A stretch of DNA of 64,000 bases, from the NCBI GenBank assembly GCA_964527235.1, contig CAZGNC010000001.1, positions 170,344-234,343 of the forward strand, read 5' to 3'. This document shows, piece after piece, positions 1 through 64,000 of the stretch (position 1 is the stretch's first letter; each line of letters begins with the position of its first letter). Both the position numbers and the translations under genes were made by a program. This DNA is from an uncultured Candidatus Saccharibacteria bacterium. GTDB lineage: Bacteria; Patescibacteriota; Minisyncoccia; Phycocordibacterales; UBA9973. Below the pieces are notes generated by a model, which saw only the letters and a list, made by a program, of their open reading frames with translations, did not search any database and had not been told where the DNA came from.

Positions 1-608
1 GTGCTCACATTGAACAAGGCTTAACTGGTGTTGCCAATAAGCTTTCCGTCGAAAAAGAAAAATTAGGACAAGAACGCCACGTGGATTCTTTGACCGGACT
101 TTCTAACGACGTAAAGCCCACACTCGATAGATTAATTAAAGAATTAAGTTTCTCTAAAACAGGGGAAGGCCAACGCCCCTCAAGGCTAGCTGCTGTTATG
201 GTTGTAGCTATGGACTTGAATCGTTTTAAAGAGCTAAACGATACACACGGCCACCAAGCCGGGGATAATGCTCTTGTATTATTTGCTGACAGGGTAAGGT
301 CTTCAACAAGAGAAGGGCATGATATGGTATTTAGGTCCAACAAAAAAGGAGATGAATTTTTAGTAGTTTTACCGATCGAGACAGATCAAGACATCGATCT
401 TCAAAGCTTAGAAGCACTTTTTCAAAAATTAAAACGTGAAATCAATTCTGGGCTTTTCCTTGAGATAGATGACAAGACAACATTTGATTTTTCTGCTGCT
501 ATGGGATATTCAGTTCTTACAAGAAGTGGCCGAGAAAAATCAGTAGAAGACCTACTAGTAAAGGCTGATGAGGAGATGTATAAAGATAAAAGATCATCTA
601 AAAAATAA
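1..608 (+). CDS. GGDEF-domain protein (diguanylate cyclase-like), 5'-partial; signature reads KKGDEF rather than GG(D/E)EF
   Basis: Reading frame is open from the window start; motifs DLNRFKELNDTHGHQAGDNAL and RSNKKGDEFLVVLP match the GGDEF fold; a GTG at 81 is only an internal start. Confidence 0.6.
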   Translation, partial: AHIEQGLTGVANKLSVEKEKLGQERHVDSLTGLSNDVKPTLDRLIKELSFSKTGEGQRPSRLAAVMVVAMDLNRFKELNDTHGHQAGDNALVLFADRVRSSTREGHDMVFRSNKKGDEFLVVLPIETDQDIDLQSLEALFQKLKREINSGLFLEIDDKTTFDFSAAMGYSVLTRSGREKSVEDLLVKADEEMYKDKRSSKK

Positions 609-646
609 ACCTTTTATTTTATTAAATATTGTGATATAAATATACC

Positions 647-886
647 GTGGATCCACAATCCAAAAAGTTATTAGAGGACACTTATGCTCTTGTAGAAGAG
701 AATAATAAGATATTGCAGGGTCTACGTCGCCACATGCGAACTCAGCGTGTGATTAGTGTGATTTACTGGGTATTCATCATAGGTTCTGCAGTTGGCGCGT
801 ATTACTTTATACAGCCTTATGTGGACCACTTGATAACACTGTACAAGAACGCTGGTGACGTACTAAAAAACTTGAAACCTTTATAG
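647..886 (+). CDS. small hypothetical membrane protein (79 aa, one TM helix)
   Basis: ORF with host-like AT-rich composition; hydrophobic segment VISVIYWVFIIGSAVGAYYFI; no recognisable family. Confidence 0.35.
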   Translation: MDPQSKKLLEDTYALVEENNKILQGLRRHMRTQRVISVIYWVFIIGSAVGAYYFIQPYVDHLITLYKNAGDVLKNLKPL

Positions 887-908
887 ATTTCTGTTTAAAT
901 ATAAATTC

Positions 909-981
909 GCTCAGGTAGCTCAGTTGGTAGAGCATTCCCCTGAAGAGGGAAGGGTCCCCAGTTCGATCCTGGGCCTGAGCA
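909..981 (+). tRNA. tRNA-Phe (anticodon GAA)
   Basis: Cloverleaf folds by hand: acceptor GCTCAGG/CCTGAGC, D-arm AGTTGGTA, anticodon loop CTGAAGA, T-loop TTCGATC. Confidence 0.85.
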
Positions 982-992
982 CATCGATATAA

Positions 993-1469
993 CTAGATAG
1001 ACTTTACCTTAATGGTATTCTTTTTCCCTTTGTCTACTTTCTGAAGTCGTATAGTTAGAAGTCCGTGTCTTTCTGTAGCTTCTGCTTCCTCGGGTTCTAC
1101 TTCTTGAGGTAGGAGTATAGTGCGAGAGAATTTGCCCCAGTAGAGTTCTTGGGTAAAGTAGTTGTCTTCATCGATATTTTTATTCTCATCTCTTTTGCCG
1201 TGTATAGTTATTACGTCTCTAGCGATACTAAGATCCAAGTCCTCAGGTTTTACTCCTGCTACCATGGTTTGTATGACTATATCAGTTGGAGTTTGATATA
1301 CATCCACAGCAAGCTCAGCTTCATTTGATTCTTCTTCCATCCAAGCGCCCTTGTCTTTCTTCTCTCCTTTAACTGGAAGCTTGATAGACTCTTCTTCGGT
1401 GTTGTCATCGTCATTTATACTACCTGTGATTCTTCCCCAAAACCCCATTTTTTTATTTTGTGAACTCAT
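993..1469 (-). CDS. Hsp20/alpha-crystallin family small heat shock protein
   Basis: 158 aa; alpha-crystallin domain pattern (DVYQT..., GLLTIRLQK) with acidic N-terminal tail. Confidence 0.75.
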   Translation of the reverse strand: MSSQNKKMGFWGRITGSINDDDNTEEESIKLPVKGEKKDKGAWMEEESNEAELAVDVYQTPTDIVIQTMVAGVKPEDLDLSIARDVITIHGKRDENKNIDEDNYFTQELYWGKFSRTILLPQEVEPEEAEATERHGLLTIRLQKVDKGKKNTIKVKSI

Positions 1470-1492
1470 ATTTTTTAAAATTATTCTTTTAA

Positions 1493-2176
1493 TTAAGTCA
1501 TTCTTCTTAGTTTTTCAAAAAGTAGCATGATGATTATGGTGACTACCCATAAAAAACTGAACACTCTCAAAAAGTCATTACCGTTGTCTCTAATTATAAA
1601 AAAATTAAACGCACTATGCAAGGCGATTGCTATTATAAGTCCCATTAACAGGTAGAATTTTTGCTTCCAAGCTCCAAGATGAAACGAAAGTCCTAGCATC
1701 ATTCCAACCATACCACTAGCAACAGTGTGTAGTAGTGTTGAACCCAAGAATCTAAGCTGTCCTGTGAGTAGTCCTACTGTTGTTTGGTTGGTTGCAAATG
1801 GTTCTCGTAGGAATAGTGCATTTTCTAGTGCTGCAAAGCCAAGTGCTGAGGTGATCATATATATAGGCCAGTCGATAGGTTCGTCTATCTGGGAAGTACC
1901 TAAAAGTATTATTAATACGGCTATGTATTTTATTACCTCTTCGGCGCTAGCCCACAGTACAAGCTGGACAGATTCAGAAACAAATAGCTCTCTTATGAGC
2001 TTCTGAATTGGCAAGACGAACATCACTGTTATCATACCCATGATAAACACGATAGCGAGGAGGCCTCTAGGTTCAGGTCGTTTCTTGTCTTCTTTTAGCC
2101 AAAACCACAACCACAAAAATGATGGAATTATTCCCGCGACTAAAGATATGGCTAAAACTTCTGGGTCGTTAATCAT
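1493..2176 (-). CDS. PrsW-family intramembrane metalloprotease
   Basis: 227-aa polytopic membrane protein with PrsW signature motifs EEvxK (AEEVIKY), FxxxE (FAALENALF) and HxxxN (HSAFNF). Confidence 0.6.
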   Translation of the reverse strand: MINDPEVLAISLVAGIIPSFLWLWFWLKEDKKRPEPRGLLAIVFIMGMITVMFVLPIQKLIRELFVSESVQLVLWASAEEVIKYIAVLIILLGTSQIDEPIDWPIYMITSALGFAALENALFLREPFATNQTTVGLLTGQLRFLGSTLLHTVASGMVGMMLGLSFHLGAWKQKFYLLMGLIIAIALHSAFNFFIIRDNGNDFLRVFSFLWVVTIIIMLLFEKLRRMT

Positions 2177-4312
2177 TTAAAATTTAGGCCATTTCTCTAT
2201 TATTAATAAATTTTTCCTGTTAGGTATCATTGACCAGATTTCTTCTGTTACAAATGGCATAAAGGGATGCAGAACTGTAAGTAGGGTAGTCAGATGAGAA
2301 AAGAGCAGGGTCTTTGCAGAATCCGCATTTTTGCCTTCTATTATTTTTTTCTTCGACCTCTCTATTATAACATCTGCGAAGGTGTGCCAGAAATAATGAT
2401 ATGTTTTCTCAGCAACAATATAGAATTTGAATTCATCCATCTCTTTGGTTATTTCCTCGACGAAATTTCTTAATTCTTCGTCTGACTTAGCATCTTCTTC
2501 ATCATAAGTTGCAGGAGTGAAGTCTTTGGTTTGTTCTAGGACGAAACGCGTCGCATTCCAGATTTTATTTGCGAATTTTCCATAGCCTCTAATTCTATCT
2601 TCGGCGAGTGCTAGTGATGTGCCAGGAGTGTTGCCTACAACCATCCCGAGGCGGAAGGCGTCGGTGCCGTATTTCTCAGTGAGAACTATCGGGTCTATCA
2701 CGTTACCTTTACTCTTGCTCATCTTTTGTCCTTTAGCATCGAGCACCATGCCATGTAGGTATACGTTTTTAAAAGGAATCTCGCCAGTTACATATAGCCC
2801 GAGCATTATCATGCGAGATACCCAAAAGAATATGATATCTCCTGCTGTCTCCATGACGTCGGTTGAGTAGAATGTCTTGAAGTCTTTAGAGTCTGGGTAG
2901 CCTAGGGTTGCAAACGGCCACTGGCCCGAAGAGAACCATGTGTCGAATGTGTCTTGGTCTTTTACCACGTCGCCTCCGCATTTAGCGCAGGAAGATATTT
3001 TATTTTCTAGATCTGCCATGCCGTGTCCGCATTTGGTGCAGAGTTTAGCTGGTATTGGGATACCCCAGACTATTTGTCTCGAGATATTCCAGTCCATTAT
3101 GTTTTCTAACCAATAAGTAGTTATTTTCTTGAAATGTTCTGGGATGTATTTTATTTCTTCTGCCTGTATTTTCGCTAAAGCTTTCTCGGCGAGGGGCTTC
3201 ATTTTGACGAACCACTGATTTTTAATCTGAGGCTCTATGATAGTGCCACACTTGTAGCATGTTCTGACTACGTGTTTGTAATCCTCTTCTATTTTTTCTA
3301 CCAAGCCTTTTGCCTGCAGTTTCTCTATTATCAATGGTCGAGCTTTCTTGATGTGTAGTCCTGCGAATTCTCCAGCGATAGGTAAGAGCTTGCCGTTCTC
3401 GTCTATTATTTGTTCTTTCTCTAGGTTGTGTCTTTCTGCGATATCAAAGTCAGCATTGTCGTGCCAAGGAGTGATAGTCATCACTCCTGTACCGAATTCC
3501 ATCTCAACACATTCGTCTTTTATAACTGTTGCGGTTAGTGGGCCGTTGATCCATTCTAGTTCTATTTTCTGTCCATCGGTGTATTCTTTATAGCGTTCGT
3601 CTTTAGGATGCATGACTACGTACTTGTCGCCGAATTTTGTCTCAGGTCGGGAGGTTGCAATAGTGAATGGCCCGTATTTTAGATAATAAAGACTTTCTAC
3701 GCGTTCTTCGTCTTTGATTTCTAGGTCAGAGAAAGAAGTCTGATGTTTCGAACACCAAGATACAATTCTGTTGCCTCGATAAATGAGGTCGTCTTTGTAC
3801 ATGCGGTCGAAAGTTTGGTGCACGGTTTTAACTATGTCCTGGTCTAGGGTAAATTTCTCTCGAGACCAATCGCAAGATGCTCCCATTTTTCTAATCTGGG
3901 ATTTTATGTGAGTGGAGTTGGTGAGAGTGAAGTCTAGAATTTCTTTATAAAGTTCGTCTCTGTCCATGCCGAATCTTGTGCGACCTTCTTTCTCTAATTT
4001 CTTTTCGTAAACTACTTGAGTCTCGAATCCTGCATGGTCGAGTCCTGGGAGCCAGAGAGTTTTAAATCCCTGCATTCTTTTATATCGGACCATTATGTCT
4101 TCTATAGTCATCACCAGCCCGTGTCCTGCGTGGAGTGAGCCGTTGGCGTTTACCGGAGGCATAATCATAGTGAAAGTTTCTTTTCTCTCGCCGGGTAGTG
4201 TGTCAGGATTAAAAAAACCGCTCTCTTCCCAGAGCTTGTATATTTTCTCTTCAGTTGCTTTCGGGTCGTAAGGTTTCAGTAACTTCTCATCCATACACCC
4301 CAATAATATCAC
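2177..4312 (-). CDS. valS: valine--tRNA ligase (class I aminoacyl-tRNA synthetase)
   Basis: 711 aa; HIGH-like NANGSLHAGHG and KMSKS (KMSKSKGNV) motifs; editing-domain-like insert; abuts the PrsW gene on the same strand. Confidence 0.7.
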   Translation of the reverse strand: MILLGCMDEKLLKPYDPKATEEKIYKLWEESGFFNPDTLPGERKETFTMIMPPVNANGSLHAGHGLVMTIEDIMVRYKRMQGFKTLWLPGLDHAGFETQVVYEKKLEKEGRTRFGMDRDELYKEILDFTLTNSTHIKSQIRKMGASCDWSREKFTLDQDIVKTVHQTFDRMYKDDLIYRGNRIVSWCSKHQTSFSDLEIKDEERVESLYYLKYGPFTIATSRPETKFGDKYVVMHPKDERYKEYTDGQKIELEWINGPLTATVIKDECVEMEFGTGVMTITPWHDNADFDIAERHNLEKEQIIDENGKLLPIAGEFAGLHIKKARPLIIEKLQAKGLVEKIEEDYKHVVRTCYKCGTIIEPQIKNQWFVKMKPLAEKALAKIQAEEIKYIPEHFKKITTYWLENIMDWNISRQIVWGIPIPAKLCTKCGHGMADLENKISSCAKCGGDVVKDQDTFDTWFSSGQWPFATLGYPDSKDFKTFYSTDVMETAGDIIFFWVSRMIMLGLYVTGEIPFKNVYLHGMVLDAKGQKMSKSKGNVIDPIVLTEKYGTDAFRLGMVVGNTPGTSLALAEDRIRGYGKFANKIWNATRFVLEQTKDFTPATYDEEDAKSDEELRNFVEEITKEMDEFKFYIVAEKTYHYFWHTFADVIIERSKKKIIEGKNADSAKTLLFSHLTTLLTVLHPFMPFVTEEIWSMIPNRKNLLIIEKWPKF

Positions 4313-4328
4313 AAAAAATAAGTGTTTT

Positions 4329-5456
4329 CTAGCCGAGTTTCAGGTCGCCTTGGGCTTTAAGCTTTGAGGGTTTTATGATGTTTTTCTTGTTTTGGCTGTA
4401 TCTCAAGTACCCGACCATGCCAATCATTATAGAGTTGTCGCGGGAGAGTTCTTTGGTGGGTATTAGTAGGCTTTTGCCTTTAGTTATTTTCTTGAGCTCT
4501 CTTTTTAAATGCTTATTCGCCGAGACTCCACCTCCGACTATAAGAGTTTCTGCCTTGTACTCGTCGATTGCTTTCTTGGTTTTGTAAACTAGTGTTTCTA
4601 CTACCGCATTTTCGAATTCCATTGCAACTTTAGATTTATCTACACTTGGGTTATCTTTTAGAAAATACAGTACAGCCGTCTTGAGCCCAGAGAAAGAAAA
4701 GTCCAAGTTTTTACTTTTTAGCATTGGGCGGGGAAAAGTAAAAGAAAAATCTTGCGTTTCAAGAGTACGGATATTTTTCTGCTGAAAAATTCCTCGTGCT
4801 CGCGCCGTCGCGCTCCCAAGTCTCTTGAAACGCAAGATTTTTCTCTGAGATTCAGCTAGACGTGAAATATGTGCTCCGCCTGGGTAGGGTAGTCCCAACA
4901 TGCGTGCCACCTTGTCATAGGCTTCACCCGCAGCGTCGTCTAGGGTCTTGCCTATGATTTTGTGTTTTAGGTTTTTCTCAGTGAGTACGAGCTCTGTGTG
5001 GCCTCCAGATACAAGCAGAGAAAGAACAGGGAGCTTCATCTTGTTGATAGTGAAGGAGCCTTTATTTTTGCCAAAAACTGAGAAGATGTGACCTTCCATA
5101 TGGTTGACTGGGATTATCGGGACACCCCACTTCTTCGAAAGTTCTTGAGCGAACACTATACCGGTCCAGAGTGCGGGCTCGAGACCTGGGCCATAAGTCA
5201 CAGCTATTAGATCAACTGGTTTAGATTTTTTGTTCAGCTTGCTTTGTTTGAGAACTTTTTCGAGAAGTATCGGTAGATTCTTCGTATGTTCCTTTTTAGC
5301 CAAAGCAGGGAAGACTCCACCGTACTCTGCGTGGATTGTTTGAGACGCTAGTGAGTCGGCAAGAACTTTATAAGAAGGCTTCGTGAGCCCACCCTTTGCT
5401 TCTAGTATTGTTATGCCTGTATCATCACAGGAGGTTTCTATTGAAAGTATTTTCAT
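4329..5456 (-). CDS. tsaD: tRNA N6-adenosine threonylcarbamoyltransferase TsaD (Kae1/Gcp), carrying a ~33-aa in-frame insertion
   Basis: 375 aa; Kae1/TsaD motifs HMEGH, GGVSANK and DFSFSGLKTAV; extra segment between ISRLA and FPRPM coincides with the palindromic element at 4745-4842. Confidence 0.85.
   Translation of the reverse strand: MKILSIETSCDDTGITILEAKGGLTKPSYKVLADSLASQTIHAEYGGVFPALAKKEHTKNLPILLEKVLKQSKLNKKSKPVDLIAVTYGPGLEPALWTGIVFAQELSKKWGVPIIPVNHMEGHIFSVFGKNKGSFTINKMKLPVLSLLVSGGHTELVLTEKNLKHKIIGKTLDDAAGEAYDKVARMLGLPYPGGAHISRLAESQRKILRFKRLGSATARARGIFQQKNIRTLETQDFSFTFPRPMLKSKNLDFSFSGLKTAVLYFLKDNPSVDKSKVAMEFENAVVETLVYKTKKAIDEYKAETLIVGGGVSANKHLKRELKKITKGKSLLIPTKELSRDNSIMIGMVGYLRYSQNKKNIIKPSKLKAQGDLKLG
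4745..4842. repeat. ~98-bp palindromic element, copy A, in-frame inside tsaD; perfect 21-bp terminal inverted repeats flank a ~58-bp conserved core
   Basis: IRs aaaaatcttgcgtttcaagag (4745-4765) / ctcttgaaacgcaagattttt (4822-4842); core acggatatttttctgctgaaaaattcctcgtgctcgcgccgtcgcgctcccaagtctc recurs near 48289. Confidence 0.6.
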
Positions 5457-5458
5457 TG

Positions 5459-5531
5459 TGGGCGATACAGGATTCGAACCTGTGGCCTACCCCACGTCAA
5501 GGGGTCGCTCTACCAACTGAGCTAACCGCCC
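5459..5531 (-). tRNA. tRNA-Val (anticodon GAC)
   Basis: Reverse complement folds as a cloverleaf: acceptor GGGCGGT/ATCGCCC, anticodon loop TTGACGT, T-loop TTCGAAT. Confidence 0.85.
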
Positions 5532-5561
5532 GGTTATTAAATGATATTACATTTTTTAGAA

Positions 5562-6305
5562 TTATCTGGCAAATTTCTCTAGTGTTTCTAGCTCTTCTTT
5601 TGTGTTAGCGCCGAGGGCTTCATGAGGTTTGATTTTAACTGTTTCTATTTTTTCACGATTTTCGAACGCGATATGAAATAGGTCAGTGAGGTAGTATTCT
5701 TTCTGAGAATTTTCGTTTTTGATTTTACCTAGATTGTGCCATAGCCACTTCGCATCGAAAATATAGCATCCTGTATTTACCTCTTTAATATTTTTCTCTT
5801 CTTCGCTAGCGTCTTTGTATTCACGGATGCCGACGACTTCGCCATCTTCGCGTAGAATTCTGCCGTAGGCCATGAAAGCCTTTCTCCAGTCGAAGAAGTC
5901 AGGTAAGTCTGTGGTAGTGAAAGTTATTTTTGCGCGTGATCGGATGTGCTTGTCGATTAAATTCTTTATTGTATTAAGTTCTATGAAAGGCTGATCCCCA
6001 GAGAGCACCACTATGTGTTCAGCATCTTTGCATTCTTCTTTCGCACAAGATACTGCATGCCCTGTGCCGAGGAGCTCTTTCTGCACAGCGTAGACGCATA
6101 GATCTCCGAGCTCGCCCTGAACTAGCTCCTTTTTATGCCCGACTATGGCTATAGGCTTATCATTGAAGACCCCTACCAACGGCTCTAGTACGTGCCTAAT
6201 CATAGGCTTGCCAGCAAGTGGCATAAGTACTTTCGGCAGGTCGCTACCCATTCTTTTACCTTGCCCTGCGGCCAATATAACTATTTTTATTCCTTCGTTT
6301 TCCAT
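5562..6305 (-). CDS. sugar-1-phosphate nucleotidyltransferase (GlmU N-terminal uridyltransferase-like domain only)
   Basis: 247 aa; N-terminus VILAAGQGKRMGSDLPKVLMPLAGKPMI matches the pyrophosphorylase P-loop of GlmU/RmlA-type enzymes; no acetyltransferase LbH domain. Confidence 0.65.
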   Translation of the reverse strand: MENEGIKIVILAAGQGKRMGSDLPKVLMPLAGKPMIRHVLEPLVGVFNDKPIAIVGHKKELVQGELGDLCVYAVQKELLGTGHAVSCAKEECKDAEHIVVLSGDQPFIELNTIKNLIDKHIRSRAKITFTTTDLPDFFDWRKAFMAYGRILREDGEVVGIREYKDASEEEKNIKEVNTGCYIFDAKWLWHNLGKIKNENSQKEYYLTDLFHIAFENREKIETVKIKPHEALGANTKEELETLEKFAR

Positions 6306-6327
6306 GTCACGAAATTATACATTAAGT

Positions 6328-6909
6328 TTAACGTTTTTCAATTTCTTTTAAAATTTTAGGTATCTTCTTAAAGTCTGTTATTAGCGTCTCACGCATACCG
6401 CCGTTGTATAGCGCTGCTGCGGGGTGATAGAGTGCGAAGAAATATTTGGTAGGCATTCCTGCGAATTGTTTGATTAGGAGTTTGCCATGAGCTTGAGAAA
6501 TTTGTTCAGCAGGGAAGAAGTTGTTCATTGCGTGTCGTCCTAGGAATACTATAAGCTTGGGTTCTATCATCTTCAGTTCTTCTAGAAGCCATTCTCGACA
6601 ATCAGTCTTTTCTTGGGGTAATGGATCGCGATTATTTGGAGGGCGGTATTTTACTATGTTGGTGATGTATATATCTTCACGTTTTAATTTTATTTCTGCG
6701 AGCATTTCTCCCAAGAATTTCCCCGCAGCGCCGACGAAGGGTATACCTTTCTCATCTTCGTTTCGGCCAGGTGCTTCACCGATGAAAACAATTTCAGCCT
6801 CGGCACTACCATCTCCGGGGACTGCTTGCTTGGCAGTTTTCCTAAGTTCGCATTTGCATTCTGCAATCCATTTCTGATTTAGTTGATCGAGTTTTTCTTT
6901 TTTAGTCAC
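6328..6909 (-). CDS. uracil-DNA glycosylase, family 4; probable GTG start, leaderless
   Basis: Motifs ECKCEL (Fe-S Cys pair), GEAPG and HPAAALY; the upstream 90 codons of the 291-aa track ORF are read-through into the GC-rich island; TATAAT sits 7 nt upstream of the GTG. Confidence 0.65.
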   Translation of the reverse strand: MTKKEKLDQLNQKWIAECKCELRKTAKQAVPGDGSAEAEIVFIGEAPGRNEDEKGIPFVGAAGKFLGEMLAEIKLKREDIYITNIVKYRPPNNRDPLPQEKTDCREWLLEELKMIEPKLIVFLGRHAMNNFFPAEQISQAHGKLLIKQFAGMPTKYFFALYHPAAALYNGGMRETLITDFKKIPKILKEIEKR

Positions 6910-6947
6910 GTGATAAATTATACCAATTTCTGTATATAAAAGACGTA

Positions 6948-6976
6948 GCCCCGCGGTAGCAGGGCTACGCGCGGGG
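6948..6976 (-). terminator. GC-rich hairpin plus T-run on the minus strand (terminator of the 56-aa island gene)
   Basis: gccccgcggtagc-agg-gctacgcgcgggg followed on the minus strand by cgtctttta. Confidence 0.45.
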
Positions 6977-6988
6977 CTGGTGATCAGA

Positions 6989-7159
6989 TCAACGCCAGTG
7001 TGCCTGGCCGTTGTAGCCACGGCGTTCGAGCGCGCGGCCTTCGTCTGGGGGCATCTTGAATGCGCCGAGGCTGGTGTAGGCGGTTGCCACTTCAGGTCGT
7101 GGCTGTTCGCCTGGGATGGTTGGCACGACCTTGTTTTCGGATGTGGTGCTGTCGGACAT
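6989..7159 (-). CDS. hypothetical small protein (56 aa) in GC-rich island 1
   Basis: SD GGAGGA 6 nt upstream of ATG; TTGACA-N18-CATAAT promoter upstream; hairpin terminator downstream; no family recognised (MSDSTTSENKVVPTIPGEQPRPEV...). Confidence 0.4.
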   Translation of the reverse strand: MSDSTTSENKVVPTIPGEQPRPEVATAYTSLGAFKMPPDEGRALERRGYNGQAHWR

Positions 7160-7202
7160 TGTGATCCTCCATGGGGAACGGGGTGGGGGTGTTCTGTGCT
7201 CA

Positions 7203-7262
7203 ATTATGCATATATAAGTACATATTGTCAAAGCTTGCCAAGTGGCGAAAAGAGTGTATAAA
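7203..7262. promoter_or_regulatory. divergent promoter region of island 1 (minus: TTGACA-N18-CATAAT; plus: TTGCCA-N16-TATAAA)
   Basis: AT-rich 60-bp gap between two divergent GC-rich ORFs; overlapping -35 elements tgtcaa/ttgcca. Confidence 0.35.
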
Positions 7263-7308
7263 TAAAAAAGGCGCAGGTGGGGTTCACTCTGACTTAGGAG
7301 GCGATTTC

Positions 7309-7617
7309 ATGTATGTATTGCTGAGGCAACCAGCGTTCGCGTTGGTGCAACACCCGAAGGGTATCGGGGATCCTGAAACTGCGAGGATCATCGAGTTCTT
7401 TCAGGCTCACCCGGGCGTAATGGTGATCCTGGTCAGGATCGGGTCTGTTCAGGAGAAAGAGCTTCGGAGTGTTTCTGAACAGACAGGCAAAGGGACGTTG
7501 GTTGTCGTACTCGAGTACAGTATGATTGGCAAGTCTCAGTACGTGACTAGCGCAATCAACCCAAGTGACGAAGTCCTCGCACAATACCTCCGAGACTATT
7601 TCGAGGGTGGGATGTAG
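7309..7617 (+). CDS. hypothetical protein (103 aa) in GC-rich island 1
   Basis: SD TAGGAGG 7 nt upstream of ATG; internal start of the 148-aa track ORF; MYVLLRQPAFALVQHPKGIGDPETARIIEFF...; no family recognised. Confidence 0.45.
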   Translation: MYVLLRQPAFALVQHPKGIGDPETARIIEFFQAHPGVMVILVRIGSVQEKELRSVSEQTGKGTLVVVLEYSMIGKSQYVTSAINPSDEVLAQYLRDYFEGGM

Positions 7618-8054
7618 TCTGGGCTTCTGCGTACCTCCCGTCGTCGAAGTAAGACGGCGGGAGGGGAAGGGAATGGTTCTTTTGTAAAAGTTAAATAGTG
7701 TGTTATCGCGGCCTCGGGAATTTATTCTCGGGGTTTTTTGGTGGAAAAATTTTGTACGCTGTTTGTGTGGTCTGGAAACAATCAAAAAGCGCCACTCCGA
7801 GGAGCGGCGCCGTACGACCGTTTGAAGGCTGGTCGTCTTACCTTTGCGCGAGCTTGTCAGCGCCATCGCCCGGTGAGGTATGGGAGACTCATACCCAGCA
7901 ACCGACCATAGGAGTAGTAGTAGTCGTGGGCATATTCCACCTCGCGGTTGCCCCTGACTTGCCAACTACGCAATGTGACAATCATTGTTACTTCCCACAC
8001 CACTATCATTCTTGCCTCCGGGTAGGGGGGGGTGAGTGAGAGTTCGCTACTGGC

Positions 8055-8252
8055 TCATTGAGCGATGAGGCCCCACAGACGAGTCAGAGCGAAATAGAAG
8101 ATACCAACCACCACGACAATGATGAGCAGTACTGCTAAACCCGCAGTCATGTCTTTGGCGGCCCTCTCGGCATCTTCTCCACAGAACCCCAGCATGCCGG
8201 GAATAAGTAAGGCGGGACATCCCGCCATCGCGAAAACCCAGAACCAGTACAT
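8055..8252 (-). CDS. small membrane protein (65 aa, two hydrophobic helices) in GC-rich island 1
   Basis: SD GGAGGG 4 nt upstream of ATG (MYWFWVFAMAGCPALL...LAVLLIIVVVVGIFYFAL); TTGACT-N17-CAATAT promoter at ~8290-8330. Confidence 0.45.
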   Translation of the reverse strand: MYWFWVFAMAGCPALLIPGMLGFCGEDAERAAKDMTAGLAVLLIIVVVVGIFYFALTRLWGLIAQ

Positions 8253-8381
8253 TAGCCCTCCAGGTAGATTAGTGGGATTGGGATGCACTACAATCTAGTT
8301 CATATATTGTCACATTTATACATAAAAGTCAAGTTAAACGAAACTGCAGGGGGCGCGAGAAAGCTTGCGGGGATTTGCATG

Positions 8382-8426
8382 CTTCGTACGCTGAGTTTAC
8401 GTGGGCCACAAAAGCCCTACAGAGAA
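8382..8426. repeat. partial third copy of the tRNA-Glu-associated conserved block, fused to a 12-nt tRNA-Glu 3'-end-like fragment
   Basis: cttcgtacgctgagtttacgtgggccacaa matches copies at 8970 and 30749 with 4 mismatches; ccctacagagaa matches the tRNA-Glu 3' region at 30913-30924. Confidence 0.4.
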
Positions 8427-8457
8427 ACGCGAGTACGCTTTCGGGAGGCTGGGTACG

Positions 8458-8853
8458 CTATAGGGTTACCTCTTTTTTGACTGCTTGCTCAACTTTTTGA
8501 AGAAAACCCTCGGGGATTTCTTCTGCAGTATCAATTTCTGAGAAAACATGTTTGAGGCGTTCTATTTTTTCTCTAACTTCTTGTGCCTTTTGGGCCTCTC
8601 CAGCTTCTTCGTAGTATGTAATGTTAACTTTCAACAGACGCAAAATAGAATCAAGTGATGCCTTTACATCTTTTATAGGCCAAGGTTTATATTCGTCGGG
8701 AATAGCAATGATCATTCCTCTTACTAATACTTTCATGCTTGTTAATACAGCACCATTAGTATCTCTAACGTACTCAGCTAGTTTGTCTGGTGTGTAGTCA
8801 GGAATGTGTTCAGATTTTTGCGGGGTCATCGGAGGTCTTTCGAATTTATCCAT
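8458..8853 (-). CDS. hypothetical protein (131 aa)
   Basis: AT-rich host-like ORF with no recognisable domain; flanked by copies 1 and 3 of the conserved block. Confidence 0.5.
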   Translation of the reverse strand: MDKFERPPMTPQKSEHIPDYTPDKLAEYVRDTNGAVLTSMKVLVRGMIIAIPDEYKPWPIKDVKASLDSILRLLKVNITYYEEAGEAQKAQEVREKIERLKHVFSEIDTAEEIPEGFLQKVEQAVKKEVTL

Positions 8854-8969
8854 AAATTTAGTGTTATTTAATTTATTATTAATAAATAATTTTATAATAT
8901 GTAAAAAATGATGTCAATTTATCTAAACACCAGTAGAAGTCAGAATGTTGCAAGATACAATAAAATTTT

Positions 8970-9047
8970 GAGTGCTTCGCACGCAGAGTTTGTGTGGGCC
9001 ACAATAATTTGCTCGTCGTCACTCGCAAATTTTCCAGCCCCGGACTC
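8970..9047. repeat. conserved 78-nt block, copy 1 (3' side of tRNA-Glu-TTC)
   Basis: gagtgcttcgcacgcagagtttgtgtgggccacaataatttgctcgtcgtcactcgcaaattttccagccccggactc; 77/78 identical to 30749-30826; further similarity at ccgtcttcacaaa. Confidence 0.5.
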
Positions 9048-9096
9048 AGTTGTTTTTCTTGCTAGAAAAACATACTTCCGTCTTCACAAAGCACAG

Positions 9097-9124
9097 AAAA
9101 AGAGCACAGCAGTGTGCTCTTTTT
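9097..9124 (-). terminator. bidirectional intrinsic terminator hairpin after tRNA-Glu
   Basis: aaaaa-gagcaca-gcag-tgtgctc-ttttt: perfect 7-bp stem with A/T runs on both sides. Confidence 0.6.
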
Positions 9125-9139
9125 CATGTACGTGCTTTG

Positions 9140-9211
9140 TGACCCCACAGAGAATCGAACTCTGATTACCGCCTTGAAAAGGCGATGTCCTAACCGTTAG
9201 ACGATGGGGCC
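9140..9211 (-). tRNA. tRNA-Glu (anticodon TTC)
   Basis: Reverse complement GGCCCCATCGTCTAACGGTTAGGACATCGCCTTTTCAAGGCGG...TTCGATTC...TGGGGTCA folds as a cloverleaf with anticodon loop TTTTCAA. Confidence 0.85.
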
Positions 9212-9279
9212 GTATGGCCAAGTGTTTTACTTAGCAGAAATATAATAACATTTTTTATCTAAATTGCAAAAATGCGAAA

Positions 9280-9309
9280 CCCCCACCCGGCGTATTGCGC
9301 GGGCGGGGG
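9280..9309 (-). terminator. hairpin plus T-run terminating the CheY/2-TM operon on the minus strand
   Basis: cccccacccg-gcgtattgcg-cgggcggggg (9 of 10 bp paired), followed on the minus strand by tttcgcattttt. Confidence 0.45.
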
Positions 9310-9329
9310 CTGTGATGATTCCTGCTTGG

Positions 9330-9704
9330 CTAGCAGGGGGGTTGAGGGTTGATGATCGCCTCGATCTTCTCCTTGAGCAGATGTGGTGTGAACGGCTTGA
9401 CGATGTAGTTGTTCACGCCTGCCTGGACCGCCGCGATGATGTCTTCTTTCGCGCTGCTGGTAGTTACCAGCAGTATGGGTACCGACTTGCCGTCGGGACG
9501 AGCACGGAGCTTGCGAATGCACTCGATGCCGGACATGACTGGCATGTTCCAGTCGACGATGACGAAATCAATCGTCTTGTCGAACTTCGTGAGTGCTTCG
9601 AAGCCATTGCTGGCCTCGACGAAATCGACGTAGCCGATCTTCTCGAGCGAGGTGGTGATGATTCGGCGCATTGTGGCGGAATCATCAACGACGAGGAATT
9701 TCAT
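9330..9704 (-). CDS. CheY-like single-domain response regulator receiver protein (GC-rich island 2)
   Basis: 124 aa; canonical receiver residues DD (7-8), phospho-acceptor D in VIVDWNMP, T in LLVTT, K in IVKPF; no output domain. Confidence 0.75.
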   Translation of the reverse strand: MKFLVVDDSATMRRIITTSLEKIGYVDFVEASNGFEALTKFDKTIDFVIVDWNMPVMSGIECIRKLRARPDGKSVPILLVTTSSAKEDIIAAVQAGVNNYIVKPFTPHLLKEKIEAIINPQPPC

Positions 9705-9729
9705 GTTCTTCTCCTGTTGATGAGTGGCC

Positions 9730-9933
9730 TCAGCTCTTCTTCTTGAACAAACCCCATGCGGTCAGTCCAATCGCGATTACCGCCATGACGGTGAACAAGA
9801 TCGCTAGATCGACGGCGGGCTCTTTTTTGGTCTTGATTGCAAGGTGCCAAATCAATGCTGCCGTCGCCACGAGACATCCCGCAATCCATCCCATCAATAG
9901 AACACTGATGTTCTTGTTCGTCAATTTCGGCAT
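9730..9933 (-). CDS. small 2-TM membrane protein (67 aa), co-transcribed upstream of the CheY gene
   Basis: SD AGGAGG 7 nt upstream of ATG (MPKLTNKNISVLLMGWIAGCLVATAALIW...VMAVIAIGLTAWGLF); internal start of the 99-aa track ORF. Confidence 0.45.
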   Translation of the reverse strand: MPKLTNKNISVLLMGWIAGCLVATAALIWHLAIKTKKEPAVDLAILFTVMAVIAIGLTAWGLFKKKS

Positions 9934-10000
9934 GAATACTCCTCCTGGTTGTCGAAGGGGACAGGTCAGGGTGACCAATTCCCAGGTGCTTCCGATGTAA

Positions 10001-10029
10001 AGTATAGCACATTTTGACCCTTTTGTCAA
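10001..10029 (-). promoter_or_regulatory. sigma70-like promoter TTGACA-N17-TATACT (minus strand) with a palindrome over the -35 element
   Basis: Minus-strand TTGACAaaagggtcaaaatgtgcTATACT; inverted repeat TTGAC-aaaaggg-GTCAA overlaps the -35. Confidence 0.4.
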
Positions 10030-10136
10030 AGGGTATTTTATGGAAAAATTATAACCTTATGGTATAAAGAAAGTGAGTATTAGATAGTTCTGTTGGTGTA
10101 GGCAATCACCCCGCACAAGCATGGAGGTATTACGTC

Positions 10137-10322
10137 ATGCATCACGATCTTCCGGCAGGGCAAGAACACAAACGTTGCGAGCGTTGCGCTCGCAGTACTT
10201 TGCACGACGAGAATGTCTGCCAGGAGTGTGGACTTTCTGCCCCTTCAGGGCAAGTGCATGGGGCATCAATTTCCGGTGGCCAGGCGACTGCCTGGTCAAA
10301 TGGATCCGCAACCGACCAATGA
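10137..10322 (+). CDS. small zinc-ribbon-like protein (61 aa; CxxC...CxxC)
   Basis: SD GGAGGT 8 nt upstream of ATG; CERCARSTLHDENVCQECG. Confidence 0.4.
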   Translation: MHHDLPAGQEHKRCERCARSTLHDENVCQECGLSAPSGQVHGASISGGQATAWSNGSATDQ

Positions 10323-10332
10323 GGAAGAGAAG

Positions 10333-10527
10333 ATGGCTGACAGCAAGAATTCCGAAGGCGATGCGGTGAGAGGAGAGATCGAATCTTTGCGTGCAGATCT
10401 AGCGTCGTCTCCCAAGGATCCGATCGTGATTCCATCGCTCGATATCATTGGGCGATCACACCCTTTGCACCCTGATTTTGAGCCGACGGCTGTGTCGCTC
10501 ACCAATGATCGTCGTCTCACCAAGTGA
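10333..10527 (+). CDS. hypothetical acidic small protein (64 aa)
   Basis: SD GAGGAAGAG upstream of an internal ATG of the 104-aa track ORF; MADSKNSEGDAVRGEIESLRADL... Confidence 0.3.
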   Translation: MADSKNSEGDAVRGEIESLRADLASSPKDPIVIPSLDIIGRSHPLHPDFEPTAVSLTNDRRLTK

Positions 10528-10536
10528 GGTGATCGC

Positions 10537-10743
10537 ATGCCCCCACATTCGCACAAGAAAGGCAATAAGCCTCGCCGCGGAAAGAGGGAGCGCAGAGAGG
10601 CGAAACTGCAGGCCAAGCGATATGAAGAAGCAGCTCGGCGTCTTCGTGAACAAGGCCACAGCGGGAATATGAACGACGGCAGTCGGACGTACCAGGGTCC
10701 CACCTGGGGTCATCAAAGCCGGCGAAGGAGTAATTCGAAGTAG
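10537..10743 (+). CDS. highly basic small protein (68 aa, Lys/Arg-rich)
   Basis: SD GAGGTGA 5 nt upstream of ATG; MPPHSHKKGNKPRRGKRERREAKLQAKRYEEAARRLRE... Confidence 0.4.
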   Translation: MPPHSHKKGNKPRRGKRERREAKLQAKRYEEAARRLREQGHSGNMNDGSRTYQGPTWGHQSRRRSNSK

Positions 10744-10756
10744 AGGGAGAATCGAA

Positions 10757-10800
10757 GCGAGGGGCGTCAAACAACCGACGCCACCTCGCTTTTCCTTTTT
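10757..10800 (+). terminator. intrinsic terminator of the island-2 plus-strand operon
   Basis: gcgaggggcgtc-aaacaacc-gacgcc(a)cctcgc followed by ttttcctttttt. Confidence 0.55.
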
Positions 10801-10827
10801 TATGTGGCGTGTTAGTTTTATTAATAC

Positions 10828-10914
10828 GGAGGCGTGGCTGAGTGGTTGAAGGCACCGGTTTCGAAAACCGGCATTGGGGAAACCTAATCGTGAGTTCAAA
10901 TCTCACCGCCTCCG
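10828..10914 (+). tRNA. tRNA-Ser (anticodon CGA)
   Basis: GGAGGCG...CGCCTCC acceptor; anticodon stem-loop CCGGT-TTCGAAA-ACCGG; long variable arm; T-loop TTCAAAT. Confidence 0.85.
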
Positions 10915-10917
10915 CTT

Positions 10918-11844
10918 TTATTTCGTATGTATCGCCAGATATATATCTTCTAGCGCACGAACTGCATCACCTGCGGCTATGTTGTTCTGGTGATACAGGA
11001 TATCTGTGCAGTCACCAGCGGCCCAGATGCCTGGGGTTTCTGTCTTCTGATTCAAGGGGTTTATTTTTATGCGATTTTGTTCGTCCATAGGTACTACACC
11101 TTTCGCAAATCCTGTGTTCGGTATTTGCCCGATTTCTACGAATATTCCAGTAGCTTGCAGCTCTACAGTCTCGCCGGTGGTTTTGTCTTTATAGATTATA
11201 CCGTTGACGAATTGATCTCCAGTGACTTCTAGAATATCTACATTCTTTACTGCTTTCATTTTTGGATTCTTGAGAACTTTCTCAACAGTGACTTCGTCTG
11301 CTCTAAATTCTTCACTGCGATGAAGTAGTGTTACAGAATTGCAGTATGCTAGTAGTTGCGCAGCGCTTTCAAATCCTGCATTGCCTCCACCGATCACAAC
11401 TACGTCTTGCCCGTCGAAAAGTGGCCCATCACAAGAAGCACAGTAAGTTAGTCCCTTGTGTTCGAATTTATCTGCATTCTTAGCTTCAAGTTTGCGACGT
11501 CCACTACCGGCAGCTATGAGTATGGTTTTTGTATCAAAAGTTTTCCCTGATTCGATGCCCACAGTAAAAAGCTCACCATTCTTAGTGATAGAAGTGGCTT
11601 TCTCTCCTTGCTGTATTTCTAGGCTTTCTCCTGCGTTGGCTTCTACGTGTTTTCTTAAGTTCTCGGCGAGTTCGTTACCAGCGATAGATACCGAGCCTAT
11701 CCAGTTATATATCTTCTCAGACACGACAGATTGCCCACCCCATTCAGAAGTGATGAGTAATGTTTTTAGCTTTTTACGTGCAGCATAAACCGCCGCAGAA
11801 GTGCCGGCAGGTCCACCGCCAACTATTATCAAATCATGGGTCAT
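10918..11844 (-). CDS. trxB: thioredoxin-disulfide reductase
   Basis: 308 aa; FAD motif GGGPAG; redox-active CASCDG (CxxC); NAD(P)-binding GGGNAG. Confidence 0.85.
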   Translation of the reverse strand: MTHDLIIVGGGPAGTSAAVYAARKKLKTLLITSEWGGQSVVSEKIYNWIGSVSIAGNELAENLRKHVEANAGESLEIQQGEKATSITKNGELFTVGIESGKTFDTKTILIAAGSGRRKLEAKNADKFEHKGLTYCASCDGPLFDGQDVVVIGGGNAGFESAAQLLAYCNSVTLLHRSEEFRADEVTVEKVLKNPKMKAVKNVDILEVTGDQFVNGIIYKDKTTGETVELQATGIFVEIGQIPNTGFAKGVVPMDEQNRIKINPLNQKTETPGIWAAGDCTDILYHQNNIAAGDAVRALEDIYLAIHTK

Positions 11845-11883
11845 TTCTGTATTATAGCAGATACGTCAAGAACGTAGAAATTT

Positions 11884-13125
11884 TTATTTTTTATTTCTGC
11901 GTAGAAAAGCAGGTACAGCGCTCCAGTCGCCACCATCGTCATCGATTATTATTTCCTCGATAGGTTCTGGCTTTTTCTCAGTTCTCTTTATGAATTCGTT
12001 GTTTAGGTTTGTGGTGGTGTTGATTGTAGGGGTAGGGGTGACAGGTGCTGAAGTGTTTTGCTGGATAGTGTTATGAATTTCTTTTTTGATTACTGCAGGG
12101 GCTTCGTCTTTAACTAGTGTCTGAGTAGCTATAGTGCCGTTGCCTCCAAATAGGTTCTTGCGAGGAGCCTCACCGCCGAAACTTGTAGCGATGACAGTAA
12201 CGCGTAGTTCACCCTTCTTTAATTTCTCATCGCGGATAGTACCGAATATAACTTTCGCATCTTTGTCGATTGACTCGGTTATTATTTTCGCAGCTTCTTG
12301 AATTTCGTGAATTGTTACATCGTCGCCACCAGATATTGCGAATAGTACGCCCTTAGCGCCGTGGATAGAGACTTCAAGTAGGGGAGAATTGATAGCTTGC
12401 AATGCTGCTTTCTCTGCGCGCTTCTCACCTGAAGCAGAGCCTACACCCATGAGTGCGCTACCTGCGTCAGCCATGATGGCCTTGATGTCAGCGAAGTCTA
12501 CGTTGATAACACCCGGAGTAGTAATAAGGTCTGAAATTCCTTCTACAGCTTGGCGTAATACGTCGTCGCATCTTGAGAAAGCGTCTTTGAAGTTGGTGTC
12601 TTTGTCTGCGAGCTGTATTAGCTTGTCGTTAGGTATGGTGATGATAGCGTCGACTTCCTTGGCAAGTTCTTCGATGCCTTTCTCAGCGATTCGCATTCTC
12701 TGAGTACCTTCGAAGAAGAAAGGTTTAGTAGTAACTGCGACAGTAAGTATACCTTGTTCTTTTGCAGCGCGAGCAACTATCGGGGATGCTCCAGTTCCTG
12801 TACCTCCGCCCATTCCGCACGCGATGAATATCATATCAGCACCCTTTATAACGTCTTGAATTTCTGCTTTAGTTTCTTCTGCAGCTTTTTTACCAATCTC
12901 AGGATTCATACCAGCACCGAGACCTTTGGTTAGGTTTTTTCCGATATGAATTTTCTTTTCAGCGAGTGAGTGATGCAAGTCCTGAGTATCTGTGTTCATA
13001 CAGATAAAAGATATGCCTTTTACTTTAGAATTGATCATGTGGTTGACCGCGTTTTTGCCTGATCCACCGACACCGATGACCACAATTCGAGCGAAGCTTT
13101 CTATTACTGGATTTACTTTTGGCAT
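11884..13125 (-). CDS. ftsZ: cell division GTPase FtsZ
   Basis: 413 aa; tubulin signature GGGTGTG in ACGMGGGTGTGASPIVA; GVGGSGKNAVN N-terminal motif. Confidence 0.9.
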   Translation of the reverse strand: MPKVNPVIESFARIVVIGVGGSGKNAVNHMINSKVKGISFICMNTDTQDLHHSLAEKKIHIGKNLTKGLGAGMNPEIGKKAAEETKAEIQDVIKGADMIFIACGMGGGTGTGASPIVARAAKEQGILTVAVTTKPFFFEGTQRMRIAEKGIEELAKEVDAIITIPNDKLIQLADKDTNFKDAFSRCDDVLRQAVEGISDLITTPGVINVDFADIKAIMADAGSALMGVGSASGEKRAEKAALQAINSPLLEVSIHGAKGVLFAISGGDDVTIHEIQEAAKIITESIDKDAKVIFGTIRDEKLKKGELRVTVIATSFGGEAPRKNLFGGNGTIATQTLVKDEAPAVIKKEIHNTIQQNTSAPVTPTPTINTTTNLNNEFIKRTEKKPEPIEEIIIDDDGGDWSAVPAFLRRNKK

Positions 13126-13234
13126 AGTTTTTATGTGAAATTAATGACTAAACTTGTATATTTTATACACTACCACCCAGGGGTAAAAAAAGCAAAATTT
13201 CGTTTTTTAAGACGAAATACTATAGTACAACAGT

Positions 13235-14398
13235 CTAGGGCATTAGCTGTTTTATGCCTGCTTTTATTGTACTTTTTAGGTCTTTTAGCATATTTGCGAA
13301 GGATCCCGTAGGTACACCTTCACTATCTATATTGGAATTAATCAAGCCCAGGGTGGTGAACCATGCTGGGTCTCTAAGTTTGGTCTTGTTGTTGCCGAAC
13401 ATGTCAGTAGTAGCGACTCTTGATGGTAATTTCAATGATTCTTTAGAATAAGTTGCCAGTCCTGGGATATTTGCACTACCACCGATGAATACTATACCCG
13501 CTGGTAGGAGTTCGTTCCTTTTTATTTTCTTTAAATGATTTTCTATTAGTTCGAAAATATCAGAAAGTCTTGCTTCGATTATTTCATCCAATTTTTTCTT
13601 AGAATAATCTTCTACACCATTTCCTAGTTTTAGATTCTCTGCTTCTTCTAGTGAAATCTTGAGTCCAAGCGCGATGTCGTTGGTGACGTCACCACCTCCG
13701 ATAGAGAAAGTGTGAAGCGATACCAATGAACCGTTTTCAAATACCGCAAGCGATACTGTCTCAGAACCGATGTTTACTAATGCAGAGCCAGCAATCTTTT
13801 GTTTTGGAGAGAGCGCAATGTGGCTAGAGGCAATAGGGGAAGGTATCACATCTATGGGCTTTACTCCGGCCTCGGTAATGACTGAAAGTAGGTCATCTAG
13901 GTGCTGGCTAGAGCAGGTTACGAAAAGGGTTTTGACCTCGAGCTTGGTGCCCTTCATGCCCTCTGGTCGGCCTAGGATTTCCTTGCCGTCGAGTTTAAAC
14001 GACATAGGGAATACTTGGATAACTTTCTTATTATTTAAGCTTAAATTGTCTTCTGAGTCTTCTATGGCTCTCTCTATATCTAGGTGGGTGACTTCGCCGT
14101 CGGCCTTAGAAACTATCGCTTCACCGGTGCTGAGGTCTCCTCGTAGTGTTACTCCACCTACTGCCACGAAGGCGCGTCTAATTTTAATATCTGAAGTTTT
14201 CTCTGCGATAGCGACTGCTTGTTTGACTGAATGTACTGCGAGTGATGAGTCTACGATATAGCCATGGCGCATGCCCTCGGTTGGAGCTTCTCCAACGCCA
14301 ATAACTTTAGGATCTTTTTCTCCCTTTAGAAATTCTGCTACCACTACTCTCGTTACCGAGGACCCCACGTCGATCCCGATAGAAATATTTCTTATCAT
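13235..14398 (-). CDS. ftsA: cell division protein FtsA (actin-like ATPase)
   Basis: 387 aa; N-terminus IGIDVGSSVTRVVVAE and actin-fold motifs; lies directly upstream of ftsZ on the same strand. Confidence 0.85.
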   Translation of the reverse strand: MIRNISIGIDVGSSVTRVVVAEFLKGEKDPKVIGVGEAPTEGMRHGYIVDSSLAVHSVKQAVAIAEKTSDIKIRRAFVAVGGVTLRGDLSTGEAIVSKADGEVTHLDIERAIEDSEDNLSLNNKKVIQVFPMSFKLDGKEILGRPEGMKGTKLEVKTLFVTCSSQHLDDLLSVITEAGVKPIDVIPSPIASSHIALSPKQKIAGSALVNIGSETVSLAVFENGSLVSLHTFSIGGGDVTNDIALGLKISLEEAENLKLGNGVEDYSKKKLDEIIEARLSDIFELIENHLKKIKRNELLPAGIVFIGGSANIPGLATYSKESLKLPSRVATTDMFGNNKTKLRDPAWFTTLGLINSNIDSEGVPTGSFANMLKDLKSTIKAGIKQLMP

Positions 14399-14741
14399 AT
14401 TTTTGTTCTGCTCTTTCCATTATACTGCCATGTTGCATTCCTTTCAAATGAAGCATTCCGTGGATAACTAAAAATCCTAAAAGTTCATCGTAATTTTTAT
14501 CAAATTTTTTTTCTTTTACTTCTTTTTTTACAACTTCGGGGCAGATGATAAGTTCGCCTTCTTTTTTAGAAAAATAAAAAGACAGAACGTTGGTAGGTTT
14601 GTCTTTCTGGCGGTACTGTTTATTTATTTTGCGAGACTGTGTAGGGGAGACGAAGGCAAAGGATAAATCATAATCCTTGCCTAGGATATCGTTCTTGAGA
14701 GTTTCGATAAGACTATTCCATTTTTTACTTAATCTTTCCAA
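14307..14741 (-). CDS. ybeY: rRNA maturation endoribonuclease YbeY
   Basis: 144 aa; zinc motif HGMLHLKGMQHG (HxxxHxxxxxH); the 3' end overlaps the ftsA start by ~92 nt in a different frame. Confidence 0.7.
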   Translation of the reverse strand: MERLSKKWNSLIETLKNDILGKDYDLSFAFVSPTQSRKINKQYRQKDKPTNVLSFYFSKKEGELIICPEVVKKEVKEKKFDKNYDELLGFLVIHGMLHLKGMQHGSIMERAEQKYDKKYFYRDRRGVLGNESSGSRISKGRKRS

Positions 14742-14952
14742 GTTTGCGGAGCTTTTCGATTTCCTTGCGATGGCCCATTCTCTTTAGAGCACTTTTCTTT
14801 ACTTTAAGCTTAGATTCTTTTCTTTCGTTATATCGGGAGTTCTTTACTTTGTGGATTATGCCTGATTCCTGAATTCGGCGAGAAAAACGGCGCAATACGC
14901 TTGCGTTGTTTTCATTGTTGTTCTTCTTTACTTCGATTACTGTTTTTGCCAT
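14725..14952 (-). CDS. rpsU: 30S ribosomal protein S21 (bS21)
   Basis: 75 aa, very basic; MAKTV...VLRRFSRRIQESGII...ALKRMGHRKE matches bS21. Confidence 0.8.
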   Translation of the reverse strand: MAKTVIEVKKNNNENNASVLRRFSRRIQESGIIHKVKNSRYNERKESKLKVKKSALKRMGHRKEIEKLRKLGKIK

Positions 14953-15121
14953 ATAGTTTAATTCGCCCCTCGGGAACTCCTAGGGACTAGAATAGAATAT
15001 CATAAAAAAAATTTATAGCAAGCCGAGGAATTGCTATAACGACGTACTGAGCAAAGCTCTGCGATCGTGCATGGGTGCTCTAAAATTGACTATTGGCCTA
15101 AAAAAAGATAAAATTTCCTTT

Positions 15122-15595
15122 ATGAAACAAGACAAAACTGTGAATTATATAACGGCGGAAAAGAAAAAAGAGCTTGAAGCAGAACTTACAGACCTAAAAG
15201 GACCTAAAAGGAAGGCTATATTAGAAGCCCTAGAATATGCGAAGTCTCTTGGCGATTTGTCTGAAAACGCTGAATACCACCAGACTCGAGAGGATCAGGG
15301 CAAGCTCGAAGAGCGTATCGCGAAAATAGAGAATGTCCTACAGTCTTCTCTGGTAGTATCTTCCAAAGGTGGCGACGAGATAGGCGTTGGCTCTAAGGTA
15401 GTTGTGCAGAAAGTCGGCACTAAAGAAGAAAAGTCATATCAGATCGTAGGTAGTGAAGAAGCAGACATGGCTCAAGGTAAAATTTCTAACCGCTCTCCAT
15501 TCGGCGAGGCAATCTTCGGCAAGAAAAAGGGAGAAAGTTTCTCTTTCAAAACTCCAAGTGGAACTGTTGATTACAAAATAATAAGTGTTGCTTAA
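15122..15595 (+). CDS. greA: transcription elongation factor GreA
   Basis: Coiled-coil N-terminus (ITAEKKKELEAELTDLKG) and C-terminal FKBP-like domain (SPFGEAIFGKKKGESFSFKTPSGTVDYKI); start chosen at the internal Met of the 174-aa track ORF. Confidence 0.8.
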   Translation: MKQDKTVNYITAEKKKELEAELTDLKGPKRKAILEALEYAKSLGDLSENAEYHQTREDQGKLEERIAKIENVLQSSLVVSSKGGDEIGVGSKVVVQKVGTKEEKSYQIVGSEEADMAQGKISNRSPFGEAIFGKKKGESFSFKTPSGTVDYKIISVA

Positions 15596-15605
15596 ATTAA
15601 TTTAA

Positions 15606-17090
15606 ATGTCTTCAATTGATGAAATTAGAGATGTTAGACTCGCAAAATTAGAAATTCTAAAACAGAAAGGTGTGAATCCTTACCCGTCCGAGTCTAAGAG
15701 AGAGATGTCTCTGATTGATGCTATAAAAGATTTTGAAAAATTAGAAAAAGAAGGTGTAGATAAATGGGTCTCTGGGCGTGTGATGTCTATCCGTGGGCAA
15801 GGAGCCATAGTTTTCATTACTCTATATGATGGTACTGCGTCCTTTCAGGCATTACTCAAGAAAGATGTTTTAGGAGAAGATAAGCTTGCATTCTGGGGTG
15901 AGGTTGCCGATATCGGAGACTTCGTAGAAGTGCAGGGTAAATTCTTCACTACTCAAAGAGGCGAGAAGACAGTCGAGGTCAAGGATTGGCGTATGTTATC
16001 TAAGAGTTTGCGACCATTGCCTGAGAAATGGCATGGGCTTGTTGACGAAGAAACTAAATTCCGCAAAAGATATCTCGATATCCTAACTGATCCTAAGACT
16101 AAAGAAATTTTCATACAGAAAAATATTTTCTGGGCATCCTTTAGAGACTTCATGGTTCGTAAAGGATTCCTAGAACTCGAAATGCCCGTACTCGAGTCGA
16201 CTCCTGGTGGAGCAGAGGCGGAACCATTCAAGACCCATCACAACGCTCTCGATGAAGATTTCTATTTGCGTATATCTTTAGAGCTACCACTTAAGAAAAT
16301 GCTAGTGGCGGGTTATGAGAAAGTTTTTGAAATAGGAAGAATCTTTCGTAACGAAGGAATATCTGCAACACATTTGCAAGACTATACTCAGATGGAATTT
16401 TACTGGGCTTATTCAGACTTCGATGAGTTGATGAGTTTCTCTGAAGAGATGTATCAATACGTAATAGAGAAGACCTTCGGCACCCTAACCATAACCGCTA
16501 AAGACGAGACCATAGACTGGAGTGGTAAATGGGATAGAGTGAACTACGTAGATTTGTTTAAGGAAAATACAGGTATCGACCTTGAGACTGCCAGCGACAA
16601 GGATTTGAAAGATTACTTAGACAAGAATCATGTGAAGTACGAAGACTTCGTGAAGCGCGGACGATTGATAGATCTAGTTTTCAAAGATATTCGCAAGAAG
16701 GGTATCAAGTGGCAGGGTGCGAAACCAAACAAGCCGTTCTTCTTGATCAATCAACCAATAGAGCTTGAGCCACTTGCGAAGAAAGATGAAAAGAATCCAA
16801 AGCTCGTGCAGAGAATGCAGATTATTGCTTATGGCACAGAACTCGGTAAAGGTTTCGGTGAATTAAATGATCCTATTGATCAACGCGATAGATTTGAATC
16901 TCAAATGAAACTTCGTGAAGCAGGGGACGTAGAGGCGCAGATTCTTGATGAGGACTATGTAGAGGCTATGGAATACGGCATGCCACCATGCGTAGGCTTT
17001 GGCGTAAGTGAAAGACTATTTAGTGTACTTAAAGATATATCAGTTAGGGAAGGAGTGATATTCCCAACGATGAAGTCTAGGAAGGATTAG
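15606..17090 (+). CDS. lysS: lysine--tRNA ligase (class II)
   Basis: 494 aa; N-terminal OB anticodon-binding domain plus class II motifs (FRNEGISATHLQDYTQMEFY..., GFGVSERL). Confidence 0.9.
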   Translation: MSSIDEIRDVRLAKLEILKQKGVNPYPSESKREMSLIDAIKDFEKLEKEGVDKWVSGRVMSIRGQGAIVFITLYDGTASFQALLKKDVLGEDKLAFWGEVADIGDFVEVQGKFFTTQRGEKTVEVKDWRMLSKSLRPLPEKWHGLVDEETKFRKRYLDILTDPKTKEIFIQKNIFWASFRDFMVRKGFLELEMPVLESTPGGAEAEPFKTHHNALDEDFYLRISLELPLKKMLVAGYEKVFEIGRIFRNEGISATHLQDYTQMEFYWAYSDFDELMSFSEEMYQYVIEKTFGTLTITAKDETIDWSGKWDRVNYVDLFKENTGIDLETASDKDLKDYLDKNHVKYEDFVKRGRLIDLVFKDIRKKGIKWQGAKPNKPFFLINQPIELEPLAKKDEKNPKLVQRMQIIAYGTELGKGFGELNDPIDQRDRFESQMKLREAGDVEAQILDEDYVEAMEYGMPPCVGFGVSERLFSVLKDISVREGVIFPTMKSRKD

Positions 17091-17539
17091 ATAAATATCC
17101 TTCTCCTCGTTGCTTCAAAAATCATCGCAAGCCATAGAGCTTTGTCTTTTTCCCTGTTTTCTTTTATGGAAGACAAAAACCAGCTTCTTATCTGCTCGTC
17201 ATTGTATGTTTCTATTAGTTCTTTCTTATACTCCGCTACTTTTCTAGCTTCGCTTTCTGATAGGGGAGTTTTGAGTAGGATATCTTCGAGTTCTTGAAAT
17301 ATTTGTAAGAAAATTTTAGATTCTATTTGTTTTTGTTGGTATGTGTAAAAATTACCACCCTCGAATCTACCTTCACCTCTTTTATTTCTTTCATCTATTT
17401 TTTTTCTTAAATCAATTACCCCCTCAAGGTCTTCAGGGGTGGGTTTTTCCTTAGGAGTTTTATCTTCAGGTTTTTCTTCATTTTTATGGTTGCCAGGAAA
17501 CTTTATTTCATTGTCTCTTTCTCCACCGTTTTCTTTCAT
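17087..17539 (-). CDS. hypothetical protein (150 aa, charged, Lys/Glu-rich N-terminus)
   Basis: ORF with host-like composition; no recognisable domain; stop overlaps the lysS stop by 4 nt (convergent). Confidence 0.4.
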   Translation of the reverse strand: MKENGGERDNEIKFPGNHKNEEKPEDKTPKEKPTPEDLEGVIDLRKKIDERNKRGEGRFEGGNFYTYQQKQIESKIFLQIFQELEDILLKTPLSESEARKVAEYKKELIETYNDEQIRSWFLSSIKENREKDKALWLAMIFEATRRRIFI

Positions 17540-17686
17540 GGGTAAATTTTAGCATAAAGTAAAACAAACCAACACTAAAAGGGTTAAATCCTGTTTATTT
17601 TTCAGGATTTTTGTCTGTTTCTAATATTTCTGAGAAAGTCTTAAGTTATCCACACATTTTGTTTGGTGGCGGGGGAATGATTAGCG

Positions 17687-17728
17687 TATAATATACCAAG
17701 TGGGAAAAAGTGGGAAATGAAGTGGTAA
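17687..17728 (+). promoter_or_regulatory. mraZ promoter region with three GTGG(G) direct repeats spaced ~10 bp apart (MraZ-box-like)
   Basis: cgTATAATatacc -10 element, then caaGTGGGaaaaaGTGGGaaatgaaGTGGtaat directly upstream of the mraZ ATG. Confidence 0.45.
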
Positions 17729-17737
17729 TAAAATTTT

Positions 17738-18172
17738 ATGCTCATCGGCGAATATATTCACACAATTGATGAAAAGAACAGAATTTCCTTGCCGGCAAAA
17801 TTCCGAAAGGAAATGGGTAAAAAAGTTATCATCACTCCAGGTCTTGATAACTGTTTGTTCGTTTTCACAATTGCAGAATGGAAGAAAGTTTCTGAGAGAC
17901 TTGCGGGAAGTGGGGCTGACCTATCATTCCTAAAAGCAGATCAGAGAACATTCAGCAGAAATATGTTCGGTCAGGCTATGGATGTCGATGTTGATTCCAT
18001 CGGTAGAATTTTGATCCCGGATTATTTGAAAGAAAGAGTGAAGCTTTCAGGCTCTGCTGCACTCATCGGGGTTCAGGATCGAGTCGAGGTGTGGAATGAC
18101 AAGGTGTGGAAGGAGACCAAGGCTAAAGCCGAGAGACAAGCAGAAGAATTAGCAGAGAAATTGGCAAGATAG
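17738..18172 (+). CDS. mraZ: transcriptional regulator MraZ
   Basis: 144 aa; tandem MraZ domains, each with a DxxxR motif (IDEKNRISLP..., VDSIGRILIP...). Confidence 0.85.
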   Translation: MLIGEYIHTIDEKNRISLPAKFRKEMGKKVIITPGLDNCLFVFTIAEWKKVSERLAGSGADLSFLKADQRTFSRNMFGQAMDVDVDSIGRILIPDYLKERVKLSGSAALIGVQDRVEVWNDKVWKETKAKAERQAEELAEKLAR

Positions 18173-18178
18173 CCCATT

Positions 18179-19075
18179 ATGAAAAGCGTCCATCAGTCAG
18201 TTCTTTTAAATGAAACCATAGAAGGCTTGAACTTGAGAGATGGTTCTGTCGTGGTTGATGGCACATTCGGTGGAGGTGGGCACAGTGCCGAAGTTTGTCG
18301 TCGGTCTAAGGGAGTGAAGATTATCGCCATAGATCAGGACAAGAGTGCGCTTGCGAAAGCCGAAGATAAGTTCGAGGGGTTAGAGTGTGATTTGAATTTT
18401 GTAAACGGTAACTTCAGAGAGATTGCAGAAATTTTACAAAAGGAGAAGGTGGAGAAAGTGTCTGGAATTATTTTAGACTTAGGACTTTCTTCAGATCAGT
18501 TAGAGAATTCCGGTCGGGGATTTTCTTTTATGAAATCGGAGCCATTGCTCATGACCATGAAAGAAAATCCGCGCCCAGAAGATTTAACGGCGCAGGACAT
18601 CGTAAATACTTGGGGCGAGCAGAGTCTCGCTGACATTATCTACGGTTATGGTGAGGAGAGGTATGCCAAGAGGATAGCCAGAGGCATCATCGAGGCAAGG
18701 AAGAAGGTAAAGATAGAGACGACTTTCGACTTGGTGCAAATCATAAAGGATTCTGTGCCAGGCTCATATGCGAAAGGTCGCATCAGTCCCGCTACCAAGA
18801 CTTTTCAAGCACTGCGCATAGCAGTCAACGACGAGTTGGGGGCCTTAGAGATGGGGCTTAGGGAAGGTTTCAAAGTTTTAGAGAAAGGTGGCAGGATGTG
18901 CGTTATTTCTTTTCATAGTCTAGAAGACAGGATAGTGAAAAGATTTTTTAAAGAATTGGCGACAGAGGGCAATGCGAAGCTCGTAAACAAGAAACCGATT
19001 ACAGCTTCTGCGGAAGAATTAAAAGCAAACCCAAGAGCACGAAGTGCAAAGTTAAGAATTTTAGAAAAAATATGA
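18179..19075 (+). CDS. rsmH: 16S rRNA (cytosine1402-N4)-methyltransferase RsmH
   Basis: 298 aa; SAM-binding VVDGTFGGGGHS and the conserved FHSLEDRIVK motif. Confidence 0.85.
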   Translation: MKSVHQSVLLNETIEGLNLRDGSVVVDGTFGGGGHSAEVCRRSKGVKIIAIDQDKSALAKAEDKFEGLECDLNFVNGNFREIAEILQKEKVEKVSGIILDLGLSSDQLENSGRGFSFMKSEPLLMTMKENPRPEDLTAQDIVNTWGEQSLADIIYGYGEERYAKRIARGIIEARKKVKIETTFDLVQIIKDSVPGSYAKGRISPATKTFQALRIAVNDELGALEMGLREGFKVLEKGGRMCVISFHSLEDRIVKRFFKELATEGNAKLVNKKPITASAEELKANPRARSAKLRILEKI

Positions 19076-19428
19076 AACACGTAGGATTACAAATAAAGAC
19101 ATATGCAGGAAGTGTAAGCATAGTTGATAGTGGCAACCTCGAGAAGAGGGCGTTGTCTTTGATGTTGATGTCCTTCGGCGTGTTGGCGGTTTTCTATATG
19201 TTGATTTTAGGTAACATGGTTTGGAACATTATTGAGCGTAAGTCATTAGAGGCTAATGCCCGAGTACTGCTTTCTGAGATAGGGGAGCTAGAGCTTAATT
19301 ACTTAACTCTGTCTTCTAAGATAGATCCTAATCTAGGGCTCTCGATGGGCTTCAAAGAAGCTGAGACAAAACAGTTCGCTACACGCCGATCTGTGGGAAG
19401 TTTAAAACTAGTTAAAAATGAATTATAG
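19072..19428 (+). CDS. ftsL: FtsL/septum-formation-initiator-like single-pass membrane protein
   Basis: 118 aa; one TM helix followed by a coiled-coil; position between rsmH and ftsI in the dcw cluster. Confidence 0.45.
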   Translation: MKHVGLQIKTYAGSVSIVDSGNLEKRALSLMLMSFGVLAVFYMLILGNMVWNIIERKSLEANARVLLSEIGELELNYLTLSSKIDPNLGLSMGFKEAETKQFATRRSVGSLKLVKNEL

Positions 19429-21148
19429 TTTTTCGCATTCTCCTTCTAGGGTAAAGATTGTATCTTTTTTTATTATTTCGTTTGCTCTTGTTTTAGTATT
19501 AAAACTTTTTTTCGTACAAGTAGTACACAGTAGTTCGTACAGCGAACGTGCAGATCGTCAGTATGCGACACCGTCTTCTAGTATTTTCGAAAGAGGTACT
19601 ATATTTTTTGAGCGTAAGGACGGGCACTTGGTTTCTGCCGCGACCCAAGTATCCGGATTCAAGCTTACCATAGATGCTACTAAAATTTTAAACAAAGAAG
19701 ATGTCTACAACAACTTAGCCGACATCGTCGACTTAAATCAGGAGGATTTTCTAACTAAAGCTAGTAAGTCTAAAGACGTTTATGAAGAAGTTGCACACAG
19801 ACTTACCAAAGAGCAGGCAGATGCGATTTCAGCTCTCAAGATTCCTGGCGTTTCTATATTTAAAGAAAAATGGCGATTCTATCCAGGGGAGAATCTTGCC
19901 TCCCATGTGCTCGGCTTCGTGGGTTATAACGGCAACGAACTCGACGGCCGTTACGGGCTCGAGAGGCAATTCGACGTGAATTTATCGCAAGACAAGAACA
20001 GTCCTTATGTTAACTTCTTTGCTGAAGTTTTCTCAAATATTCGTGATACGTTATTTAAAAGTGAAGAGCAGAGCGGGAATATCGTGACTACTATCGAACC
20101 AGTGGTGGCAGATATTCTAGAGAAGAAGCTTGAAGAAGTGAAGGCGAAATATAATGCATCCTCAGTGGGCGGTATCATTATGAATCCTAAAGACGGCTCT
20201 ATATATGCGATGTCAGTAAAGCCCGACTTTGATCCCAATAATTTCTCGAAAGTTGATAAGACTTCTGTTTTCTCAAACCCAATAGTAGAAAACGTTTTCG
20301 AATTCGGTTCGGTGGTCAAGCCTCTGGTTATGGCCGCGGGGCTAGATACTGGGGTGGTGACTGCAGGGACAATGTATGACGATAAGGGCTCAGTGACTGT
20401 GGAGAAAAAAATAATAAACAACTTCGACAAGAAAGCTCGTGGGGTAGTAGATATGCAAGAAGTTCTCGGGCAGTCACTCAACACAGGTATGGTATTCGTA
20501 TATCAGAAACTTGGCAAACAGAGAATGCATGACTACATGATGGCATATGGCATTGGGGAGAAAACAGGAATAGATTTACCTAACGAGACTAGTGGCCTGG
20601 TATCTAACCTTACTTCGAATTTAAAAAATGCACGTGCGATAGAATACACCAACGCTTCTTTCGGTCAGGGTATCGCACTCACTCCTATCGAGATGGTGCG
20701 AGCACTGGCTTCACTCGGGAACGGTGGCAACCTGGTAACTCCGCACGTAGTAAAGTCTATCAAGTATGATACGGGTCTAGAAAAAAAGTTTACCTATGAG
20801 ACAAAGCCCACCAAGATCTCTCCTGCAACTTCTGAAGAAATTACCCGCATGCTGGTGAAAGTTTTAGATAAATCTCTTTCAGAAGGTAAACAGAAGATGG
20901 AGCATTATTCTATCGCAGTAAAAACCGGAACAGCGCAAGTTGCGAAAGACGGTGGCGGAGGATATTATGAAGACAAGCATATGCATTCGTTCTTCGGATA
21001 TTTCCCAGCACATGACCCGAAGTTCATCGTTTTCCTTTATGCTATTGACCCGAGAGGTGTGCTGTATGCGTCGCAGACTTGGACTACACCGTTTATGGAC
21101 ATTACTAAATTCCTGCTCAACTATTACGAAGTTCCTCCTGACAGATAG
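19418..21148 (+). CDS. ftsI: penicillin-binding protein (class B transpeptidase, FtsI/PBP2-like)
   Basis: 576 aa; N-terminal TM; transpeptidase motifs SVVKP (SxxK), SLN (SxN) and KTGTA (KTG). Confidence 0.8.
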   Translation: MNYSFSHSPSRVKIVSFFIISFALVLVLKLFFVQVVHSSSYSERADRQYATPSSSIFERGTIFFERKDGHLVSAATQVSGFKLTIDATKILNKEDVYNNLADIVDLNQEDFLTKASKSKDVYEEVAHRLTKEQADAISALKIPGVSIFKEKWRFYPGENLASHVLGFVGYNGNELDGRYGLERQFDVNLSQDKNSPYVNFFAEVFSNIRDTLFKSEEQSGNIVTTIEPVVADILEKKLEEVKAKYNASSVGGIIMNPKDGSIYAMSVKPDFDPNNFSKVDKTSVFSNPIVENVFEFGSVVKPLVMAAGLDTGVVTAGTMYDDKGSVTVEKKIINNFDKKARGVVDMQEVLGQSLNTGMVFVYQKLGKQRMHDYMMAYGIGEKTGIDLPNETSGLVSNLTSNLKNARAIEYTNASFGQGIALTPIEMVRALASLGNGGNLVTPHVVKSIKYDTGLEKKFTYETKPTKISPATSEEITRMLVKVLDKSLSEGKQKMEHYSIAVKTGTAQVAKDGGGGYYEDKHMHSFFGYFPAHDPKFIVFLYAIDPRGVLYASQTWTTPFMDITKFLLNYYEVPPDR

Positions 21149-21194
21149 TCTGTGATGAGAAAGAGTGAACCATTAATTTTAACTTTAACTATTC

Positions 21195-22490
21195 ATGAGG
21201 ACAGCAACCAAAAAAATACTTTCATATGTTTTGCAATTAGAATCACGTTTGATACTTTGGAGATATAAGCCGAAGATAGTAGCTATTACTGGCTCAGTCG
21301 GCAAGACTTCAACCAAAGATGCAGTCTATGCTGTGCTCTCTAAGGTAACTTATGTCCGCAAGAGCGAGAAGAGCTACAACAGCGAGCTTGGGTTGCCACT
21401 GACAGTAATGGGTTGTCCTAATGGTTGGAATAGCCCTACGCTATGGGCACGCAATCTTCTACGAGGATTGTGGATTTTCATATATCCTCATAAATACCCT
21501 AAATGGCTAGTTCTCGAGGTGGGAGTTGGCAAACCTGGAGATATGGATATTACTGCATCTTGGCTTAAGACTGATGCGGTTATTATAACTGCGATAGGTG
21601 AAACCCCAGCACACATAGAATTTTTCGAATCCAAGAAGCATGTTATCGAAGAGAAGAGTAAACTCATCAAGACTTTGAAGCCTGACGGATTCCTGATTTT
21701 AAATGCTGATGACCCGAACGTTATAGGACTTAAATCTAAAACTAAAAATCGCCTAGTAACTTTCGGATTCACGGAGAATTCTGACGTATGTGCTTCGACT
21801 GAGAGTATTCTGTATGAGAAAGACGGGACGCCGGCTGGTATGGCTTTTAGGGTTGATGAGGACGCGCGCAGTCTGCCAGTGATAATAGAAGGCGTGTTCG
21901 GGACAAACCACATATATGCTTCGCTTGGGGCGCTGGCTTTTGCCTCAGGATTGAAATTAAATATTCTAAACGCTATCGATGCACTCAAGAACTATGATGT
22001 GCCACCAGGACGCATGCGATTACTCAAGGGTATCAATCAGACACTCATTCTCGATGATACTTATAACTCTTCACCGACAGCTTCGAGGTCTGCGCTCTTC
22101 ACACTCGGAGGGGTAAAGTCCAAAGGACGCAAGATTGCAGTCTTAGGCGACATGCTTCAGTTGGGCAAACACACAGAAGAAGCACACAAGAGTATCGGCA
22201 CCGCCGTGAAAGATATTGCTGACGTGCTTATGGTGGTAGGTATGCGTGCGAAGTCTATAGCGCTAGGAGCGCATGAGGCGGGCATGGATGCAAAAAATAT
22301 TATTGAATTCACAAACTCCAAAGAAGCGGGGGAATTCTTGAAAAACTTTATACATAAAAATGATTTTATTTTAATAAAAGGCTCGCAGGGTATGCGCATG
22401 GAGCGAGCAGTCGAAGCCATACTAGAAGATCAAGCACACAAGAGCACGCTACTAGTCAGACAAGATGCCGAGTGGCTCAAAAAGGCGTAA
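21195..22490 (+). CDS. murF: Mur ligase family protein (MurF-like UDP-MurNAc-peptide ligase)
   Basis: 431 aa; P-loop ITGSVGKTSTKD; Mur ligase middle and C-terminal domains; dcw position after ftsI. Confidence 0.6.
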   Translation: MRTATKKILSYVLQLESRLILWRYKPKIVAITGSVGKTSTKDAVYAVLSKVTYVRKSEKSYNSELGLPLTVMGCPNGWNSPTLWARNLLRGLWIFIYPHKYPKWLVLEVGVGKPGDMDITASWLKTDAVIITAIGETPAHIEFFESKKHVIEEKSKLIKTLKPDGFLILNADDPNVIGLKSKTKNRLVTFGFTENSDVCASTESILYEKDGTPAGMAFRVDEDARSLPVIIEGVFGTNHIYASLGALAFASGLKLNILNAIDALKNYDVPPGRMRLLKGINQTLILDDTYNSSPTASRSALFTLGGVKSKGRKIAVLGDMLQLGKHTEEAHKSIGTAVKDIADVLMVVGMRAKSIALGAHEAGMDAKNIIEFTNSKEAGEFLKNFIHKNDFILIKGSQGMRMERAVEAILEDQAHKSTLLVRQDAEWLKKA

Positions 22491-22510
22491 AAGGTTTTCC
22501 ACATTTTGTT

Positions 22511-22539
22511 TTGACTAAAATTTTCTAAATATACATAAT
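22511..22539 (+). promoter_or_regulatory. sigma70-like promoter TTGACT-N17-CATAAT driving GC-rich island 3
   Basis: ttgactaaaattttctaaatatacataat, followed by a 5'-UTR hairpin tctccag...ctggaga (22546-22579). Confidence 0.4.
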
Positions 22540-22604
22540 TAAAGTTCTCCAGCATTCTCGAACTGGTTGAGACTGGAGATTCGCTCTTTCGTCGGAGGTT
22601 TCTC

Positions 22605-22703
22605 ATGGCCGCGAAGCTGAAGATGAGTCGGAAACACGGTGTCATCACCTGTGGCCGGAACCATCAGTGCGTCGGCGCCAAGCGCAATCGCCGCAACCGC
22701 TGA
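22605..22703 (+). CDS. basic 32-aa peptide with two Cys (MAAKLKMSRKHGVITCGRNHQCVGAKRNRRNR)
   Basis: SD GGAGGT 8 nt upstream of ATG; strong GC3 bias; followed by a 9-bp-stem hairpin agaccaccg...cggtggtct (22776-22805). Confidence 0.3.
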   Translation: MAAKLKMSRKHGVITCGRNHQCVGAKRNRRNR

Positions 22704-22831
22704 TGCCGCGGATCAACCAAAGGGAACGTTCGCCCCCGAACGCTCCGCCCTGGTAAGGGGAATCATGGGGGGTACAGACCACCGTCGCTTCGGCGCCGGT
22801 GGTCTCTCTCATTTATGGGAGATTTTAAATA

Positions 22832-22863
22832 TAAAAACAAACGCCGGCTCGAGGTGAGCCGGC
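22832..22863 (-). terminator. hairpin plus T-run terminator of the island-3 minus-strand gene
   Basis: gccggctc-gaggt-gagccggc with, on the minus strand, gtttgttttt downstream. Confidence 0.45.
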
Positions 22864-22894
22864 GGGACGCGATGGGGTTCGGTAGGCGTGGTGC

Positions 22895-23083
22895 CTACTT
22901 TTTTTTGTGGACAAACGACACGATCCACATGAGCCCTCCTAGGATCGCAAGGATTCCCAGGAGGAAAAAGTGCCAGAATGTGCCCAATGAGAACTTCGTC
23001 GGGCCGGGGATTGGGCTGTGCGGGCCCTGGTTGAGCTTTGAGTTGATGTTCTCAAACGGCACGTGATCCAGACGCATGTTCAC
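22895..23083 (-). CDS. small C-terminally anchored membrane protein (62 aa) in GC-rich island 3
   Basis: SD GAGGTGA 4 nt upstream of ATG; ...TFWHFFLLGILAILGGLMWIVSFVHKKK; terminator immediately after the stop. Confidence 0.45.
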   Translation of the reverse strand: MNMRLDHVPFENINSKLNQGPHSPIPGPTKFSLGTFWHFFLLGILAILGGLMWIVSFVHKKK

Positions 23084-23168
23084 CTCAGGTTGGGGTGCGA
23101 GTCTTTTCTTACTTTGACATAAAAAGCTTAAAAATCAAAACCCTTAGAGGTTTTCCACAGCTGACTAG

Positions 23169-23206
23169 TTGACTCTAGATACCCTATACCCTATAGTATA
23201 GGGTAT
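23169..23206 (+). promoter_or_regulatory. csoR promoter (TTGACT-N17-TATAGT) overlapping a perfect CsoR-type operator palindrome that reaches the start codon
   Basis: ATACCCTATA-g-TATAGGGTAT (23186-23206; 10-bp arms) preceded by a partial repeat ataccctat; the ATG follows ~8 nt after the -10, so likely leaderless. Confidence 0.55.
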
Positions 23207-23492
23207 GAAACACATACATAAACATAGTGCACAGAAGCATGGTGAGCCGAACGACAAGGCTCGTAAAGTTATAAATATGGCTAGTGGTAGTTTGGCGAAG
23301 ATTCCAGGAATGGTAGATGAGAATCGTTATTGCCCAGACATTATTCAGCAGATCGATAGTGTTGTCGGCCTACTTCACAGTGCTCGCAAAGAACTTCTCA
23401 AGGGTCATCTTGATTCTTGTATTGTTGAACAACTAAAAAGTGACAAAGATGGCGCGGTGAAAGAGCTATTGAAAATTTATAATATGCAATAA
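23205..23492 (+). CDS. csoR: copper-sensing transcriptional repressor CsoR (CsoR/RcnR family)
   Basis: 95 aa; NRYCPDIIQQIDSVVGLLHSARKELLKGHLDSCI contains the Cys-His-Cys Cu(I) ligand pattern of CsoR. Confidence 0.8.
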   Translation: MKHIHKHSAQKHGEPNDKARKVINMASGSLAKIPGMVDENRYCPDIIQQIDSVVGLLHSARKELLKGHLDSCIVEQLKSDKDGAVKELLKIYNMQ

Positions 23493-23493
23493 T

Positions 23494-25797
23494 TTGAAAC
23501 CTATGAATAATCCCAAGATTTTTAAAATAAAAGGAATGCATTGTGCCTCATGCGCTGGGATAATAGAAAGAACTTTCAAGAAAGAAGATGGTGTTATTTC
23601 TGCTGAGGTGAATTATGGAACCGAGACAGCTAAAGTCTCTTATGATGAATCCAAAACTGATCCGCACACACTGTCTTCTCATATAGAACACCTAGGATAC
23701 TCTTTAGTGATGCCTTCTGCTAGTGAAATGGGAATGTCTCAAGATGAGCATAGTGCACATCTAGGTTTAAGCCAGTCCAAAGAAGAAAAACTTGCTGAGC
23801 TTAAAGAAATGCGAACCAAGATACTCACCGCTATACCTTTGGCTATTGTGAGTATTTTAATGATGACGTATGAAATTTTAGCGAAATATCAGAAAGTTCC
23901 AGAAATGAGTATGGTGTTTGAAGAATTTTTCCATCATCTTTTACCTTTGTTCGCGACCTATATGCTTTTCGTGGTGGGTAAGCCTTATCTCTTAGGGTTT
24001 TATAGATTTTTGCGTTATGGCAAGGCCAATATGGATACACTCATAGGTATCGGTACAGTCTCTGCATATTTATATAGTTTTCTTATCTCAGCTTTTGAAG
24101 GACCACTGAGTAAATTTATAAATGTTGAAGCATCGTATTACGATGTGACTATAGTTGTTATTACTTTCATTGCTCTCGGTAAATATTTAGAAACAAAATC
24201 AAAAATAAAGACAGGAGATGCGATAGAAAAGTTGCTAAATCTACAGGCCAAGACCGCACTCGTTAGGAGGGATGGTAGAGAAATAGAAATCTCTATCACT
24301 GAAGTCGTGCATGGAGATCTGATTATCATCAAGCCCGGGGCGAAAATCCCTGTAGATGGAGTTATCACCGAAGGAGAGTCTTTTGTTGATGAAGCTTTAG
24401 TTACAGGGGAGCCGATGCCAGTAAAGAAGAAATCTGGAGACAGTGTGGTGGGAGGAACTATCAATACTAGTGGCGCATTTGTGTTCAAGGCGACCAAGGT
24501 AGGCGATGAGACTTTACTTGCTCAGATAATAACTATGGTAGAAGAAGCACAAGGAAGCCGAGCCCCTATTCAAGCACTAGCAGATAAGATTTCTGCGATT
24601 TTCGTACCGATAGTTATCGGCATCGCGTTTGTTGCGTTGGCTTTGTGGCTTGTGTTGGGAGCTGGCTCGCTTGGATTTGCTCAAGCTCTATCTTATGGTC
24701 TTGTATCTTTCGTGGGAGTGTTGGTTATTGCTTGTCCATGTGCGCTCGGTCTCGCTACTCCGACAGCTATTATCGTTGGAGTAGGCAAGGGAGCGAAAGA
24801 AGGAATCCTTATTAAAGACGCAGCGACACTACAAAAATTACATAAAGTAGATACTGTTGTTGTTGATAAGACGGGGACCATTACCATAGGCAAGCCAACT
24901 CTGGTGGATATAGAGAATTTCTCTTCGCTCGAAGATCAACAGCTGATATCGATTCTCGCTTCACTTGAAAGAAAATCCGAACATCCTATCGCGCACGCTA
25001 TTTTGAATTATGCAGAGGCCAAGAATATCACGACACAAGATGTTTTAAATTTCGAAGGCCTACAAGGTAAGGGGCTTAAAGGCAAGATTGATGGGCAAGA
25101 ATATTTCGCTGGCAATCTAAAACTCGTCCAGGATTTAGGTATTGCTTTCGATATCAAAGAAATCGAAAAATATACCATGGAAGGTAAAACCCCGGTTATT
25201 ATTGCTACAACAACGAAAGTCCTGGGCTTTGTAACAGTATCTGATGAAATAAAAACTGAGTCCAAGAAAGCTGTAGTAGATTTGCAGAAACTCGGAATCA
25301 ACGTCGTCATGTTAACCGGGGATGATGAAAAAGCTGCGAAGTACATGGCGTCACTGGTTGGGATTTCTGATGTGGTGCCGAATGTTCTACCCCAAGATAA
25401 ATTAGAAAAAATTAAAAAATTGCAGGCTCAAGGACGGGTAGTGGCGATGGCGGGAGACGGTGTCAACGACGCCCCAGCGCTTGCCCAAGCAGATGTGGGC
25501 GTGGCGATGTCTACTGGGACTGATGTTGCCATAGAGTCTGCGGGGATTACGTTGCTTCATGGCGACATTTCTAGATTAGTTAAAGCCATCAAGTTGTCCA
25601 AGATGACTATGCGAGGCATCAAGCAAAATCTCTTCTGGGCTTTCGTGTACAATATAGTCGGCATACCTTTAGCTGCGGGATTGTTTTACCCGATATTTGG
25701 CTGGTTGCTCTCTCCGGTATTTGCTGGTTTCGCTATGGCAATGTCTAGTGTTTCAGTTGTCGGAAATTCACTTCGTATTAAAAGTAAAAAATTATAA
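23494..25797 (+). CDS. copA: copper-translocating P1B-type ATPase
   Basis: 767 aa; N-terminal HMA GMHCASCAG; TM CPC motif (ACPCALG); DKTGTIT phosphorylation site; GDGVNDAPAL hinge. Confidence 0.9.
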   Translation: MKPMNNPKIFKIKGMHCASCAGIIERTFKKEDGVISAEVNYGTETAKVSYDESKTDPHTLSSHIEHLGYSLVMPSASEMGMSQDEHSAHLGLSQSKEEKLAELKEMRTKILTAIPLAIVSILMMTYEILAKYQKVPEMSMVFEEFFHHLLPLFATYMLFVVGKPYLLGFYRFLRYGKANMDTLIGIGTVSAYLYSFLISAFEGPLSKFINVEASYYDVTIVVITFIALGKYLETKSKIKTGDAIEKLLNLQAKTALVRRDGREIEISITEVVHGDLIIIKPGAKIPVDGVITEGESFVDEALVTGEPMPVKKKSGDSVVGGTINTSGAFVFKATKVGDETLLAQIITMVEEAQGSRAPIQALADKISAIFVPIVIGIAFVALALWLVLGAGSLGFAQALSYGLVSFVGVLVIACPCALGLATPTAIIVGVGKGAKEGILIKDAATLQKLHKVDTVVVDKTGTITIGKPTLVDIENFSSLEDQQLISILASLERKSEHPIAHAILNYAEAKNITTQDVLNFEGLQGKGLKGKIDGQEYFAGNLKLVQDLGIAFDIKEIEKYTMEGKTPVIIATTTKVLGFVTVSDEIKTESKKAVVDLQKLGINVVMLTGDDEKAAKYMASLVGISDVVPNVLPQDKLEKIKKLQAQGRVVAMAGDGVNDAPALAQADVGVAMSTGTDVAIESAGITLLHGDISRLVKAIKLSKMTMRGIKQNLFWAFVYNIVGIPLAAGLFYPIFGWLLSPVFAGFAMAMSSVSVVGNSLRIKSKKL

Positions 25798-25799
25798 TT

Positions 25800-26807
25800 A
25801 TGAAAAATTACACATTTCACGTTTCCGGTACGCATTGCGCATCTTGTAAAATCTTAATCGAGGATGTATTAGGCGAGCAGGATTTTGTAAAGAAAGTTAA
25901 GGTTGACCTAGAAAATAAAGTTGTTGAAGTTGTCTCAGAGATGGAACACACTCCAGAAGAGTTAGCTCAAATGCTTACAGACAAAATCAAGAACAACGGA
26001 TATGTTCTTTCTATTGAAAAAAAATTAGGGTTAAAAAAAGACGAAGAAGTTATCTGGACGGCTTTGCCTATCGGTCTTGCTGTTTTGGCGCTTTTCTTTT
26101 TACTTCAGAAGTCTGGCTTGCTTAGTTTAGGTATCAACGGTAAAGCTACCCCGACTACGAGCTTTATCATAGGTTTAGTAGCTTCAGTTTCGAGTTGCTT
26201 GGCAATCGTTGGGGGGTTGGTGCTTTCTATATCTGCGAAAATTTCTCAAGATGAAAAAAGTGATACTCGCACTTTCATTTTATTCCATATCGGGAGACTT
26301 GCGAGCTTTGCATTGCTAGGTGGAGTTCTCGGGATGTTGGGTGGAGCTATCGGGATCAATTTCACGTTGGCTACTATTTTAGGGATACTAGCTTCAGTCG
26401 TTATGATAATCTTGGGGCTAAACCTAGTAGGTGTTTTTGAGAAAAATAAAATCACCCTACCATCAGGTATATTTAGTTTCTTTCGCAAGGTAGAACATCA
26501 GACTTTCACTCCGCTGCTAGTTGGTTTCGGTACTTTCTTCCTGCCTTGTGGATTTACTCAGTCAATGCAGATTGCAGCTCTAAGTAGTGGGTCTTTCATC
26601 TCAGGATTCTTGATTATGTTTGCTTTCGCGTTAGGTACTTTGCCGGTGTTGTCTCTGCTTTCTTTCGGCTCATCATCTTTCGCGGGGAGTAAGCATGCGC
26701 CACTTTTCTTCAAATCTTCTGGTATAGTAGTTATAGGGCTAGGACTCTTTGCTTTATTCTCTGCGCTAGTCGCTCTTGGAATTATTAATCCCATTTTTAG
26801 CATTTAA
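25800..26807 (+). CDS. heavy-metal-associated (HMA, CxxC) domain fused to a polytopic membrane protein; putative metal permease or chaperone-linked transporter
   Basis: 335 aa; N-terminus GTHCASCKILIE (MxCxxC), then ~6 TM helices with conserved Cys (ASVSSCLAIV, FFLPCGFTQSM); co-operonic with copA. Confidence 0.55.
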   Translation: MKNYTFHVSGTHCASCKILIEDVLGEQDFVKKVKVDLENKVVEVVSEMEHTPEELAQMLTDKIKNNGYVLSIEKKLGLKKDEEVIWTALPIGLAVLALFFLLQKSGLLSLGINGKATPTTSFIIGLVASVSSCLAIVGGLVLSISAKISQDEKSDTRTFILFHIGRLASFALLGGVLGMLGGAIGINFTLATILGILASVVMIILGLNLVGVFEKNKITLPSGIFSFFRKVEHQTFTPLLVGFGTFFLPCGFTQSMQIAALSSGSFISGFLIMFAFALGTLPVLSLLSFGSSSFAGSKHAPLFFKSSGIVVIGLGLFALFSALVALGIINPIFSI

Positions 26808-26822
26808 AATAATATTTAAATT

Positions 26823-27230
26823 ATGAATAAATCAGTTTTAATCATTATAACTTTTGGACTTATCGTTGCTCTGGGAATTATTTTCTCGAGTAGTTCTCGT
26901 CCTGGTGGTTCTCAAGCAGGGGCGAACCTGAAAGAAGGACAAAATGTTGAAATACGAGAAGACGGTATTCAGTATATTACTGTGAATGCTGTGGGTGGCT
27001 ACTGGCCCGAGGTCTCTAATGCGAAAGCGGGGATTCCTACTAAACTTGTGGTGAAGACAGAAGGCGCTTTTGATTGCTCTTCATCTCTCATAATTCGCTC
27101 GATAAATTACCAGAAAGTTTTAGATCAAAATAGTGAAGAGGTGATAGACCTAGGCACACCCAAAGTCGGTCAGGTAACTCAGGGAGTCTGCAGTATGGGG
27201 ATGTATAGTTTCAAACTTAATTTTAACTAA
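26823..27230 (+). CDS. secreted/membrane-anchored small protein with a cupredoxin-like fold (putative copper-binding)
   Basis: 135 aa; N-terminal signal/TM; beta-rich; Cys/Met cluster GVCSMGMYSF; last gene of the cop operon. Confidence 0.4.
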   Translation: MNKSVLIIITFGLIVALGIIFSSSSRPGGSQAGANLKEGQNVEIREDGIQYITVNAVGGYWPEVSNAKAGIPTKLVVKTEGAFDCSSSLIIRSINYQKVLDQNSEEVIDLGTPKVGQVTQGVCSMGMYSFKLNFN

Positions 27231-27258
27231 AACGAAAACCCCACGATCGACTGTGGGG
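27231..27258 (-). terminator. hairpin plus T-run terminator (minus strand) of the island-4 gene
   Basis: aaaacgaaaa-ccccac-gatcgact-gtgggg; on the minus strand the stem is followed by ttttcgtttt. Confidence 0.45.
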
Positions 27259-27276
27259 TCTCTCGTGGGGAGAGGT

Positions 27277-27471
27277 TTACTTTGAGTAATCCTCACCACT
27301 GATGGTGCTTTGGTGCGAGTGGTTTCTTCTCCACTCTACAGCGAAGATCGAAATGACCGCCAGGAGGCCAATTTCTATCAACCCAACACTGCCAATCATC
27401 CTGGCTATTAGAACCCAGGAGCCAATCGTCGCAGCCACGAAGAGCACGTATACAACAACTGCGGAGATCAT
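27277..27471 (-). CDS. small 2-TM membrane protein (64 aa) in GC-rich island 4
   Basis: SD AGGAGG 6 nt upstream of ATG; MISAVVVYVLFVAATIGSWVLIARMIGSVGLIEIGLLAVISIFAVEW... Confidence 0.45.
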   Translation of the reverse strand: MISAVVVYVLFVAATIGSWVLIARMIGSVGLIEIGLLAVISIFAVEWRRNHSHQSTISGEDYSK

Positions 27472-27504
27472 GAGAGCCTCCTGGATGTGAAGGACGTTTA
27501 TATA

Positions 27505-27533
27505 ATTATATTCTTGTGCTTTTTGCGCGTCAA
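27505..27533 (-). promoter_or_regulatory. sigma70-like promoter TTGACG-N17-TATAAT (minus strand) for the island-4 gene
   Basis: Minus-strand TTGACGcgcaaaaagcacaagaaTATAAT; the -35 abuts the nitroreductase stop codon. Confidence 0.4.
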
Positions 27534-28184
27534 TTAGACAAACTCTATAACCTCGTTGAAAGCTCTGCGGACTTTAGGTCGAGCGCTGGCAGGGTCTTCG
27601 CCTCGGTAGCCGAGGGCGAGCATCGTCACTGATTTTAAATTTTTTTCTTTGAGTCCCAGTATTTCGTCTACCTTTTCTGGCGTGAAGCCCTCCATTGGCC
27701 CAGCATCAACGTGAAGCAGTGCTGCCGTCTCTAGCATGATACCGAGCGGTATGTATGCCTGGTGAGCCACCCAGCTCTCTAGGGTGCCGTTATCTAGCTT
27801 TTTTGCTACAGTGGCTTCTAATGACTTTTTCAAACCTTCAAGATCTTTAGGGTCTTGATTTTGGATTTTGGCGGTACGATCGACTCGTTCTTTAGCTAAG
27901 CTTTCGATAGCGTCAGTGCGGTATGCTATGACTATCAAGTGTGAAGCGTCGGTTATCTTAGGTTGGTTGTCTCCGACTGCGCGGATCTTAGCTCTGATTT
28001 CGGGATTTTGAACAACAATGAACTTCCACATCTCACTGCCGTTGGCGCTAGGGGATAGGCGAGCAGATTCGAGTATCGTATGTAAGTCATTTTCGGATAC
28101 ATTCTTTTCAGGGTTGAAAACTTTCACAGCATAACGCCAGTTTAATGCTTTTATTATTTCTTCGTTTATGGTGTGATTTTTCAT
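27534..28184 (-). CDS. nitroreductase family protein (NAD(P)H-flavin oxidoreductase)
   Basis: 216 aa; nitroreductase fold motifs (RYAVKVF, SPSANGSE, MLALGYRGE). Confidence 0.7.
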   Translation of the reverse strand: MKNHTINEEIIKALNWRYAVKVFNPEKNVSENDLHTILESARLSPSANGSEMWKFIVVQNPEIRAKIRAVGDNQPKITDASHLIVIAYRTDAIESLAKERVDRTAKIQNQDPKDLEGLKKSLEATVAKKLDNGTLESWVAHQAYIPLGIMLETAALLHVDAGPMEGFTPEKVDEILGLKEKNLKSVTMLALGYRGEDPASARPKVRRAFNEVIEFV

Positions 28185-28280
28185 AAATTTGACTTTAATT
28201 AATTATGGGTATATATTCATAATATACTAGGTCGAGGTTAAAAGCAAGTTTTTTTGTGTATAATTATAGGAATAATATTT

Positions 28281-28562
28281 ATGGTCAGACCAAAATGCGA
28301 CAAGAAGGTAGACTTTTGTCCTAAATTCACTGAATTTAAGCCAGAAGGTTGCCCGACTAAAATGAAACTGGTTGAGATAGAGCCCGAAGAAGCCGAAGCG
28401 CTTCGGCTGAAGAATATCGAGAATCTCGATCAGAACTCCGCTGCTAAGAAAATGGGAATTTCCCAGAGTACCTTTCAGCGTATTTTGTCTTCTGCCTATA
28501 AAAAAGTTTCGCATGCGTTAATCGCGGGAAACATTATTAAGTTAAAAGAAAATAATAAATAA
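28281..28562 (+). CDS. DUF134/UPF0251-family small DNA-binding protein (sigma-70 region-4-like HTH)
   Basis: Starts at MVRPKC; CxxC...C pattern then a HTH-like segment (LDQNSAAKKMGISQSTFQRILSSAYKKV). Confidence 0.55.
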   Translation: MVRPKCDKKVDFCPKFTEFKPEGCPTKMKLVEIEPEEAEALRLKNIENLDQNSAAKKMGISQSTFQRILSSAYKKVSHALIAGNIIKLKENNK

Positions 28563-28568
28563 AATCAT

Positions 28569-28928
28569 ATGGAAAATACAAAAGATTTAGTTTTGGATTT
28601 ATTGAAGATGGTTGGTGAAGGCAAAATGTTAGAAGCATTTGAGAAGTACTATGCTGACAACGTAACTATGCAGGAGAACGAGACTGCGCCAAGAGTTGGT
28701 AAAGATGCCAATCGTGCATTTGAGCAGGCTTTCGTCGGAGGTATCACTGAATTTCGAGAATCTAAGGTTCTAGGTGTTACTTGGGGAGATAATATCTCTA
28801 TGTATGAGTCATACATGGATGCTACTCATAAGGACTGGGGAGTTATGAAGAAGACTCAAGTTGCGGTGCAGAGATGGGAGAACGGCAAAATCGTAAGTGA
28901 GAAGTTCTATTACGATACAGCGAAATAA
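28569..28928 (+). CDS. SnoaL-like/NTF2-fold small protein
   Basis: 119 aa; alpha+beta cone pattern typical of ketosteroid-isomerase-like proteins; low confidence. Confidence 0.4.
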   Translation: MENTKDLVLDLLKMVGEGKMLEAFEKYYADNVTMQENETAPRVGKDANRAFEQAFVGGITEFRESKVLGVTWGDNISMYESYMDATHKDWGVMKKTQVAVQRWENGKIVSEKFYYDTAK

Positions 28929-28949
28929 AATTTCATAGTATGAATAATC

Positions 28950-28975
28950 AAAAAGCCCCATTGTTGGGGCTTTTT
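28950..28975. terminator. bidirectional intrinsic terminator
   Basis: aaaaa-gcccca-ttgt-tggggc-ttttt. Confidence 0.6.
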
Positions 28976-28988
28976 GATTGGGATGATC

Positions 28989-29546
28989 TTAATTTAATTC
29001 TTTCCTTTCGATGATCAGTGCTACGAATACACCGAAGGCGATTATAGCTAGGTATGAGGCGATTATGAATTGGTAGCTCATCGCTAGTCTGTTTAACACA
29101 CCCAGAGTGCAGACTGCGACCCATGAGATAACCGAGACAGCCCCGCAAGCGAAAGCCACTCTGCGAGTATTGCGTTCTGCAACAGATGTAAAGAATTCTT
29201 CACGAAGCATTCGAGGCCAGACGTATTTGTTCAAGATGTAGCCGTTCACTAGGAGAACTAGCAAGATGCTCATCTTGGCTAGGAATTTTTCAGAACTTGC
29301 GTACTTCTCTACATCAGAGAGGAATATTACTCCTCCTGAGAGTACGATAAGTATCAAACCGTAGAAGACTATGTTTTTAAGAATAGAAAGGGTGGAGATT
29401 TCGGTTTCATTTAGCTTTTTATCTTTGCTAAAGAAATTGAAAAGTATATCAGATACCAGTGCTGCACCCATCCCTAAGACCACAGAGAGCACATGCACCA
29501 CTATCGCGGGATTTTTAATGTATTGAAATATGTCGATGGTTTCCAT
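28989..29546 (-). CDS. hypothetical polytopic membrane protein (185 aa, ~5 TM)
   Basis: Host-like AT-rich ORF with multiple hydrophobic helices and no recognisable family. Confidence 0.45.
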   Translation of the reverse strand: METIDIFQYIKNPAIVVHVLSVVLGMGAALVSDILFNFFSKDKKLNETEISTLSILKNIVFYGLILIVLSGGVIFLSDVEKYASSEKFLAKMSILLVLLVNGYILNKYVWPRMLREEFFTSVAERNTRRVAFACGAVSVISWVAVCTLGVLNRLAMSYQFIIASYLAIIAFGVFVALIIERKELN

Positions 29547-29644
29547 GGGTATATTCTAGCATACCGACTAAAATAAATTTCTTTGCTGACATCGTGTGGA
29601 GTTAATTGTGGAGGATTGGGGGAGGATTTTGAAGAGGAGGGGTT

Positions 29645-30682
29645 TTACTTTTTAAATACTCTAATTATTTCAGAAAGAAGGGTGTCCATGTTCGGTTGAA
29701 AGCTTACTTGTGTTTTACTTGGAAGTATCTCTTTATTGCGTATAGGGGTGTGAAGATATGAATCAGATATTTTTCTAGATGAAACATCCAAGGGTAAAAT
29801 TATATCTCTAAAACTCTTAGTGCCATAATTGTTGACAACTTCTGTAAATGTTTTTTTCTCAAAGATAGGTGGTATATGGTCTAAAATTGACCGAATAAGC
29901 ATTCCGCTGGCTAAGTAGTTACCTAAACTATAATTATCGTTGAGCTCCTTACACATTTGTATAAGTTTGGTTAAATCATATTTCTCAGATTTTATTTGAG
30001 ACAATCCAAGTATTATTGAGCTCTCAATGTAATAAGATTCTTTTGCAGTTTCACTCGTAAAACTTTTTTTGTTTTTAGGTTTACTTATTTCTTTTTCAAA
30101 CTCAAAAGAGAAACTCTTTAACTGACTAGGCATACTTATAATATATTTTGATATAGATTCCCAATAAATATGGGGTGCGATATAATATCCTGAAGCAGAT
30201 TCCGTATCCCTAGTCATGAACTTTGTTGGAAATAAGTCATGAAAATAATCAGTTGCACTTTTAAGAGTAAATTTTTCAATTCTTGAAATATCTGAAGAAC
30301 TTTCTTTTGATAGATATATAATTATTTCTCTTTGAATATCTTGAAATTCAGTTTCTAATTCTAATGCAAAAACTTTAGCCTTATCTAGAGATACACCAGA
30401 ATCTTTTTCAATCTTTGCTCGCACCTCTTCTTCACTTTTTTCTCCCCAGCCATCTGGGATTCCGTGAATTAAACCCCACTCAATACTAAAACGATTCATG
30501 GCACTTGGTTCTCGAAAATCCTCATAAAAAAACTTTGCATGTCCAACAAAGGATGAACCACTCCATGCCTTCGCTATTTCATGGCAAACGTCAGTAACTT
30601 TTTCGGCCTCTGATTTAAAACTACTGGCTTTCTTGACAAGCTCATTAAGTTTTTCTCTGAAGTTCTCAATTTCCGTACTCAT
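29645..30682 (-). CDS. hypothetical protein (345 aa) next to the tRNA-Glu and conserved block
   Basis: Host-like composition; no recognised domain; C-terminal R-x7-H segment (RKISDSYLH) is only loosely HEPN-like. Confidence 0.45.
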   Translation of the reverse strand: MSTEIENFREKLNELVKKASSFKSEAEKVTDVCHEIAKAWSGSSFVGHAKFFYEDFREPSAMNRFSIEWGLIHGIPDGWGEKSEEEVRAKIEKDSGVSLDKAKVFALELETEFQDIQREIIIYLSKESSSDISRIEKFTLKSATDYFHDLFPTKFMTRDTESASGYYIAPHIYWESISKYIISMPSQLKSFSFEFEKEISKPKNKKSFTSETAKESYYIESSIILGLSQIKSEKYDLTKLIQMCKELNDNYSLGNYLASGMLIRSILDHIPPIFEKKTFTEVVNNYGTKSFRDIILPLDVSSRKISDSYLHTPIRNKEILPSKTQVSFQPNMDTLLSEIIRVFKK

Positions 30683-30748
30683 GACCGAATTGTATCACAA
30701 TCATTAAAAATAGAAGATTTAGAAATTGGGGTCAGGTACTATTTATTT

Positions 30749-30826
30749 GAGTGCTACGCACGCAGAGTTTGTGTGGGCCACAATAATTTGCTCGTCGTCA
30801 CTCGCAAATTTTCCAGCCCCGGACTC
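30749..30826. repeat. conserved 78-nt block, copy 2 (3' side of tRNA-Glu-CTC)
   Basis: 77/78 identical to 8970-9047; same orientation and same position relative to its tRNA-Glu. Confidence 0.5.
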
Positions 30827-30909
30827 GGCTATTCACGTACTCGTGAATTATGCCTCCGTCTTCACAAAACGCTCATAAATAAAGCAGTTTATTTACTTTG
30901 CGCGTTTTG

Positions 30910-30981
30910 TGACCCTACAGAGAATCGAACTCTGATTTGATCCTTGAGAAGGATCCGTCCTAGCCGTTAGACGATAGGGCC
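30910..30981 (-). tRNA. tRNA-Glu (anticodon CTC)
   Basis: Reverse complement GGCCCTATCGTCTAACGGCTAGGACGGATCCTTCTCAAGGATC...TTCGATTC...TAGGGTCA; anticodon loop TTCTCAA. Confidence 0.85.
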
Positions 30982-31087
30982 ATATAAAACATCTAGACCT
31001 ATCGTCCTGAAAACCTGAACGGGCGATAGGCCCAATAAGGAAAAGATAACATTTTTAAAATAAAAATCAAAAGCAGGGAAGGTGTGT

Positions 31088-31116
31088 TTGACTTTTGGGT
31101 AATATACTATATAATA
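31088..31116 (+). promoter_or_regulatory. sigma70-like promoter TTGACT-N16-TATAAT driving the island-5 plus-strand operon
   Basis: ttgacttttgggtaatatactatataat ~80 nt upstream of the first island ORF. Confidence 0.45.
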
Positions 31117-31197
31117 TTATACAGTATATGTAGGTACATTGTAAGACCAGTCGGCCACAAACGGTTGATTGGAACCTGAACACAGGAGTCGCACCGC

Positions 31198-31386
31198 ATG
31201 ATGAGGGTTGTTATGAAGCCGAGAAAGACAACTCAAGAAACAATCACGTTTCTTCGAGAGGGGGTAGAAATCACTTTATCCTCTCCGGTTGTTGCCATCG
31301 TTCCCGACGAGGAACGGCTGGAGTTTCTTTCTGACTCGCGCGTCGTTATCAGTCCCCGCGTCGATATTGCGACGCTTGTGAGTTGA
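31198..31386 (+). CDS. hypothetical small protein (62 aa) in GC-rich island 5
   Basis: SD AGGAG 9 nt upstream of ATG; MMRVVMKPRKTTQETITFLREGVEITLSSPVVAIVPDEERLEFL... Confidence 0.4.
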   Translation: MMRVVMKPRKTTQETITFLREGVEITLSSPVVAIVPDEERLEFLSDSRVVISPRVDIATLVS

Positions 31387-31396
31387 ATCGCCACCT

Positions 31397-31420
31397 GGCC
31401 CCCGCGACGTCGCGGGGGCC
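31397..31420. repeat. perfect 24-nt palindrome GGCCCCCGCGACGTCGCGGGGGCC in the intercistronic gap (operator or RNA hairpin candidate)
   Basis: Self-complementary over all 24 nt; no T-run follows; sits 23 nt upstream of the next SD. Confidence 0.5.
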
Positions 31421-31443
31421 TCACTGCTTAAGGAGGATATCAC

Positions 31444-31689
31444 ATGCAGACCAGGATTGAAGTAACTATCCTCAGTGACGGGCGGGTGCAGGTGGATGAG
31501 AACGGGCAGAAGTCCGTGATCACTCCACAGTCGAATGGGTTCATGTTCGCGATGAATATCAACGGGGACTACTCCCTGACCATCAGCGATCCGAAGCCGG
31601 AGCCGGCGATCCTTCCACGTGTGCCCTTGTCGAGTCTCAGTTGCTTCGACGGGGGGTTGCTTTTTCCGGAGGGAGGTGGCAACCCATGA
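31444..31689 (+). CDS. hypothetical protein (81 aa) in GC-rich island 5
   Basis: SD AAGGAGGA 7 nt upstream of ATG; MQTRIEVTILSDGRVQVDENGQKSVITPQSNGFMFAMNINGDYSL...; stop overlaps the next start (ATGA). Confidence 0.45.
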   Translation: MQTRIEVTILSDGRVQVDENGQKSVITPQSNGFMFAMNINGDYSLTISDPKPEPAILPRVPLSSLSCFDGGLLFPEGGGNP

Positions 31690-31775
31690 TCCTGCTCTTG
31701 ATGTGGGTCATCGTGGCAATCTTCGGCGGGTGGCTCGTCATGCACTCTGCCGAGTGCAAGTGGGCCGACGAGTAG
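31686..31775 (+). CDS. 29-aa hydrophobic membrane peptide (MILLLMWVIVAIFGGWLVMHSAECKWADE), translationally coupled to the upstream gene
   Basis: ATGA start/stop overlap with the upstream ORF; single TM helix; below the 60-aa threshold of the ORF track. Confidence 0.35.
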   Translation: MILLLMWVIVAIFGGWLVMHSAECKWADE

Positions 31776-31791
31776 GTGTCGGCATGCAGTA

Positions 31792-31829
31792 GGGGTCTCG
31801 CGTTCGCGCGAGGCCCCGTTTTTGTTTTT
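31792..31829 (+). terminator. intrinsic terminator of the island-5 plus-strand operon
   Basis: ggggtctcgcg-ttcg-cgcgaggcccc followed by gtttttgttttt. Confidence 0.6.
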
Positions 31830-31884
31830 ATTTATTTTATATTAAAATTAATTTGGAACAATCAACCACCAACGGAGGTGCCAC

Positions 31885-32013
31885 ATGTTGGAGACGATAG
31901 TTGGTGTCCTGTTCGTGGCATCCTTGTGTGCCATTGTCCTGTATTTTCTGAGACGTGGTTGGCAGTTACTGAAAGAGATTGGGGATGCTCTTGAGCATCC
32001 GTTCAATGAATGA
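31885..32013 (+). CDS. 42-aa membrane peptide (MLETIVGVLFVASLCAIVLYFLRRGWQLLKEIGDALEHPFNE)
   Basis: SD GGAGGT 7 nt upstream of ATG; one TM helix; a weak hairpin plus T-rich stretch follows near 32036-32075. Confidence 0.35.
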   Translation: MLETIVGVLFVASLCAIVLYFLRRGWQLLKEIGDALEHPFNE

Positions 32014-32191
32014 CATCTTGAGGAATCGGCCCTGGCGCAAGCTAGGGCTTTCTCGTATAAAAATAAAACGCCTCACAGCTCAGAGAGCGCGAGGTGTTCT
32101 TGTGACGTAGTAAGACGTCGGCTTGATCTTGCCCGCCGAGCAATGGCTACGACGGGGTTGCGCGAGGTGCAAATAGCTTGCGAGATGTGAA

Positions 32192-32500
32192 CTATCCCAA
32201 GGCTTTCTTTACGAGAGCGCTCAAGATGATCACACCTGCGGCGACAATGAAGATCAGAGTCAGTGTTGCCGTTTCCGAAGCCTTGGGCTTGGTTTGGTTC
32301 ACAGGCTCCGGCTCTTTGTCTTCGCCGTTCCACCAGTCGTTTCCGAACACTGGTGCCTCCTTCTTGTCAGGGGTCTTCGTTACACGGTGTTCACCTGTAC
32401 TCCGCAGATGTTCTTCGAAGCCTTTCGGTCTGAGGTTCGTAACTTCAAGACCGAACGGTATTCTTCTTCTTTTTACCTTTCCCTTCTTCCTTTTTTTCAT
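32192..32500 (-). CDS. 102-aa protein with a Lys/Arg-rich N-terminus and a C-terminal TM anchor (tail-anchored)
   Basis: SD GGGAGGGA upstream of an internal ATG of the 118-aa track ORF; MKKRKKGKVKRRRIPFGLEV...ATLTLIFIVAAGVIILSALVKKALG. Confidence 0.4.
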   Translation of the reverse strand: MKKRKKGKVKRRRIPFGLEVTNLRPKGFEEHLRSTGEHRVTKTPDKKEAPVFGNDWWNGEDKEPEPVNQTKPKASETATLTLIFIVAAGVIILSALVKKALG

Positions 32501-32580
32501 CTGTATCCCTCCCGGCAGGGATGCGATTGACTTGCCCCGTCGGTACACGATTCGCCGGCGGGGTTGCTATGTCGGTGTGT

Positions 32581-32712
32581 TCATACTGAGCAACTTTGCA
32601 TCCACACCACGATGCAAACCACGACCAGAAGTCCGATCACGTACCCTGTGCTCACCGGCATGTTGTTGTACATCCATGAGAATGCTTTCTGGGCTTTCTG
32701 GATCTGAGTCAC
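32581..32712 (-). CDS. 43-aa TM peptide, GTG start (VTQIQKAQKAFSWMYNNMPVSTGYVIGLLVVVCIVVWMQSCSV)
   Basis: SD AGGAG 9 nt upstream of GTG; GC3-rich frame; preferred over the overlapping 113-aa Arg/Ser-rich track ORF. Confidence 0.3.
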   Translation of the reverse strand: MTQIQKAQKAFSWMYNNMPVSTGYVIGLLVVVCIVVWMQSCSV

Positions 32713-32742
32713 AATTCCTACTCCTGGTGTCTAGTGAAGGAG

Positions 32743-32811
32743 TCAGGACAGCAGACTGAAAAGTAGCCCTACTCCTAGGCCGACGGCCACCACGGTTCCG
32801 AGAATCTTCAT
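32743..32811 (-). CDS. 22-aa hydrophobic peptide (MKILGTVVAVGLGVGLLFSLLS); may extend to a 41-aa form starting at 32868
   Basis: Hydrophobic ORF between two TM-peptide genes on the minus strand; no clear SD; tentative. Confidence 0.2.
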   Translation of the reverse strand: MKILGTVVAVGLGVGLLFSLLS

Positions 32812-32904
32812 CAACGGTGTCTTGGTATTGACGCGGGTCTGCTGGAGTCTGTCTTGTGGCAACCTCATTCGGCGCCGGGGGGGCGCCCTCTTGGAGTGGT
32901 TCGG

Positions 32905-33069
32905 TCATGACTTCCTCTCCTTTGTTGAAGTGGTCCCAAAGAAGGCGCTAGGTGCCTCTCCGGGGTGGAGCACTTGCCACGAACCGTAGATCGTGGCGAA
33001 GCACAGCGTGATGAGCGCAATCGCGGTGAGAGCGCTCCTGAACAGGAACCCGCCAATCTGTTCTTTCAT
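32905..33069 (-). CDS. 54-aa TM protein (MKEQIGGFLFRSALTAIALITLCFATIYGSWQVLHPGEAPSAFFGTTSTKERKS)
   Basis: Strong GC3 bias; TTGACA-N16-TAATCA promoter-like sequence upstream; weak SD; ATGA overlap with the next downstream frame. Confidence 0.35.
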   Translation of the reverse strand: MKEQIGGFLFRSALTAIALITLCFATIYGSWQVLHPGEAPSAFFGTTSTKERKS

Positions 33070-33137
33070 TGGAAGGTGCTCGCTTTTTTGGATTCAATAA
33101 AATGATTACGTTTTCAACGCCTTTTGTCAATAGCTGG

Positions 33138-34214
33138 CTAATCTTCGAGTTTGGTCTTCTCAGTCTCGAGAAGTGAGAATTCTGGGGAGCTACCAGATAT
33201 ACGCAAGACGTCTTTGTCTATTTTCTTTAATTCTTTGTTCGAAGAGTTGTAGTGGTTGCTGACTGTATTTATCGCGTTGCCGAGTTTGGTGTGATATTCG
33301 CTGTAGGCATTGAGGTGTTTGCCCAGGTCTTCGACTTTTTTGATTATTTCTTTTGCAGATTCTTCTATTTTGAAAGCTTTAAATCCATAGAGTACTGACT
33401 GCAGATACGCCATGAAGGTCGTAGGGGAGATGATTATGACTTTCTTCTCGTTGTAGGCGTAGTCTATGAGGTTCCTAGTGTTTACTTTTATCGAGCCGAC
33501 TTCGTTGACTAGTAGATCGTAATATATCGCCTCTGCTGGGATATACATAAATGCGAATGGCAAAGTGTTCTCATCAGGGCGAACGTATTTCGCAGTTTCG
33601 TCGATGCGTTTCTTGAGATCGTTTTTAAATTCTTTTTCTAATTCTTCTCTCTGTCTGTCGTCCATAGCGTGCACAACTCGGTCGTAGTTGTCGAGAGAGA
33701 ATTTCGCATCTATCGGGATGATGCCTTCTTTAGTGATGATGACAGCGTCGACGACTTCTTTGTTTTTAAATTCATACTGCATCTTGTACTGGCCGGGCGC
33801 AAGAGTGTTCGAAAGTATGAGCTCAAGCGATGCTTCACCCCAGTTGCCTCGTTGTTTCTGGTGCTTGAGAGTCTTCTCGAGACTGCCGAGCTTCTCGGCA
33901 ATGTTTACGAATTCACGAGTGGCTTCGTTCGCCTTGGTTTGCTCGCGGGTGACGTCGATGAGGCTCTTGTTCATCTGCTCATTTATATCTTTAATTAATT
34001 TCTGCGAATCAGAGAACTGCGCACGCACAGCGTCCTGCATGTCACGGCGAGACTCTGTGAGTTTAGAGTCGAGCGCTCGAGCGAGCTCAGACATTTGTTG
34101 CTGAAGTAGGGAGAAGGATTGGTCCCCAGTAGAACTTTTCCCTTTATTTAGAAAAAGGTAAACAATAACACCACCTACCGCTACTCCTAAAATTATATAA
34201 ATTATGTTTTCCAT
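33138..34214 (-). CDS. rmuC: DNA recombination protein RmuC
   Basis: 358 aa; N-terminal TM then coiled-coil; RmuC C-terminal nuclease-like region (YIPAEAIYYDLLV...). Confidence 0.75.
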   Translation of the reverse strand: MENIIYIILGVAVGGVIVYLFLNKGKSSTGDQSFSLLQQQMSELARALDSKLTESRRDMQDAVRAQFSDSQKLIKDINEQMNKSLIDVTREQTKANEATREFVNIAEKLGSLEKTLKHQKQRGNWGEASLELILSNTLAPGQYKMQYEFKNKEVVDAVIITKEGIIPIDAKFSLDNYDRVVHAMDDRQREELEKEFKNDLKKRIDETAKYVRPDENTLPFAFMYIPAEAIYYDLLVNEVGSIKVNTRNLIDYAYNEKKVIIISPTTFMAYLQSVLYGFKAFKIEESAKEIIKKVEDLGKHLNAYSEYHTKLGNAINTVSNHYNSSNKELKKIDKDVLRISGSSPEFSLLETEKTKLED

Positions 34215-34266
34215 TTAGTAGATATTTTAGCATTTTTTTATAAGAAAAACTTTTATAAAACGAAAG

Positions 34267-34303
34267 AGCCACACGATGGTCGGTGTGACTCAATCGTGTG
34301 GCT
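34267..34303 (-). terminator. 11-bp-stem hairpin terminator downstream of the island-9 gene (minus strand)
   Basis: agccacacgat-ggtcggtgtgactca-atcgtgtggct with a T-rich run following on the minus strand (cttt cgttttat). Confidence 0.5.
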
Positions 34304-34324
34304 TTGTTTCTTTGTGAAGATGCC

Positions 34325-34639
34325 CTAGTTGTCGTCGGGCGTCTGGAGGGGGGCGTCGTGTTCGACGTCCTCCTTCTGCTTGGCGAGGGCGATTACTTCC
34401 GCCCACTTTTCGCCGAATTCACCATCTGCTTCGAGGCCCTCGACGGGAACCTCGAACTTGATGGCTGTCTTGATGTACACGTTGACCTGCGATGGGTCAA
34501 CCTCGGCGAGCTCGACCGTCTTGTCGAATTGTTCTCCGGCGACTCCATCCAGCTCGATGTCTTCCCACTCGATGTCGTCGTACGACGCTCCAAGTACGAG
34601 AACGGCGTTGACGAACTCCTTCCTTCTTGCCCAGTTCAT
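34325..34639 (-). CDS. acidic hypothetical protein (104 aa) in GC-rich island 9
   Basis: TTGACA-N17-TAATTT promoter inside the 3' end of the upstream exonuclease gene; MNWARRKEFVNAVLVLGASYDDIEWEDIELDGVAGEQ...; no family recognised. Confidence 0.4.
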   Translation of the reverse strand: MNWARRKEFVNAVLVLGASYDDIEWEDIELDGVAGEQFDKTVELAEVDPSQVNVYIKTAIKFEVPVEGLEADGEFGEKWAEVIALAKQKEDVEHDAPLQTPDDN

Positions 34640-34705
34640 GCGGGTTCCTGTGTTGAGGGTGAGGTACTTCAAAAACAAATTAACATACCATTGTGAGTCT
34701 GTCAA

Positions 34706-35422
34706 TTACCTATTTAAAAAATGTTTAAGCGTATAAATCCAGTCTTCGTCGATGCCGTCGCCGTTGAGTTTCTGCTCTAGGAGCCAGTCCAAGTAGCCAC
34801 GATCGGTCTTTACGACTTCCTCTATTCTTTTTCCGTTGTATTTACCAAATTTAAATGTGTGAAGTATCGAAGGGTGTGAAGATATCTCCATCATACGCTC
34901 GAGTGCGTCGCTTTCTTCTATGTTTTCTTTCTCCATGATTTTCTTCTTCAAGCGTTCGAAGAGCTTCTCGAGTACCAGCACGTCGCCGAGAGCGTCGTGG
35001 GCTTGAGCCTCGACTTCTATCTCGAGTAAGTAACGAAGGTATTGCAGGTTGTATTTTGCTATTTTCTCTTCAGGGTCGAGATGTCTGACGACGCGAAGTG
35101 TGCAGATGAAGTTCTTGGGCTCGATGCCTTCTTTTTTAAACATTACTAAATCAAATGGTGCGTTGTGGGCGACGACTATAGAGTTGGTATCTTCGAAAAG
35201 TTCTTTGATTTTTTCCTTGTCGCCACTTTCGGCAAATGATGGTTTATCCGCGATCATCTTGTTTGAGATGTGGTGCACAGCTGATGCTTCGGGTGGGATT
35301 TTAATCGGGGGTTTGTATAGTGCTTCGAAAGTTTCTTCGCCCGTCTTGTAAGCTATCTGACATAGGAAATCTTTTTCCGTGTTTCCGGTGGTTTCTGTAT
35401 CAAAAAAGATTATTTTTGGCAT
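34706..35422 (-). CDS. DnaQ-like 3'-5' exonuclease (DEDDh family)
   Basis: 238 aa; Exo I FFDTETTG, Exo II VVAHNAPFD, Exo III HDALGDV. Confidence 0.7.
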   Translation of the reverse strand: MPKIIFFDTETTGNTEKDFLCQIAYKTGEETFEALYKPPIKIPPEASAVHHISNKMIADKPSFAESGDKEKIKELFEDTNSIVVAHNAPFDLVMFKKEGIEPKNFICTLRVVRHLDPEEKIAKYNLQYLRYLLEIEVEAQAHDALGDVLVLEKLFERLKKKIMEKENIEESDALERMMEISSHPSILHTFKFGKYNGKRIEEVVKTDRGYLDWLLEQKLNGDGIDEDWIYTLKHFLNR

Positions 35423-35457
35423 TTCATTATTTTATCATAATTTGTTACAATCTGTGT

Positions 35458-35907
35458 ATGTTGCACGAACAAATAAAAAACCAAATAAAAGAAGCCATGA
35501 TGGCGAAAGACACAGTAAGACTCGAGACTCTTCGAGGTATGTCTGCAGCTTTTACTAACGACCTGGTGGCTAAAGGCAAGAAGCCCAACGAGATGCTCTC
35601 TGATGAGGAAGCTCTCGCGGTTATCACTCGACTTTCAAAGCAACGCAAAGACTCTATCGAGCAGTTCAAAAATGGCGGTCGCGAGGATCTCGTAGCCGAA
35701 GAGAGCGCTCAGCTTGCGATACTCGAGACTTATTTGCCTAAGATGATGGATAAATCTGAGGTAGAGAAAATAGTAAAAGCCAAGAAAGAAGAACTTGGCA
35801 TAACTGATGCAACTAAAAAGGGTATGCTGATGGCGGGTGTTATGAAAGACCTCAAGGGTAAAGCAGACGGCACCGTGGTTAAAGAAGTGGTAGATTCTCT
35901 ATTCTAA
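35458..35907 (+). CDS. GatB/YqeY-domain protein
   Basis: Starts at MLHEQIKNQIKEAMMAKD; YqeY-like helical domain (DLVAEESAQLAILETYLPKMM); track ORF extended upstream spuriously. Confidence 0.65.
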   Translation: MLHEQIKNQIKEAMMAKDTVRLETLRGMSAAFTNDLVAKGKKPNEMLSDEEALAVITRLSKQRKDSIEQFKNGGREDLVAEESAQLAILETYLPKMMDKSEVEKIVKAKKEELGITDATKKGMLMAGVMKDLKGKADGTVVKEVVDSLF

Positions 35908-36809
35908 TGTTTTCGTTTAAGAAGAAAATAAAATTAGTTACACACAATGGGTCATTTCACACAGATGATATTTTTGCTTGTGCGTCTTTGTCTTTGCTTT
36001 TAGAAAAAAGAGGTGAGAAATTCGAAATCGTGCGTACTCGTGATGCAGAAATTATAAAATCTGGAGATTTTGTTTTCGATGTTGGGGGCGTGTATGATGC
36101 AGGTAGCAATAAGTTCGATCACCATCAGAAAGATTTCGCCGAGAAGAGGGAAAACGGCATAACTTATTCTTCTTTTGGTTTAATTTGGAAGAAATTTGGC
36201 GTAGAAATTTGTGGTAGAGATAAGGTTGCCGAGTTTCTAGATAAGAAATTAGTTGCTCCAGTAGACGCCGGAGACAACGGCATAGACTTGATAAGTAGCA
36301 CTCACGAGGTGGCGCCGTATTTGTTGCACAATTTCTTTTATGCAATGCATCCGACATGGAAAGAAACAACCAACGACGATGTGGTATTTAAAAAATGTGT
36401 TGAATTAGCCAAAACTGTCCTTCTAAGAGAGATAAAACAATCAGAAGATGCTCTCTCGGCTGAAGAATCTATAAATAATATTTACAACAATGCGTTAGAC
36501 AAGAGAATTATCGTGCTTGATGACAATTATCCGTTTGAATATTTTCTGCATAATTTTCCCGAGCCATTGTTTGCGATATATCCCAGGAAGACTGATGGCT
36601 CTTGGGGAGTGAAGGCTATTCGTGAAGATATGAAGACTTTTAAAAATCGAAAAGATCTTCCATCTGCCTGGGGAGGACTAGATAAAGAAGCATTACAAAA
36701 AGTTTCTGGCGTAGACGATGCAGTCTTCTGCCATCGGGGACTTTTCTTGGCGGCGGCTAAGTCTAAGGAGGGGGCTATCAAATTAGCTCAAATTGCGGTA
36801 GAATCCTAA
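35907..36809 (+). CDS. MYG1/UPF0160-family metal-dependent hydrolase
   Basis: 300 aa; N-terminal THNGSFHTDD and DHHQ motifs typical of the MYG1 family. Confidence 0.6.
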   Translation: MFSFKKKIKLVTHNGSFHTDDIFACASLSLLLEKRGEKFEIVRTRDAEIIKSGDFVFDVGGVYDAGSNKFDHHQKDFAEKRENGITYSSFGLIWKKFGVEICGRDKVAEFLDKKLVAPVDAGDNGIDLISSTHEVAPYLLHNFFYAMHPTWKETTNDDVVFKKCVELAKTVLLREIKQSEDALSAEESINNIYNNALDKRIIVLDDNYPFEYFLHNFPEPLFAIYPRKTDGSWGVKAIREDMKTFKNRKDLPSAWGGLDKEALQKVSGVDDAVFCHRGLFLAAAKSKEGAIKLAQIAVES

Positions 36810-36813
36810 ATAT

Positions 36814-37827
36814 ATGGCTTTTATAGATGAAATGACAATAGAAGCTTCGGCTGGCCGAGGCGGTGATGGCGTGGTCAGATGGCGACAGGAAAAATTTGTT
36901 CCGAAAGGTGGTCCTGCGGGGGGAGACGGCGGACGCGGAGGGGATTTCTACGTGAAAGCTGTTCGTGACATACATATACTTTCTAAATATAGTGGCAAGA
37001 AAAGTTTCGATGCGGGTCGTGGTGAGGACGGCGGTAAGAAAAGTCTGCATGGCAAGAAGGGTGATGATTTCTTCTTGGAGCTTCCTATTGGCTCTATCAT
37101 CACCAACCTAAATACCGAAGAAAAATGGCAACTCAATACTGAAGGTGAGCAGATAATGTTGCTTAAAGGTGGTTACGGAGGATTCGGTAATGAGCATTTC
37201 AAAAGTTCAGTAAACACTACTCCGAAAGAATCACGTCCTGGCCAAGACGGCGAGACTGCACGTTTCAAAATCGAGCTCGAGCTTTTCGCAGATATCGGTC
37301 TTATTGGTTTGCCGAATGCAGGTAAGTCATCACTACTTAACTCTATTACAAATGCTGAAGCTAAAGTTGGAGATTATGCCTTCACTACTCTTGATCCTAA
37401 CTTGGGGAATTTCTATGGCTACACTATCGCTGACATCCCAGGACTTATCGAAGGCGCGAATACTGGTAAAGGCTTGGGAGTGAAATTCTTAAGACACATT
37501 AAGCGCACCAAGATGCTTGCGCATTTAGTTTCGTTTGAGAATCTTTCTACTAGCAAGCTCGGTATGATGAAAGTCTACAAACAGATTCGTAAAGAATTAG
37601 AAAAGTATGACAAGAAGTTAGGAGTTAAGGGTGATGGGCTCGCAGATAAAGAAGAAATAATAATCCTCACAAAGTCTGACGTCGTACAAGATCCCAAGGT
37701 TGTAAAAAAGCTCGTTGCTGATTTTAAGAAATTAAAGAAAAAAGTTTTCGTGTTGTCGCTTTTTGATGATAAATCTATCAAAGAACTTCAAGACGGCTTC
37801 ACCAAACTGCTCGCAAAAAGTAAGTAA
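36814..37827 (+). CDS. obg: GTPase Obg/CgtA
   Basis: 337 aa; glycine-rich Obg fold N-terminus (AGRGGDGVVRWRQEKFVPKGGPAGGDGGRGGD); G1 GLPNAGKSS; G3 DIPG. Confidence 0.9.
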   Translation: MAFIDEMTIEASAGRGGDGVVRWRQEKFVPKGGPAGGDGGRGGDFYVKAVRDIHILSKYSGKKSFDAGRGEDGGKKSLHGKKGDDFFLELPIGSIITNLNTEEKWQLNTEGEQIMLLKGGYGGFGNEHFKSSVNTTPKESRPGQDGETARFKIELELFADIGLIGLPNAGKSSLLNSITNAEAKVGDYAFTTLDPNLGNFYGYTIADIPGLIEGANTGKGLGVKFLRHIKRTKMLAHLVSFENLSTSKLGMMKVYKQIRKELEKYDKKLGVKGDGLADKEEIIILTKSDVVQDPKVVKKLVADFKKLKKKVFVLSLFDDKSIKELQDGFTKLLAKSK

Positions 37828-37832
37828 TTAAA

Positions 37833-39314
37833 GTGTTTGGTTTACTAGGTTTTTCGTGCTATAATATGCGTAATATGATGAATAAAATAAGTGATTTGTA
37901 TACAAAATACAAGAAGTATTTCTGGATTGGCTTGGGAATTCTGATTCTCGTGCTTATCTTGTCAGGGGTTTTCTCTAAAAATGCCAGCAAAACAGGCAAT
38001 GAGTACATAGTTGCTAAGGCTAATATTGAGCAATCTGTTGAACTTTCTGGAAAAGTAGAGACCAGTGATCGCGCAGACCTCGGATTTGCCGCTTCTGGAC
38101 GTCTAGAAAGAATTTACGTTAAAAATAATGAAAAGGTAACCACAGGTAGGGCGCTCGCTCAGCTTGAAATAGGGGACTTACTGGCTGAATTAAAGATTAA
38201 ACAGGCCAATTCACAGACTTCTAGTATAGACCTTCAATCAGCAAAAGATGAATTGTCTAAAGTAACAAAACAAGAAGATACCAAAGTTGCCAATGCTTTC
38301 CGAACAATGCTTTCTGAGGGTTTAGAATTAGTACCAAGTTCTAGTATTTATGATGTTGAGCCACCTACTTTGGGTGGGATTTATGATGGCGCTCCGGGAC
38401 AATATAAAATCCGCATACTCAAGAAATCAGTTACGTCTTCGGATTTTGAAATTCTTACTTTCAATCTCGAAACAACAAAAACAGTGATTGATGAAGAAGG
38501 CCAGACTCCTCTCGGCACAAGGGGGCTCTATATCTCTTTCGGCGGTGCAGATCTAAATGATTACGATGATACAGTTTGGTATCTTGATATTCCTAATAAA
38601 GCTAGCTCATCATATCTAGCTAACTTGAATGCTTACAATGAAGCCAAGAATGCTAGAGACCTCGCCATTAAAGATGCACAGTCTGCTTATGACAAGCTTC
38701 TTGCTGAAGACGGTGGAGGATCTTCTGTGGCTCAAGCTGAAATTCAGAAAATAAATGCAGAGATAAGAAAGAATACAATATACGCGCCTTTCTCTGGCAT
38801 AGTGACCAACATAGAGAAAGAAGTCGGAGAAAATGCTTCTACCGGTGAAACTATTATTTCTATCTTAGGTGAAGAGCAACTCGAAGTAGTTCTGCAAGTA
38901 TCTGAGCTTGATGTTTCGAAATTAATTCCAGGTATGAGTATTAAGGTAAATCTTGATGCTTTCCCGGGAGAGGATTTCTATGGAACTTTGAAAACTGTAA
39001 ACTCAAAAGAGACTACCATCGACGGAGTGCCTGTGTATGAAGCATTTGTCGAGCTTTCTTCAAGCGAGCGAATCAAGACCGGCATGAGTGCTAGTGGGTC
39101 TGTGGTTTTAGACAAGAGAGAAAATGTGTTGGTTATACCATCTTATTTCGTTAAGAAAGTAGATGGCAAGGATGTTGTAGATATTGTAGATGAAAAAGGT
39201 AAAACTACTGAAAAACAAGTTACTCTTGGCCTCCTAGGTTCTGACAACATGGTTGAAGTACTTTCTGGGCTTACAGAAGGAGATAAAATAATGTCTACGA
39301 CTGTTAAGAAATAA
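37833..39314 (+). CDS. efflux periplasmic adaptor (HlyD/MacA-like membrane fusion protein)
   Basis: 493 aa; N-terminal TM; long coiled-coil; beta-barrel/lipoyl-like C-terminal region; precedes the ABC permease and ATPase. Confidence 0.6.
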   Translation: MFGLLGFSCYNMRNMMNKISDLYTKYKKYFWIGLGILILVLILSGVFSKNASKTGNEYIVAKANIEQSVELSGKVETSDRADLGFAASGRLERIYVKNNEKVTTGRALAQLEIGDLLAELKIKQANSQTSSIDLQSAKDELSKVTKQEDTKVANAFRTMLSEGLELVPSSSIYDVEPPTLGGIYDGAPGQYKIRILKKSVTSSDFEILTFNLETTKTVIDEEGQTPLGTRGLYISFGGADLNDYDDTVWYLDIPNKASSSYLANLNAYNEAKNARDLAIKDAQSAYDKLLAEDGGGSSVAQAEIQKINAEIRKNTIYAPFSGIVTNIEKEVGENASTGETIISILGEEQLEVVLQVSELDVSKLIPGMSIKVNLDAFPGEDFYGTLKTVNSKETTIDGVPVYEAFVELSSSERIKTGMSASGSVVLDKRENVLVIPSYFVKKVDGKDVVDIVDEKGKTTEKQVTLGLLGSDNMVEVLSGLTEGDKIMSTTVKK

Positions 39315-39316
39315 TA

Positions 39317-40624
39317 ATGCAAGAAAAAATAGAAAGTTCACATAAAAATAAGACATCTGGCCTTAAGAAATGGATCAATGTTTTTTCTGTCGGTTGGTTC
39401 TTGGCTAAAAGGCAAATCAAAGGCTCCAGCAAGGCCACGACTTTTCTTATTGTTTTCATCATGATGCTGACTTTCCTAAACCTGGTTGTTGTGTCTGGTA
39501 TTTTGATTGGTCTTATAGAAGGAGGTAATAGAGCAAATAAAGAACAGTACACTGGAGATGTAATTATCACTACTTTGGCTGGTAAAAATGGTATAGAGAA
39601 TACTTATGAAATAGAAAACACTCTAAGAAAGATGCCTGGCGTTTCTAATATTAGTATTCGATATGCTGAGTCCGGGCAAGCAGAGGCTAACTACAAAACT
39701 CGTAGAGATTTCAGTATCTTACAAGATATAGTTGGTACACAGATGGTGGGGATAGACCTTGAAGAAGAAAACCAACTATCAGGATTAAAGAAATTCGTTG
39801 TAGAAGGAGAGTTCTTAGATGAAAAAGAAAGTGGTTATATATTGATGGGAGCAAATCTTCTGCGTAGATATTCTTCTGGTTTTGGAGATTTCTTCGCTTC
39901 TCTTGAAGGAGTGTATCCTGGAGAGGAGGTCAAGATAACTCTCGATGGTAAAACAAAAACATTTATCGTAAAGGGGATAGTCGATACAAAAGTAGATGCG
40001 GTGTCGATGAGAATTTTCATGACTAAGGCAGATTTCTGGAGGCTTGTAGATCGTCCGACATTAAGTGCAAACGAGATATCAATTAGACTAGATTCTAACA
40101 CCTTAGTAACTCCTGACGATGTGAAGGCGAATTTAGTAAAAGCAGGATTTGCGACAGATGGTAAAATACAAACTGCGACAGAGGCTATCCCAGAATTTCT
40201 AAATCAAATTAAAATAGCGTTCGGGCTTCTCGGGAACGTCATTGGGCTTATCGGTATCGTTGTGGCATCTATTACTATATTTATCGTCATTTTCATCAAC
40301 GCTGTGACTCGCAGGAAGTATATCGGCATCATGAAGGGTATCGGCATCTCAGAGAAAGCCATTGAAATATCTTATATATTGCAGTCTATCTTCTACGCTT
40401 CGTTTGGAGGACTACTTGGCACGTTGATTATTTACACTATGTTGGTCCCTCTCTTTAATGCGCATCCCTTAGACTTTCCTTTCTCTGACGGTATTCTAGT
40501 GGCTCCAATCCAAGGAACTTCTATTAGATTTTTCTTACTTCTCATTGTTACACTGATTGCTGGATATATTCCTGCGAGGATGATTGTTAAGAAGAATACA
40601 CTGGATAGTATTTTAGGAAGATAA
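39317..40624 (+). CDS. ABC transporter permease (FtsX/MacB-like)
   Basis: 435 aa; N-terminal TM, large extracytoplasmic domain, C-terminal 3-TM FtsX-like module. Confidence 0.7.
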   Translation: MQEKIESSHKNKTSGLKKWINVFSVGWFLAKRQIKGSSKATTFLIVFIMMLTFLNLVVVSGILIGLIEGGNRANKEQYTGDVIITTLAGKNGIENTYEIENTLRKMPGVSNISIRYAESGQAEANYKTRRDFSILQDIVGTQMVGIDLEEENQLSGLKKFVVEGEFLDEKESGYILMGANLLRRYSSGFGDFFASLEGVYPGEEVKITLDGKTKTFIVKGIVDTKVDAVSMRIFMTKADFWRLVDRPTLSANEISIRLDSNTLVTPDDVKANLVKAGFATDGKIQTATEAIPEFLNQIKIAFGLLGNVIGLIGIVVASITIFIVIFINAVTRRKYIGIMKGIGISEKAIEISYILQSIFYASFGGLLGTLIIYTMLVPLFNAHPLDFPFSDGILVAPIQGTSIRFFLLLIVTLIAGYIPARMIVKKNTLDSILGR

Positions 40625-40628
40625 ATTT

Positions 40629-41297
40629 ATGATAAAGATCAAAGATTTAAAAAAGTCATTCGTAACTAAGGATACTGAAACTCACGTTCTGCGTGGGATT
40701 GATTTAGAAGTTAAGTCTGGAGAATTCTTGGGCATAATGGGTAAATCTGGCGCGGGTAAATCGACTCTGATGTATCAGATCAGTATGCTAGACCACCCAA
40801 CCAGTGGGGAAATTATTTTGAATGGCATAAATACCGAAGAACTGTCCATGGAAGAGCGTACTCAGATGAGACTATTTGAGCTTGGATATGTTTTCCAAGA
40901 CTATGCACTTATCCCAGAGCTTACTGCAGTCGAGAATGTAATGATACCTCTTTTGATGCAAGATAATTCTTTCGCTGAAGCGAGGAAAATCGCCGAAGGT
41001 GTGCTTGAGAGAGTGGGACTGCTTCACCGTAAAGATAACAAGCCAAGCCAGCTTTCTGGTGGAGAACAGCAGAGAGTGTCTATCGCTCGAGCTATTGCTC
41101 ACAATCCAAAGATTTTATTTGCTGACGAACCAACCGCGAACCTCGACAGTGTTTCTGGTAGATCTATCATTGAACTTTTCGAAGAATTACACAAAAAAGG
41201 GCAGACCATCGTAATGGTGACCCACGAGCCTGAGTATGCGAAATACTGCAACCGTATCGTGTATCTAGAAGATGGAAAAATCGTGAGGGAGAGTTAA
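40629..41297 (+). CDS. ABC transporter ATP-binding protein (MacB/LolD-like)
   Basis: 222 aa; Walker A GKSGAGKST; signature LSGGEQQRVSIARA; Walker B ILFADEPT. Confidence 0.85.
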   Translation: MIKIKDLKKSFVTKDTETHVLRGIDLEVKSGEFLGIMGKSGAGKSTLMYQISMLDHPTSGEIILNGINTEELSMEERTQMRLFELGYVFQDYALIPELTAVENVMIPLLMQDNSFAEARKIAEGVLERVGLLHRKDNKPSQLSGGEQQRVSIARAIAHNPKILFADEPTANLDSVSGRSIIELFEELHKKGQTIVMVTHEPEYAKYCNRIVYLEDGKIVRES

Positions 41298-41307
41298 GAT
41301 AGAAGAT

Positions 41308-41335
41308 TTGACAGTATTTTTTTATATAGTAATCT
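41308..41335 (+). promoter_or_regulatory. sigma70-like promoter TTGACA-N16-TAATCT upstream of the island-6 gene
   Basis: ttgacagtatttttttatatagtaatct in the AT-rich gap after the ABC ATPase stop. Confidence 0.35.
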
Positions 41336-41382
41336 CAGATTAGGTTTCAAGTCCCTTTACTCAATGACACGGAGCGTGGGTT

Positions 41383-41826
41383 ATGAATGGCATCGTCCGC
41401 ATCGACAGAGAGCTTGTGGTGTCTGTTCACCCAATCGTCGTAGAGTTTCTTTCCCCCGAGATACAGAATACTGGGCCGGCAGAGTATCGTGTTGCATCTC
41501 TGTGGGGGGAGCTCGGTTTCGGTCGAGAGAGGTTGTCTGGAGATGATATACTGAAGATGTTGACCGAACTAGGGCTGATCAACTCCTGTCTTCGGTATCG
41601 TGATTTGCTTTTGATACAAAATACGGGCCCTGCATTCTTTCGACATGTGGCGCCCAAGGACCAAGAGCAAATCTCGGCTTGGGCATCTGCGTTTCGTGGC
41701 AAAGGTGGTCACACGTACGTTCCGTATTTGAGGTTGGATCGTGGCCCCGAGTTGCGTATTGGCTTCATGGACAGCAAGGTGAAGATATGGAACCAGGAAC
41801 GAGGGATCCATCGTTTCCGGGGGTGA
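41383..41826 (+). CDS. hypothetical protein (147 aa) in GC-rich island 6, with an internal sequence repeat
   Basis: SD GGAGCG ~10 nt upstream of ATG; repeat EIQNTGPAEYR vs LIQNTGPAFFR; no family recognised. Confidence 0.45.
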   Translation: MNGIVRIDRELVVSVHPIVVEFLSPEIQNTGPAEYRVASLWGELGFGRERLSGDDILKMLTELGLINSCLRYRDLLLIQNTGPAFFRHVAPKDQEQISAWASAFRGKGGHTYVPYLRLDRGPELRIGFMDSKVKIWNQERGIHRFRG

Positions 41827-41859
41827 ACCTCCTTATCTGTGAATAGTAGTTTGTAGTCA

Positions 41860-41900
41860 GACCCGGACAGGCGATAGCTTGTCCGGGTCGCTGTTTTATT
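41860..41900 (+). terminator. intrinsic terminator of the island-6 gene
   Basis: gacccggacagg-cgatag-cttgtccgggtc (11-12 bp stem) followed by gctgttttatt. Confidence 0.6.
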
Positions 41901-41930
41901 AATTATGGTTTGTATGATAAAATCCAAATT

Positions 41931-43358
41931 ATGTCGAAAACATATTACCCGACAATAGGTTTAGAAGTTCACGCAGAGCTCAAGACAAACACTAAGATGT
42001 TTTGTGCTTGCAAGAACGATCCTGACGAAGAGAATCCTAATACCAATATCTGCCCAGTCTGCATGGCGCATCCTGGGGCTTTGCCTGTTATCAATAAAAG
42101 GGCAGTGGAGAATGTTATCAAAGTCGGTCTTGCTATAAATGGCAAGATTGCAGACTTTACTGAATTTGATCGTAAGAATTATTTCTACCCTGATATACCT
42201 AAGGGCTATCAGATTTCTCAATACAAGTATCCTATAGTTTCTGTTGGGCGATTGGCGAACTTCGATGTGACCCGAGTGCATTTAGAGGAAGATACTGCTA
42301 ACAACAAACACGAAGCAGATGCTTCACTTATAGATTTCAATCGCGCAGGCGTGCCGTTGATGGAGCTTGTGACCGAGCCTCACACCTTCGACAACGCTGA
42401 GACTACAGCGAAAGCGGCTACGAATTTCGCGAAAGAGCTACAGCTTGTGCTCTGGTATCTAGGAGTTTCTGAAGCGAACATGGAGAAAGGTGAGATGCGT
42501 GTAGAGGCAAATATTTCTGTGTCTCCAGATAAGAGTAAATTTGGCACAAAAGTTGAAGTTAAAAATTTAAATTCTTTTAGAAGTGTAGAACGTGCTATCA
42601 AATACGAACTCGAGAGAATGATTGAGTTATGGGAAGAAGGCAAGGAAAGTGAAATAGTCCAGGAGACTCGTGGTTGGGATGAAGGCAAGCAGAAGACTTT
42701 CTCTCAGAGAAAGAAAGAATCAAGCGAAGACTATCGATATTTCCCAGATCCAGACTTACCGAAGCTCAAGCTTCACCAGGCTTTTAACCTAGATGAAATG
42801 AAGCAGGCCTTGCCTGAACTTCCAGAAGCCAAACGTGCTAGGTATAAAAATGATTTTGGAATCAAAGATGAAGACGTCGAAGTCTTCGTGAATGATGTTG
42901 GGTTGGGTGAGTGGTTTGAAAGTGTGGCAAATATTCTTAAAGATACCGAAAAGATAAAAACTGCTTCAAATTATACTACTTCTGATTTTATCGGGTTACG
43001 AAAAGCAAATCCTGATGCGAAGATGCCAATCGATAAGAATTTCGCTGAACTAATAAATCTAGTGGCGGGTGGAGATATTTCTTCTCGCGCCGCGAAAGAC
43101 ATACTTGCGATGATTGTGGTCAAAGATGAGTCTCCTGAGAAAATTGCAAAAGAGAAGAATCTTCTACAGAGTAACGACGAAGGAGCGCTGAAAGCTATTG
43201 TTGAGAAAATAATAAACGAAAACCCTGAAGTCGTCGCTACTTACAAGGGTGGTAAAGAGAACGCTATCATGTCGCTTGTTGGTAAAATAATAAAAGAGTC
43301 CAACGGCTCTGCTAACCCGCAGATAGTTATTAAATTGCTCAAAGAAATGTTAAAATAG
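41931..43358 (+). CDS. gatB: aspartyl/glutamyl-tRNA(Asn/Gln) amidotransferase subunit B
   Basis: Starts MSKTYYPTIGLEVHAELKTNTKMFCACKN, the canonical GatB N-terminus; C-terminal YqeY-like helical domain. Confidence 0.85.
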   Translation: MSKTYYPTIGLEVHAELKTNTKMFCACKNDPDEENPNTNICPVCMAHPGALPVINKRAVENVIKVGLAINGKIADFTEFDRKNYFYPDIPKGYQISQYKYPIVSVGRLANFDVTRVHLEEDTANNKHEADASLIDFNRAGVPLMELVTEPHTFDNAETTAKAATNFAKELQLVLWYLGVSEANMEKGEMRVEANISVSPDKSKFGTKVEVKNLNSFRSVERAIKYELERMIELWEEGKESEIVQETRGWDEGKQKTFSQRKKESSEDYRYFPDPDLPKLKLHQAFNLDEMKQALPELPEAKRARYKNDFGIKDEDVEVFVNDVGLGEWFESVANILKDTEKIKTASNYTTSDFIGLRKANPDAKMPIDKNFAELINLVAGGDISSRAAKDILAMIVVKDESPEKIAKEKNLLQSNDEGALKAIVEKIINENPEVVATYKGGKENAIMSLVGKIIKESNGSANPQIVIKLLKEMLK

Positions 43359-43364
43359 TCACAT

Positions 43365-44240
43365 ATGACAAATGTGAAAACACTGCGTGAGTGTGTGAGA
43401 GATGCTGAGGAGAGAGGTGTGGCTATAGGCCACTTTAATATTTCAAATTTAGAAGGGCTCCACGCTATCTATAGTGCTGCTAGTAAATTAAATGTGCCAG
43501 TAATCATTGGTCTCTCTGAAGGTGAAGAGTCTTTTGTAGGGCGAAGTGAGGCTGTTGCACTAGTGCGGGCTATTCGTGAGCGAGATAGCTACCCAATATT
43601 TCTAAATGCTGATCATCATGGTAGTTTTGAGTCTGTGAAAAAGGCTATAGATGAAGGATTTGATTCTGTAATTATCGATGTTGCGAAATTAAGCTTCGAA
43701 GAAAATGTAAAAATTACAAAAGAGTGTGTGGACTATGCACGAAAAGTTTCGAAAGAAACCGGACGCGATATCTTAGTCGAAGGCGAGCTTGGGTATATTG
43801 GTTCAGGATCAAATATCAAAGACACTATCCCCGAAGGTGCCGGAGTCCTTACCAAGCCCGAGGAAGCACAGAAATTCGTAGAGCTTACGGGTATAGATAT
43901 GCTAGCTCCGTCTGTAGGGAGCATCCACGGGCTCATAAAGAGCGGTAAACCGCATATTAATGCAGAACTGGTCAAAGAGATCAGGCAGACCGCTGGCGTG
44001 CCCCTAGTGCTCCACGGTGGCTCTGGGCTACGAGATGTAGATTTCACCAATGCGATCTCTGCAGGTATCGGTATCGTGCACATAAACACAGAGATAAGGA
44101 TTGCATTTGCTGATGGAGTGAAGGAATCAATATCAAAAAATCCTGATGAAGTTGTTCCGTATAAAATTATGCAACCTGCTCAAGACGCTATCGAGAAAGT
44201 TGTAGAAGAGAGGTTAAAGTTATTTAATAACTTGCAATAG
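43365..44240 (+). CDS. fba: class II fructose/tagatose-bisphosphate aldolase
   Basis: 291 aa; HFNISNLEG, LNADHHGS (zinc ligands), LVLHGGSG. Confidence 0.8.
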   Translation: MTNVKTLRECVRDAEERGVAIGHFNISNLEGLHAIYSAASKLNVPVIIGLSEGEESFVGRSEAVALVRAIRERDSYPIFLNADHHGSFESVKKAIDEGFDSVIIDVAKLSFEENVKITKECVDYARKVSKETGRDILVEGELGYIGSGSNIKDTIPEGAGVLTKPEEAQKFVELTGIDMLAPSVGSIHGLIKSGKPHINAELVKEIRQTAGVPLVLHGGSGLRDVDFTNAISAGIGIVHINTEIRIAFADGVKESISKNPDEVVPYKIMQPAQDAIEKVVEERLKLFNNLQ

Positions 44241-45911
44241 ATGAAAGAAGAAATACAGAAAATATTTAAAGGAGACGTTGAGGATTCTGAAGAAGTTCTG
44301 ACGAAATACTCTCGTGATGCGAGTCTTCTTTTGATACGTCCACAGGTTGTGGTTTTTCCGAAAGACAGTGCTGATGTGCAGAGTTTAGTGAAATGGGTAA
44401 ATGACAATAAAGAAAAGTATCCTGAACTAGCCATAACTGCGAGATGTGCCGGCACCGATATGTCGGGGGCGGCGATAGGTGAATCCATAATTATGGATTT
44501 TTCGCGTTACATGAACAAACTCATAAAGTTCGAAGGTGATGTGATAACAGTCGAGCCGGGGATGTTCTATCGAGATTTTGAGAAGATAACATTAGAGAGA
44601 GGTTTGATTCTGCCTTGCTATACAGCTTCTAAGAGCCTAAATGCTATGGGTGGTATGTATGGTAATAACTCGGCAGGTGAGAAGACTTTAAAGTATGGTA
44701 AGACAGAAAGATATATAGAGGAAGCCAAGGTGGTGTTCGCTGATGGTAACGAATATATAGTTAAGAATTTATCTCTTGATGAATTGGCTGAAAAGAAAAA
44801 GAAAAGAAATTTCGAAAGCAAAATGTATAAAGGTGTTTTTGATTTAATAGAAAAAAACAAAGAAGAGATCACACATGCTAAACCTCAAGTTAGCAAAAAC
44901 GCAGCCGGGTATTATGTTTGGAATGTTCTCGATGAGAATAATTTTGACCTCAACAAGCTTCTTGTTGGTTCTCAGGGATCTCTCGGCATCGCTACTGAGA
45001 TCAGCTTCAAGCTTTTACCCAATCCGAAATACTCCAAGCTCGTTGCGGTTTTTATAAATGATCTCTCACCTCTAGGCTCATTAGTGGATTCCATACTAGA
45101 ATTAAAGCCAGAAACACTCGAAGCATACGACGACAAGACCATGAAGCTGGCGGTGCGGTTTTTCCCGGATTTCTTAAAGAACAAAGGTGTGATAGGTATG
45201 ATTAAGTTCTTGCTGAGTTTCTTACCAGAAGCATTCTTGATGGCACTCTCTGGAGGATTCCCTAAGCTCATTCTCTTGGTTGAGTTTGCTGGATATGATA
45301 ATGCTGATGCTGACAAAAAGTGCCTAGAATTAGTTCAGAAAATTGCTAATTTCAAACTTAAAACCCATATCACTGAGAGCCAAGAAGAAGCTAACAAGTA
45401 TTGGGATATTCGTAGAGAAAGTTTCAGTCTTTTGCGCAAGCATGTGAACAAGAAGCACACTGCTCCATTTATCGACGACATAATAGTTCGCCCAGAATTC
45501 CTGCCCAAATTTATTCCAGAACTCAATGCAATTCTTGGTAAATATAAACTTACCTATACTATTGCCGGGCATGCTGGTGATGGCAATTTTCACATTATTC
45601 CGCTCATGGATTTCTCTCGAGATGATACTGCGAGAATAATAATGGAACTTTCCGAGTCCGTGTATGATTTAGTGGCACGATACCAGGGGTCAATCACAGC
45701 AGAGCATAATGACGGCATTATTCGCACACCGTTTCTACCCAAAATGTATAATCCCAAAGTCATATCAATATTCAAAGATATCAAGGAAATATTTGACCCA
45801 AAGAATATATTTAATCCTGGTAAAAAGGTAGCACTAGAAAAGGGTGCAGGAACTAAAGAGTATATAACCCTTCACGTTGCTCGAGAGCATACCCTAACTC
45901 ACAAGGTTTAA
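44241..45911 (+). CDS. FAD-linked oxidase (GlcD/D-lactate dehydrogenase-like)
   Basis: 556 aa; FAD_binding_4 N-terminal domain (VVFPKDSADVQSLVKW..., CAGTDMSGAAIG); C-terminal FAD-oxidase domain (GSITAEHNDG). Confidence 0.65.
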   Translation: MKEEIQKIFKGDVEDSEEVLTKYSRDASLLLIRPQVVVFPKDSADVQSLVKWVNDNKEKYPELAITARCAGTDMSGAAIGESIIMDFSRYMNKLIKFEGDVITVEPGMFYRDFEKITLERGLILPCYTASKSLNAMGGMYGNNSAGEKTLKYGKTERYIEEAKVVFADGNEYIVKNLSLDELAEKKKKRNFESKMYKGVFDLIEKNKEEITHAKPQVSKNAAGYYVWNVLDENNFDLNKLLVGSQGSLGIATEISFKLLPNPKYSKLVAVFINDLSPLGSLVDSILELKPETLEAYDDKTMKLAVRFFPDFLKNKGVIGMIKFLLSFLPEAFLMALSGGFPKLILLVEFAGYDNADADKKCLELVQKIANFKLKTHITESQEEANKYWDIRRESFSLLRKHVNKKHTAPFIDDIIVRPEFLPKFIPELNAILGKYKLTYTIAGHAGDGNFHIIPLMDFSRDDTARIIMELSESVYDLVARYQGSITAEHNDGIIRTPFLPKMYNPKVISIFKDIKEIFDPKNIFNPGKKVALEKGAGTKEYITLHVAREHTLTHKV

Positions 45912-45968
45912 GGTATCGGTGGAAAGCCTTAGGTTGCATTTTTTATTTTTTCCTATATAATATCCCTC

Positions 45969-46619
45969 ATGTTTGTAATTAAAGCAAAAAAGCGAGATCC
46001 TAGTATAAAACTAGATGTTCTAAGAAAAGGGGGAGAAATCCCTGCTGTTTTTTACGGGGCAGGAAAGGCTTCAACCCCTATCTCTATCAACAACGTTGAA
46101 TTCAAGAAAATCTGGTACAAATCAGGTGAATCTTCTACTGTTAAAATCTCTACTCCAGACGGAGAAATAGATGCTCTTATTCACGAAGTGCAAGTCGATC
46201 CTGTTACTGATGAGCCTATACACGTAGACTTACTAGCTATCGACATGACCAAGAAACTTCGCGTAGGAGTGAGTCTTGAATTTACTGGAGTTTCAAATGC
46301 TGTGAAAAGTGGCGTTGGTACTTTGGTTAAAGTTCTCCACGAAATCGAAGTTGAAGCTTTGCCGAAAGACCTCCCTCACGGATTGACTGTTGATATCTCC
46401 ACATTGCAAAATATTAAAGATCAAATTCTTGTTTCTGACATCAAGCTTCCTGAAGGTGTTGTTGCTATCACAGGCCCTGAAGAAGTAGTCTGCTCTATCG
46501 CTGAACAAAAAGAAGAAAAAGAAGAAGAGGCCGCTCCAGTTGACCTATCTGCTATCGAAGTAGAGAAGAAAGGTAAGAAAGAAGAAGAAGGAGCTCCTAC
46601 AGCAGAAGCTGCTGCTTAA
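45969..46619 (+). CDS. rplY: 50S ribosomal protein L25/general stress protein Ctc (bL25)
   Basis: 216 aa; N-terminal L25 beta-barrel (IPAVFYG...), Ctc-type C-terminal extension, acidic tail. Confidence 0.75.
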   Translation: MFVIKAKKRDPSIKLDVLRKGGEIPAVFYGAGKASTPISINNVEFKKIWYKSGESSTVKISTPDGEIDALIHEVQVDPVTDEPIHVDLLAIDMTKKLRVGVSLEFTGVSNAVKSGVGTLVKVLHEIEVEALPKDLPHGLTVDISTLQNIKDQILVSDIKLPEGVVAITGPEEVVCSIAEQKEEKEEEAAPVDLSAIEVEKKGKKEEEGAPTAEAAA

Positions 46620-46661
46620 AGATAGAATTCTCCTAAAAGAATATGCTATAATACTAATTCC

Positions 46662-48017
46662 ATGAAAGGAAGAATTTTTTTATTTTTATTTTTGATAATT
46701 TTTAGTGTATTTGGATTTCAGCCTTATAGATTAGAGGCTTTTGATTGTTTAACTATTAGCACTTCATCACCCCAGAGCGATAAAGATTACTGCAAGAAAG
46801 AGCTCTCTCAGATTGAAGCTGAGCTTGCAAAGCTTATAGAACTTCAGAAAGAACAGCAGAAGAAAACAGGCACCATCGCCGGAGATGTTAATTATTTGAC
46901 CAGCCAGATAAACGCGCTAAAGACGAAAGTCAAAGCTCGGTCTTTGGCTATTGCTCAGCTCAAGGTGGCTATAGTCGAGAAGAACTCAACCATTAAGTCT
47001 CTTAATCAAAAGATAGATCGCGAATACGAGTCTATCGCTCAGCTTCTTCGTGATACCAATAGGTATGACAATGAAACTTTAGTGCATATGATGCTTTCTG
47101 ACCAGAGTATCTCGAATTTCTATAATGACTTAGAAGCTTATGCATCAATAAAAGCAGCCGTTAAGGAATCAGTTGATAGAATTCGTGGCATCAAGACTCT
47201 TACCGAAACCCAGAAGCAAGATTTAGAAAAGAAACAAAACGCTGAGACTGATGCCAAGGTAGAGCTTGAGAACGCGCAGAAAAAAGTCGCCCAGACAGAA
47301 GCAGAGAAGAAGCAACTTCTTGCTGTTTCAAAACAAGCCGAAAGCGCATACCAGAAATTAGCTGCTGAGAAGAAAGCTCGAGCAGATAGAATTCGTAGCG
47401 CTCTTTTCCCACTAGCAGGAACAACTCAAAAGATAGAATTCGGTACAGCACTTCAGTACGCGAACGAAGTGAGTAAACTCACAGGAGTAGAGCCCGCATT
47501 TCTTCTAGCAATATTAACTCAAGAGAGTAACCTAGGCGCCAACGTTGGTCAGTGTTATCTAACTAACCCAGATACTGGTGCTGGTGTGGGTAAAAATACA
47601 GGTACGCCTTTCTGGAATGTGATGAAGCCTACTCGTGACGTGGGTCCGTTTTTGGAAATAACTACAGCTTTGAAATTGAATGCCTTCCAGACCGCGGTGT
47701 CTTGTCCTATTGCTGGAGTTGCGGGTTGGGGAGGTGCGATGGGTCCTGCACAGTTCATTCCTTCTACTTGGAAAATCTTTGAGAAGCGTTTGGAGAGCGC
47801 TTTGGGACACTTTGCTAACCCTTGGGCTCCTAAAGACGCATTCTTGGCTTCTGCTATGTACCTTACCGACCTTGGGGCTGTTGGTACCAGTGCCACAGCT
47901 CAGAGTATCGCGGCATGTAGGTACTATGGTTCGGGTGGGGCGACTTGTCAGTACGGTAAAAGTGTTGCTAACTTGAAGAACACCATACAGGCAAACATAG
48001 ATTTGCTTTCCAATTAA
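46662..48017 (+). CDS. secreted coiled-coil protein with a C-terminal MltB-like lytic transglycosylase domain
   Basis: 451 aa; signal/TM; long coiled-coil; catalytic-region motifs ILTQESNLG and GAMGPAQFIPSTW. Confidence 0.55.
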   Translation: MKGRIFLFLFLIIFSVFGFQPYRLEAFDCLTISTSSPQSDKDYCKKELSQIEAELAKLIELQKEQQKKTGTIAGDVNYLTSQINALKTKVKARSLAIAQLKVAIVEKNSTIKSLNQKIDREYESIAQLLRDTNRYDNETLVHMMLSDQSISNFYNDLEAYASIKAAVKESVDRIRGIKTLTETQKQDLEKKQNAETDAKVELENAQKKVAQTEAEKKQLLAVSKQAESAYQKLAAEKKARADRIRSALFPLAGTTQKIEFGTALQYANEVSKLTGVEPAFLLAILTQESNLGANVGQCYLTNPDTGAGVGKNTGTPFWNVMKPTRDVGPFLEITTALKLNAFQTAVSCPIAGVAGWGGAMGPAQFIPSTWKIFEKRLESALGHFANPWAPKDAFLASAMYLTDLGAVGTSATAQSIAACRYYGSGGATCQYGKSVANLKNTIQANIDLLSN

Positions 48018-48040
48018 AATCGTGTTAATCTACCCTAGTT

Positions 48041-48259
48041 ATGAAAAAAGAGATACACCCAGAATTTAATACTAAAACTACAGCTACCTGTGCTTGCGGA
48101 GCTACTTTTCTAGTTGGTTCTACTGCAAAGGAAATAAAGATGGAAATCTGCAGTAACTGCCACCCTTTCTATACAGGAAACGAAAAAATAATGGATACTA
48201 CAGGACGAGTTGAGAGATTCAACAAGCGTAAGGCTGCAACTGCTAAGGCTAAGAAGTAG
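48041..48259 (+). CDS. rpmE: 50S ribosomal protein L31 (zinc-ribbon type A)
   Basis: 72 aa; MKKEIHPEF...CACG...CSNCHPFYTG. Confidence 0.85.
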   Translation: MKKEIHPEFNTKTTATCACGATFLVGSTAKEIKMEICSNCHPFYTGNEKIMDTTGRVERFNKRKAATAKAKK

Positions 48260-48265
48260 ATACCT

Positions 48266-48364
48266 TCTAGATATACTTTTCTGGAGCACGGATATTTTTC
48301 TGGTGAAAAATTCCTCGTGCTCGCGCCGGTCGCGCTCGCAAGTCTCCCAAAAAGTATATCTAGA
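48266..48364. repeat. ~99-bp palindromic element, copy B, intergenic between rpmE and prfA; perfect 15-bp terminal inverted repeats flank the same ~58-bp core as in tsaD
   Basis: IRs tctagatatactttt / aaaagtatatctaga; core acggatatttttctggtgaaaaattcctcgtgctcgcgccggtcgcgctcgcaagtctc (about 55/59 identical to the tsaD copy). Confidence 0.6.
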
Positions 48365-48376
48365 GAATACTTATAC

Positions 48377-49342
48377 ATGGATTTAGACGCACTTAAAAAA
48401 GATCATCGTACAAGCTATCTCGCAGAAATGTTGGAGAAACTTTTGCGTGAAGAAGCAGAAGTGCGTGAGATGCTTGCAAGTGACGACACTCTACACGAAA
48501 TGGCTGCCAAAGAGCTCAAGTATATCCAAGAGCAAAAGGACGGAGTAGAGAAACAAATCCAAGATATTTTAGATAAAGATAAAGAGGAGGAAGAATTCCC
48601 CAATGAAATAGTGCTCGAAGTTAGAGCAGGCGCTGGCGGAGACGAGGCCTCGCTTTTTGCATGGGAGATAGCTCACATGTACGAGAAATATGCTGAAAAG
48701 CAGAAGTGGGACTGGAAGACCAACTATGAGTCCAAGAGCGACATCGCTGGCTACAAAGAGGCGAGTTTTGAAATACGAGGCAAGGACGTTTATAAAAAGA
48801 TGCGTTACGAGACTGGCGTGCATCGCGTGCAGAGAATCCCTGCAACTGAGAAGAATGGTAGAGTCCATACCTCGACTGCGTCTGTGGCTGTACTACCGAT
48901 AAAGAAGAAAGTAAACTTTGAAATAAATCCTGCTGATATAGATATGGAGTATTCTCGTTCTGGTGGTAAGGGCGGGCAGAACGTGAACAAAGTCGAGACT
49001 GCAGTTCGCCTGATTCACAAGCCTACTGGCATAGATGTGCGTTCTACTAATCAACGCAGTCAGATGGCGAACCGCGAACAAGCTATGAATATTCTATTAG
49101 CCAAACTTTCGGCTTTAAAAGAAGAAGAGGAGGCGAAGAAGTATGCCGGTGAACGAAAAGGCCAGATCGGCACAGGGGACAGATCAGAGAAGATTCGAAC
49201 CTATAACTTCCCCCAAGACCGTCTAACCGACCACAGAATCAAGAAATCTTGGCATAACCTACCTAAAATCATGGAAGGCGATATGGGTGAAATCATAGCT
49301 TCTGTTGAGTCTGGCGAAGTAGGTAGTGAAGACGAGGAGTAA
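48377..49342 (+). CDS. prfA: peptide chain release factor 1
   Basis: GGQ motif ([11 protein letters not shown]); PAT tripeptide (RF1-type PxT); start at MDLDALKK, downstream of the palindromic element and not at the track's 48317. Confidence 0.85.
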
Positions 49343-49518
49343 GATTGCTTTTTTCGCTACTTTGTGCTATACTACTAGGGTAGGTTTCTCCAAGAGCTTT
49401 TTTGTTTCCATTGTGAGTTTCGATTTCTATGCATCAAGAAGACTTCGAGCGGTAAGAGCATCTACGCATTATAATTAGTTTTTGCCCGGTTTTTCAAAAA
49501 CGGGAGAAGTAAAATAAT

Positions 49519-49842
49519 ATGGCTACAAAGCTATATGTAGGGGGACTCCCTTACAGTACACAGGAAGATGCTCTACGTGAGTATTTTTCAACAGCAGGAA
49601 ACGTTACATCTGCTGTAATTATTATGGACAAGATGTCTGGTCGCTCAAAGGGTTTTGGATTCGTTGAAATGGCCTCAGATGAGGAAGCACAAAATGCTAT
49701 TTCTATGTTTAACGACAAAGAATTTGAAGGACGCAAATTGACCGTTAATGAAGCTCGTCCTATGGAAGCTCGCCCACCTCGAACAGGAGGCAGCAACGGA
49801 GGATACGGAGGTGGTTCACGTGGTGGACGCCGAGAATACTAA
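49519..49842 (+). CDS. RRM-domain RNA-binding protein with a Gly/Arg-rich C-terminal tail
   Basis: 107 aa; RNP2 LYVGGL; RNP1 KGFGFVEM; C-terminal GGSNGGYGGGSRGGRREY. Confidence 0.75.
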   Translation: MATKLYVGGLPYSTQEDALREYFSTAGNVTSAVIIMDKMSGRSKGFGFVEMASDEEAQNAISMFNDKEFEGRKLTVNEARPMEARPPRTGGSNGGYGGGSRGGRREY

Positions 49843-50018
49843 TTTCTTAAATTAGATATTAAAACAAAAAATCGCTCTAAGTTTCGGCTTGGGCGATTTT
49901 TTGTTTGCTCAAATCAAGATTTTTTGGTATAGTTTTTTGACTGCGTTTGTAGTTCCCTCGGCCGTAGCCTATGGGCGAGGCAGTGGTAGTATTTGAGTTT
50001 TTATCGAAAAATAAGTTT

Positions 50019-50090
50019 GCGTCTGTAGTTCAGTGGTAGAACGCTGTCCTGATAAGACAGAGGTCGATGGTTCGATTCCATCCAGACGCA
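50019..50090 (+). tRNA. tRNA-Ile (anticodon GAT)
   Basis: Acceptor GCGTCTG/CAGACGC; anticodon stem-loop CTGTC-CTGATAA-GACAG; T-loop TTCGATT. Confidence 0.85.
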
Positions 50091-50094
50091 CTAT

Positions 50095-50123
50095 TTGCAT
50101 CGTTTTAGTCTTTCGCATATAAT
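50095..50123 (+). promoter_or_regulatory. sigma70-like promoter TTGCAT-N17-TATAAT upstream of the ATP synthase operon
   Basis: ttgcatcgttttagtctttcgcatataat immediately after tRNA-Ile. Confidence 0.45.
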
Positions 50124-50162
50124 ACCTGAAAGCCTCAAGGGTGCATTTTTGGCTTTATTTTT

Positions 50163-50438
50163 GTGGATGAAGACAAGAAAAACTTGAAAGAAGCTTGGTG
50201 GAAGCAGGGTGTAACCTTGTTTTCTGAAGTTTCTTCTTGGATTGTCGGACCGATTATCTTGGCTCTTATCTTCGGTAAGATGCTTGATAATCATTATGGT
50301 ACCAAACCCTGGATATTTTTAGGTTTGACCGGATTGAGTTTCCTGGTTTCTTGTTACGGTATTTTCAAGATTGTTAGTAGGTATATGAAATCCATAGAAG
50401 AGTCGCAAAAATCAGATCAAGGAAAAAATATAGAATAA
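50163..50438 (+). CDS. ATP synthase protein I/AtpZ-like small membrane protein
   Basis: 91 aa with two TM helices; first gene of the atp operon. Confidence 0.4.
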   Translation: MDEDKKNLKEAWWKQGVTLFSEVSSWIVGPIILALIFGKMLDNHYGTKPWIFLGLTGLSFLVSCYGIFKIVSRYMKSIEESQKSDQGKNIE

Positions 50439-50441
50439 TTT

Positions 50442-51368
50442 ATGGCAACGCAAGAAAAAGTATTAGAAAAGGAAATAGAACATGAGGCTTCGACTCAAGA
50501 AGTTCATGAAAAAGCAGAAGGACACGAAGAGCTGGTTCACGAGGTGACTCTTTTTGCTGAGCCTGTTTTGCATTTTGGTAATTTTACAGTTACTAATGCA
50601 CTTTTGACTTCTTGGGTTGTGGTTCTGATAGTAATAATAATTTCAGGAGTGTTGCGTTCGAAGCTGAAAGAAGTTCCAGGTAAATTTCAGCACTTGTTTG
50701 AGATAGTTTTAGAAGGGGCACTGTCTTTATGTGACCAGGTTACCAATAGCCGAGCACTCACTTTGAGAATATTCCCTGTGGCTATTTCTGCTTTCTTTTT
50801 TATACTATTAAACAACTGGCTAGGCATCATGCCAATAGGTGGATTCGGCTTGATTGAGAACACCGAACACGGTAAGGCATTTATACCTTATTTCAGAGGG
50901 GGAACTGCAGATATAAATACAACAATTGCGCTTTCTGTGATGGCGGTTGTAGGGGCGAATCTATTCGGGATATTTTCTATCGGTGTCTGGAAAACCTTTA
51001 ATAAATATGTTAATATAAAGGCGCTCGGGGGGATATTTACCAAGGTAAAACATGATCCAACCGTGATTATCGTAGCTCCGATAACGTTTTTTGTGGGCTT
51101 GATAGAAATAGTTGGTGAATTTGCTAAGATAGCCTCTCTTTCTTTCCGTCTATTTGGTAACGTTTTTGCTGGGGAAGTACTGCTTGCATCTATGGCAGCA
51201 CTTATGGCTTACGTTGTTCCTATACCGTTTCTCTTCTTAGAAATACTTGTAGGAGTAATTCAGGCTCTCATATTCTCGATATTGCTTGTGGTTTACTTTA
51301 CGATTTCGGCGAGTGACCACGATGAGCATGAAGAGCATGGGGAAAGTCATGAGGTGGCCCATGCTTAA
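50442..51368 (+). CDS. atpB: F0F1 ATP synthase subunit a
   Basis: 308 aa; conserved Arg in LSFRLFGNVFAGE; hydrophilic acidic N-terminal extension and His-rich C-terminal tail. Confidence 0.85.
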   Translation: MATQEKVLEKEIEHEASTQEVHEKAEGHEELVHEVTLFAEPVLHFGNFTVTNALLTSWVVVLIVIIISGVLRSKLKEVPGKFQHLFEIVLEGALSLCDQVTNSRALTLRIFPVAISAFFFILLNNWLGIMPIGGFGLIENTEHGKAFIPYFRGGTADINTTIALSVMAVVGANLFGIFSIGVWKTFNKYVNIKALGGIFTKVKHDPTVIIVAPITFFVGLIEIVGEFAKIASLSFRLFGNVFAGEVLLASMAALMAYVVPIPFLFLEILVGVIQALIFSILLVVYFTISASDHDEHEEHGESHEVAHA

Positions 51369-51472
51369 AACATAGAAGCATACCTCTTTTGTATATGAAG
51401 AGTTTAGTCATTCGTATATAAAAGAGATCTGCTCCCGAAGAGAAGATCATTATTATTAATTATGCCGTGTAA

Positions 51473-51694
<222 letters not shown>

Positions 51695-51785
51695 TAGCAA
51701 TAGCTACTAGCTTCTCCTAGCTATCTTTTTAGCTGAGAGAAGCTAGTTGCTATGTCACTAGTAAATTTAAAATAAAATTATATTT

Positions 51786-52277
51786 ATGGAGTCAATCATT
51801 GAAACATTTCACATAGATTGGAAAATAATTGTAGCTCAGGCAGTGAACTTCGCTGTGGTTTTCCTCGTTCTGTATGTTTATGCGCTTAAACCACTCAGTA
51901 AGCTTATGGCTGAAAGAGGAGATAAGATTGCTAAAGGTTTAGACGATGCAAAGTCTAGTGCACTAAGACTTAAAGAAGCTGAAACAATAAAAGAAGAAAT
52001 GCTTACCAAGGCCCGCGCAGAAGCACAAACTATTTTTATGACTGGCAAGAAAGAAGCTGAAACCAAAAAAGCCGAAATGATGGAAGAAGCAAAGGCTGAG
52101 TTCGACAAGATAGTAAACAATGGTAAGAAAATCCTAGAAGCTGAAAAGGTGAAGATCTTGGAAGATGCCAAGAAAGAAATAGTCGCATTATCTATGGCCT
52201 CTGTAGAGAAATTGCTTGGACATAAAGCCGAAGGACTTTTCGACGAAAAGGCGATAAAAGATCTGCATAATATTTAA
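51786..52277 (+). CDS. atpF: F0F1 ATP synthase subunit b
   Basis: 163 aa; N-terminal TM then a long charged helix. Confidence 0.75.
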   Translation: MESIIETFHIDWKIIVAQAVNFAVVFLVLYVYALKPLSKLMAERGDKIAKGLDDAKSSALRLKEAETIKEEMLTKARAEAQTIFMTGKKEAETKKAEMMEEAKAEFDKIVNNGKKILEAEKVKILEDAKKEIVALSMASVEKLLGHKAEGLFDEKAIKDLHNI

Positions 52278-52282
52278 AATAT

Positions 52283-52693
52283 ATGGCTACAACATCCAAC
52301 AACACCATAGCGCACGCAATCTACGAAGTCACTAAAGGTAAATCTGGTGGCGAGCTAACGAGTGCGATGGGGGATGTTATGAAATTTTTAGTAAGAAAAA
52401 GGTTGCTTTCTAGGTCACCCGGTATAGTAACTTCTTTAGAGAAAATAATAAATAAAGAAGAAGGTGTGGTGAAAGCAAAAGTTCTAAGCGCCAGAAAACT
52501 AGATCACGATATCAAAACAAAGATAATTCAAGATTTAGAAAAACGATACGGAGCTAAAAAGATAATCTTAGAAGAAGAAATAAATGAAAAGTTGTTAGGC
52601 GGAGTAAAGATAGAGATAGGGGATGAAGTAATAGATTTAACACTGAAAAATAAAATTAACAAATTACAAGAACACTTAACCAGAATCAAATGA
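52283..52693 (+). CDS. atpH: F0F1 ATP synthase subunit delta (OSCP), short form
   Basis: 136 aa; operon position between atpF and atpA; ATGA overlap with atpA. Confidence 0.6.
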
Positions 52694-54186
52694 GTAACCA
52701 CATTGTAGACAATTTAAAAAAGGAGATAGAGAGCTTTACTTTGGCGAGCAAGATTGAAAAAGTCGGAAAGGTAGTAGAAGTTTTCGACGGTATTGCTAAG
52801 GTCACCGGTCTTGCTGATGTGCGTTCTTCTGAAATGGTTACTTTCGCTAATGGCGAGAGAGGTGTGGCGCTAAACCTCGAAGATGATATGGTTGGTGTTA
52901 TTATTCTCGGAGATTTCTCTAAGATTAAAGAAGGCGATGAAGTGAAAGCTACTGGTAGAATTCTCGAAGTTCCAGTTTCTGATAAAATCTTAGGCCGAGT
53001 GGTGAATGCGCTTGGTATGCCTATCGACGGCAAGGGGGCTATAGCAACTGAGAAAACTTATCCGATAGAAAAAGTTGCTCCTGGAGTCGTTACTCGTCAG
53101 GGAGTAGATCAGCCAGTTTCAACTGGTATCAAAGTTATTGATGCCATCATTCCTGTTGGCCGTGGTCAGCGTGAGCTTATCATCGGAGATCGTCAGACTG
53201 GTAAGACTGCTATCGCTATCGATACTATCCTAAATCAGAAAGGTCAGAATATGATTTGTGTGTATGTATCTATTGGTCAGAAAGATTCTAAATTAAGAAA
53301 ACTCCAAGTTCGCCTTGAAGAAGGTGGAGCTATGGATTATACCGTTATCGTTTCTGCTGGAGCATCAGAACCTGCACCGATGAGTTATATCGCTCCTTAC
53401 ACTGGAGTTGCTATTGCAGAATACTTCATGGATCAAGGCAAAGATGTTCTTATCGTTTACGATGATCTTTCTAAGCACGCAGTTGCTTACCGTGAAATCT
53501 CGCTTCTTCTTCGCCGTCCACCAGGTCGTGAAGCATACCCTGGAGACGTTTTCTACCTACACTCAAGATTACTAGAGCGTGCTTGCCGAAGAAATAAACA
53601 ATACGGTGGAGGCTCTATAACAGCTTTGCCTATCATTGAAACTCAAGCAGGCGACATCTCAGCATATATTCCTACTAACGTCATCTCTATTACTGATGGA
53701 CAGATATTCCTAGAGACTGATCTATTCTACAAAGGTATCCGTCCTGCTATCAGTGTCGGCGCATCTGTTTCTCGTGTGGGTTCTAGTGCACAGATTAAAG
53801 CTATGAAGAAAGTTGCAGGAACACTTAAGCTCGACTTGGCGCAGTATCGTGAGCTTGAAGCTTTCGCTCAGTTCGGCTCAGATTTGGATGAAAGTACCAA
53901 GAAACAACTTGAGAGAGGAAAACGTTCTGTGGAAATGCTCAAGCAGTTACAATACGCTCCTATCAAGACTGAGCACCAAGTTGTTGCTCTATATGCTCTT
54001 GTTAAGGGTTATATGGATGATGTGCCTGTTGAGAAGATCAAAGAGTTCGAGCAGGGGCTAGTTGATTATTCAGAAAATCATGCAAAGAAATTCCACAAGG
54101 AAGTACGAGAGACCAATATGTGGACTGACGCTGGAGAAGCAGAGCTTAAGAAAGCTATTGAAGATTTCAAAACGTCTTTTAAATAA
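52690..54186 (+). CDS. atpA: F0F1 ATP synthase subunit alpha
   Basis: 498 aa; P-loop GDRQTGKT; family-typical conservation throughout. Confidence 0.95.
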
Positions 54187-54192
54187 TTATTT

Positions 54193-55098
54193 ATGGCAGG
54201 AACCAAAGAAATTAAAAGAAGAATAAAGAGTATAAAAAACACCAAGAAAATCACGAAAGCGATGGAATTGGTGGCGGCTTCTAAGATGAAGCGCGCAGTT
54301 TCTTCTACTTTGGCATCACGCCTGTACGCAGAATATTCTTGGCAAGTTCTTACATCTATCGCGAAAAATATTGAAGAAAATAAATCCCCATTATTTGAGG
54401 CTCGTGAGATAAAGAATATCTTGCTTGTGCTGATAACTTCTAACCGTGGACTTTGCGGAGCGTATAATGCGCAGATAATAAAAAAAGCCCTAGCGTTATT
54501 TAAGGAAAATACGAATGCCAATATCAATGTCATAGCGATAGGTAAGAGAGGAGATTCTGGCATGCGTAGAATCGGTCGCAATGTGGTTGCGACATTTGTC
54601 GAACTCCCAGACAGCATAGAGCTCTCTGACGTGTTGCCGATATCTAAGCTAGTGAATGATGAGTATATCAACAAAACTTATGATCAGGTGTTAGTCGCTT
54701 ACACTGATTTCAAATCTGCCCTAGTCCAGAAACCGAACATTAAACAAATCCTTCCAGTCTCCAAAGAAGTGATAGAAGAATTAAAGACGATGGCTTTCGA
54801 AGAAAGTATTGATAAAGGAGAAGACATTAAAGAAAATAAAATAGATTATGTTTTCGAAGGAGATGTGGATAGGTTGACTGAGATGCTGGCAGAGAAGATT
54901 ACTAGAATGCAGATGTACCAGATGATACTTGAGTCGAATGCTTCTGAACAATCTGCTCGAATGATAGCTATGAAGAATGCTAGTGAGGCTTCAGGAGAAA
55001 TGATTGACGACTTAACACTGGTATTTAACAAAGCAAGACAGAGTAATATTACCAGAGAGATTTCAGAGATAAGTGCGGGTATGGCAAGTGTGACTTAA
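54193..55098 (+). CDS. atpG: F0F1 ATP synthase subunit gamma
   Basis: 301 aa; N-terminus MAGTKEIKRRIKSIKNTKKITKAMELVAASKM; C-terminal ITRE...EI helix. Confidence 0.85.
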   Translation: MAGTKEIKRRIKSIKNTKKITKAMELVAASKMKRAVSSTLASRLYAEYSWQVLTSIAKNIEENKSPLFEAREIKNILLVLITSNRGLCGAYNAQIIKKALALFKENTNANINVIAIGKRGDSGMRRIGRNVVATFVELPDSIELSDVLPISKLVNDEYINKTYDQVLVAYTDFKSALVQKPNIKQILPVSKEVIEELKTMAFEESIDKGEDIKENKIDYVFEGDVDRLTEMLAEKITRMQMYQMILESNASEQSARMIAMKNASEASGEMIDDLTLVFNKARQSNITREISEISAGMASVT

Positions 55099-55119
55099 AT
55101 TTATTATAAAAATTATTAA

Positions 55120-56490
<1,371 letters not shown>

Positions 56491-56499
56491 AAAACTTAG

Positions 56500-56943
56500 A
56501 TGACCAAAAAATTGAAATTAAAAATCGTTACCCCTGAAAGGCTGATCCTAGAGGATTGGGTTGATCAGGTGAGTATCCCCACTACTAAGGGTGAAATAAC
56601 CGTTCTGCCAGACCATATACCGCTTATAGCCGAGGTTGCTTCGGGTGATGTGGTGGCAGTGTCATTAGGAGAATCTATTCCTATGGCTATTTCGGGTGGC
56701 TTTTTGGAAATTAAGAAAAATGCTGAAACTACAGAAGTCGCAATCCTGGCTGACTTCGCAGAGCATATGCGCGAACTCTCTGACGAGAAGATTGCACAAG
56801 CTAAAGCTCGCGCAGAAGAACTTCGCAAGCAGATGGAGAACAAAGAAATCGTGGACTTCGAACATTTCGCTACAGAGCTAGAACGCTCACTAACTAGAGT
56901 CAAAGTTGCTGATAAGTGGAGAACTAAGAAATATAGAAAGTAG
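56500..56943 (+). CDS. atpC: F0F1 ATP synthase subunit epsilon
   Basis: 147 aa; N-terminal beta-sandwich plus C-terminal helical hairpin; last gene of the operon. Confidence 0.8.
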   Translation: MTKKLKLKIVTPERLILEDWVDQVSIPTTKGEITVLPDHIPLIAEVASGDVVAVSLGESIPMAISGGFLEIKKNAETTEVAILADFAEHMRELSDEKIAQAKARAEELRKQMENKEIVDFEHFATELERSLTRVKVADKWRTKKYRK

Positions 56944-56975
56944 TATGAAGAGGTGTTTGTAATTCAAAGTTTTAC

Positions 56976-57005
56976 TTGACTTTTAAGTATTTAGTATGGT
57001 ATACT
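56976..57005 (+). promoter_or_regulatory. sigma70-like promoter TTGACT-N18-TATACT upstream of the island-7 gene
   Basis: ttgacttttaagtatttagtatggtatact in the AT-rich gap after atpC. Confidence 0.35.
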
Positions 57006-57052
57006 GAAAAAGAAGTAGAACCACCTTCACCACCACAACTTGCGAGGTGATT

Positions 57053-57298
57053 ATGCCAGATGAGAATGAGGTCAACCACAACCCACCACTCCGACTGGAG
57101 AGCGGCACGGACGACTCGGTGGGATTTTCCGAGCTGATGGAGCTCTCGTACGGCTTAGATGAAAGAGAGTTCGTCACGTTGCTTGAGGTAACGGGAATTG
57201 TTCCTCCTCTGCCGGCCGGCATTTCCGAAGACGACGTGCTCGCGCTGGGCAGGCGCGCCGGTGAAGCAGCGCTGAAGAGAGTGAACAGACAGCGTTAA
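57053..57298 (+). CDS. acidic hypothetical protein (81 aa) in GC-rich island 7
   Basis: SD GAGGTG 3 nt upstream of ATG (MPDENEVNHNPPLRLESGTDDSVGFSELMEL...); a GTG at 57047 is an alternative start. Confidence 0.4.
   Translation: MPDENEVNHNPPLRLESGTDDSVGFSELMELSYGLDEREFVTLLEVTGIVPPLPAGISEDDVLALGRRAGEAALKRVNRQR
57086..57106 (+). repeat. 21-bp direct repeat, copy 1 (within codons ~12-18 of the island-7 ORF)
   Basis: ccactccgactggagagcggc; 20/21 identical to 57302-57322, which lies 4 nt after the ORF stop. Confidence 0.5.
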
Positions 57299-57301
57299 CT
57301 G

Positions 57302-57322
57302 CCACTCCGACTAGAGAGCGGC
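57302..57322 (+). repeat. 21-bp direct repeat, copy 2 (immediately after the island-7 ORF stop)
   Basis: ccactccgactagagagcggc; the two copies bracket almost exactly the ORF body. Confidence 0.5.
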
Positions 57323-57346
57323 TGTGGGGTGCTGTTAGTCACATAA

Positions 57347-57385
57347 AAGCCCGCATGACGATGTCTAGCGGGCTTCTGCTTTTCT
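57347..57385 (+). terminator. intrinsic terminator of the island-7 gene
   Basis: aagcccgc-atgacgatgtcta-gcgggctt followed by ctgcttttct. Confidence 0.6.
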
Positions 57386-57417
57386 AAAATTAAAAATATG
57401 CTAGAGTTTAAACCATT

Positions 57418-58092
57418 ATGTCTAAATTTTATGTCGTGGCGACGCCAATAGGAAACCTGGGAGATATAACTCTGCGGGCTATCGACACGCTCAAAAGTGT
57501 CGATGTTATTTTGTGCGAAGACACACGCGAGACGAAAAAGCTTTTAGATAAATACAATATCAAAAAAGAAACAATGAGCTATCATGCTCAGAGCAAGCTT
57601 TCTAAAACCGATAAAATTTTTGAGTTATTGAGAGATGGTAAAGACTTGGCATTAGTTTCAGATGCGGGTACTCCTACAATATCAGACCCTGGAGCTATGC
57701 TCGTGTCTAAAATACGCGAAGAATTTGGAAGTGAAGTCGAAGTAATGCCTGTGCCTGGTGCCTCGGCGGTTATAGCTGCACTTTCGGCTTCGGGGTTGCC
57801 AACTCATGAATTTACTTTCTTAGGATTTCTACCACACAAAAAGGGAAGAGAAACACTTTTTAAAGAAATAGCATCGTCTGACCGCACTATGGCGTTCTAT
57901 GAGTCACCACATAGAATACTAAAGACACTAGAATCACTGGTTAAATTTTGCCCAGAGAAAAAGGTTTGCATTGCTCGTGAACTTACAAAAATATACGAAG
58001 AATTTAAAACCGGTTCTCCAGCGGAAGTTTTGCAATACTTAGAAACAAATAAAGAAAAGCAAAGAGGGGAGTTTGTGGTTTTGGTAGCATAA
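57418..58092 (+). CDS. rsmI: 16S rRNA (cytidine1402-2'-O)-methyltransferase RsmI
   Basis: 224 aa; tetrapyrrole-methylase fold; N-terminus MSKFYVVATPIGNLGDITLRAIDTLKSVDVILCEDTR. Confidence 0.85.
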   Translation: MSKFYVVATPIGNLGDITLRAIDTLKSVDVILCEDTRETKKLLDKYNIKKETMSYHAQSKLSKTDKIFELLRDGKDLALVSDAGTPTISDPGAMLVSKIREEFGSEVEVMPVPGASAVIAALSASGLPTHEFTFLGFLPHKKGRETLFKEIASSDRTMAFYESPHRILKTLESLVKFCPEKKVCIARELTKIYEEFKTGSPAEVLQYLETNKEKQRGEFVVLVA

Positions 58093-58134
58093 AAGAGAAA
58101 CCGCCTAAAGAAGCGCGGTCGCTTCTCTAGGCGG
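58093..58134 (-). terminator. hairpin terminator oriented for the minus-strand island-8 gene (its stop codon lies inside the stem)
   Basis: ccgcctaaagaagcg-cggtc-gcttctctaggcgg (one mismatch); on the minus strand followed by tttctctttt. Confidence 0.5.
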
Positions 58135-58372
58135 TGGTACGATTCCCCAAGTTGGTGGGGTATTCCTCGTCTGAGGTGCCAACCCAGACGAAGAGCTTTC
58201 CTTCGAGCCGGTAGCGTTGGGTTCTACCCAACACTCTGCTGTCTTCTCCTCCGCGGGGTTGAGCGCCTGCTCTGAGCAATGTCAGAGCTTCAGCGGTGGA
58301 GACTTCCACCGCGCCGTCCAAGGTTTCTTGGGCGGCTAGCAGCTCATTCAAAGATCGATGGCCTTTCTGCAC
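58127..58372 (-). CDS. hypothetical protein (81 aa, GTG start) in GC-rich island 8
   Basis: SD AGGAGC 6 nt upstream of GTG; VQKGHRSLNELLAAQETLDGAVEVSTAEALTLLRAGAQPRGGEDSRVLG...; no family recognised. Confidence 0.4.
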   Translation of the reverse strand: MQKGHRSLNELLAAQETLDGAVEVSTAEALTLLRAGAQPRGGEDSRVLGRTQRYRLEGKLFVWVGTSDEEYPTNLGNRTTA

Positions 58373-58430
58373 GTTTAGGCTCCTGGCTGTAATTTACAGG
58401 TAGAGTACCACAAAAATATTAAAAAGTCAA

Positions 58431-59963
58431 TTACACAAAACCTGGGAAGAAATCAGTCTTTATATGGCTTCCTGGTACGCCCATTTTTGAAAGTGTTTCT
58501 TGGAATATGGTGACCATTATGTGTGGGCCTGAGATATAGAAAATTCTTTCTTTGAAGTCCGGCATGTGTTTCTTGATCATATCTGCCGTTACGAATCCCT
58601 TTTCGCCTTGCCAATTCTCTGGTACGGTCTTTTCCTCAGAGAGAACATAAACAGTTTTCATACCTAATTCTTTTTCGGCGTTTTCGAATGTTTCTTTATA
58701 GGCAATATCTTTTTCTGTGCGACAGGAATAAAACATAACAATATCCCTTTTTTGTTTTTTGGTGAGCATGTAGTTGGTCATACTTTCGAAAGGAGTAACA
58801 CCGATACCACCGGCGATGAAGCATAATTTCGTGTTTTTATTTTCAGGCATGGTGAAATCTCCTGCTCTCTGTGATGCTACTACCACATCACCAGGCTCCA
58901 TCGAGAGAAGTTTTTTCTTAAAACTACTAGAATTGGGATAGAATTTTACTCCCATACGCAAATATTCTTCTATCGGGCTAGAAGCGATAGTGAAATACCT
59001 TCGATTGCCTCTGTTGTCCGGTTTGTCATGTTCAAGAGTCCATTCTAAGTATTGTCCTGGTTTAAATGCGAAATCAGTCTTGTTGGCTTCAAAAGAAAAG
59101 TCGTATACGCCATCAGCTATTTCTTTTTTCTCTTTTAGTTTCAGTATGTATTTTTCTTTAGGGCTGACCATATATGAAAACAAATTACCTACTACCAAAG
59201 CGAGCTCAGGAGTTGAGTATACTGAACCGATACGAATCATCGGGTCAAACAAAACTCCAACGATAGCACCGTAATACATTCGTAGTTTTTTTGTCGGTGG
59301 AGTGGTGAGAGGTTCTGTGAGCATTACAAAGGAGAAGAACAATGTAGGTGAGCTAACCAAAGAACTCCATATAAGTTGTGGGATTTGAGATATCCCATTG
59401 AAGTGGTTTATGACCGTTCCAACAAGAGAAACAGCGATGAAAGAAAGCGCCATATCAAATCTTCTAATTTTGCGAACTATCAGGAGACCGCCTACTAGGA
59501 TGAAAGGTGTCATAACTGTGGTGCTTATCCACCAGCTGGCGCTTTGGTTGATAGAAAACGCTGTTATGACTACTGCGATAGCTACTGGGTTAAAGATATG
59601 CTTCTTGCCTATAGCCATTATGTACTTTGAAGCCATAGCCCATATAGCAACCCAGAGTATAAAAAAGAAGTAGCTTAAGTCGTTAAATGATTCAGGCGGG
59701 GTGACTATCAGAGCTAGAATTAGAGCAGTAATATATAGAGATTCGTTGTTGGTCGGCGCGTTAAATGCTTTTGAGAAAGCCCAGTTTACTACGAAACACA
59801 CTAGAAGAATTATCGCAGTTGAGAGAAGCAACATACTGGGATCATAATGTAATATATCAAGATAGGAAAAGATGCTGGCGATTATAACTAGAGAGAAAAG
59901 GAAGTATAGCACCAAGCGATACATAGTTATCTGATTTAAAAAGTTGTCTATATGTTTAAGCAT
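58431..59963 (-). CDS. polytopic membrane protein fused to a C-terminal ferredoxin-NADP reductase-like FAD/NAD(P)-binding oxidoreductase domain
   Basis: 510 aa; ~8-10 N-terminal TM helices; C-terminal FNR-like motifs (RRYFTIASSP flavin-binding RxYS/T-like; FIAGGIGVTPFESM NAD-binding). Confidence 0.6.
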   Translation of the reverse strand: MLKHIDNFLNQITMYRLVLYFLFSLVIIASIFSYLDILHYDPSMLLLSTAIILLVCFVVNWAFSKAFNAPTNNESLYITALILALIVTPPESFNDLSYFFFILWVAIWAMASKYIMAIGKKHIFNPVAIAVVITAFSINQSASWWISTTVMTPFILVGGLLIVRKIRRFDMALSFIAVSLVGTVINHFNGISQIPQLIWSSLVSSPTLFFSFVMLTEPLTTPPTKKLRMYYGAIVGVLFDPMIRIGSVYSTPELALVVGNLFSYMVSPKEKYILKLKEKKEIADGVYDFSFEANKTDFAFKPGQYLEWTLEHDKPDNRGNRRYFTIASSPIEEYLRMGVKFYPNSSSFKKKLLSMEPGDVVVASQRAGDFTMPENKNTKLCFIAGGIGVTPFESMTNYMLTKKQKRDIVMFYSCRTEKDIAYKETFENAEKELGMKTVYVLSEEKTVPENWQGEKGFVTADMIKKHMPDFKERIFYISGPHIMVTIFQETLSKMGVPGSHIKTDFFPGFV

Positions 59964-60708
59964 TTATTTTTTGATAGTTTTTAAAACCTTGGGTCATAGT
60001 AGCAGTTCCGTTTTTATCCACTACATAGCCTTCGAAACCAGGTAGATTCTCTATAAAGAATATACCATTTTCTCCCATCGCAAAAGCAGCGGTAGCAAAT
60101 CTATCTGCTTCGTAAATATTAGGACCTATGACCGTTAAACTCACAATGTCCGCGACTGCATCTTTTTTATTGAGAGGGTCGTATATGTGATTGCCTCTTA
60201 TATAGTTGCCAGAAGTCGCGACACCTTTGTTTTCTACTTCTAAGATTTTTATTAATTCATCGGTATTGAATGGATTTCTGATGCCTATAGTCCAGGGCTT
60301 TCCTTCTTTATTTTTGCCAAAAGTTTCTATATCACCCCCAGCTTCAATATAAAAATTTTTATATCCTTTCTCTTTTAAAATATTTGAGGCATTGTGTATA
60401 GCCCAGCCTTTAACTAGACCAGAAGGGTCGAACAATCCATTGGGCTTCTTGATATCGAAATAGTCGTCAGTTTCGCGTTTGGTTTTTTCTGAGAGCGCAA
60501 AGACCTCCTGCATTTCTTTGCTGTATTTTTCCTCGTTAATTAACCCCATATTTATTTGGGATATTTCGCTTTCTTTTTTATACGTGCTGAATTTGTTATC
60601 AATATATGTAAAGTACTCAAAGATTACATCAAGAGATTCCTGATCTGCGCCAGCGTCAACTATCTCAACTGTAATGGGCATACCCATTATGATTCGAGTT
60701 TCTTTCAT
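59956..60708 (-). CDS. apbE: FAD:protein FMN transferase (ApbE family), short form
   Basis: 250 aa; ApbE-family pattern (GMPITVEIVD..., GIRNP..., SGNYIRGNHIYDP); stop overlaps the downstream gene start. Confidence 0.7.
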   Translation of the reverse strand: MKETRIIMGMPITVEIVDAGADQESLDVIFEYFTYIDNKFSTYKKESEISQINMGLINEEKYSKEMQEVFALSEKTKRETDDYFDIKKPNGLFDPSGLVKGWAIHNASNILKEKGYKNFYIEAGGDIETFGKNKEGKPWTIGIRNPFNTDELIKILEVENKGVATSGNYIRGNHIYDPLNKKDAVADIVSLTVIGPNIYEADRFATAAFAMGENGIFFIENLPGFEGYVVDKNGTATMTQGFKNYQKINA

Positions 60709-60718
60709 TGCTTTAGAT

Positions 60719-61297
60719 TTAAGTTCTAGCCTTCGATAGAGCAGAGGTTAAGGATTTCATAAAAGCTCTACTGGTATATGTTGCCCCAGAAACTATGTCG
60801 ACTTGGGAGCTCTGAGTACTGATTGCTTCAGAGATGAGAATTGGCATTGCGTGCTTACTTTTCTGGAGGGATGTCGATCTATCGTTAGGATAAGATAGGA
60901 AAACAATATCTACGATTTTCCCGTTTGAGATTTTAGCTTGTACCTGGACATCTCCATATGAAGCATCAGTTACGTTCCCTGTAAAAGTTCCATCCTTAAG
61001 ACCATTGGTGGTTTTGGGAGTGCTTGTTGTGGGTGTGGTGGTTGCAGGGGGTTTTACAACAGGTTTTACGGGAGTAGTGGTTGTAGGGGTAGTTGGTTTA
61101 GGCTTTACAGTCGTTGTGGTCGGCTTAGGTTCTGTAGTCGGCACTTCTTCTACAACAGTAGTGGTTTGCTTCTCTTCAGTGTTAGATGCAATTATCGGGG
61201 CAGGGTCTTTTTGAGCCAGTTCTTCGCTGGATTTTATAAGAAATGTATAAAATGCAAACAAAACAATAACTGCACCAGACAGTAAATATTTTTTCAT
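60719..61297 (-). CDS. membrane-anchored FMN-binding-domain protein (NqrC/RnfG/PplA-like), predicted flavinylation substrate
   Basis: 192 aa; N-terminal TM; Thr/Pro-rich linker; FMN_bind domain with the flavinylation-site-like motif DIVSGATYTSRAF. Confidence 0.65.
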   Translation of the reverse strand: MKKYLLSGAVIVLFAFYTFLIKSSEELAQKDPAPIIASNTEEKQTTTVVEEVPTTEPKPTTTTVKPKPTTPTTTTPVKPVVKPPATTTPTTSTPKTTNGLKDGTFTGNVTDASYGDVQVQAKISNGKIVDIVFLSYPNDRSTSLQKSKHAMPILISEAISTQSSQVDIVSGATYTSRAFMKSLTSALSKART

Positions 61298-61344
61298 ATT
61301 ATACTCTGTATTATACCATGAAAATTCAAATAGGTTACAAACAG

Positions 61345-63306
61345 CTAAAGTAGATCTTCAGGATCTACAGATACCTCGAATTCTCTAGGTAAAGATTTTA
61401 TTTTCGATAATAGTTTTTCATCCACAGAAGATGCGTATAAAAGCTCAGGGGTAGACCACTTAGTCGTTTCGACTTTTATCAGAGCATTTGTGACGTATTT
61501 GTTTTTGAGCTTAGAAACAAATCCGCTAAATATATCTGGATTATACTCTGCGAACATTTCTTCTAGCATTGTTTTGACTTGTGCGACGTCTTCTTTTTCT
61601 CCTAGATGGGTTATTTTTATAAACCTTACGTAGGGTGGGTATCCTAGAGTTAGTCGGTCTCTTAATTCTTCTCGAATGAAGGATATCAGATCATCTCTTT
61701 GAATAGCGAGTATTGCTTTGTTTCTTAGATTCTTGGTTTGAATTATTAAATTCTCGCTGGTTCTACTAATTATAGAGATTAGAAGTTGTATAATTTTCTC
61801 ACCCATTTTAAAGTTTGGAATACTCCACAACGAATCAAATGATGCGATAATCGAAGTGTGGACTTTTTCTTTGAGATAAAATAATGCCATTTCTGTGCCG
61901 ACGAGAATAGCTCGATGGCTGTTCTCAAATTCTTCTATTATTTTCTCGGCCTCTTTGGCGTTTCGAGCGGACTCTTTATCTAGGCGGAAAATCTTTACCT
62001 TTTCTTCTGAGTTTTCAAGGATTTCTTTGAGTTCAGATAGGACTGTTTCCGTACCGATGCCAAATGGCATTAGATTCCAACTACCGCATCGGCTACAAAT
62101 TGTGTTCGGGTCTTTCTCAGTGCTACATCTATTGCAAATAAACATTCTCTTTTTGCCATCCCTAGAAGAGTACAGCACAACAGGGGATAAGCAGTTATCA
62201 CACATTACGGTTTCGCCACAATCTCTACAGATTGTCATTGTGGCTAATCCTTTCCTTAAAGCGAAAACAAAAATATTTTTACCTTTCGATAATGTTTCGC
62301 GGATTTTATGTGTATTTTCTGTGGTGAATATTTTGAAACCATTTCTAATTTCAGGCAATTTCTTGTTGCCATCACTTTCACCCTCTATGTGTATGTCTCC
62401 ATCGAAGTTTACCTTGAAAGACATCGATCGGACCAAGGATAACCCCTCACTTTCTTTTCGGTTTATTGTTTCAAAGCGTAGCAGGGTGTCAGCCAGAATC
62501 AATCTAGTGCCAGTCTTGGCTGCGAATACTTCTACGAATATTCGAAGATCAAAGTATGGCCTGCTTAAAGTTTTATATGCGCTGCTACTTTCGTTCTCTA
62601 ATATAATCGTGCCTAGGTCTTTACGGGGAATAGCAAGAAATGGTGCCGTCCCAATGATAAGTACTGGATGATCGCATCCGAGCATTTTCTCTATTTTTTC
62701 TAGATTTTTCTTTGGGCTCAATCCGCCATGCATTAGAAAGGAGAAATTTTCAATACCCTTGGAAAGTGATTGGTGGAATATGTCGATACTGTGTTCTGTT
62801 GGCAAGATCACGAATACAGACTTCTTCTGGGCAAATGATCCGCGGATTAATGTTTTATAGTATGAAATACGCTCTTCTGTCGGTGCCTGAAAAAGCAATT
62901 TCTCTGCTTTAGCATTGTTCGTTTGATTTACGAATGTTTCAGTTTCGTTTTTAAAGTTTGCTACTTTATCATATTCATCTCTTAGTATTGATGGAATGAG
63001 TGATGGGATTACTCCAGCTCCAGCTTGGGCGAAATACTTATTGACTATGAAAACTGAGTCCCAAAATTCTTTTCGAAAAATAGAATTTTTTTTCTTTTCA
63101 ATAACTTTCTTTAAATTAAATTGCATATTCTTGATGTCGGATTTCATCGAAGATGCATCTTGTACTGAAGCAACCAAACCAAGGATTTTTTTATTTCTTA
63201 TGGGTATTTCTACTACGTCACCGCTGTCCATTTCTTGGCTAGTAAAATAGGTCAAATCACCGTTAAAGACTCCCTTTTTTAGAGGCATGACCGTCACAAT
63301 TTTCAT
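61345..63306 (-). CDS. priA: primosomal protein N' (replication restart helicase PriA)
   Basis: 653 aa; superfamily-2 helicase motifs; paired Cys4 zinc-binding insert (CRDCGETVMCDNC...CNRCSTEK...CSRCGS). Confidence 0.85.
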   Translation of the reverse strand: MKIVTVMPLKKGVFNGDLTYFTSQEMDSGDVVEIPIRNKKILGLVASVQDASSMKSDIKNMQFNLKKVIEKKKNSIFRKEFWDSVFIVNKYFAQAGAGVIPSLIPSILRDEYDKVANFKNETETFVNQTNNAKAEKLLFQAPTEERISYYKTLIRGSFAQKKSVFVILPTEHSIDIFHQSLSKGIENFSFLMHGGLSPKKNLEKIEKMLGCDHPVLIIGTAPFLAIPRKDLGTIILENESSSAYKTLSRPYFDLRIFVEVFAAKTGTRLILADTLLRFETINRKESEGLSLVRSMSFKVNFDGDIHIEGESDGNKKLPEIRNGFKIFTTENTHKIRETLSKGKNIFVFALRKGLATMTICRDCGETVMCDNCLSPVVLYSSRDGKKRMFICNRCSTEKDPNTICSRCGSWNLMPFGIGTETVLSELKEILENSEEKVKIFRLDKESARNAKEAEKIIEEFENSHRAILVGTEMALFYLKEKVHTSIIASFDSLWSIPNFKMGEKIIQLLISIISRTSENLIIQTKNLRNKAILAIQRDDLISFIREELRDRLTLGYPPYVRFIKITHLGEKEDVAQVKTMLEEMFAEYNPDIFSGFVSKLKNKYVTNALIKVETTKWSTPELLYASSVDEKLLSKIKSLPREFEVSVDPEDLL

Positions 63307-63343
63307 GTTTTTATTCTAACATAACTTGTGATATATTTACTTT

Positions 63344-64000
63344 ATGGGGCTTTTTTCCAAAAAACTAGGAATCGATTTAGGGACTGCGAATACTTTGGTT
63401 TTTCTACCCGGAAAAGGCGTAGTACTAAACGAGCCATCTGTGGTAGCGGTATCAGAGCAAACGAATAAAATCTTAGCTATCGGATTCGAAGCCAAAGACA
63501 TGATAGGCAAGACCCCAGAATCTATCATCACTTACTGCCCCATGAAAGATGGGGTTATTGCTGATTACAGAGTGACCGAGGCAATGCTCCACTATTTCAT
63601 CAGTAAGGCAATGGGTAAATGGAATATTTTCAAACCTGATGTGATGATATCTGTACCAGCAGGTGTAACTTCGACCGAGCGACGTGCTGTCGTAGAGGCG
63701 GCAGTTCGCGCTGGGGCTAGGAATGCATACGTGGTTAAAGAGCCCATTCTAGCGGCCATTGGTGCAGGTATTCCTATTAATGAATCTAAGGGTCACATGG
63801 TGGTTGATATCGGTGGTGGTACTACAGACGTTGCAGTGATTTCTCTTGGAGGGATAGTTGCTTCCACCTCGGTGAAATGTGCAGGTACTAAGATAGACCA
63901 ATCTATCGCGGACTATATTAAGAAAACATTCAACTTAGCTATTGGAGATAAAACAGCCGAAGAGGTTAAAATCAAAATAGGTGCCGCTGTGCCTCTCGAA
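63344..64000 (+). CDS. mreB: rod shape-determining protein MreB (3'-partial, runs off the window end)
   Basis: Actin-fold motifs LGIDLGTANTLV, GVITSTERRAVVEA, MVVDIGGGTTDVAV; the ORF is still open at position 64000. Confidence 0.85.
   Translation, partial: MGLFSKKLGIDLGTANTLVFLPGKGVVLNEPSVVAVSEQTNKILAIGFEAKDMIGKTPESIITYCPMKDGVIADYRVTEAMLHYFISKAMGKWNIFKPDVMISVPAGVTSTERRAVVEAAVRAGARNAYVVKEPILAAIGAGIPINESKGHMVVDIGGGTTDVAVISLGGIVASTSVKCAGTKIDQSIADYIKKTFNLAIGDKTAEEVKIKIGAAVPLE

What the first reader, a model, noticed from the sequence alone, without database searches (positions are those of the whole stretch)
4745..4842. ~98-bp palindromic repeat element present twice: once intergenic (rpmE-prfA) and once apparently in-frame inside tsaD, like Rickettsia palindromic elements
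Seen in sequence. A ~58-bp core, acggatatttttct..gaaaaattcctcgtgctcgcgcc.gtcgcgctc.caagtctc, occurs at 4767-4824 and at 48289-48347. It contains an internal hairpin, atttttc-tgNt-gaaaaat, inside an outer gagcacg/cgtgctc stem. In both copies the core is bracketed by perfect terminal inverted repeats, but the IR sequences differ between copies: 21 bp, aaaaatcttgcgtttcaagag, at tsaD and 15 bp, tctagatatactttt, at the intergenic site. The tsaD copy falls between the conserved ISRLA and FPRPM motifs and leaves the Kae1/TsaD reading frame open (375 aa against roughly 335-345 aa typical). A ~33-aa peptide is therefore predicted to be inserted into an essential tRNA-modification enzyme. In-frame insertion of palindromic mobile repeats into coding sequence is established for Rickettsia RPEs and for some cyanobacterial and Neisseria elements. 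I am not aware of it being established for CPR-like genomes. The differing TIRs may mean the core targets pre-existing palindromes or that the TIR is generated on insertion.
Basis: partly seen in the sequence, partly recalled or inferred. Interest (0 to 1): 0.65.

Follow-up and report, generated by a model that had tools for sequence, protein, structure and literature searches.

The report
Structured palindromic repeat invading CPR genes
The two look-alike ~100-bp palindromes in this window belong to a large repeat family, absent from Rfam and from the literature I could search, that is found only in ultra-small "candidate phyla radiation" bacteria, sits between genes or in frame inside essential enzymes such as TsaD, and can flip in place.

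Summary
Two copies (4743-4844 inside tsaD; 48266-48364 between rpmE and prfA) share a 53-54-nt core closed by different long inverted arms.

A 19-mer of the core found over 100 further copies in about 78 Patescibacteria species genomes. It found none in viral contigs, and no Rfam family matches.

The core folds as a three-way junction. 95.7% of cells form pairs, against 76.7% in shuffles, and 29 of 31 pairs show double changes. Non-Watson-Crick positions in the arms are G.U or G.A on one strand only (85 vs 14, p=1e-13), whatever the host gene's direction.

About 30% of copies lie inside long ORFs of housekeeping genes (TsaD, PheT, IscS-like, DnaE, UvrD, MnmA, TGT, PGM). They occur in both orientations and in all five stop-free frames.

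108 of 120 TsaD relatives carry an insert at the same loop and 12 do not. Pairs 92-98% identical elsewhere differ by presence, absence or whole-element inversion. At rpmE-prfA the closest relatives have the stop and start codons abutting.

Best reading: a selfish, RPE-like repeat that is translated when it lies in a gene. It has an unusual build (conserved centre, locus-specific arms) and is probably handled as single-stranded nucleic acid. The mobilising enzyme and the origin of the arms are unresolved.

The parts
4743..4844 (-). tsaD copy of the repeat (arms plus core). It is 102 nt, or 34 codons, and is translated in the tsaD frame as RKILRFKR-LGSATARARGIFQQKNIRT-LETQDFS. The strand that matches the structure model is the window minus strand, which is tsaD sense.
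   Evidence: I1; 104.2 bits, E=4e-30 at 4753-4835 minus
4743..4765 (.). Left arm of the tsaD copy, AGAAAAATCTTGCGTTTCAAGAG. It is 100% complementary to 4822-4844.
   Evidence: I1
4822..4844 (.). Right arm of the tsaD copy, CTCTTGAAACGCAAGATTTTTCT. The outer AGAAAAA/TTTTTCT also exists as a native inverted repeat (the RK and FS codons) in an insert-free tsaD (L205).
4767..4820 (-). Conserved core of the tsaD copy. It holds the three-way junction with hairpin P2 (4769-4793, loop UGCU on plus / AGCA on minus) and hairpin P3 (4801-4812, CGCG-CCGT-CGCG).
4329..5456 (-). Host gene tsaD (tRNA t6A transferase), 375 aa. Residues 208-238 are extra relative to solved TsaD structures. In the model, pLDDT falls below 50 only at 214-234 and at the C-terminus.
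48266..48364 (-). Intergenic copy (arms plus core), 99 nt, between the rpmE stop and the prfA start. The modelled strand is the window minus strand, which is antisense to both neighbouring genes.
   Evidence: I6; 94.2 bits at 48274-48357 minus
48266..48286 (.). Left arm of the intergenic copy, TCTAGATATACTTTTCTGGAG.
   Evidence: I6
48344..48364 (.). Right arm of the intergenic copy, CTCCCAAAAAGTATATCTAGA. It has two mismatches to the left arm. These are C.A and T.C on the plus strand, that is G.U and A.G on the minus strand.
48288..48342 (-). Conserved core of the intergenic copy, with P2 at 48290-48314 and P3 at 48322-48334.
48041..48259 (+). rpmE (ribosomal protein L31), the upstream neighbour. 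In the closest relatives its stop codon abuts the prfA start codon (TAAATG).
48377..49342 (+). prfA (release factor 1), the downstream neighbour. The ATG at 48377 is the likely start.

Best explanation
Both loci are copies of a previously undescribed, Patescibacteria-wide family of small (about 85-125 bp) structured palindromic repeats that behave as selfish DNA.

Each copy has two parts:
- A conserved 53-54-nt core that folds, on one particular strand, into a three-way junction. P2 is 10 bp with one bulge and an AGCA loop. P3 is a short G+C hairpin with a GACG-type loop. The junction bases are conserved.
- A long closing helix, P1, whose inner 10-15 bp are semi-conserved and whose outer 10-20 bp differ at every locus.

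Shown here:
- Copies are gained, lost and inverted at the DNA level. They survive only where they do no harm: in the short spacers after stop codons, and in frame in tolerant loops of proteins.
- Five of the element's six reading frames are free of stop codons, so genic copies are simply translated as a 25-35-residue excursion, as in tsaD here.
- The arms can mediate inversion of the whole element in place, which explains both orientations at one site.

Inferred:
- The strand-specific G.U/G.A tolerance and the stem covariation mean the element is recognised or propagated as single-stranded nucleic acid of one polarity. Most likely this is ssDNA handled by an unidentified strand-specific enzyme of the HUH/Y1 or recombinase type.
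- The locus-specific outer arms would arise either from insertion at the apex of local inverted repeats or terminators, or from hairpin-templated extension after insertion.
For: Family and distribution
- The 19-mer scan gave 118 loci, of which about 107 are true copies in about 78 species genomes. All are Patescibacteria lineages or generically labelled MAGs. The 11 other hits are chance matches in G+C-rich genomes.
- Some 8-kb loci hold 2-3 family members.

Structure
- 95.7% of cells are paired, against 76.7% in shuffles and about 50% when partners are slid. 29 of 31 pairs have changes on both sides.
- P2 variants include UUUUUC/GAAAAA, UUUUUU/AAAAAA, UUUUCU/AGAAAA, UUUCCU/AGGAAA and UUUUAA/UUAAAA.
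- P3 variants include GCGC, GGCC, GGCU/AGCC and GCAC/GUGC, with a GACG-type loop kept in most of these variants (GUCG in L127, GGCG in one L080 copy).

Strand polarity
- With orthologous copies removed, the arms show A.C 85 against G.T 14 on the core plus strand (p=1.4e-13). 48 copies have more A.C than G.T and 4 the reverse. The remaining mismatches are mostly T.C or C.T.
- On the minus strand these are G.U and G.A. The bias holds in every genomic context.

DNA-level insertion, loss and inversion
- At rpmE-prfA, eight relatives with PrfA 76-85% identical have abutting or overlapping stop and start codons. Other relatives have a plain terminator, or long-armed palindromes with this core or a different one.
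- In TsaD, 108 of 120 relatives are filled and 12 are empty.
- P0043 (filled) and P0093 (empty) are 92% identical elsewhere. In the filled allele 96 nt replace 21 nt.
- P0085 and P0045 are 95% identical elsewhere. Inverting the L206 element turns the alignment score from -19 to +15 and reproduces KKKIFFAGTP.G.GPRT..IFQQKN.DP.
- At the IscS-like site the arms are homologous in host sense while the core is inverted.

Translation rather than splicing
- 30 of 106 copies are spanned by frames open for at least 40 codons on both sides, and all five stop-free frames are used.
- The hosts are full-length PheT, TsaD, IscS-like, PGM, UvrD, DnaE, TGT, MnmA, Dus and MPG.
- No split genes were seen at tightly flanked copies.
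- The insert maps between residues 192 and 193 of 8iey_A and is the only internal low-confidence stretch of the model.
Against: - No transposase, RAYT-like or recombinase gene was found next to any copy that I inspected, nor among the 44 of the window's 65 ORFs of at least 90 aa that I scanned or otherwise identified (39 Pfam-scanned). Mobility is therefore inferred from polymorphism only.
- There are no conserved terminal inverted repeats and no consistent target-site duplication. A TCGCT-like direct motif flanks only about 20 copies.
- The core is identical at synonymous sites between TsaD genes only about 65% identical in protein. This could reflect purifying selection for a host function rather than recent spread. 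The exact 19-mer bait also inflates apparent conservation.
- The arms of orthologous copies are conserved roughly like their host genes, so some copies are old.
- Whether the folded strand is RNA or DNA cannot be told from sequence alone.
- The origin of 25-31-bp arms inside genes is unexplained.
Confidence: 0.68

Rival explanations
1. It is a functional structured nucleic-acid module, RNA or ssDNA, kept by the host. Candidate roles are a protein-binding site, a processing or stability signal, a terminator-like 3' element, or a priming or recombination signal. On this reading the core is conserved by purifying selection at each locus rather than by recent copying.
For: - The core is nearly invariant, including at synonymous positions, in TsaD genes about 65% identical in protein.
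- Covariation is strong and the junction and loop bases are conserved.
- Wobble tolerance is strand-specific.
- Intergenic copies sit 0-45 nt after stop codons, and the nearest upstream gene is co-oriented with the core plus strand in 39 cases against 22.
- The outer arms resemble bidirectional terminators in composition, for example L006 AAAAAACCGGCCAG...CTGGCCGGTTTTTT.
Against: - The folded strand is antisense to the host mRNA in about half of the genic copies and in most tandem-gene spacers (+|+ 25 against -|- 10). No conserved promoter is present.
- The same site can be empty, filled with a different core family, or inverted in near-identical hosts. That is turnover, not maintenance.
- No Rfam family matches.
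- A host function needed inside a dozen unrelated enzymes in either orientation is hard to picture.
Confidence: 0.2
2. It is an ordinary MITE: an internally deleted insertion sequence moved in trans by a transposase that recognises its terminal inverted repeats and makes a target-site duplication.
For: - It is small, palindromic, multi-copy, non-coding and mostly intergenic, and shows insertion polymorphism.
- About 20 copies are flanked by a TCGCT-like direct motif that could be a duplicated target.
Against: - The termini are the least conserved part. Outer arms are shared only between orthologous sites and one paralogous group, 9 pairs among 101 copies.
- Profiles aligned on the arm boundaries show no terminal consensus. 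Adjacent direct repeats are 0-1 nt in 69 of 88 copies.
- The conserved part is the asymmetric centre.
- No parent element was seen.
Confidence: 0.08
3. It is removed from the transcript as an intron-like or RNase-processed element, so the extra peptide is never made.
For: - The long P1 helix would bring the flanking coding sequence together.
- CPR genomes are known for unusual insertions in rRNA genes (my own knowledge, not tested here).
Against: - Every genic copy keeps the host frame and avoids the one frame that contains a stop. All five open frames are used.
- 108 of 120 TsaD relatives are full-length through the insert.
- There are no split genes.
- Both orientations occur at one site, and an RNA-level signal would not survive inversion.
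- No ribozyme or intron family matches.
Confidence: 0.03
4. The tsaD segment is just a lineage-specific protein loop that happens to resemble the intergenic sequence.
For: Most TsaD proteins of this clade are long at this position.
Against: - The same nucleotide core occurs in intergenic DNA and in at least 11 other genes, in five reading frames and both orientations.
- The inserts of close TsaD relatives are unrelated as peptides but related as DNA.
- 12 of 120 relatives lack the insert.
Confidence: 0.01

Closest known systems
Rickettsia palindromic elements (RPEs)
   Same: - Repeats of about 100-150 bp with stem-loop potential.
- Many copies in a small, reduced genome.
- A large share is inserted in frame in unrelated housekeeping genes and predicted to be compatible with the protein fold (PMC10969869).
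- No associated transposase is known.
   Different: - A different phylum, with no sequence relation tested or expected.
- Here the conserved part is a central three-way junction and the arms are locus-specific.
- Here there is covariation and strand-specific wobble.
- The same site is reused, and the element flips in place, in close relatives.
- Five reading frames are used, rather than one conserved peptide per family.
Bacterial MITEs (Correia/NEMIS, ERIC, RUP, bcr1 and others)
   Same: Small, non-autonomous, palindromic, mostly intergenic and sometimes intragenic. They can act as or overlap terminators.
   Different: MITEs are defined by conserved terminal inverted repeats and target-site duplications inherited from a parent IS. 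Both features were tested here and not found.
REP/REPIN elements mobilised by RAYT, and IS200/IS605-type palindrome-associated elements
   Same: - Recognition of folded single-stranded DNA of one strand.
- Imperfect hairpins with G.T mismatches.
- Location just after genes.
- No terminal inverted repeats or duplications in the usual sense.
   Different: - REPs are 20-40-nt hairpins with a conserved GTAG/CGTC head, and in a REPIN the conserved parts are the arms and the loop varies. The layout here is the opposite.
- No Y1/HUH gene was identified.
- These comparisons rest on my own knowledge of those families and on PMC3733652.
Coding palindromes in Nematomorpha mitochondrial genes (PMC6649704)
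   Same: Long, near-perfect inverted repeats embedded in functional protein-coding genes and translated on both arms.
   Different: Those palindromes encode conserved parts of the protein and have no shared mobile core. Here the palindrome is an added excursion built round a dispersed conserved core.
Integron attC sites
   Same: Recombination sites recognised as folded single strands. Structure is conserved more than sequence, with strand selectivity and lengths of 57-141 nt (my own knowledge).
   Different: attC sites conserve the outer R/L boxes and vary in the centre, and they lie in cassette arrays next to an integrase. Here the centre is conserved, the copies are dispersed, and no integrase context was seen.
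Hairpin-targeting mobile elements (IS1397/ISKpn1 into REP loops; class C group II introns after terminators)
   Same: They are precedents for insertion at or into pre-existing stem-loops. Such targeting would explain locus-specific outer arms and the position after stop codons (my own knowledge).
   Different: Those are autonomous elements with their own enzymes. Hairpin targeting is only weakly supported here: a native 7-8-bp repeat at the tsaD site, but no palindrome at the empty rpmE-prfA junctions.

Membership tests
Rickettsia palindromic elements | Multi-copy palindromic repeat of about 100-150 bp found both between genes and in frame within protein-coding genes | tested here: met
   There are 106 tabulated copies of 84-166 bp. 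30 are spanned by long open frames in housekeeping genes.
Rickettsia palindromic elements | Sequence membership in an RPE family, with Rickettsia as host | not tested
   No RPE library is available here. The hosts are Patescibacteria, so the claim is 'works like an RPE', not membership.
MITE | Terminal inverted repeats conserved among copies | tested here: not met
   Outer arms are unique to each locus. Only 9 pairs among 101 copies are similar, and all are orthologous or one paralogous group. There is no consensus at the arm boundaries.
MITE | Target-site duplication of fixed length | tested here: not met
   Adjacent direct repeats are 0 nt in 36 copies, 1 nt in 33, and 2 nt or more in 19 of 88. 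No fixed length emerges. A TCGCT-like motif flanks about 20 copies but is not general.
MITE | Parent autonomous IS with the same ends | not tested
   No transposase was found among the 39 window ORFs scanned. No search for a split core around a gene was possible.
REP/REPIN-RAYT | A 20-40-nt hairpin with a conserved GTAG/CGTC head, with conserved arms and a variable loop in the doublet | tested here: not met
   Conservation lies in the centre and decays outwards. There is no terminal tetranucleotide.
REP/REPIN-RAYT and IS200/IS605-type elements | Activity on one folded DNA strand | tested here: inconclusive
   The arms tolerate G.U/G.T and G.A on one strand only, 85 against 14. This fits single-strand recognition, but RNA and DNA cannot be told apart.
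REP/REPIN-RAYT and IS200/IS605-type elements | A Y1/HUH transposase gene in the genome | not tested
   This needs whole genomes and a phyletic comparison.
Integron attC | Conserved R''/L''...L'/R' boxes at the ends, in a cassette array next to intI | tested here: not met
   The ends are variable, the copies are dispersed, and the neighbours are housekeeping genes.
Described structured RNAs and ribozymes (Rfam 15) | A match to a curated covariance model | tested here: not met
   Only tRNAs reach the gathering score in the window. The best E-value over the intergenic copy is 1.6.
Self-splicing or processed intron | The host reading frame need not be kept, and the element is removed from RNA | tested here: not met
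   The frame is always kept and the stop-containing frame is never used. Both orientations occur at one site, and there are no split genes. Removal from RNA itself cannot be tested here.
Intrinsic terminator | A short G+C-rich hairpin followed by a T run at a gene end | tested here: inconclusive
   The outer arms of many intergenic copies look like bidirectional terminators, and T is enriched just 3' of the arms at 52%. Genic copies and the 53-nt core are not explained by this.

The most novel reading that the evidence does not exclude
This is a new class of prokaryotic mobile element defined not by its ends but by a single-strand-folded three-way-junction core. The core sits at the apex of a locus-specific hairpin and is propagated through a strand-specific ssDNA (or RNA) intermediate by an enzyme not yet recognised. 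It repeatedly homes to the same permissive loops of essential genes and flips there, giving CPR bacteria a built-in source of peptide-loop variation in core enzymes.
Probability: 0.3. Interest if true: 0.85.

Novelty: new variant of a known kind. Interest (0 to 1): 0.72.

Why it matters
- CPR/Patescibacteria genomes are among the smallest and most streamlined known and are usually described as poor in mobile DNA. Here a repeat family, together with at least one sister family, peppers them. It invades essential information-processing enzymes (TsaD, PheT, DnaE, UvrD, MnmA, TGT, IscS-like) without breaking them.

- It is only the second clear case, after Rickettsia, of large-scale in-frame colonisation of housekeeping genes by palindromic repeats, and it occurs in an unrelated lineage that is also reduced and host-dependent. 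That makes the link between genome reduction and such elements testable.

- For annotation, these inserts inflate protein lengths, create spurious 'lineage-specific loops', and can break assemblies and alignments.

- For mechanism, the inverted layout (conserved centre, variable arms), the strand-specific wobble and the in-place inversion point to an unknown single-strand-based process.

- The covariance model built here gives a direct handle for finding the partner enzyme by phyletic correlation.

Tried and rejected
- Rfam, at gathering and at permissive thresholds: no family matches.
- Viral contigs scanned with the core 19-mer: 0 hits.
- Literature: six full-text searches found nothing on palindromic repeats in CPR genomes.
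- Third copy at 56313-56334: a chance 18/22 match inside atpD.
- Hammerhead-like core: compared by eye with the CUGANGA/GAAA consensus, which does not fit.
- Own promoter: no -35/-10-like pair is conserved on either strand (by inspection).
- Target-site duplication and terminal consensus: none is general.
- Inverted duplication of the target flank as the source of the arms:
  - Not supported at rpmE-prfA, where empty sites have abutting stop and start codons and nothing resembling the arms.
  - Undecidable at tsaD, where both arm ends overlap native-like RK and FS codons.
- Pre-existing palindrome as the target:
  - Partly supported at tsaD, where the empty L205 has AGAAAAA...TTTTTCT.
  - Cannot explain 25-31-bp arms in PGM, MnmA or DnaE.
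- L119 (P0003, 82% identical) as an empty site: it keeps remnants of both arms and possibly TCCGT of the core, so it looks like a deletion derivative rather than a virgin site.
- Split genes at tightly flanked copies: none. The elements sit between a stop and the next start, sometimes overlapping the stop.
- Simple in-frame inversion of the L206 core to reproduce P0069: this failed. Inverting the whole element including the arms reproduces P0045.
- DNA for P0033 and P0069 could not be fetched.
Full report
**1. The observation**

- A 23-nt piece of the core occurs exactly twice, and 0 times in 100 dinucleotide shuffles.
- The tsaD copy has perfect 23-bp arms at 4743-4765 and 4822-4844, separated by 56 nt.
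- The intergenic copy has 21-bp arms at 48266-48286 and 48344-48364, 90% complementary and separated by 57 nt.
- Both fold far better than shuffled controls on either strand, with z of -6.6 to -8.9.
- The full tsaD palindrome is 102 nt, or 34 codons. The minus-strand ORF 4329-5456 (375 aa) reads through it as RKILRFKR-LGSATARARGIFQQKNIRT-LETQDFS.
His 'gagcacg/cgtgctc' helix is not the pairing the family supports.

**2. It is a large family restricted to CPR bacteria**

  - About 107 are true copies with the full core.
  - They come from about 78 assemblies named Paceibacterota, Nomura-, Taylor-, Yonath-, Giovannoni- or Moranii-bacteria, Minisyncoccia or Patescibacteria group, or carrying generic MAG labels.
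  - The other 11 hits are bare 19-mers in G+C-rich genomes.
- Several genomes have many copies. One has at least 8 loci.
- A covariance model built from 101 copies found about 20 further diverged copies in the same 8-kb loci, with up to three per 8 kb.
- That model finds only the two copies in this window.
- No Rfam family matches. The core is absent from viral contigs.
- Six literature searches found no description.

**3. Anatomy**

- The core, (C/T)ACGGATATTTTTCTGCTGAAAAATTCCTCGTGCTCGCGCC(A)GTCGCGCTC(G/C)CAAG, is nearly invariant in the baited set.
- Conservation decays outwards through a semi-conserved inner arm (ttttNNagagc ... gtctctNNaaaa) to arms that are unique to each locus.
  - Outer arms are shared only by orthologous sites and by one paralogous group in a single genome.
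  - P1 is formed by the arms.
  - An extended P3 runs UUG.G..CGCG-loop-CGCG..C.CGA.
  - P2 is GGA/UCC, one bulged A, and 7 bp closed by an AGCA loop.
- On 118 model-aligned copies:
  - 95.7% of cells are standard pairs, against 76.7% in shuffles and 46-60% with slid partners.
  - 29 of 31 pairs show changes on both sides.
- Diverged members change the P3 stem (GCGC, GGCC, GGCU/AGCC, GCAC/GUGC) and usually keep a GACG-type loop. They change the P2 stem and usually keep the AGCA loop.
- Caveat: the 19-mer bait fixes 19 core columns, and the alignment was fitted to the model.

**4. A strand polarity that ignores the host gene**

- In the arms, with orthologous copies removed and all non-Watson-Crick pairs scored alike, mismatches on the core plus strand are A.C 85 times and G.T 14 times (binomial p=1.4e-13).
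  - 48 copies have more A.C than G.T, and 4 have the reverse.
  - Most remaining mismatches are T.C or C.T.
- Read on the other strand, these are G.U(T) wobbles and G.A pairs, the best-tolerated non-canonical pairs.
- The bias appears in every context: genic sense, genic antisense, and tandem, convergent and divergent spacers.
- The few single-sided changes in P2, P3 and the U.G pair of extended P3 point the same way.
- I infer that one specific strand must fold, independently of host transcription. In this window that strand is the minus strand for both copies.
- That argues for an ssDNA intermediate, or for an RNA made independently of the host gene. No conserved promoter is visible.

**5. 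Where the copies sit**

- Of 106 copies, 30 are spanned by a frame open for at least 40 codons on both sides: 13 sense and 17 antisense to the core.
- The rest lie in spacers, typically 0-45 nt after a stop codon and sometimes overlapping it.
- Host genes:

| Host gene | Copies and notes |
|---|---|
| PheT | seven genomes, same site |
| TsaD | seven or more genomes, same site |
| class-V aminotransferase (IscS-like) | four copies, same site, both orientations |
| phosphoglucomutase (PGM) | two copies |
| UvrD-type helicases | three copies |
| DnaE, TGT, MnmA, Dus, MPG, a SAM methyltransferase | one each |

- The core has stop codons in only one of its six frames, and all five open frames are used.
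- No split genes were found.

**6. The tsaD site**

- Against solved TsaD structures, residues 1-207 and 239-369 of the window protein align without a break in the target. Residues 208-238 have no counterpart (8iey_A 192|193).
- An AlphaFold2 model built with 28 relatives has mean pLDDT 83.8. The only stretches below 50 are 214-234 and the last five residues.
- Among the best 120 homologues (57-93% identical), 108 have an insert of at least 26 residues at this same position and 12 do not.
- The inserts are translations of one of the following:
  - this core antisense (LGSATARARGIFQQKNIR);
  - this core sense ([20 protein letters not shown]);
  - related cores (GTPQGDGPRTEQIFQQKNCDP, SIAQADEPSIANFQQKIMRAES, GRNFSAEKFTQSSGRRPAE and others).
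- Insert class does not follow the TsaD tree. Only 51 of 120 nearest neighbours share a class.
- The decisive pairs are these:
  - P0043 and P0093 are 92% identical outside the loop. One is filled and one is empty, and 96 nt replace 21 nt.
  - P0085 and P0045 are 95% identical outside the loop. Inverting the whole L206 element, arms included, gives ...RKKKIFFAGTPQGDGPRTD*IFQQKN*DPARNDFSF.... This aligns with P0045 at a score of +15, against -19 without inversion.
- At the IscS-like site the arms are homologous in host sense (KKGKVGFLE / RKTGKNGILE; SKNPALPVFH / SKTLLLPLFH) while the core is inverted.
- So elements are gained or lost and flip in place on short time scales.
- An insert-free tsaD (L205) has a native AGAAAAA...TTTTTCT repeat, made by the RK and FS codons. 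This corresponds to the outermost part of the window's arms.
- L119 (82% identical, 351 aa) looks like a deletion remnant.

**7. The rpmE-prfA site**

- In 80 loci encoding PrfA relatives, eight close ones (76-85% identical) have the rpmE stop abutting or overlapping the prfA start (TAAATG or TAATG).
- Others carry a plain terminator hairpin.
- Others carry long-armed palindromes of 100-150 nt. These have either this core (L127, L125) or an unrelated core with a CCTCGG motif (L122, L124, L132, L163, L190).
- The window copy is therefore an insertion of about 117 nt. Its arms have no counterpart in the empty sites.

**8. What it is and how it probably works**

*Shown:*
- It is a dispersed, structured, strand-polar palindromic repeat family of Patescibacteria.
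- It is inserted at the DNA level in spacers and in frame in tolerant protein loops.
- It shows presence/absence and inversion polymorphism.
- It is read through by the ribosome wherever it lies in a gene.

*Inferred:*
- It is selfish DNA propagated through a folded single strand by an enzyme I could not identify.
  - No transposase-like domain appears among the 39 window ORFs that were Pfam-scanned.
- The arms mediate inversion.
- The outer arms come from local inverted repeats or terminators, from hairpin-templated extension, or from both.

*The main rival:*
- The core could be kept for a host function.
- That fits the extreme nucleotide conservation.
- It does not fit the turnover, the indifference to orientation, or the antisense polarity.

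**9. Comparison with known elements**

- Functionally the closest are the Rickettsia palindromic elements (PMC10969869). The behaviour is the same, but the host, sequence and layout differ.
- It fails the defining tests for MITEs: no conserved terminal repeats and no fixed duplication.
- It fails the tests for REP/REPINs, because conservation is central and not in the arms.
- It fails the tests for attC sites, because there are no conserved end boxes and no cassette array.
- It shares with the REP and IS200/IS605 elements the signature of one-strand folding.
- Coding palindromes of nematomorph mitochondria (PMC6649704) are an analogy for translated hairpins only.
- I rate it a new variant of a known kind.

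Noticed in passing
window 6945-7215 (minus strand): A G+C-rich island in a 42% G+C window. It holds a 56-codon ORF (MSDSTTSENKVVPTIPGEQPRPEVATAYTSLGAFKMPPDEGRALERRGYNGQAHWR). A TTGACA...TATATATGCATAAT promoter-like stretch and GGAGGA precede it, and a GC-rich hairpin plus T run follows it. The mechanical ORF list fuses it to the uracil-DNA glycosylase gene as a 128-residue N-terminal extension. No Rfam match at E<=0.1.
   Followed up: partly
window 8967-9215 and 30746-30985: A block of about 250 nt is present twice. It includes an 88-nt segment 95% identical between the two copies and, next to it, two different tRNA genes (9140-9211 and 30910-30981, 80% alike). Its nature was not determined.
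   Followed up: no
window 9053-9070: An isolated hairpin, TTTTTCTTGCTAGAAAAA, has the same stem type and the same AGCA/UGCU loop as P2 of the repeat (11.5 bits to model positions 46-63 only). It has no core or arms around it. It could be a relic or a member of another family.
   Followed up: no
L122, L124, L128, L132, L163, L190 (rpmE-prfA region of relatives): A second family of long-armed palindromes has a different conserved centre (motifs CCTCGGA / GGTCC..CCTCGG). It occupies the same spacer in other relatives, so the 'conserved centre, variable arms' layout is not unique to one family.
   Followed up: partly
L026, L037, L041, L046, L056, L074, L102, L113 and about 12 others (just outside the arms): A direct, not inverted, TCGCT(C)/CTCGC motif flanks the arms on both sides in about 20 of 100 copies. 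It could be a preferred target with duplication, or the ends of a larger unit. Several right flanks continue as CTCGCTTAGA or CTCGCTTAAT.
   Followed up: partly
L090 3009-3114; L111 near 128; L007 7657-7752; L017 3803-3911: These family members carry small extra hairpins nested inside P2 or P3, for example CCTGCCTGTCCGGTAGGCAGG inside the 3' strand of P2 in L090. The elements can therefore themselves be insertion targets, or can expand.
   Followed up: no
L020 1530-1613 and 1650-1732: Two family members lie in tandem, each followed by the same direct repeat of about 50 nt (CCAAAGGCTCGCTTAGA...AAAGCTCAGT).
   Followed up: no
protein P0118 (TsaD homologue, 423 aa) and P0105, P0072: The same TsaD loop carries two elements in tandem (a sense-frame copy followed by an antisense-type copy) or an extended insert of 83-111 residues. 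The loop therefore tolerates much longer excursions.
   Followed up: no
L042 and L068; L047 and L080: These pairs of distant genomes have a copy downstream of the same orthologous gene. The arms are unrelated, and in L042 and L068 the orientation is opposite. This fits site reuse or in-place inversion in spacers as well as in genes.
   Followed up: partly
window 28946-28979, 49862-49906, 9096-9125, 58100-58134: Perfect 13-15-bp palindromes of the type A-run, G+C stem, T-run (bidirectional terminator-like) lie at gene ends. They resemble the outer arms of many intergenic copies of the repeat in other genomes.
   Followed up: no
window 56313-56334: An 18/22 match to the 3' part of the core lies inside atpD (coding VARARKIQ). 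I judged it to be chance.
   Followed up: yes

Follow-up and report, generated by a model that had tools for sequence, protein, structure and literature searches.

GC-rich small-gene cassettes in spacers of an AT-rich Paceibacteria chromosome

Groundwater Patescibacteria have numerous genomic islands and commonly possess genes for competence and pili; at most 13% of their genome length is attributed to horizontal transfer, and 83% of the transfers detected took place inside the phylum (PMC12455944). Phages are known to carry morons, units of promoter, gene and terminator with deviant GC content (PMC3714127).

Here we analyze nine GC-rich islands in a 64-kb stretch of DNA (the window) from an ultra-small groundwater bacterium of the Patescibacteria, identified as a Paceibacteria/Nomurabacteria-like CPR bacterium that has an AT-rich genome and shares conserved synteny with relatives. 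We favor, as the probable explanation, that the islands are the flexible part of this genome, comprising ∼14 ‘moron-like’ accessory cassettes swapped horizontally among Patescibacteria.

Composition, coding signal and junctions of the islands

As bounded by the original prediction, the nine islands contain 49.0–54.6% GC versus 40.8% in the remaining window; their cores reach 55–61%, and the islands trimmed to their predicted transcribed parts 51–57% (z = 2.5–4.0 versus 300-bp host windows). The contrast first estimated by eye (55–60% vs. 35–40%) therefore fits the cores but is overstated for the whole intervals, while the estimate that islands occupy ∼12% of the window agrees with the computed 12.2%. 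Mean GC3 is 0.65 in 22 candidate island ORFs versus 0.39 in 35 host genes (sd 0.056, maximum 0.52). Islands and host differ by a Karlin delta* of 105e-3, with size-matched random host samples at 28.5±9 (maximum 59) on the same scale. These shifts in GC, GC3 and dinucleotide composition bear out the nine stretches, and support their description as separate expression cassettes, each complete in itself and foreign in composition.

In an AT-rich genome, a GC-rich patch that lacks long ORFs is classically an RNA gene, and chimeric contigs are possible in MAGs; that the islands are either non-coding structured RNA genes or assembly chimeras is nevertheless most improbable, and largely refuted for islands 1, 2 and 7. 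All six tRNAs identified by Rfam in the window lie outside the islands. GC is lowest at codon position 2 in 22 of 24 island ORFs and highest at position 3 in 17 of 24; together with one Pfam match, protein-level homologues with conserved motifs (islands 6 and 7) and a dN/dS of 0.23 for the CheY-like protein of island 2, this codon-position pattern shows a coding signal in the predicted ORFs, which are preceded by GGAGG/AGGA-type Shine-Dalgarno (SD) motifs, as originally described.

Independent single-run assemblies (Logan contigs, runs SRR14271365, SRR14271366, SRR14271372 and SRR14271373) cover islands 1, 2 and 7, and show the island genes beside the same host DNA. At island 2, BLAST finds 100% identity between contigs and window over the host/island junction, and contigs for island 7 carry the exact island protein beside the expected host genes; for island 1, gene calls show that contig L087 carries the exact 102-aa cassette 1b protein and extends to an ORF where the flanking UDG gene would lie. 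Because independent assemblies reproduce them, the junctions of these three islands are not chimeric. Related MAGs from other studies share the architecture at the same sites, and the assembly or construction artefact that had been considered is refuted for the islands tested.

Anatomy of the cassettes

The islands comprise ∼14 predicted autonomous transcription units, and lie wholly between intact host genes, interrupting none, as first proposed. In a typical unit, a near-consensus sigma70 promoter of AT-rich sequence precedes a leader of 30–80 nt that is rich in GC and carries a strong SD motif; one to four small ORFs follow, and a GC-rich intrinsic terminator hairpin closes the unit. Promoter segments have 14–34% GC and the leaders downstream 43–62%, and the switch in composition falls at approximately the predicted transcription start. 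Island edges hold four of the seven promoter-like matches scoring 11/12 (7231, 10029, 27533 and 31088) and, of the strongest terminator-like hairpins, nearly every one, consistent with the terminators originally noted there. A near-consensus promoter is present in most cassettes, but not in every island unit as claimed, since 3b and 5b lack a convincing −35/−10 pair. TM-length hydrophobic segments are found in 10 of 24 candidate ORFs, rather than in more than half. The cassette proteins are mutually unrelated and share no common family; the view that at least 25 of them fit no known family fails for three, namely the CheY-like protein and the proteins of islands 6 and 7, both of which belong to uncharacterised families.

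In island 1, cassette 1a (6943..7231, minus strand) has a promoter (TTGACA-17-CATAAT, 7231–7203, 11/12 matches), a 56-aa ORF with no Pfam match (7159–6989; SD GGAGG; GC1/2/3 = 0.63/0.56/0.68) and a 12-pair terminator hairpin (6970–6943). Cassette 1b (7235..7735, plus strand) contains a promoter (TTGCCA-16-TATAAA, 7235–7262) and a hairpin (7634–7664), both recognized by reading the sequence, as well as a terminator-like site (7710–7735) and an ORF (7309–7617; SD AGGAGG; GC3 0.63) whose 102-aa product has no match in Pfam, PHROG, PADLOC or NCBIfam. Cassette 1c (7788..8332, minus strand) encodes a 65-aa protein with two TM segments and a 50-aa protein (8252–8055 and 8009–7857; GGAGG before both; TM-length segments), between a promoter (TTGACT-17-CAATAT, 8332–8304) and a terminator (7811–7788). 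The right end of the island (8345–8450), originally counted as cassette DNA, instead partly duplicates a repeat of the host that is linked to tRNA-Glu.

Cassette 2a (9280..10029, minus strand) has a predicted promoter with an upstream TG (TTGACA-17-TATACT, 10029–10001, 11/12 matches), and encodes a 67-aa two-TM protein (9933–9730) and a 124-aa CheY-like receiver (9704–9330); its terminator hairpin (9309–9280, by reading the sequence) abuts the promoter of tRNA-Glu (9270–9242). The receiver assignment is confirmed by Pfam (Response_reg, 5.6e-27), and the best NCBIfam match is CheY, under that model's cut-off. Cassette 2b (10023..10795, plus strand) has a promoter-like site (10023–10052) plus TGGTATAAA at 10060–10068, and three ORFs, each preceded by an SD motif: a 61-aa zinc ribbon (10137–10322; weak double-zinc-ribbon match, 8.7e-4), a 64-aa ORF (10333–10527) and a very basic 68-aa ORF (10537–10743). 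Its terminator, a hairpin (∼10752–10789) followed by a T run, lies 38 nt ahead of tRNA-Ser.

Island 3 is flanked by a 12-nt repeat, AGGTTTTCCACA (left copy 22492–22503, right copy 23148–23159). Cassette 3a (22511..22899, plus strand) contains a promoter (TTGACT-17-CATAAT, 22511–22539), a basic 32-aa ORF (22605–22703; SD GGAGG; GC3 0.79) and hairpins, including a terminator-like site (22881–22899); cassette 3b (22842..23136, minus strand) encodes a 60-aa protein with one TM-length segment (23077–22895; GC3 0.75), with a terminator (22864–22842) and only a poor −35/−10 candidate. Cassette 4 (27235..27533, minus strand) begins straight after the stop codon of a nitroreductase gene, at a TAATTGAC junction (27529–27536), with a promoter (TTGACG-17-TATAAT, 27533–27505, 11/12 matches), followed by a 64-aa two-TM ORF with an SD motif (27471–27277) and a terminator (27262–27235).

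Within island 5, the promoter of cassette 5a (31088..31817, plus strand; TTGACT-16-TATAAT, 31088–31115, 11/12 matches) sits upstream of tRNA-Glu(ctc), 104 nt from its 5′ end, and precedes ORFs of 57–62 aa (31213–31386), 81 aa (31444–31689) and 29 aa (31686–31775; TM; GC3 0.93) and an 11-pair terminator (31792–31817). Cassette 5b (31830..32055, plus strand) comprises an AT-rich stretch with no clear −35/−10 pair, a 42-aa ORF (31885–32013; SD GGAGG; one TM-length segment) and a hairpin (∼32028–32050, by reading the sequence). Cassette 5c (32060..33130, minus strand), with a promoter beside RmuC (TTGACA-17-AATCAT, 33130–33102), contains four ORFs (33069–32905, 32868–32743, 32712–32581 and 32500–32192; GC3 0.57–0.71; TM-length segments), encoding TM peptides of 54, 41 and 43 aa and a 102-aa protein that is basic at the N-terminus and has a TM segment at the C-terminus.

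The promoter of cassette 6 (34266..34705, minus strand) starts straight after the exonuclease stop codon, again at a TAATTGAC junction (34701–34708); the cassette encodes an acidic 104-aa protein (34639–34325; GC3 0.76), and beyond its terminator (34291–34266) lies a new TGCTAAAAT −10 element for RmuC. Cassette 7 (41308..41889, plus strand) consists of a promoter (TTGACA-16-TAATCT, 41308–41335), a 147-aa ORF (41383–41826) and a 13-pair terminator (41860–41889). Cassette 8 (56976..57385, plus strand) has a promoter with an upstream TG (TTGACT-18-TATACT, 56976–57005), an acidic 81-aa ORF (57053–57298; GC3 0.66) and a terminator hairpin (∼57349–57378) followed by a T run; the 21-nt direct repeat originally placed around the island-7 ORF lies inside this cassette (57086–57106 and 57302–57322). 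Cassette 9 (58100..58430, minus strand) likewise begins straight after a stop codon, here that of the host gene upstream, at a TAATTGAC junction (58426–58433), with a promoter (TTGACT-17-TACTCT, 58430–58402), an 81-aa ORF with a GTG start (58372–58127; GC3 0.62) and a 16-pair terminator (58135–58100).

Insertion sites and homologues in relatives

Relatives were compared at the sites of islands 1, 2, 5, 6 and 7. The stop-start gap between the Exo and RmuC genes is 5–30 bp in L093, L094, L100, L104 and L107, and holds a different 350–700 bp cassette in each of the window, L095, L096 and L103. The tRNA-Ser to tRNA-Glu distance is 16–181 bp in L037, L006, L039 and L005 versus 1.6 kb in the window, and the ABC|GatB gap is 75 bp in L094. 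GC-rich cassettes of like design are present at the same hot spots in L005, L007, L019, L093 and L107; some relatives hold unrelated cassettes in the same spacers, and downstream of RmuC a GC-rich gene of L093 has a homologue in L107. Judged from these comparisons, spacers between core or tRNA genes are insertion hot spots across the clade, and insertion is precise. No transfer was seen in progress: neither other species nor mobile elements yielded a near-identical cassette, and high-GC Paceibacteria relatives (50–57% GC) yielded neither cassette homologues in their 20-kb loci nor comparably AT-rich consensus promoters.

The island-7 protein (AlphaFold2 model, pLDDT 91) belongs to a family of 104 representatives; in L090 the FtsX-ABC|GatB site is likewise occupied by a gene 43% identical to it in amino acids, which has a conserved promoter and a GC content of 0.52 versus 0.40 in the flanks. 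Homologues of the island-6 protein (P0226–P0228) were also found, and those of its gene are GC-rich islets in two contexts even more AT-rich. Among the located homologues of both islands, those in L090, L171, L177 and L179 form GC-rich islets within AT-rich genomes, the last three at unrelated positions (beside rpsB-tsf in L171, in other contexts in L177 and L179), and one in a 49%-GC contig (L174) has approximately genome GC; none of those located is in a high-GC genome. Despite saturated synonymous sites (pS 0.74–0.83), the homologues keep a GC3 of 0.56–0.76 in genomes with a GC3 of 0.17–0.39, which is not predicted by a simple ‘acquire then ameliorate’ history.

Such persistence could indicate that the islands are native, vertically inherited, fast-evolving genes whose GC richness was not imported but is kept up by an active process, such as GC-biased gene conversion where recombination is frequent or selection acting on the transcript. 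The syntenic L090 homologue, a CheY cassette kept beside the tRNA-Glu promoter in L180, the gene common to L093 and L107, and the coincidence of the GC-rich block with the predicted transcribed region are consistent with this view, and the foreign origin originally proposed meets counter-evidence for island 7 and the CheY cassette, for which L090 and L180 have the same locus and composition. We nonetheless consider native origin unlikely, given patchy presence in close relatives, with empty sites and non-homologous occupants, family members at unrelated positions, flanking core genes whose GC is not raised, and a CheY that clearly arose outside the lineage.

Origin of the cassettes

The island CheY is 65–72% identical to CheY proteins in flagellin-FliD-FliS-FlgM clusters on contigs of ∼64% GC, some of them named Gemmatimonadota, and its GC3 (0.77) is near that of one such homologue (0.79). 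The closest relative examined, in L180 (GC3 0.71), has 74% identity; in the alignment of L180 with the window, CheY is 78% identical, terminator plus tRNA-Glu promoter are ∼97% identical and the TM ORF is unalignable, a pattern that shows mosaicism. Since the L180 contig shares this terminator and promoter with island 2, its CheY lies in another CPR-type genome. CheY has a clear ultimate origin in a GC-rich flagellated bacterium, and is the only cassette gene of which this can be said.

The flagellar-type CheY, its GC3 and the distance of the island dinucleotide signature from that of the host would suit recent direct imports, not yet ameliorated, from one or a few high-GC bacteria, such as an organism on which the CPR cell lives. 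We regard such imports as quite unlikely: the closest CheY examined is in a CPR-type genome, the homologues of islands 6 and 7 point to AT-rich genomes or, in L174, one of 49% GC, the promoters are AT-rich and of host type, and the cassettes are tidy units rather than random fragments. Of the originally proposed family from a high-GC donor, the resemblance of CheY to flagellar-cluster proteins remains, but the proteins are unrelated to one another and their promoters are those of the host. On the whole, the cassettes seem to belong to a pool of genes circulating among Patescibacteria-type genomes, rather than to be fresh imports from a single GC-rich donor.

Another source would be prophages or degraded mobile elements, of which the islands would be remnants, true phage morons left over. 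Their textbook moron design (PMC3714127) and the position of two islands next to tRNA genes agree with this, but we judge it highly improbable. Both islands abut the tRNA genes on their 5′ side, as originally noted, instead of their 3′ side, and duplicated tRNA fragments are absent. Apart from a generic receiver domain, cassette proteins have no PHROG match; three of them have no relatives among 2.9 million viral contigs, and no structural match was found among viral models. Phage structural, integrase and repressor genes are absent from the 64 kb, and a Pfam scan of ∼50 host ORFs detected no integrase or transposase, in agreement with the absence of recombinases first reported.

According to the horizontally swapped cassette explanation that we favor, insulated transcription units would occupy spacers between conserved core or tRNA genes, and would be gained and exchanged horizontally, for the most part within the Patescibacteria and with no dedicated recombinase. 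Natural transformation may supply the DNA, which homologous recombination would then integrate through the conserved flanks; first insertions may have occurred by illegitimate recombination. At least CheY ultimately came from a GC-rich flagellated bacterium; other cassette genes have family members that, where located, mostly form GC-rich islets within AT-rich genomes. As small proteins of membrane, secreted or regulatory type, the products may have fast-turnover roles at the cell surface or in interactions with hosts or phages. The different cassettes at the same slots in relatives suggest how tiny genomes acquire genes without a visible insertion enzyme.

Among known concepts the phage moron comes nearest, since the cassettes too are promoter-gene-terminator units of deviant GC; those in the window, however, reside in a cellular chromosome and have no recombinase.

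Composition and architecture of the cassettes

The GC-rich cassettes are real, autonomous and compositionally foreign units, inserted precisely, and with no recombinase, into spacers that their clade reuses as hot spots. A 300-bp composition profile resolves separate GC-rich patches over an AT-rich background. As originally delimited, the nine islands (1–9, resolving into about 14 cassettes: 1a–c, 2a–b, 3a–b, 4, 5a–c and 6–9) have a GC content of 49.0–54.6%, vs. 40.8% in the remaining window, and sum to 12.2% of the window; their cores reach up to 55–61% GC, and islands cut to their transcribed parts have 51–57% GC (z = 2.5–4.0 vs. host 300-bp windows). The original prediction thus described the pattern of GC-rich islands correctly, but its estimates (55–60% GC vs. 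35–40% for the host) were somewhat too high. In all cassettes the shift runs in the same direction, above the host. The dinucleotide delta* between islands and host is 105e-3 (size-matched random host samples: 28.5±9, maximum 59), and mean GC3 is 0.65 for 22 candidate island ORFs vs. 0.39 (maximum 0.52) for 35 host genes. Taken together, GC, GC3 and dinucleotide data establish that the composition shift is real and exceeds an amino-acid effect. A DGR-like, A-specific depletion was considered and rejected, as A3 and T3 are lowered to an equal degree.

The cassettes contain 24 candidate ORFs of 29–147 aa, ten of which include a hydrophobic segment of transmembrane (TM) length, with GGAGG/AGGA motifs upstream of island ORFs. 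GC content is lowest at codon position 2 in 22 of the 24 and highest at position 3 in 17, a pattern that speaks for the called frames being coding. A predicted −35/−10 pair was obtained for 12 of the about 14 cassettes from consensus scans combined with reading of the sequence (3b and 5b are weak), and four of the seven promoter-like matches scoring 11/12 are found at island edges (7231, 10029, 27533 and 31088). The GC-rich hairpins followed by a T run at cassette ends are the strongest terminator-like sites of the window, and hairpins with at least 9 pairs, including at least 5 G–C pairs, lie almost exclusively at island edges. Predicted promoter segments have 14–34% GC and the leaders downstream (29–80 nt) 43–62%, so that composition switches at about the predicted transcription start. 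Beyond the terminators of islands 6 and 8 lies a TGCTAnAnT extended −10 element belonging to the next host gene. A 21-nt direct repeat (20/21 identical), originally assigned to island 7, is in fact located at island 8, with one copy in the 5′ part of its ORF (57086–57106) and the other just past the stop codon (57302–57322).

The −35 hexamers of islands 4, 6 and 9 directly follow the stop codon that ends the upstream host gene, and the inserted DNA of these cassettes would, as read from the sequence, begin precisely at the −35 element. All three TAATTGAC sites in the window are such fusions of a stop codon (TAA) with a −35 element: 27529–27536 (island 4), 34701–34708 (island 6) and 58426–58433 (island 9). 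As an insertion motif TAATTGAC was rejected, its three occurrences vs. 2.5 expected amounting to chance; the fusions more likely reflect compaction than a target site.

The original prediction had allowed for an assembly or construction artefact, an option that independent assemblies contradict for islands 1, 2 and 7, the islands whose junctions they cover. Exact-protein look-ups found island genes in Logan single-run assemblies of four runs: contigs from SRR14271365, SRR14271366 and SRR14271372 match the window at 100% identity, and two of these three cross the junction between tRNA-Ser and island 2; on contigs from SRR14271365, SRR14271372 and SRR14271373, an identical island-7 protein is encoded with the ABC-transporter gene on one side and gatB on the other; and gene calls on an SRR14271372 contig include an island-1 ORF together with another where the flanking UDG gene would be expected. 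In Rfam searches, the window yielded six tRNAs and nothing else at the gathering threshold, and islands 1 and 2 gave no match at E<=1. The reading of the islands as structured RNAs was accordingly dropped, no Rfam family having been found; chimerism at islands 1, 2 and 7 and RNA genes are contradicted by the Logan look-ups and Rfam searches, respectively.

Insertion sites in related genomes

The islands are flanked by cellular genes (encoding LeuRS, TsaD, FtsZ, FtsA, LysRS, MraZ, MraW, PBP, Mur ligase, CopA, RmuC, Obg, GatB, ATP synthase and PriA) of a host resembling Paceibacteria/Nomurabacteria. Its TrxB is 58–78% identical to proteins of Candidatus Nomurabacteria/Paceibacterota MAGs, and its RmuC, a conserved host protein whose gene is also present in island-free relatives, is at most 89% identical to those of groundwater metagenome contigs, some from the Hainich aquifer. 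The order LysRS-GreA-FtsA-FtsZ-TrxB-[variable]-UDG-NTP transferase-tRNA-Val-TsaD-LeuRS is kept in about 80 genomes, and FBA-GatB-...-Obg-MYG1-YqeY-Exo-RmuC in closer relatives. Paceibacteria-type relatives whose RmuC is 62–75% identical (loci L106–L170) have a genomic GC content of 38–57%, a wide range within one clade in the same habitats. A Pfam scan of about 50 host ORFs of the window detected no integrase or recombinase, bearing out the original prediction on this point.

Relatives' loci (L numbers) were compared with the window at the sites of islands 1, 2, 5, 6 and 7. At the island-6 site, the distance from the Exo stop to the RmuC start is 5–30 bp in five relatives (L093, L094, L100, L104 and L107), while the window, L095, L096 and L103 harbor four different cassettes of 350–700 bp, each with promoter and terminator; that of L096 is not GC-rich. 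The tRNA-Ser to tRNA-Glu distance, 1.6 kb in the window owing to island 2, is 16–181 bp in L037, L006, L039 and L005; L005 has a different GC-rich cassette island immediately 5′ of the same tRNA-Glu promoter, and in L004 the site spans 2.5 kb including a GC-rich patch. At the island-5 site, 3′ of RmuC, L093 encodes a 191-aa protein (54% GC; locus 40%) and L107 a 296-aa protein (62.5% GC; locus 42%), genes that are homologous (35% identity, E = 1e-14) and both absent from the window. GC-rich cassettes also lie between FtsZ and TrxB in L007 and L019, and the ABC|GatB spacer that holds island 7 measures 75 bp in L094. Sites that are empty or differently filled in relatives identify these spacers as reusable hot spots with turnover. 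tRNA positions confirm that two islands abut the 5′ side of tRNA-Glu genes, as originally predicted, and an island is also found at a tRNA-Ser 5′ end.

A 10.6-kb block extending from Mur ligase to RmuC (22491–33137) is missing in L098 and L103, where the two genes adjoin. It contains CsoR-CopA-DsbD-cupredoxin, nitroreductase, DUF134, SnoaL, tRNA-Glu(ctc) and islands 3–5, and is a larger variable region of host-like GC that itself contains micro-islands. No consistent flanking repeats or target-site duplications were detected at the islands, the one match being 12 nt long: island 3 is bracketed by an exact direct repeat, AGGTTTTCCACA (22492–22503 and 23148–23159), with no counterpart at the other islands. 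Its chance probability is about 0.02, uncorrected for nine islands, and it may represent microhomology used in insertion.

Several other repeats were observed in the course of these comparisons. The closest relative, L093, has two tandem units of ~260 nt at its island-5 hot spot (positions 11760–12290). Both have a TTGACT promoter and the same GC-rich terminator, their leaders are similar, and neither contains an obvious ORF; they may represent a duplication of a small-RNA gene or of a mini-cassette. Each of the two tRNA-Glu genes is followed immediately on its 3′ side by a conserved element of ~170 nt (minus strand, 8967–9138 and 30746–30908), with 95% identity between copies over an 88-nt core; a further copy, which is partial (8374–8411), falls at the right end of island 1 as originally delimited. 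The element, which matches no Rfam family, may represent a small RNA that is co-transcribed, or else a module for processing or termination that was duplicated along with the tRNA. A REP/MITE-like element (…ACGGATATTTTTCTGCTGAAAAATTCCTCGTGCTCGCGCCG…) occurs in two copies of 92% identity, at 4743–4844, within the TsaD ORF, and at 48278–48340, after rpmE. The copy in the tsaD frame is flanked by a perfect 23-nt inverted repeat, and a related piece is present in the tRNA spacer of a relative (L005, about 11660–11690).

Gene families and possible origins

Cassette proteins share no similarity with one another, and searches of Pfam, PHROG, PADLOC and NCBIfam assigned none of them to a family except the CheY-like receiver of cassette 2a (island 2). 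PADLOC defence models gave no match to any of 10 cassette proteins. That the islands are prophage remnants is contradicted by the PHROG search and by a scan of viral contigs with three cassette proteins, which revealed no relatives. When 22 cassette proteins were searched against about 170 relative loci by tblastn, nothing was detected beyond a homologue of the island-7 protein in L090 and a weak hit to a receiver.

The receiver ORF (CheY) matches Pfam PF00072 (Response_reg; 5.6e-27, residues 4–115) with a CheY-type single-domain architecture, and its best NCBIfam model is CheY (118 bits, under the cut-off of 189). Homologues at 65–75% identity carry a chemotaxis CheY annotation, two of them placed in flagellin-FliD-FliS-FlgM-CheY clusters, and one of these two resides on a 64%-GC contig (gene GC3 0.79). 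Occurrence in a GC-rich flagellar cluster points to a GC-rich motile bacterium as the ultimate source of this gene. Its sole neighbour in the window is a 67-aa TM ORF, with no chemotaxis or flagellar partners beside it. An ORF with a GGDEF diguanylate-cyclase domain is located at the left edge of the window (81–608); its presence, along with that of the orphan receiver, is a hint that this reduced genome has some capacity for signalling.

Among the closest relatives of the receiver is that of locus L180 (74% amino-acid identity), whose CheY gene is 78% identical to that of the window at the nucleotide level (dS 0.74, dN/dS 0.23). The roughly 100 nt 3′ of CheY in L180, comprising terminator and tRNA-Glu promoter, are about 97% identical to the window, the TM ORF 5′ of CheY cannot be aligned with its window counterpart, and between L180 1–740 and window 9190–9960 similarity within CheY is higher in its first half than in the rest. 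This identity gradient suggests recombination breakpoints within cassettes, and L180 represents a mosaic version of the island from a different genome of this type.

The island-7 protein is one of an uncharacterised family for which 104 representatives were found. The homologue that matches it best (43% identity) occupies the same FtsX-ABC|GatB site in L090, where the promoter is conserved, and has a GC content of 0.52 and a GC3 of 0.62, compared with 0.40 and 0.35, respectively, for its flanks. A second family member sits in a 54%-GC islet beside rpsB-tsf in a 40%-GC genome; a third, on a 49%-GC contig with neighbours mostly of 52–53% GC, does not stand out. Three homologues of the island-6 protein (45–53% identity) share an invariant VPVEGLEADG.FG..WAEV.AL motif, and the two that could be located have 55–58% GC (GC3 0.63–0.65) in contexts of 34.5–35% GC, where other genes have a GC3 of 0.14–0.33. 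For several homologue-bearing contigs, taxonomy was assigned from gene content and composition. Synonymous sites are saturated among island-6 and island-7 homologues (pS 0.74–0.83); had they diverged in situ, the AT bias of their hosts should have removed the GC excess.

The original prediction had proposed horizontal acquisition from a high-GC donor. A single GC-rich donor, from which cassettes were imported directly, would account for the CheY gene but not for the other cassettes. The alternative that these are native genes whose GC is maintained fits in part, as it accommodates the syntenic homologues but not the patchy distribution over multiple sites. High-GC Paceibacteria relatives (50–57% GC) were considered as donors and are not supported, since their upstream regions are not AT-rich and have no consensus promoter. 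We envisage that cassettes are exchanged mainly among Patescibacteria, via DNA uptake and recombination in conserved flanks, and that first insertions would have occurred by illegitimate recombination. A bolder proposal, which we regard as speculative and rather improbable, is that Patescibacteria share a pool of ‘transcript-shaped’ GC-rich mini-cassettes, extending from −35 hexamer to terminator, which a reservoir, recombinase-free exchange or a maintenance process keeps at about 52–58% GC in genomes of 34–42% GC. If true, this would require either a cassette reservoir, for instance an extrachromosomal element that is richer in GC and has escaped sampling, or, alternatively, recombinase-free exchange or maintenance by GC-biased conversion at hot spots or RNA-mediated copying; the mechanism would be one so far unrecognised and specific to the flexible genome of ultra-small symbionts.

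CPR/Patescibacteria have tiny genomes, and their lineage-specific genes are mostly of unknown function. The cassettes offer a base-pair view of one route of gene gain, in which ready-to-express units enter core-gene spacers with no integrase. About 40% of their products are small membrane peptides, the class likeliest, in an episymbiont, to act at the contact with the host cell or with phages. Because cassettes are smaller than the regions that island-finding tools report, their contribution is probably under-counted in surveys, and the lasting GC excess of cassette families in AT-rich genomes is an anomaly against which models of gene-pool structure, biased gene conversion and amelioration in uncultivated bacteria can be tested.

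Comparison with known systems

Oliveira, Touchon and Rocha (2017) reportedly showed that genes are gained and lost mainly in a small number of intervals between conserved core genes, often close to tRNAs, and that many such hot spots have no identifiable mobile element. Compared with these chromosomal hot spots and islets, the units described here are much smaller, uniform in cassette design and consistently GC-enriched. That groundwater Patescibacteria have many acquired regions is already published (PMC12455944): the main text of that study describes compositionally deviant regions making up as much as 13% of genome length, with transfers mainly within the phylum and competence and pili proposed as the route. 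Those islands, detected by IslandViewer, come from the same phylum and type of habitat but measure 2.7–45 kb, whereas the window cassettes are single operons of 0.3–2 kb. The words ‘promoter’, ‘intergenic’ and ‘tRNA’ are absent from that main text, so promoter/terminator design, spacer-precise insertion and hot-spot reuse appear to be undescribed there.

Like integron cassettes, the window cassettes are small, compositionally distinct, mostly single-ORF units of unknown function arrayed at hot spots. Integron cassettes, however, are promoterless, carry attC sites and depend on IntI, whereas those of the window bring their own promoter and terminator, share no inverted-repeat element at their ends and have no integrase in the window. 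A classical genomic island has an integrase at one end and lies at a tRNA 3′ end with direct repeats; the window islands have no integrase and lie at tRNA 5′ ends. Type I toxin-antitoxin and small-membrane-peptide loci are likewise intergenic, with a stand-alone promoter and terminator, hydrophobic peptides of 29–67 aa and long structured leaders, but more than half of the cassette ORFs are soluble, and the GC shift and hot-spot turnover are alien to such loci.

The closest parallel in architecture involves the moron, a concept reportedly due to Juhala and Hendrix. Phage morons are defined by a promoter on one side and a terminator on the other, deviant G+C and the interruption of a region that is contiguous in relatives (PMC3714127). 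The cassettes resemble them as autonomous units, with sigma70-type promoters and factor-independent terminators, that lie between genes adjacent in relatives, differ in G+C from their surroundings, have no recombinase of their own and could be moved as functional cassettes by recombination. Four of five moron features are found here (promoter, terminator, deviant G+C, and interruption at Exo|RmuC, tRNA-Ser|tRNA-Glu and ABC|GatB); the fifth, location in a phage or prophage, is not, the flanks being cellular core genes in conserved synteny. PHROG, viral contigs and viral models revealed no sequence or structural link to phage proteins. Unlike phage morons, the cassettes belong to the chromosome of a cell, where their neighbours include tRNA genes, ftsZ and genes for aminoacyl-tRNA synthetase and ATP synthase; they account for 12% of the 64 kb and are always GC-richer than their host. 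Sharing four of the five features but not the phage residence, the cassettes are moron-like in how they work, but they are not phage morons.
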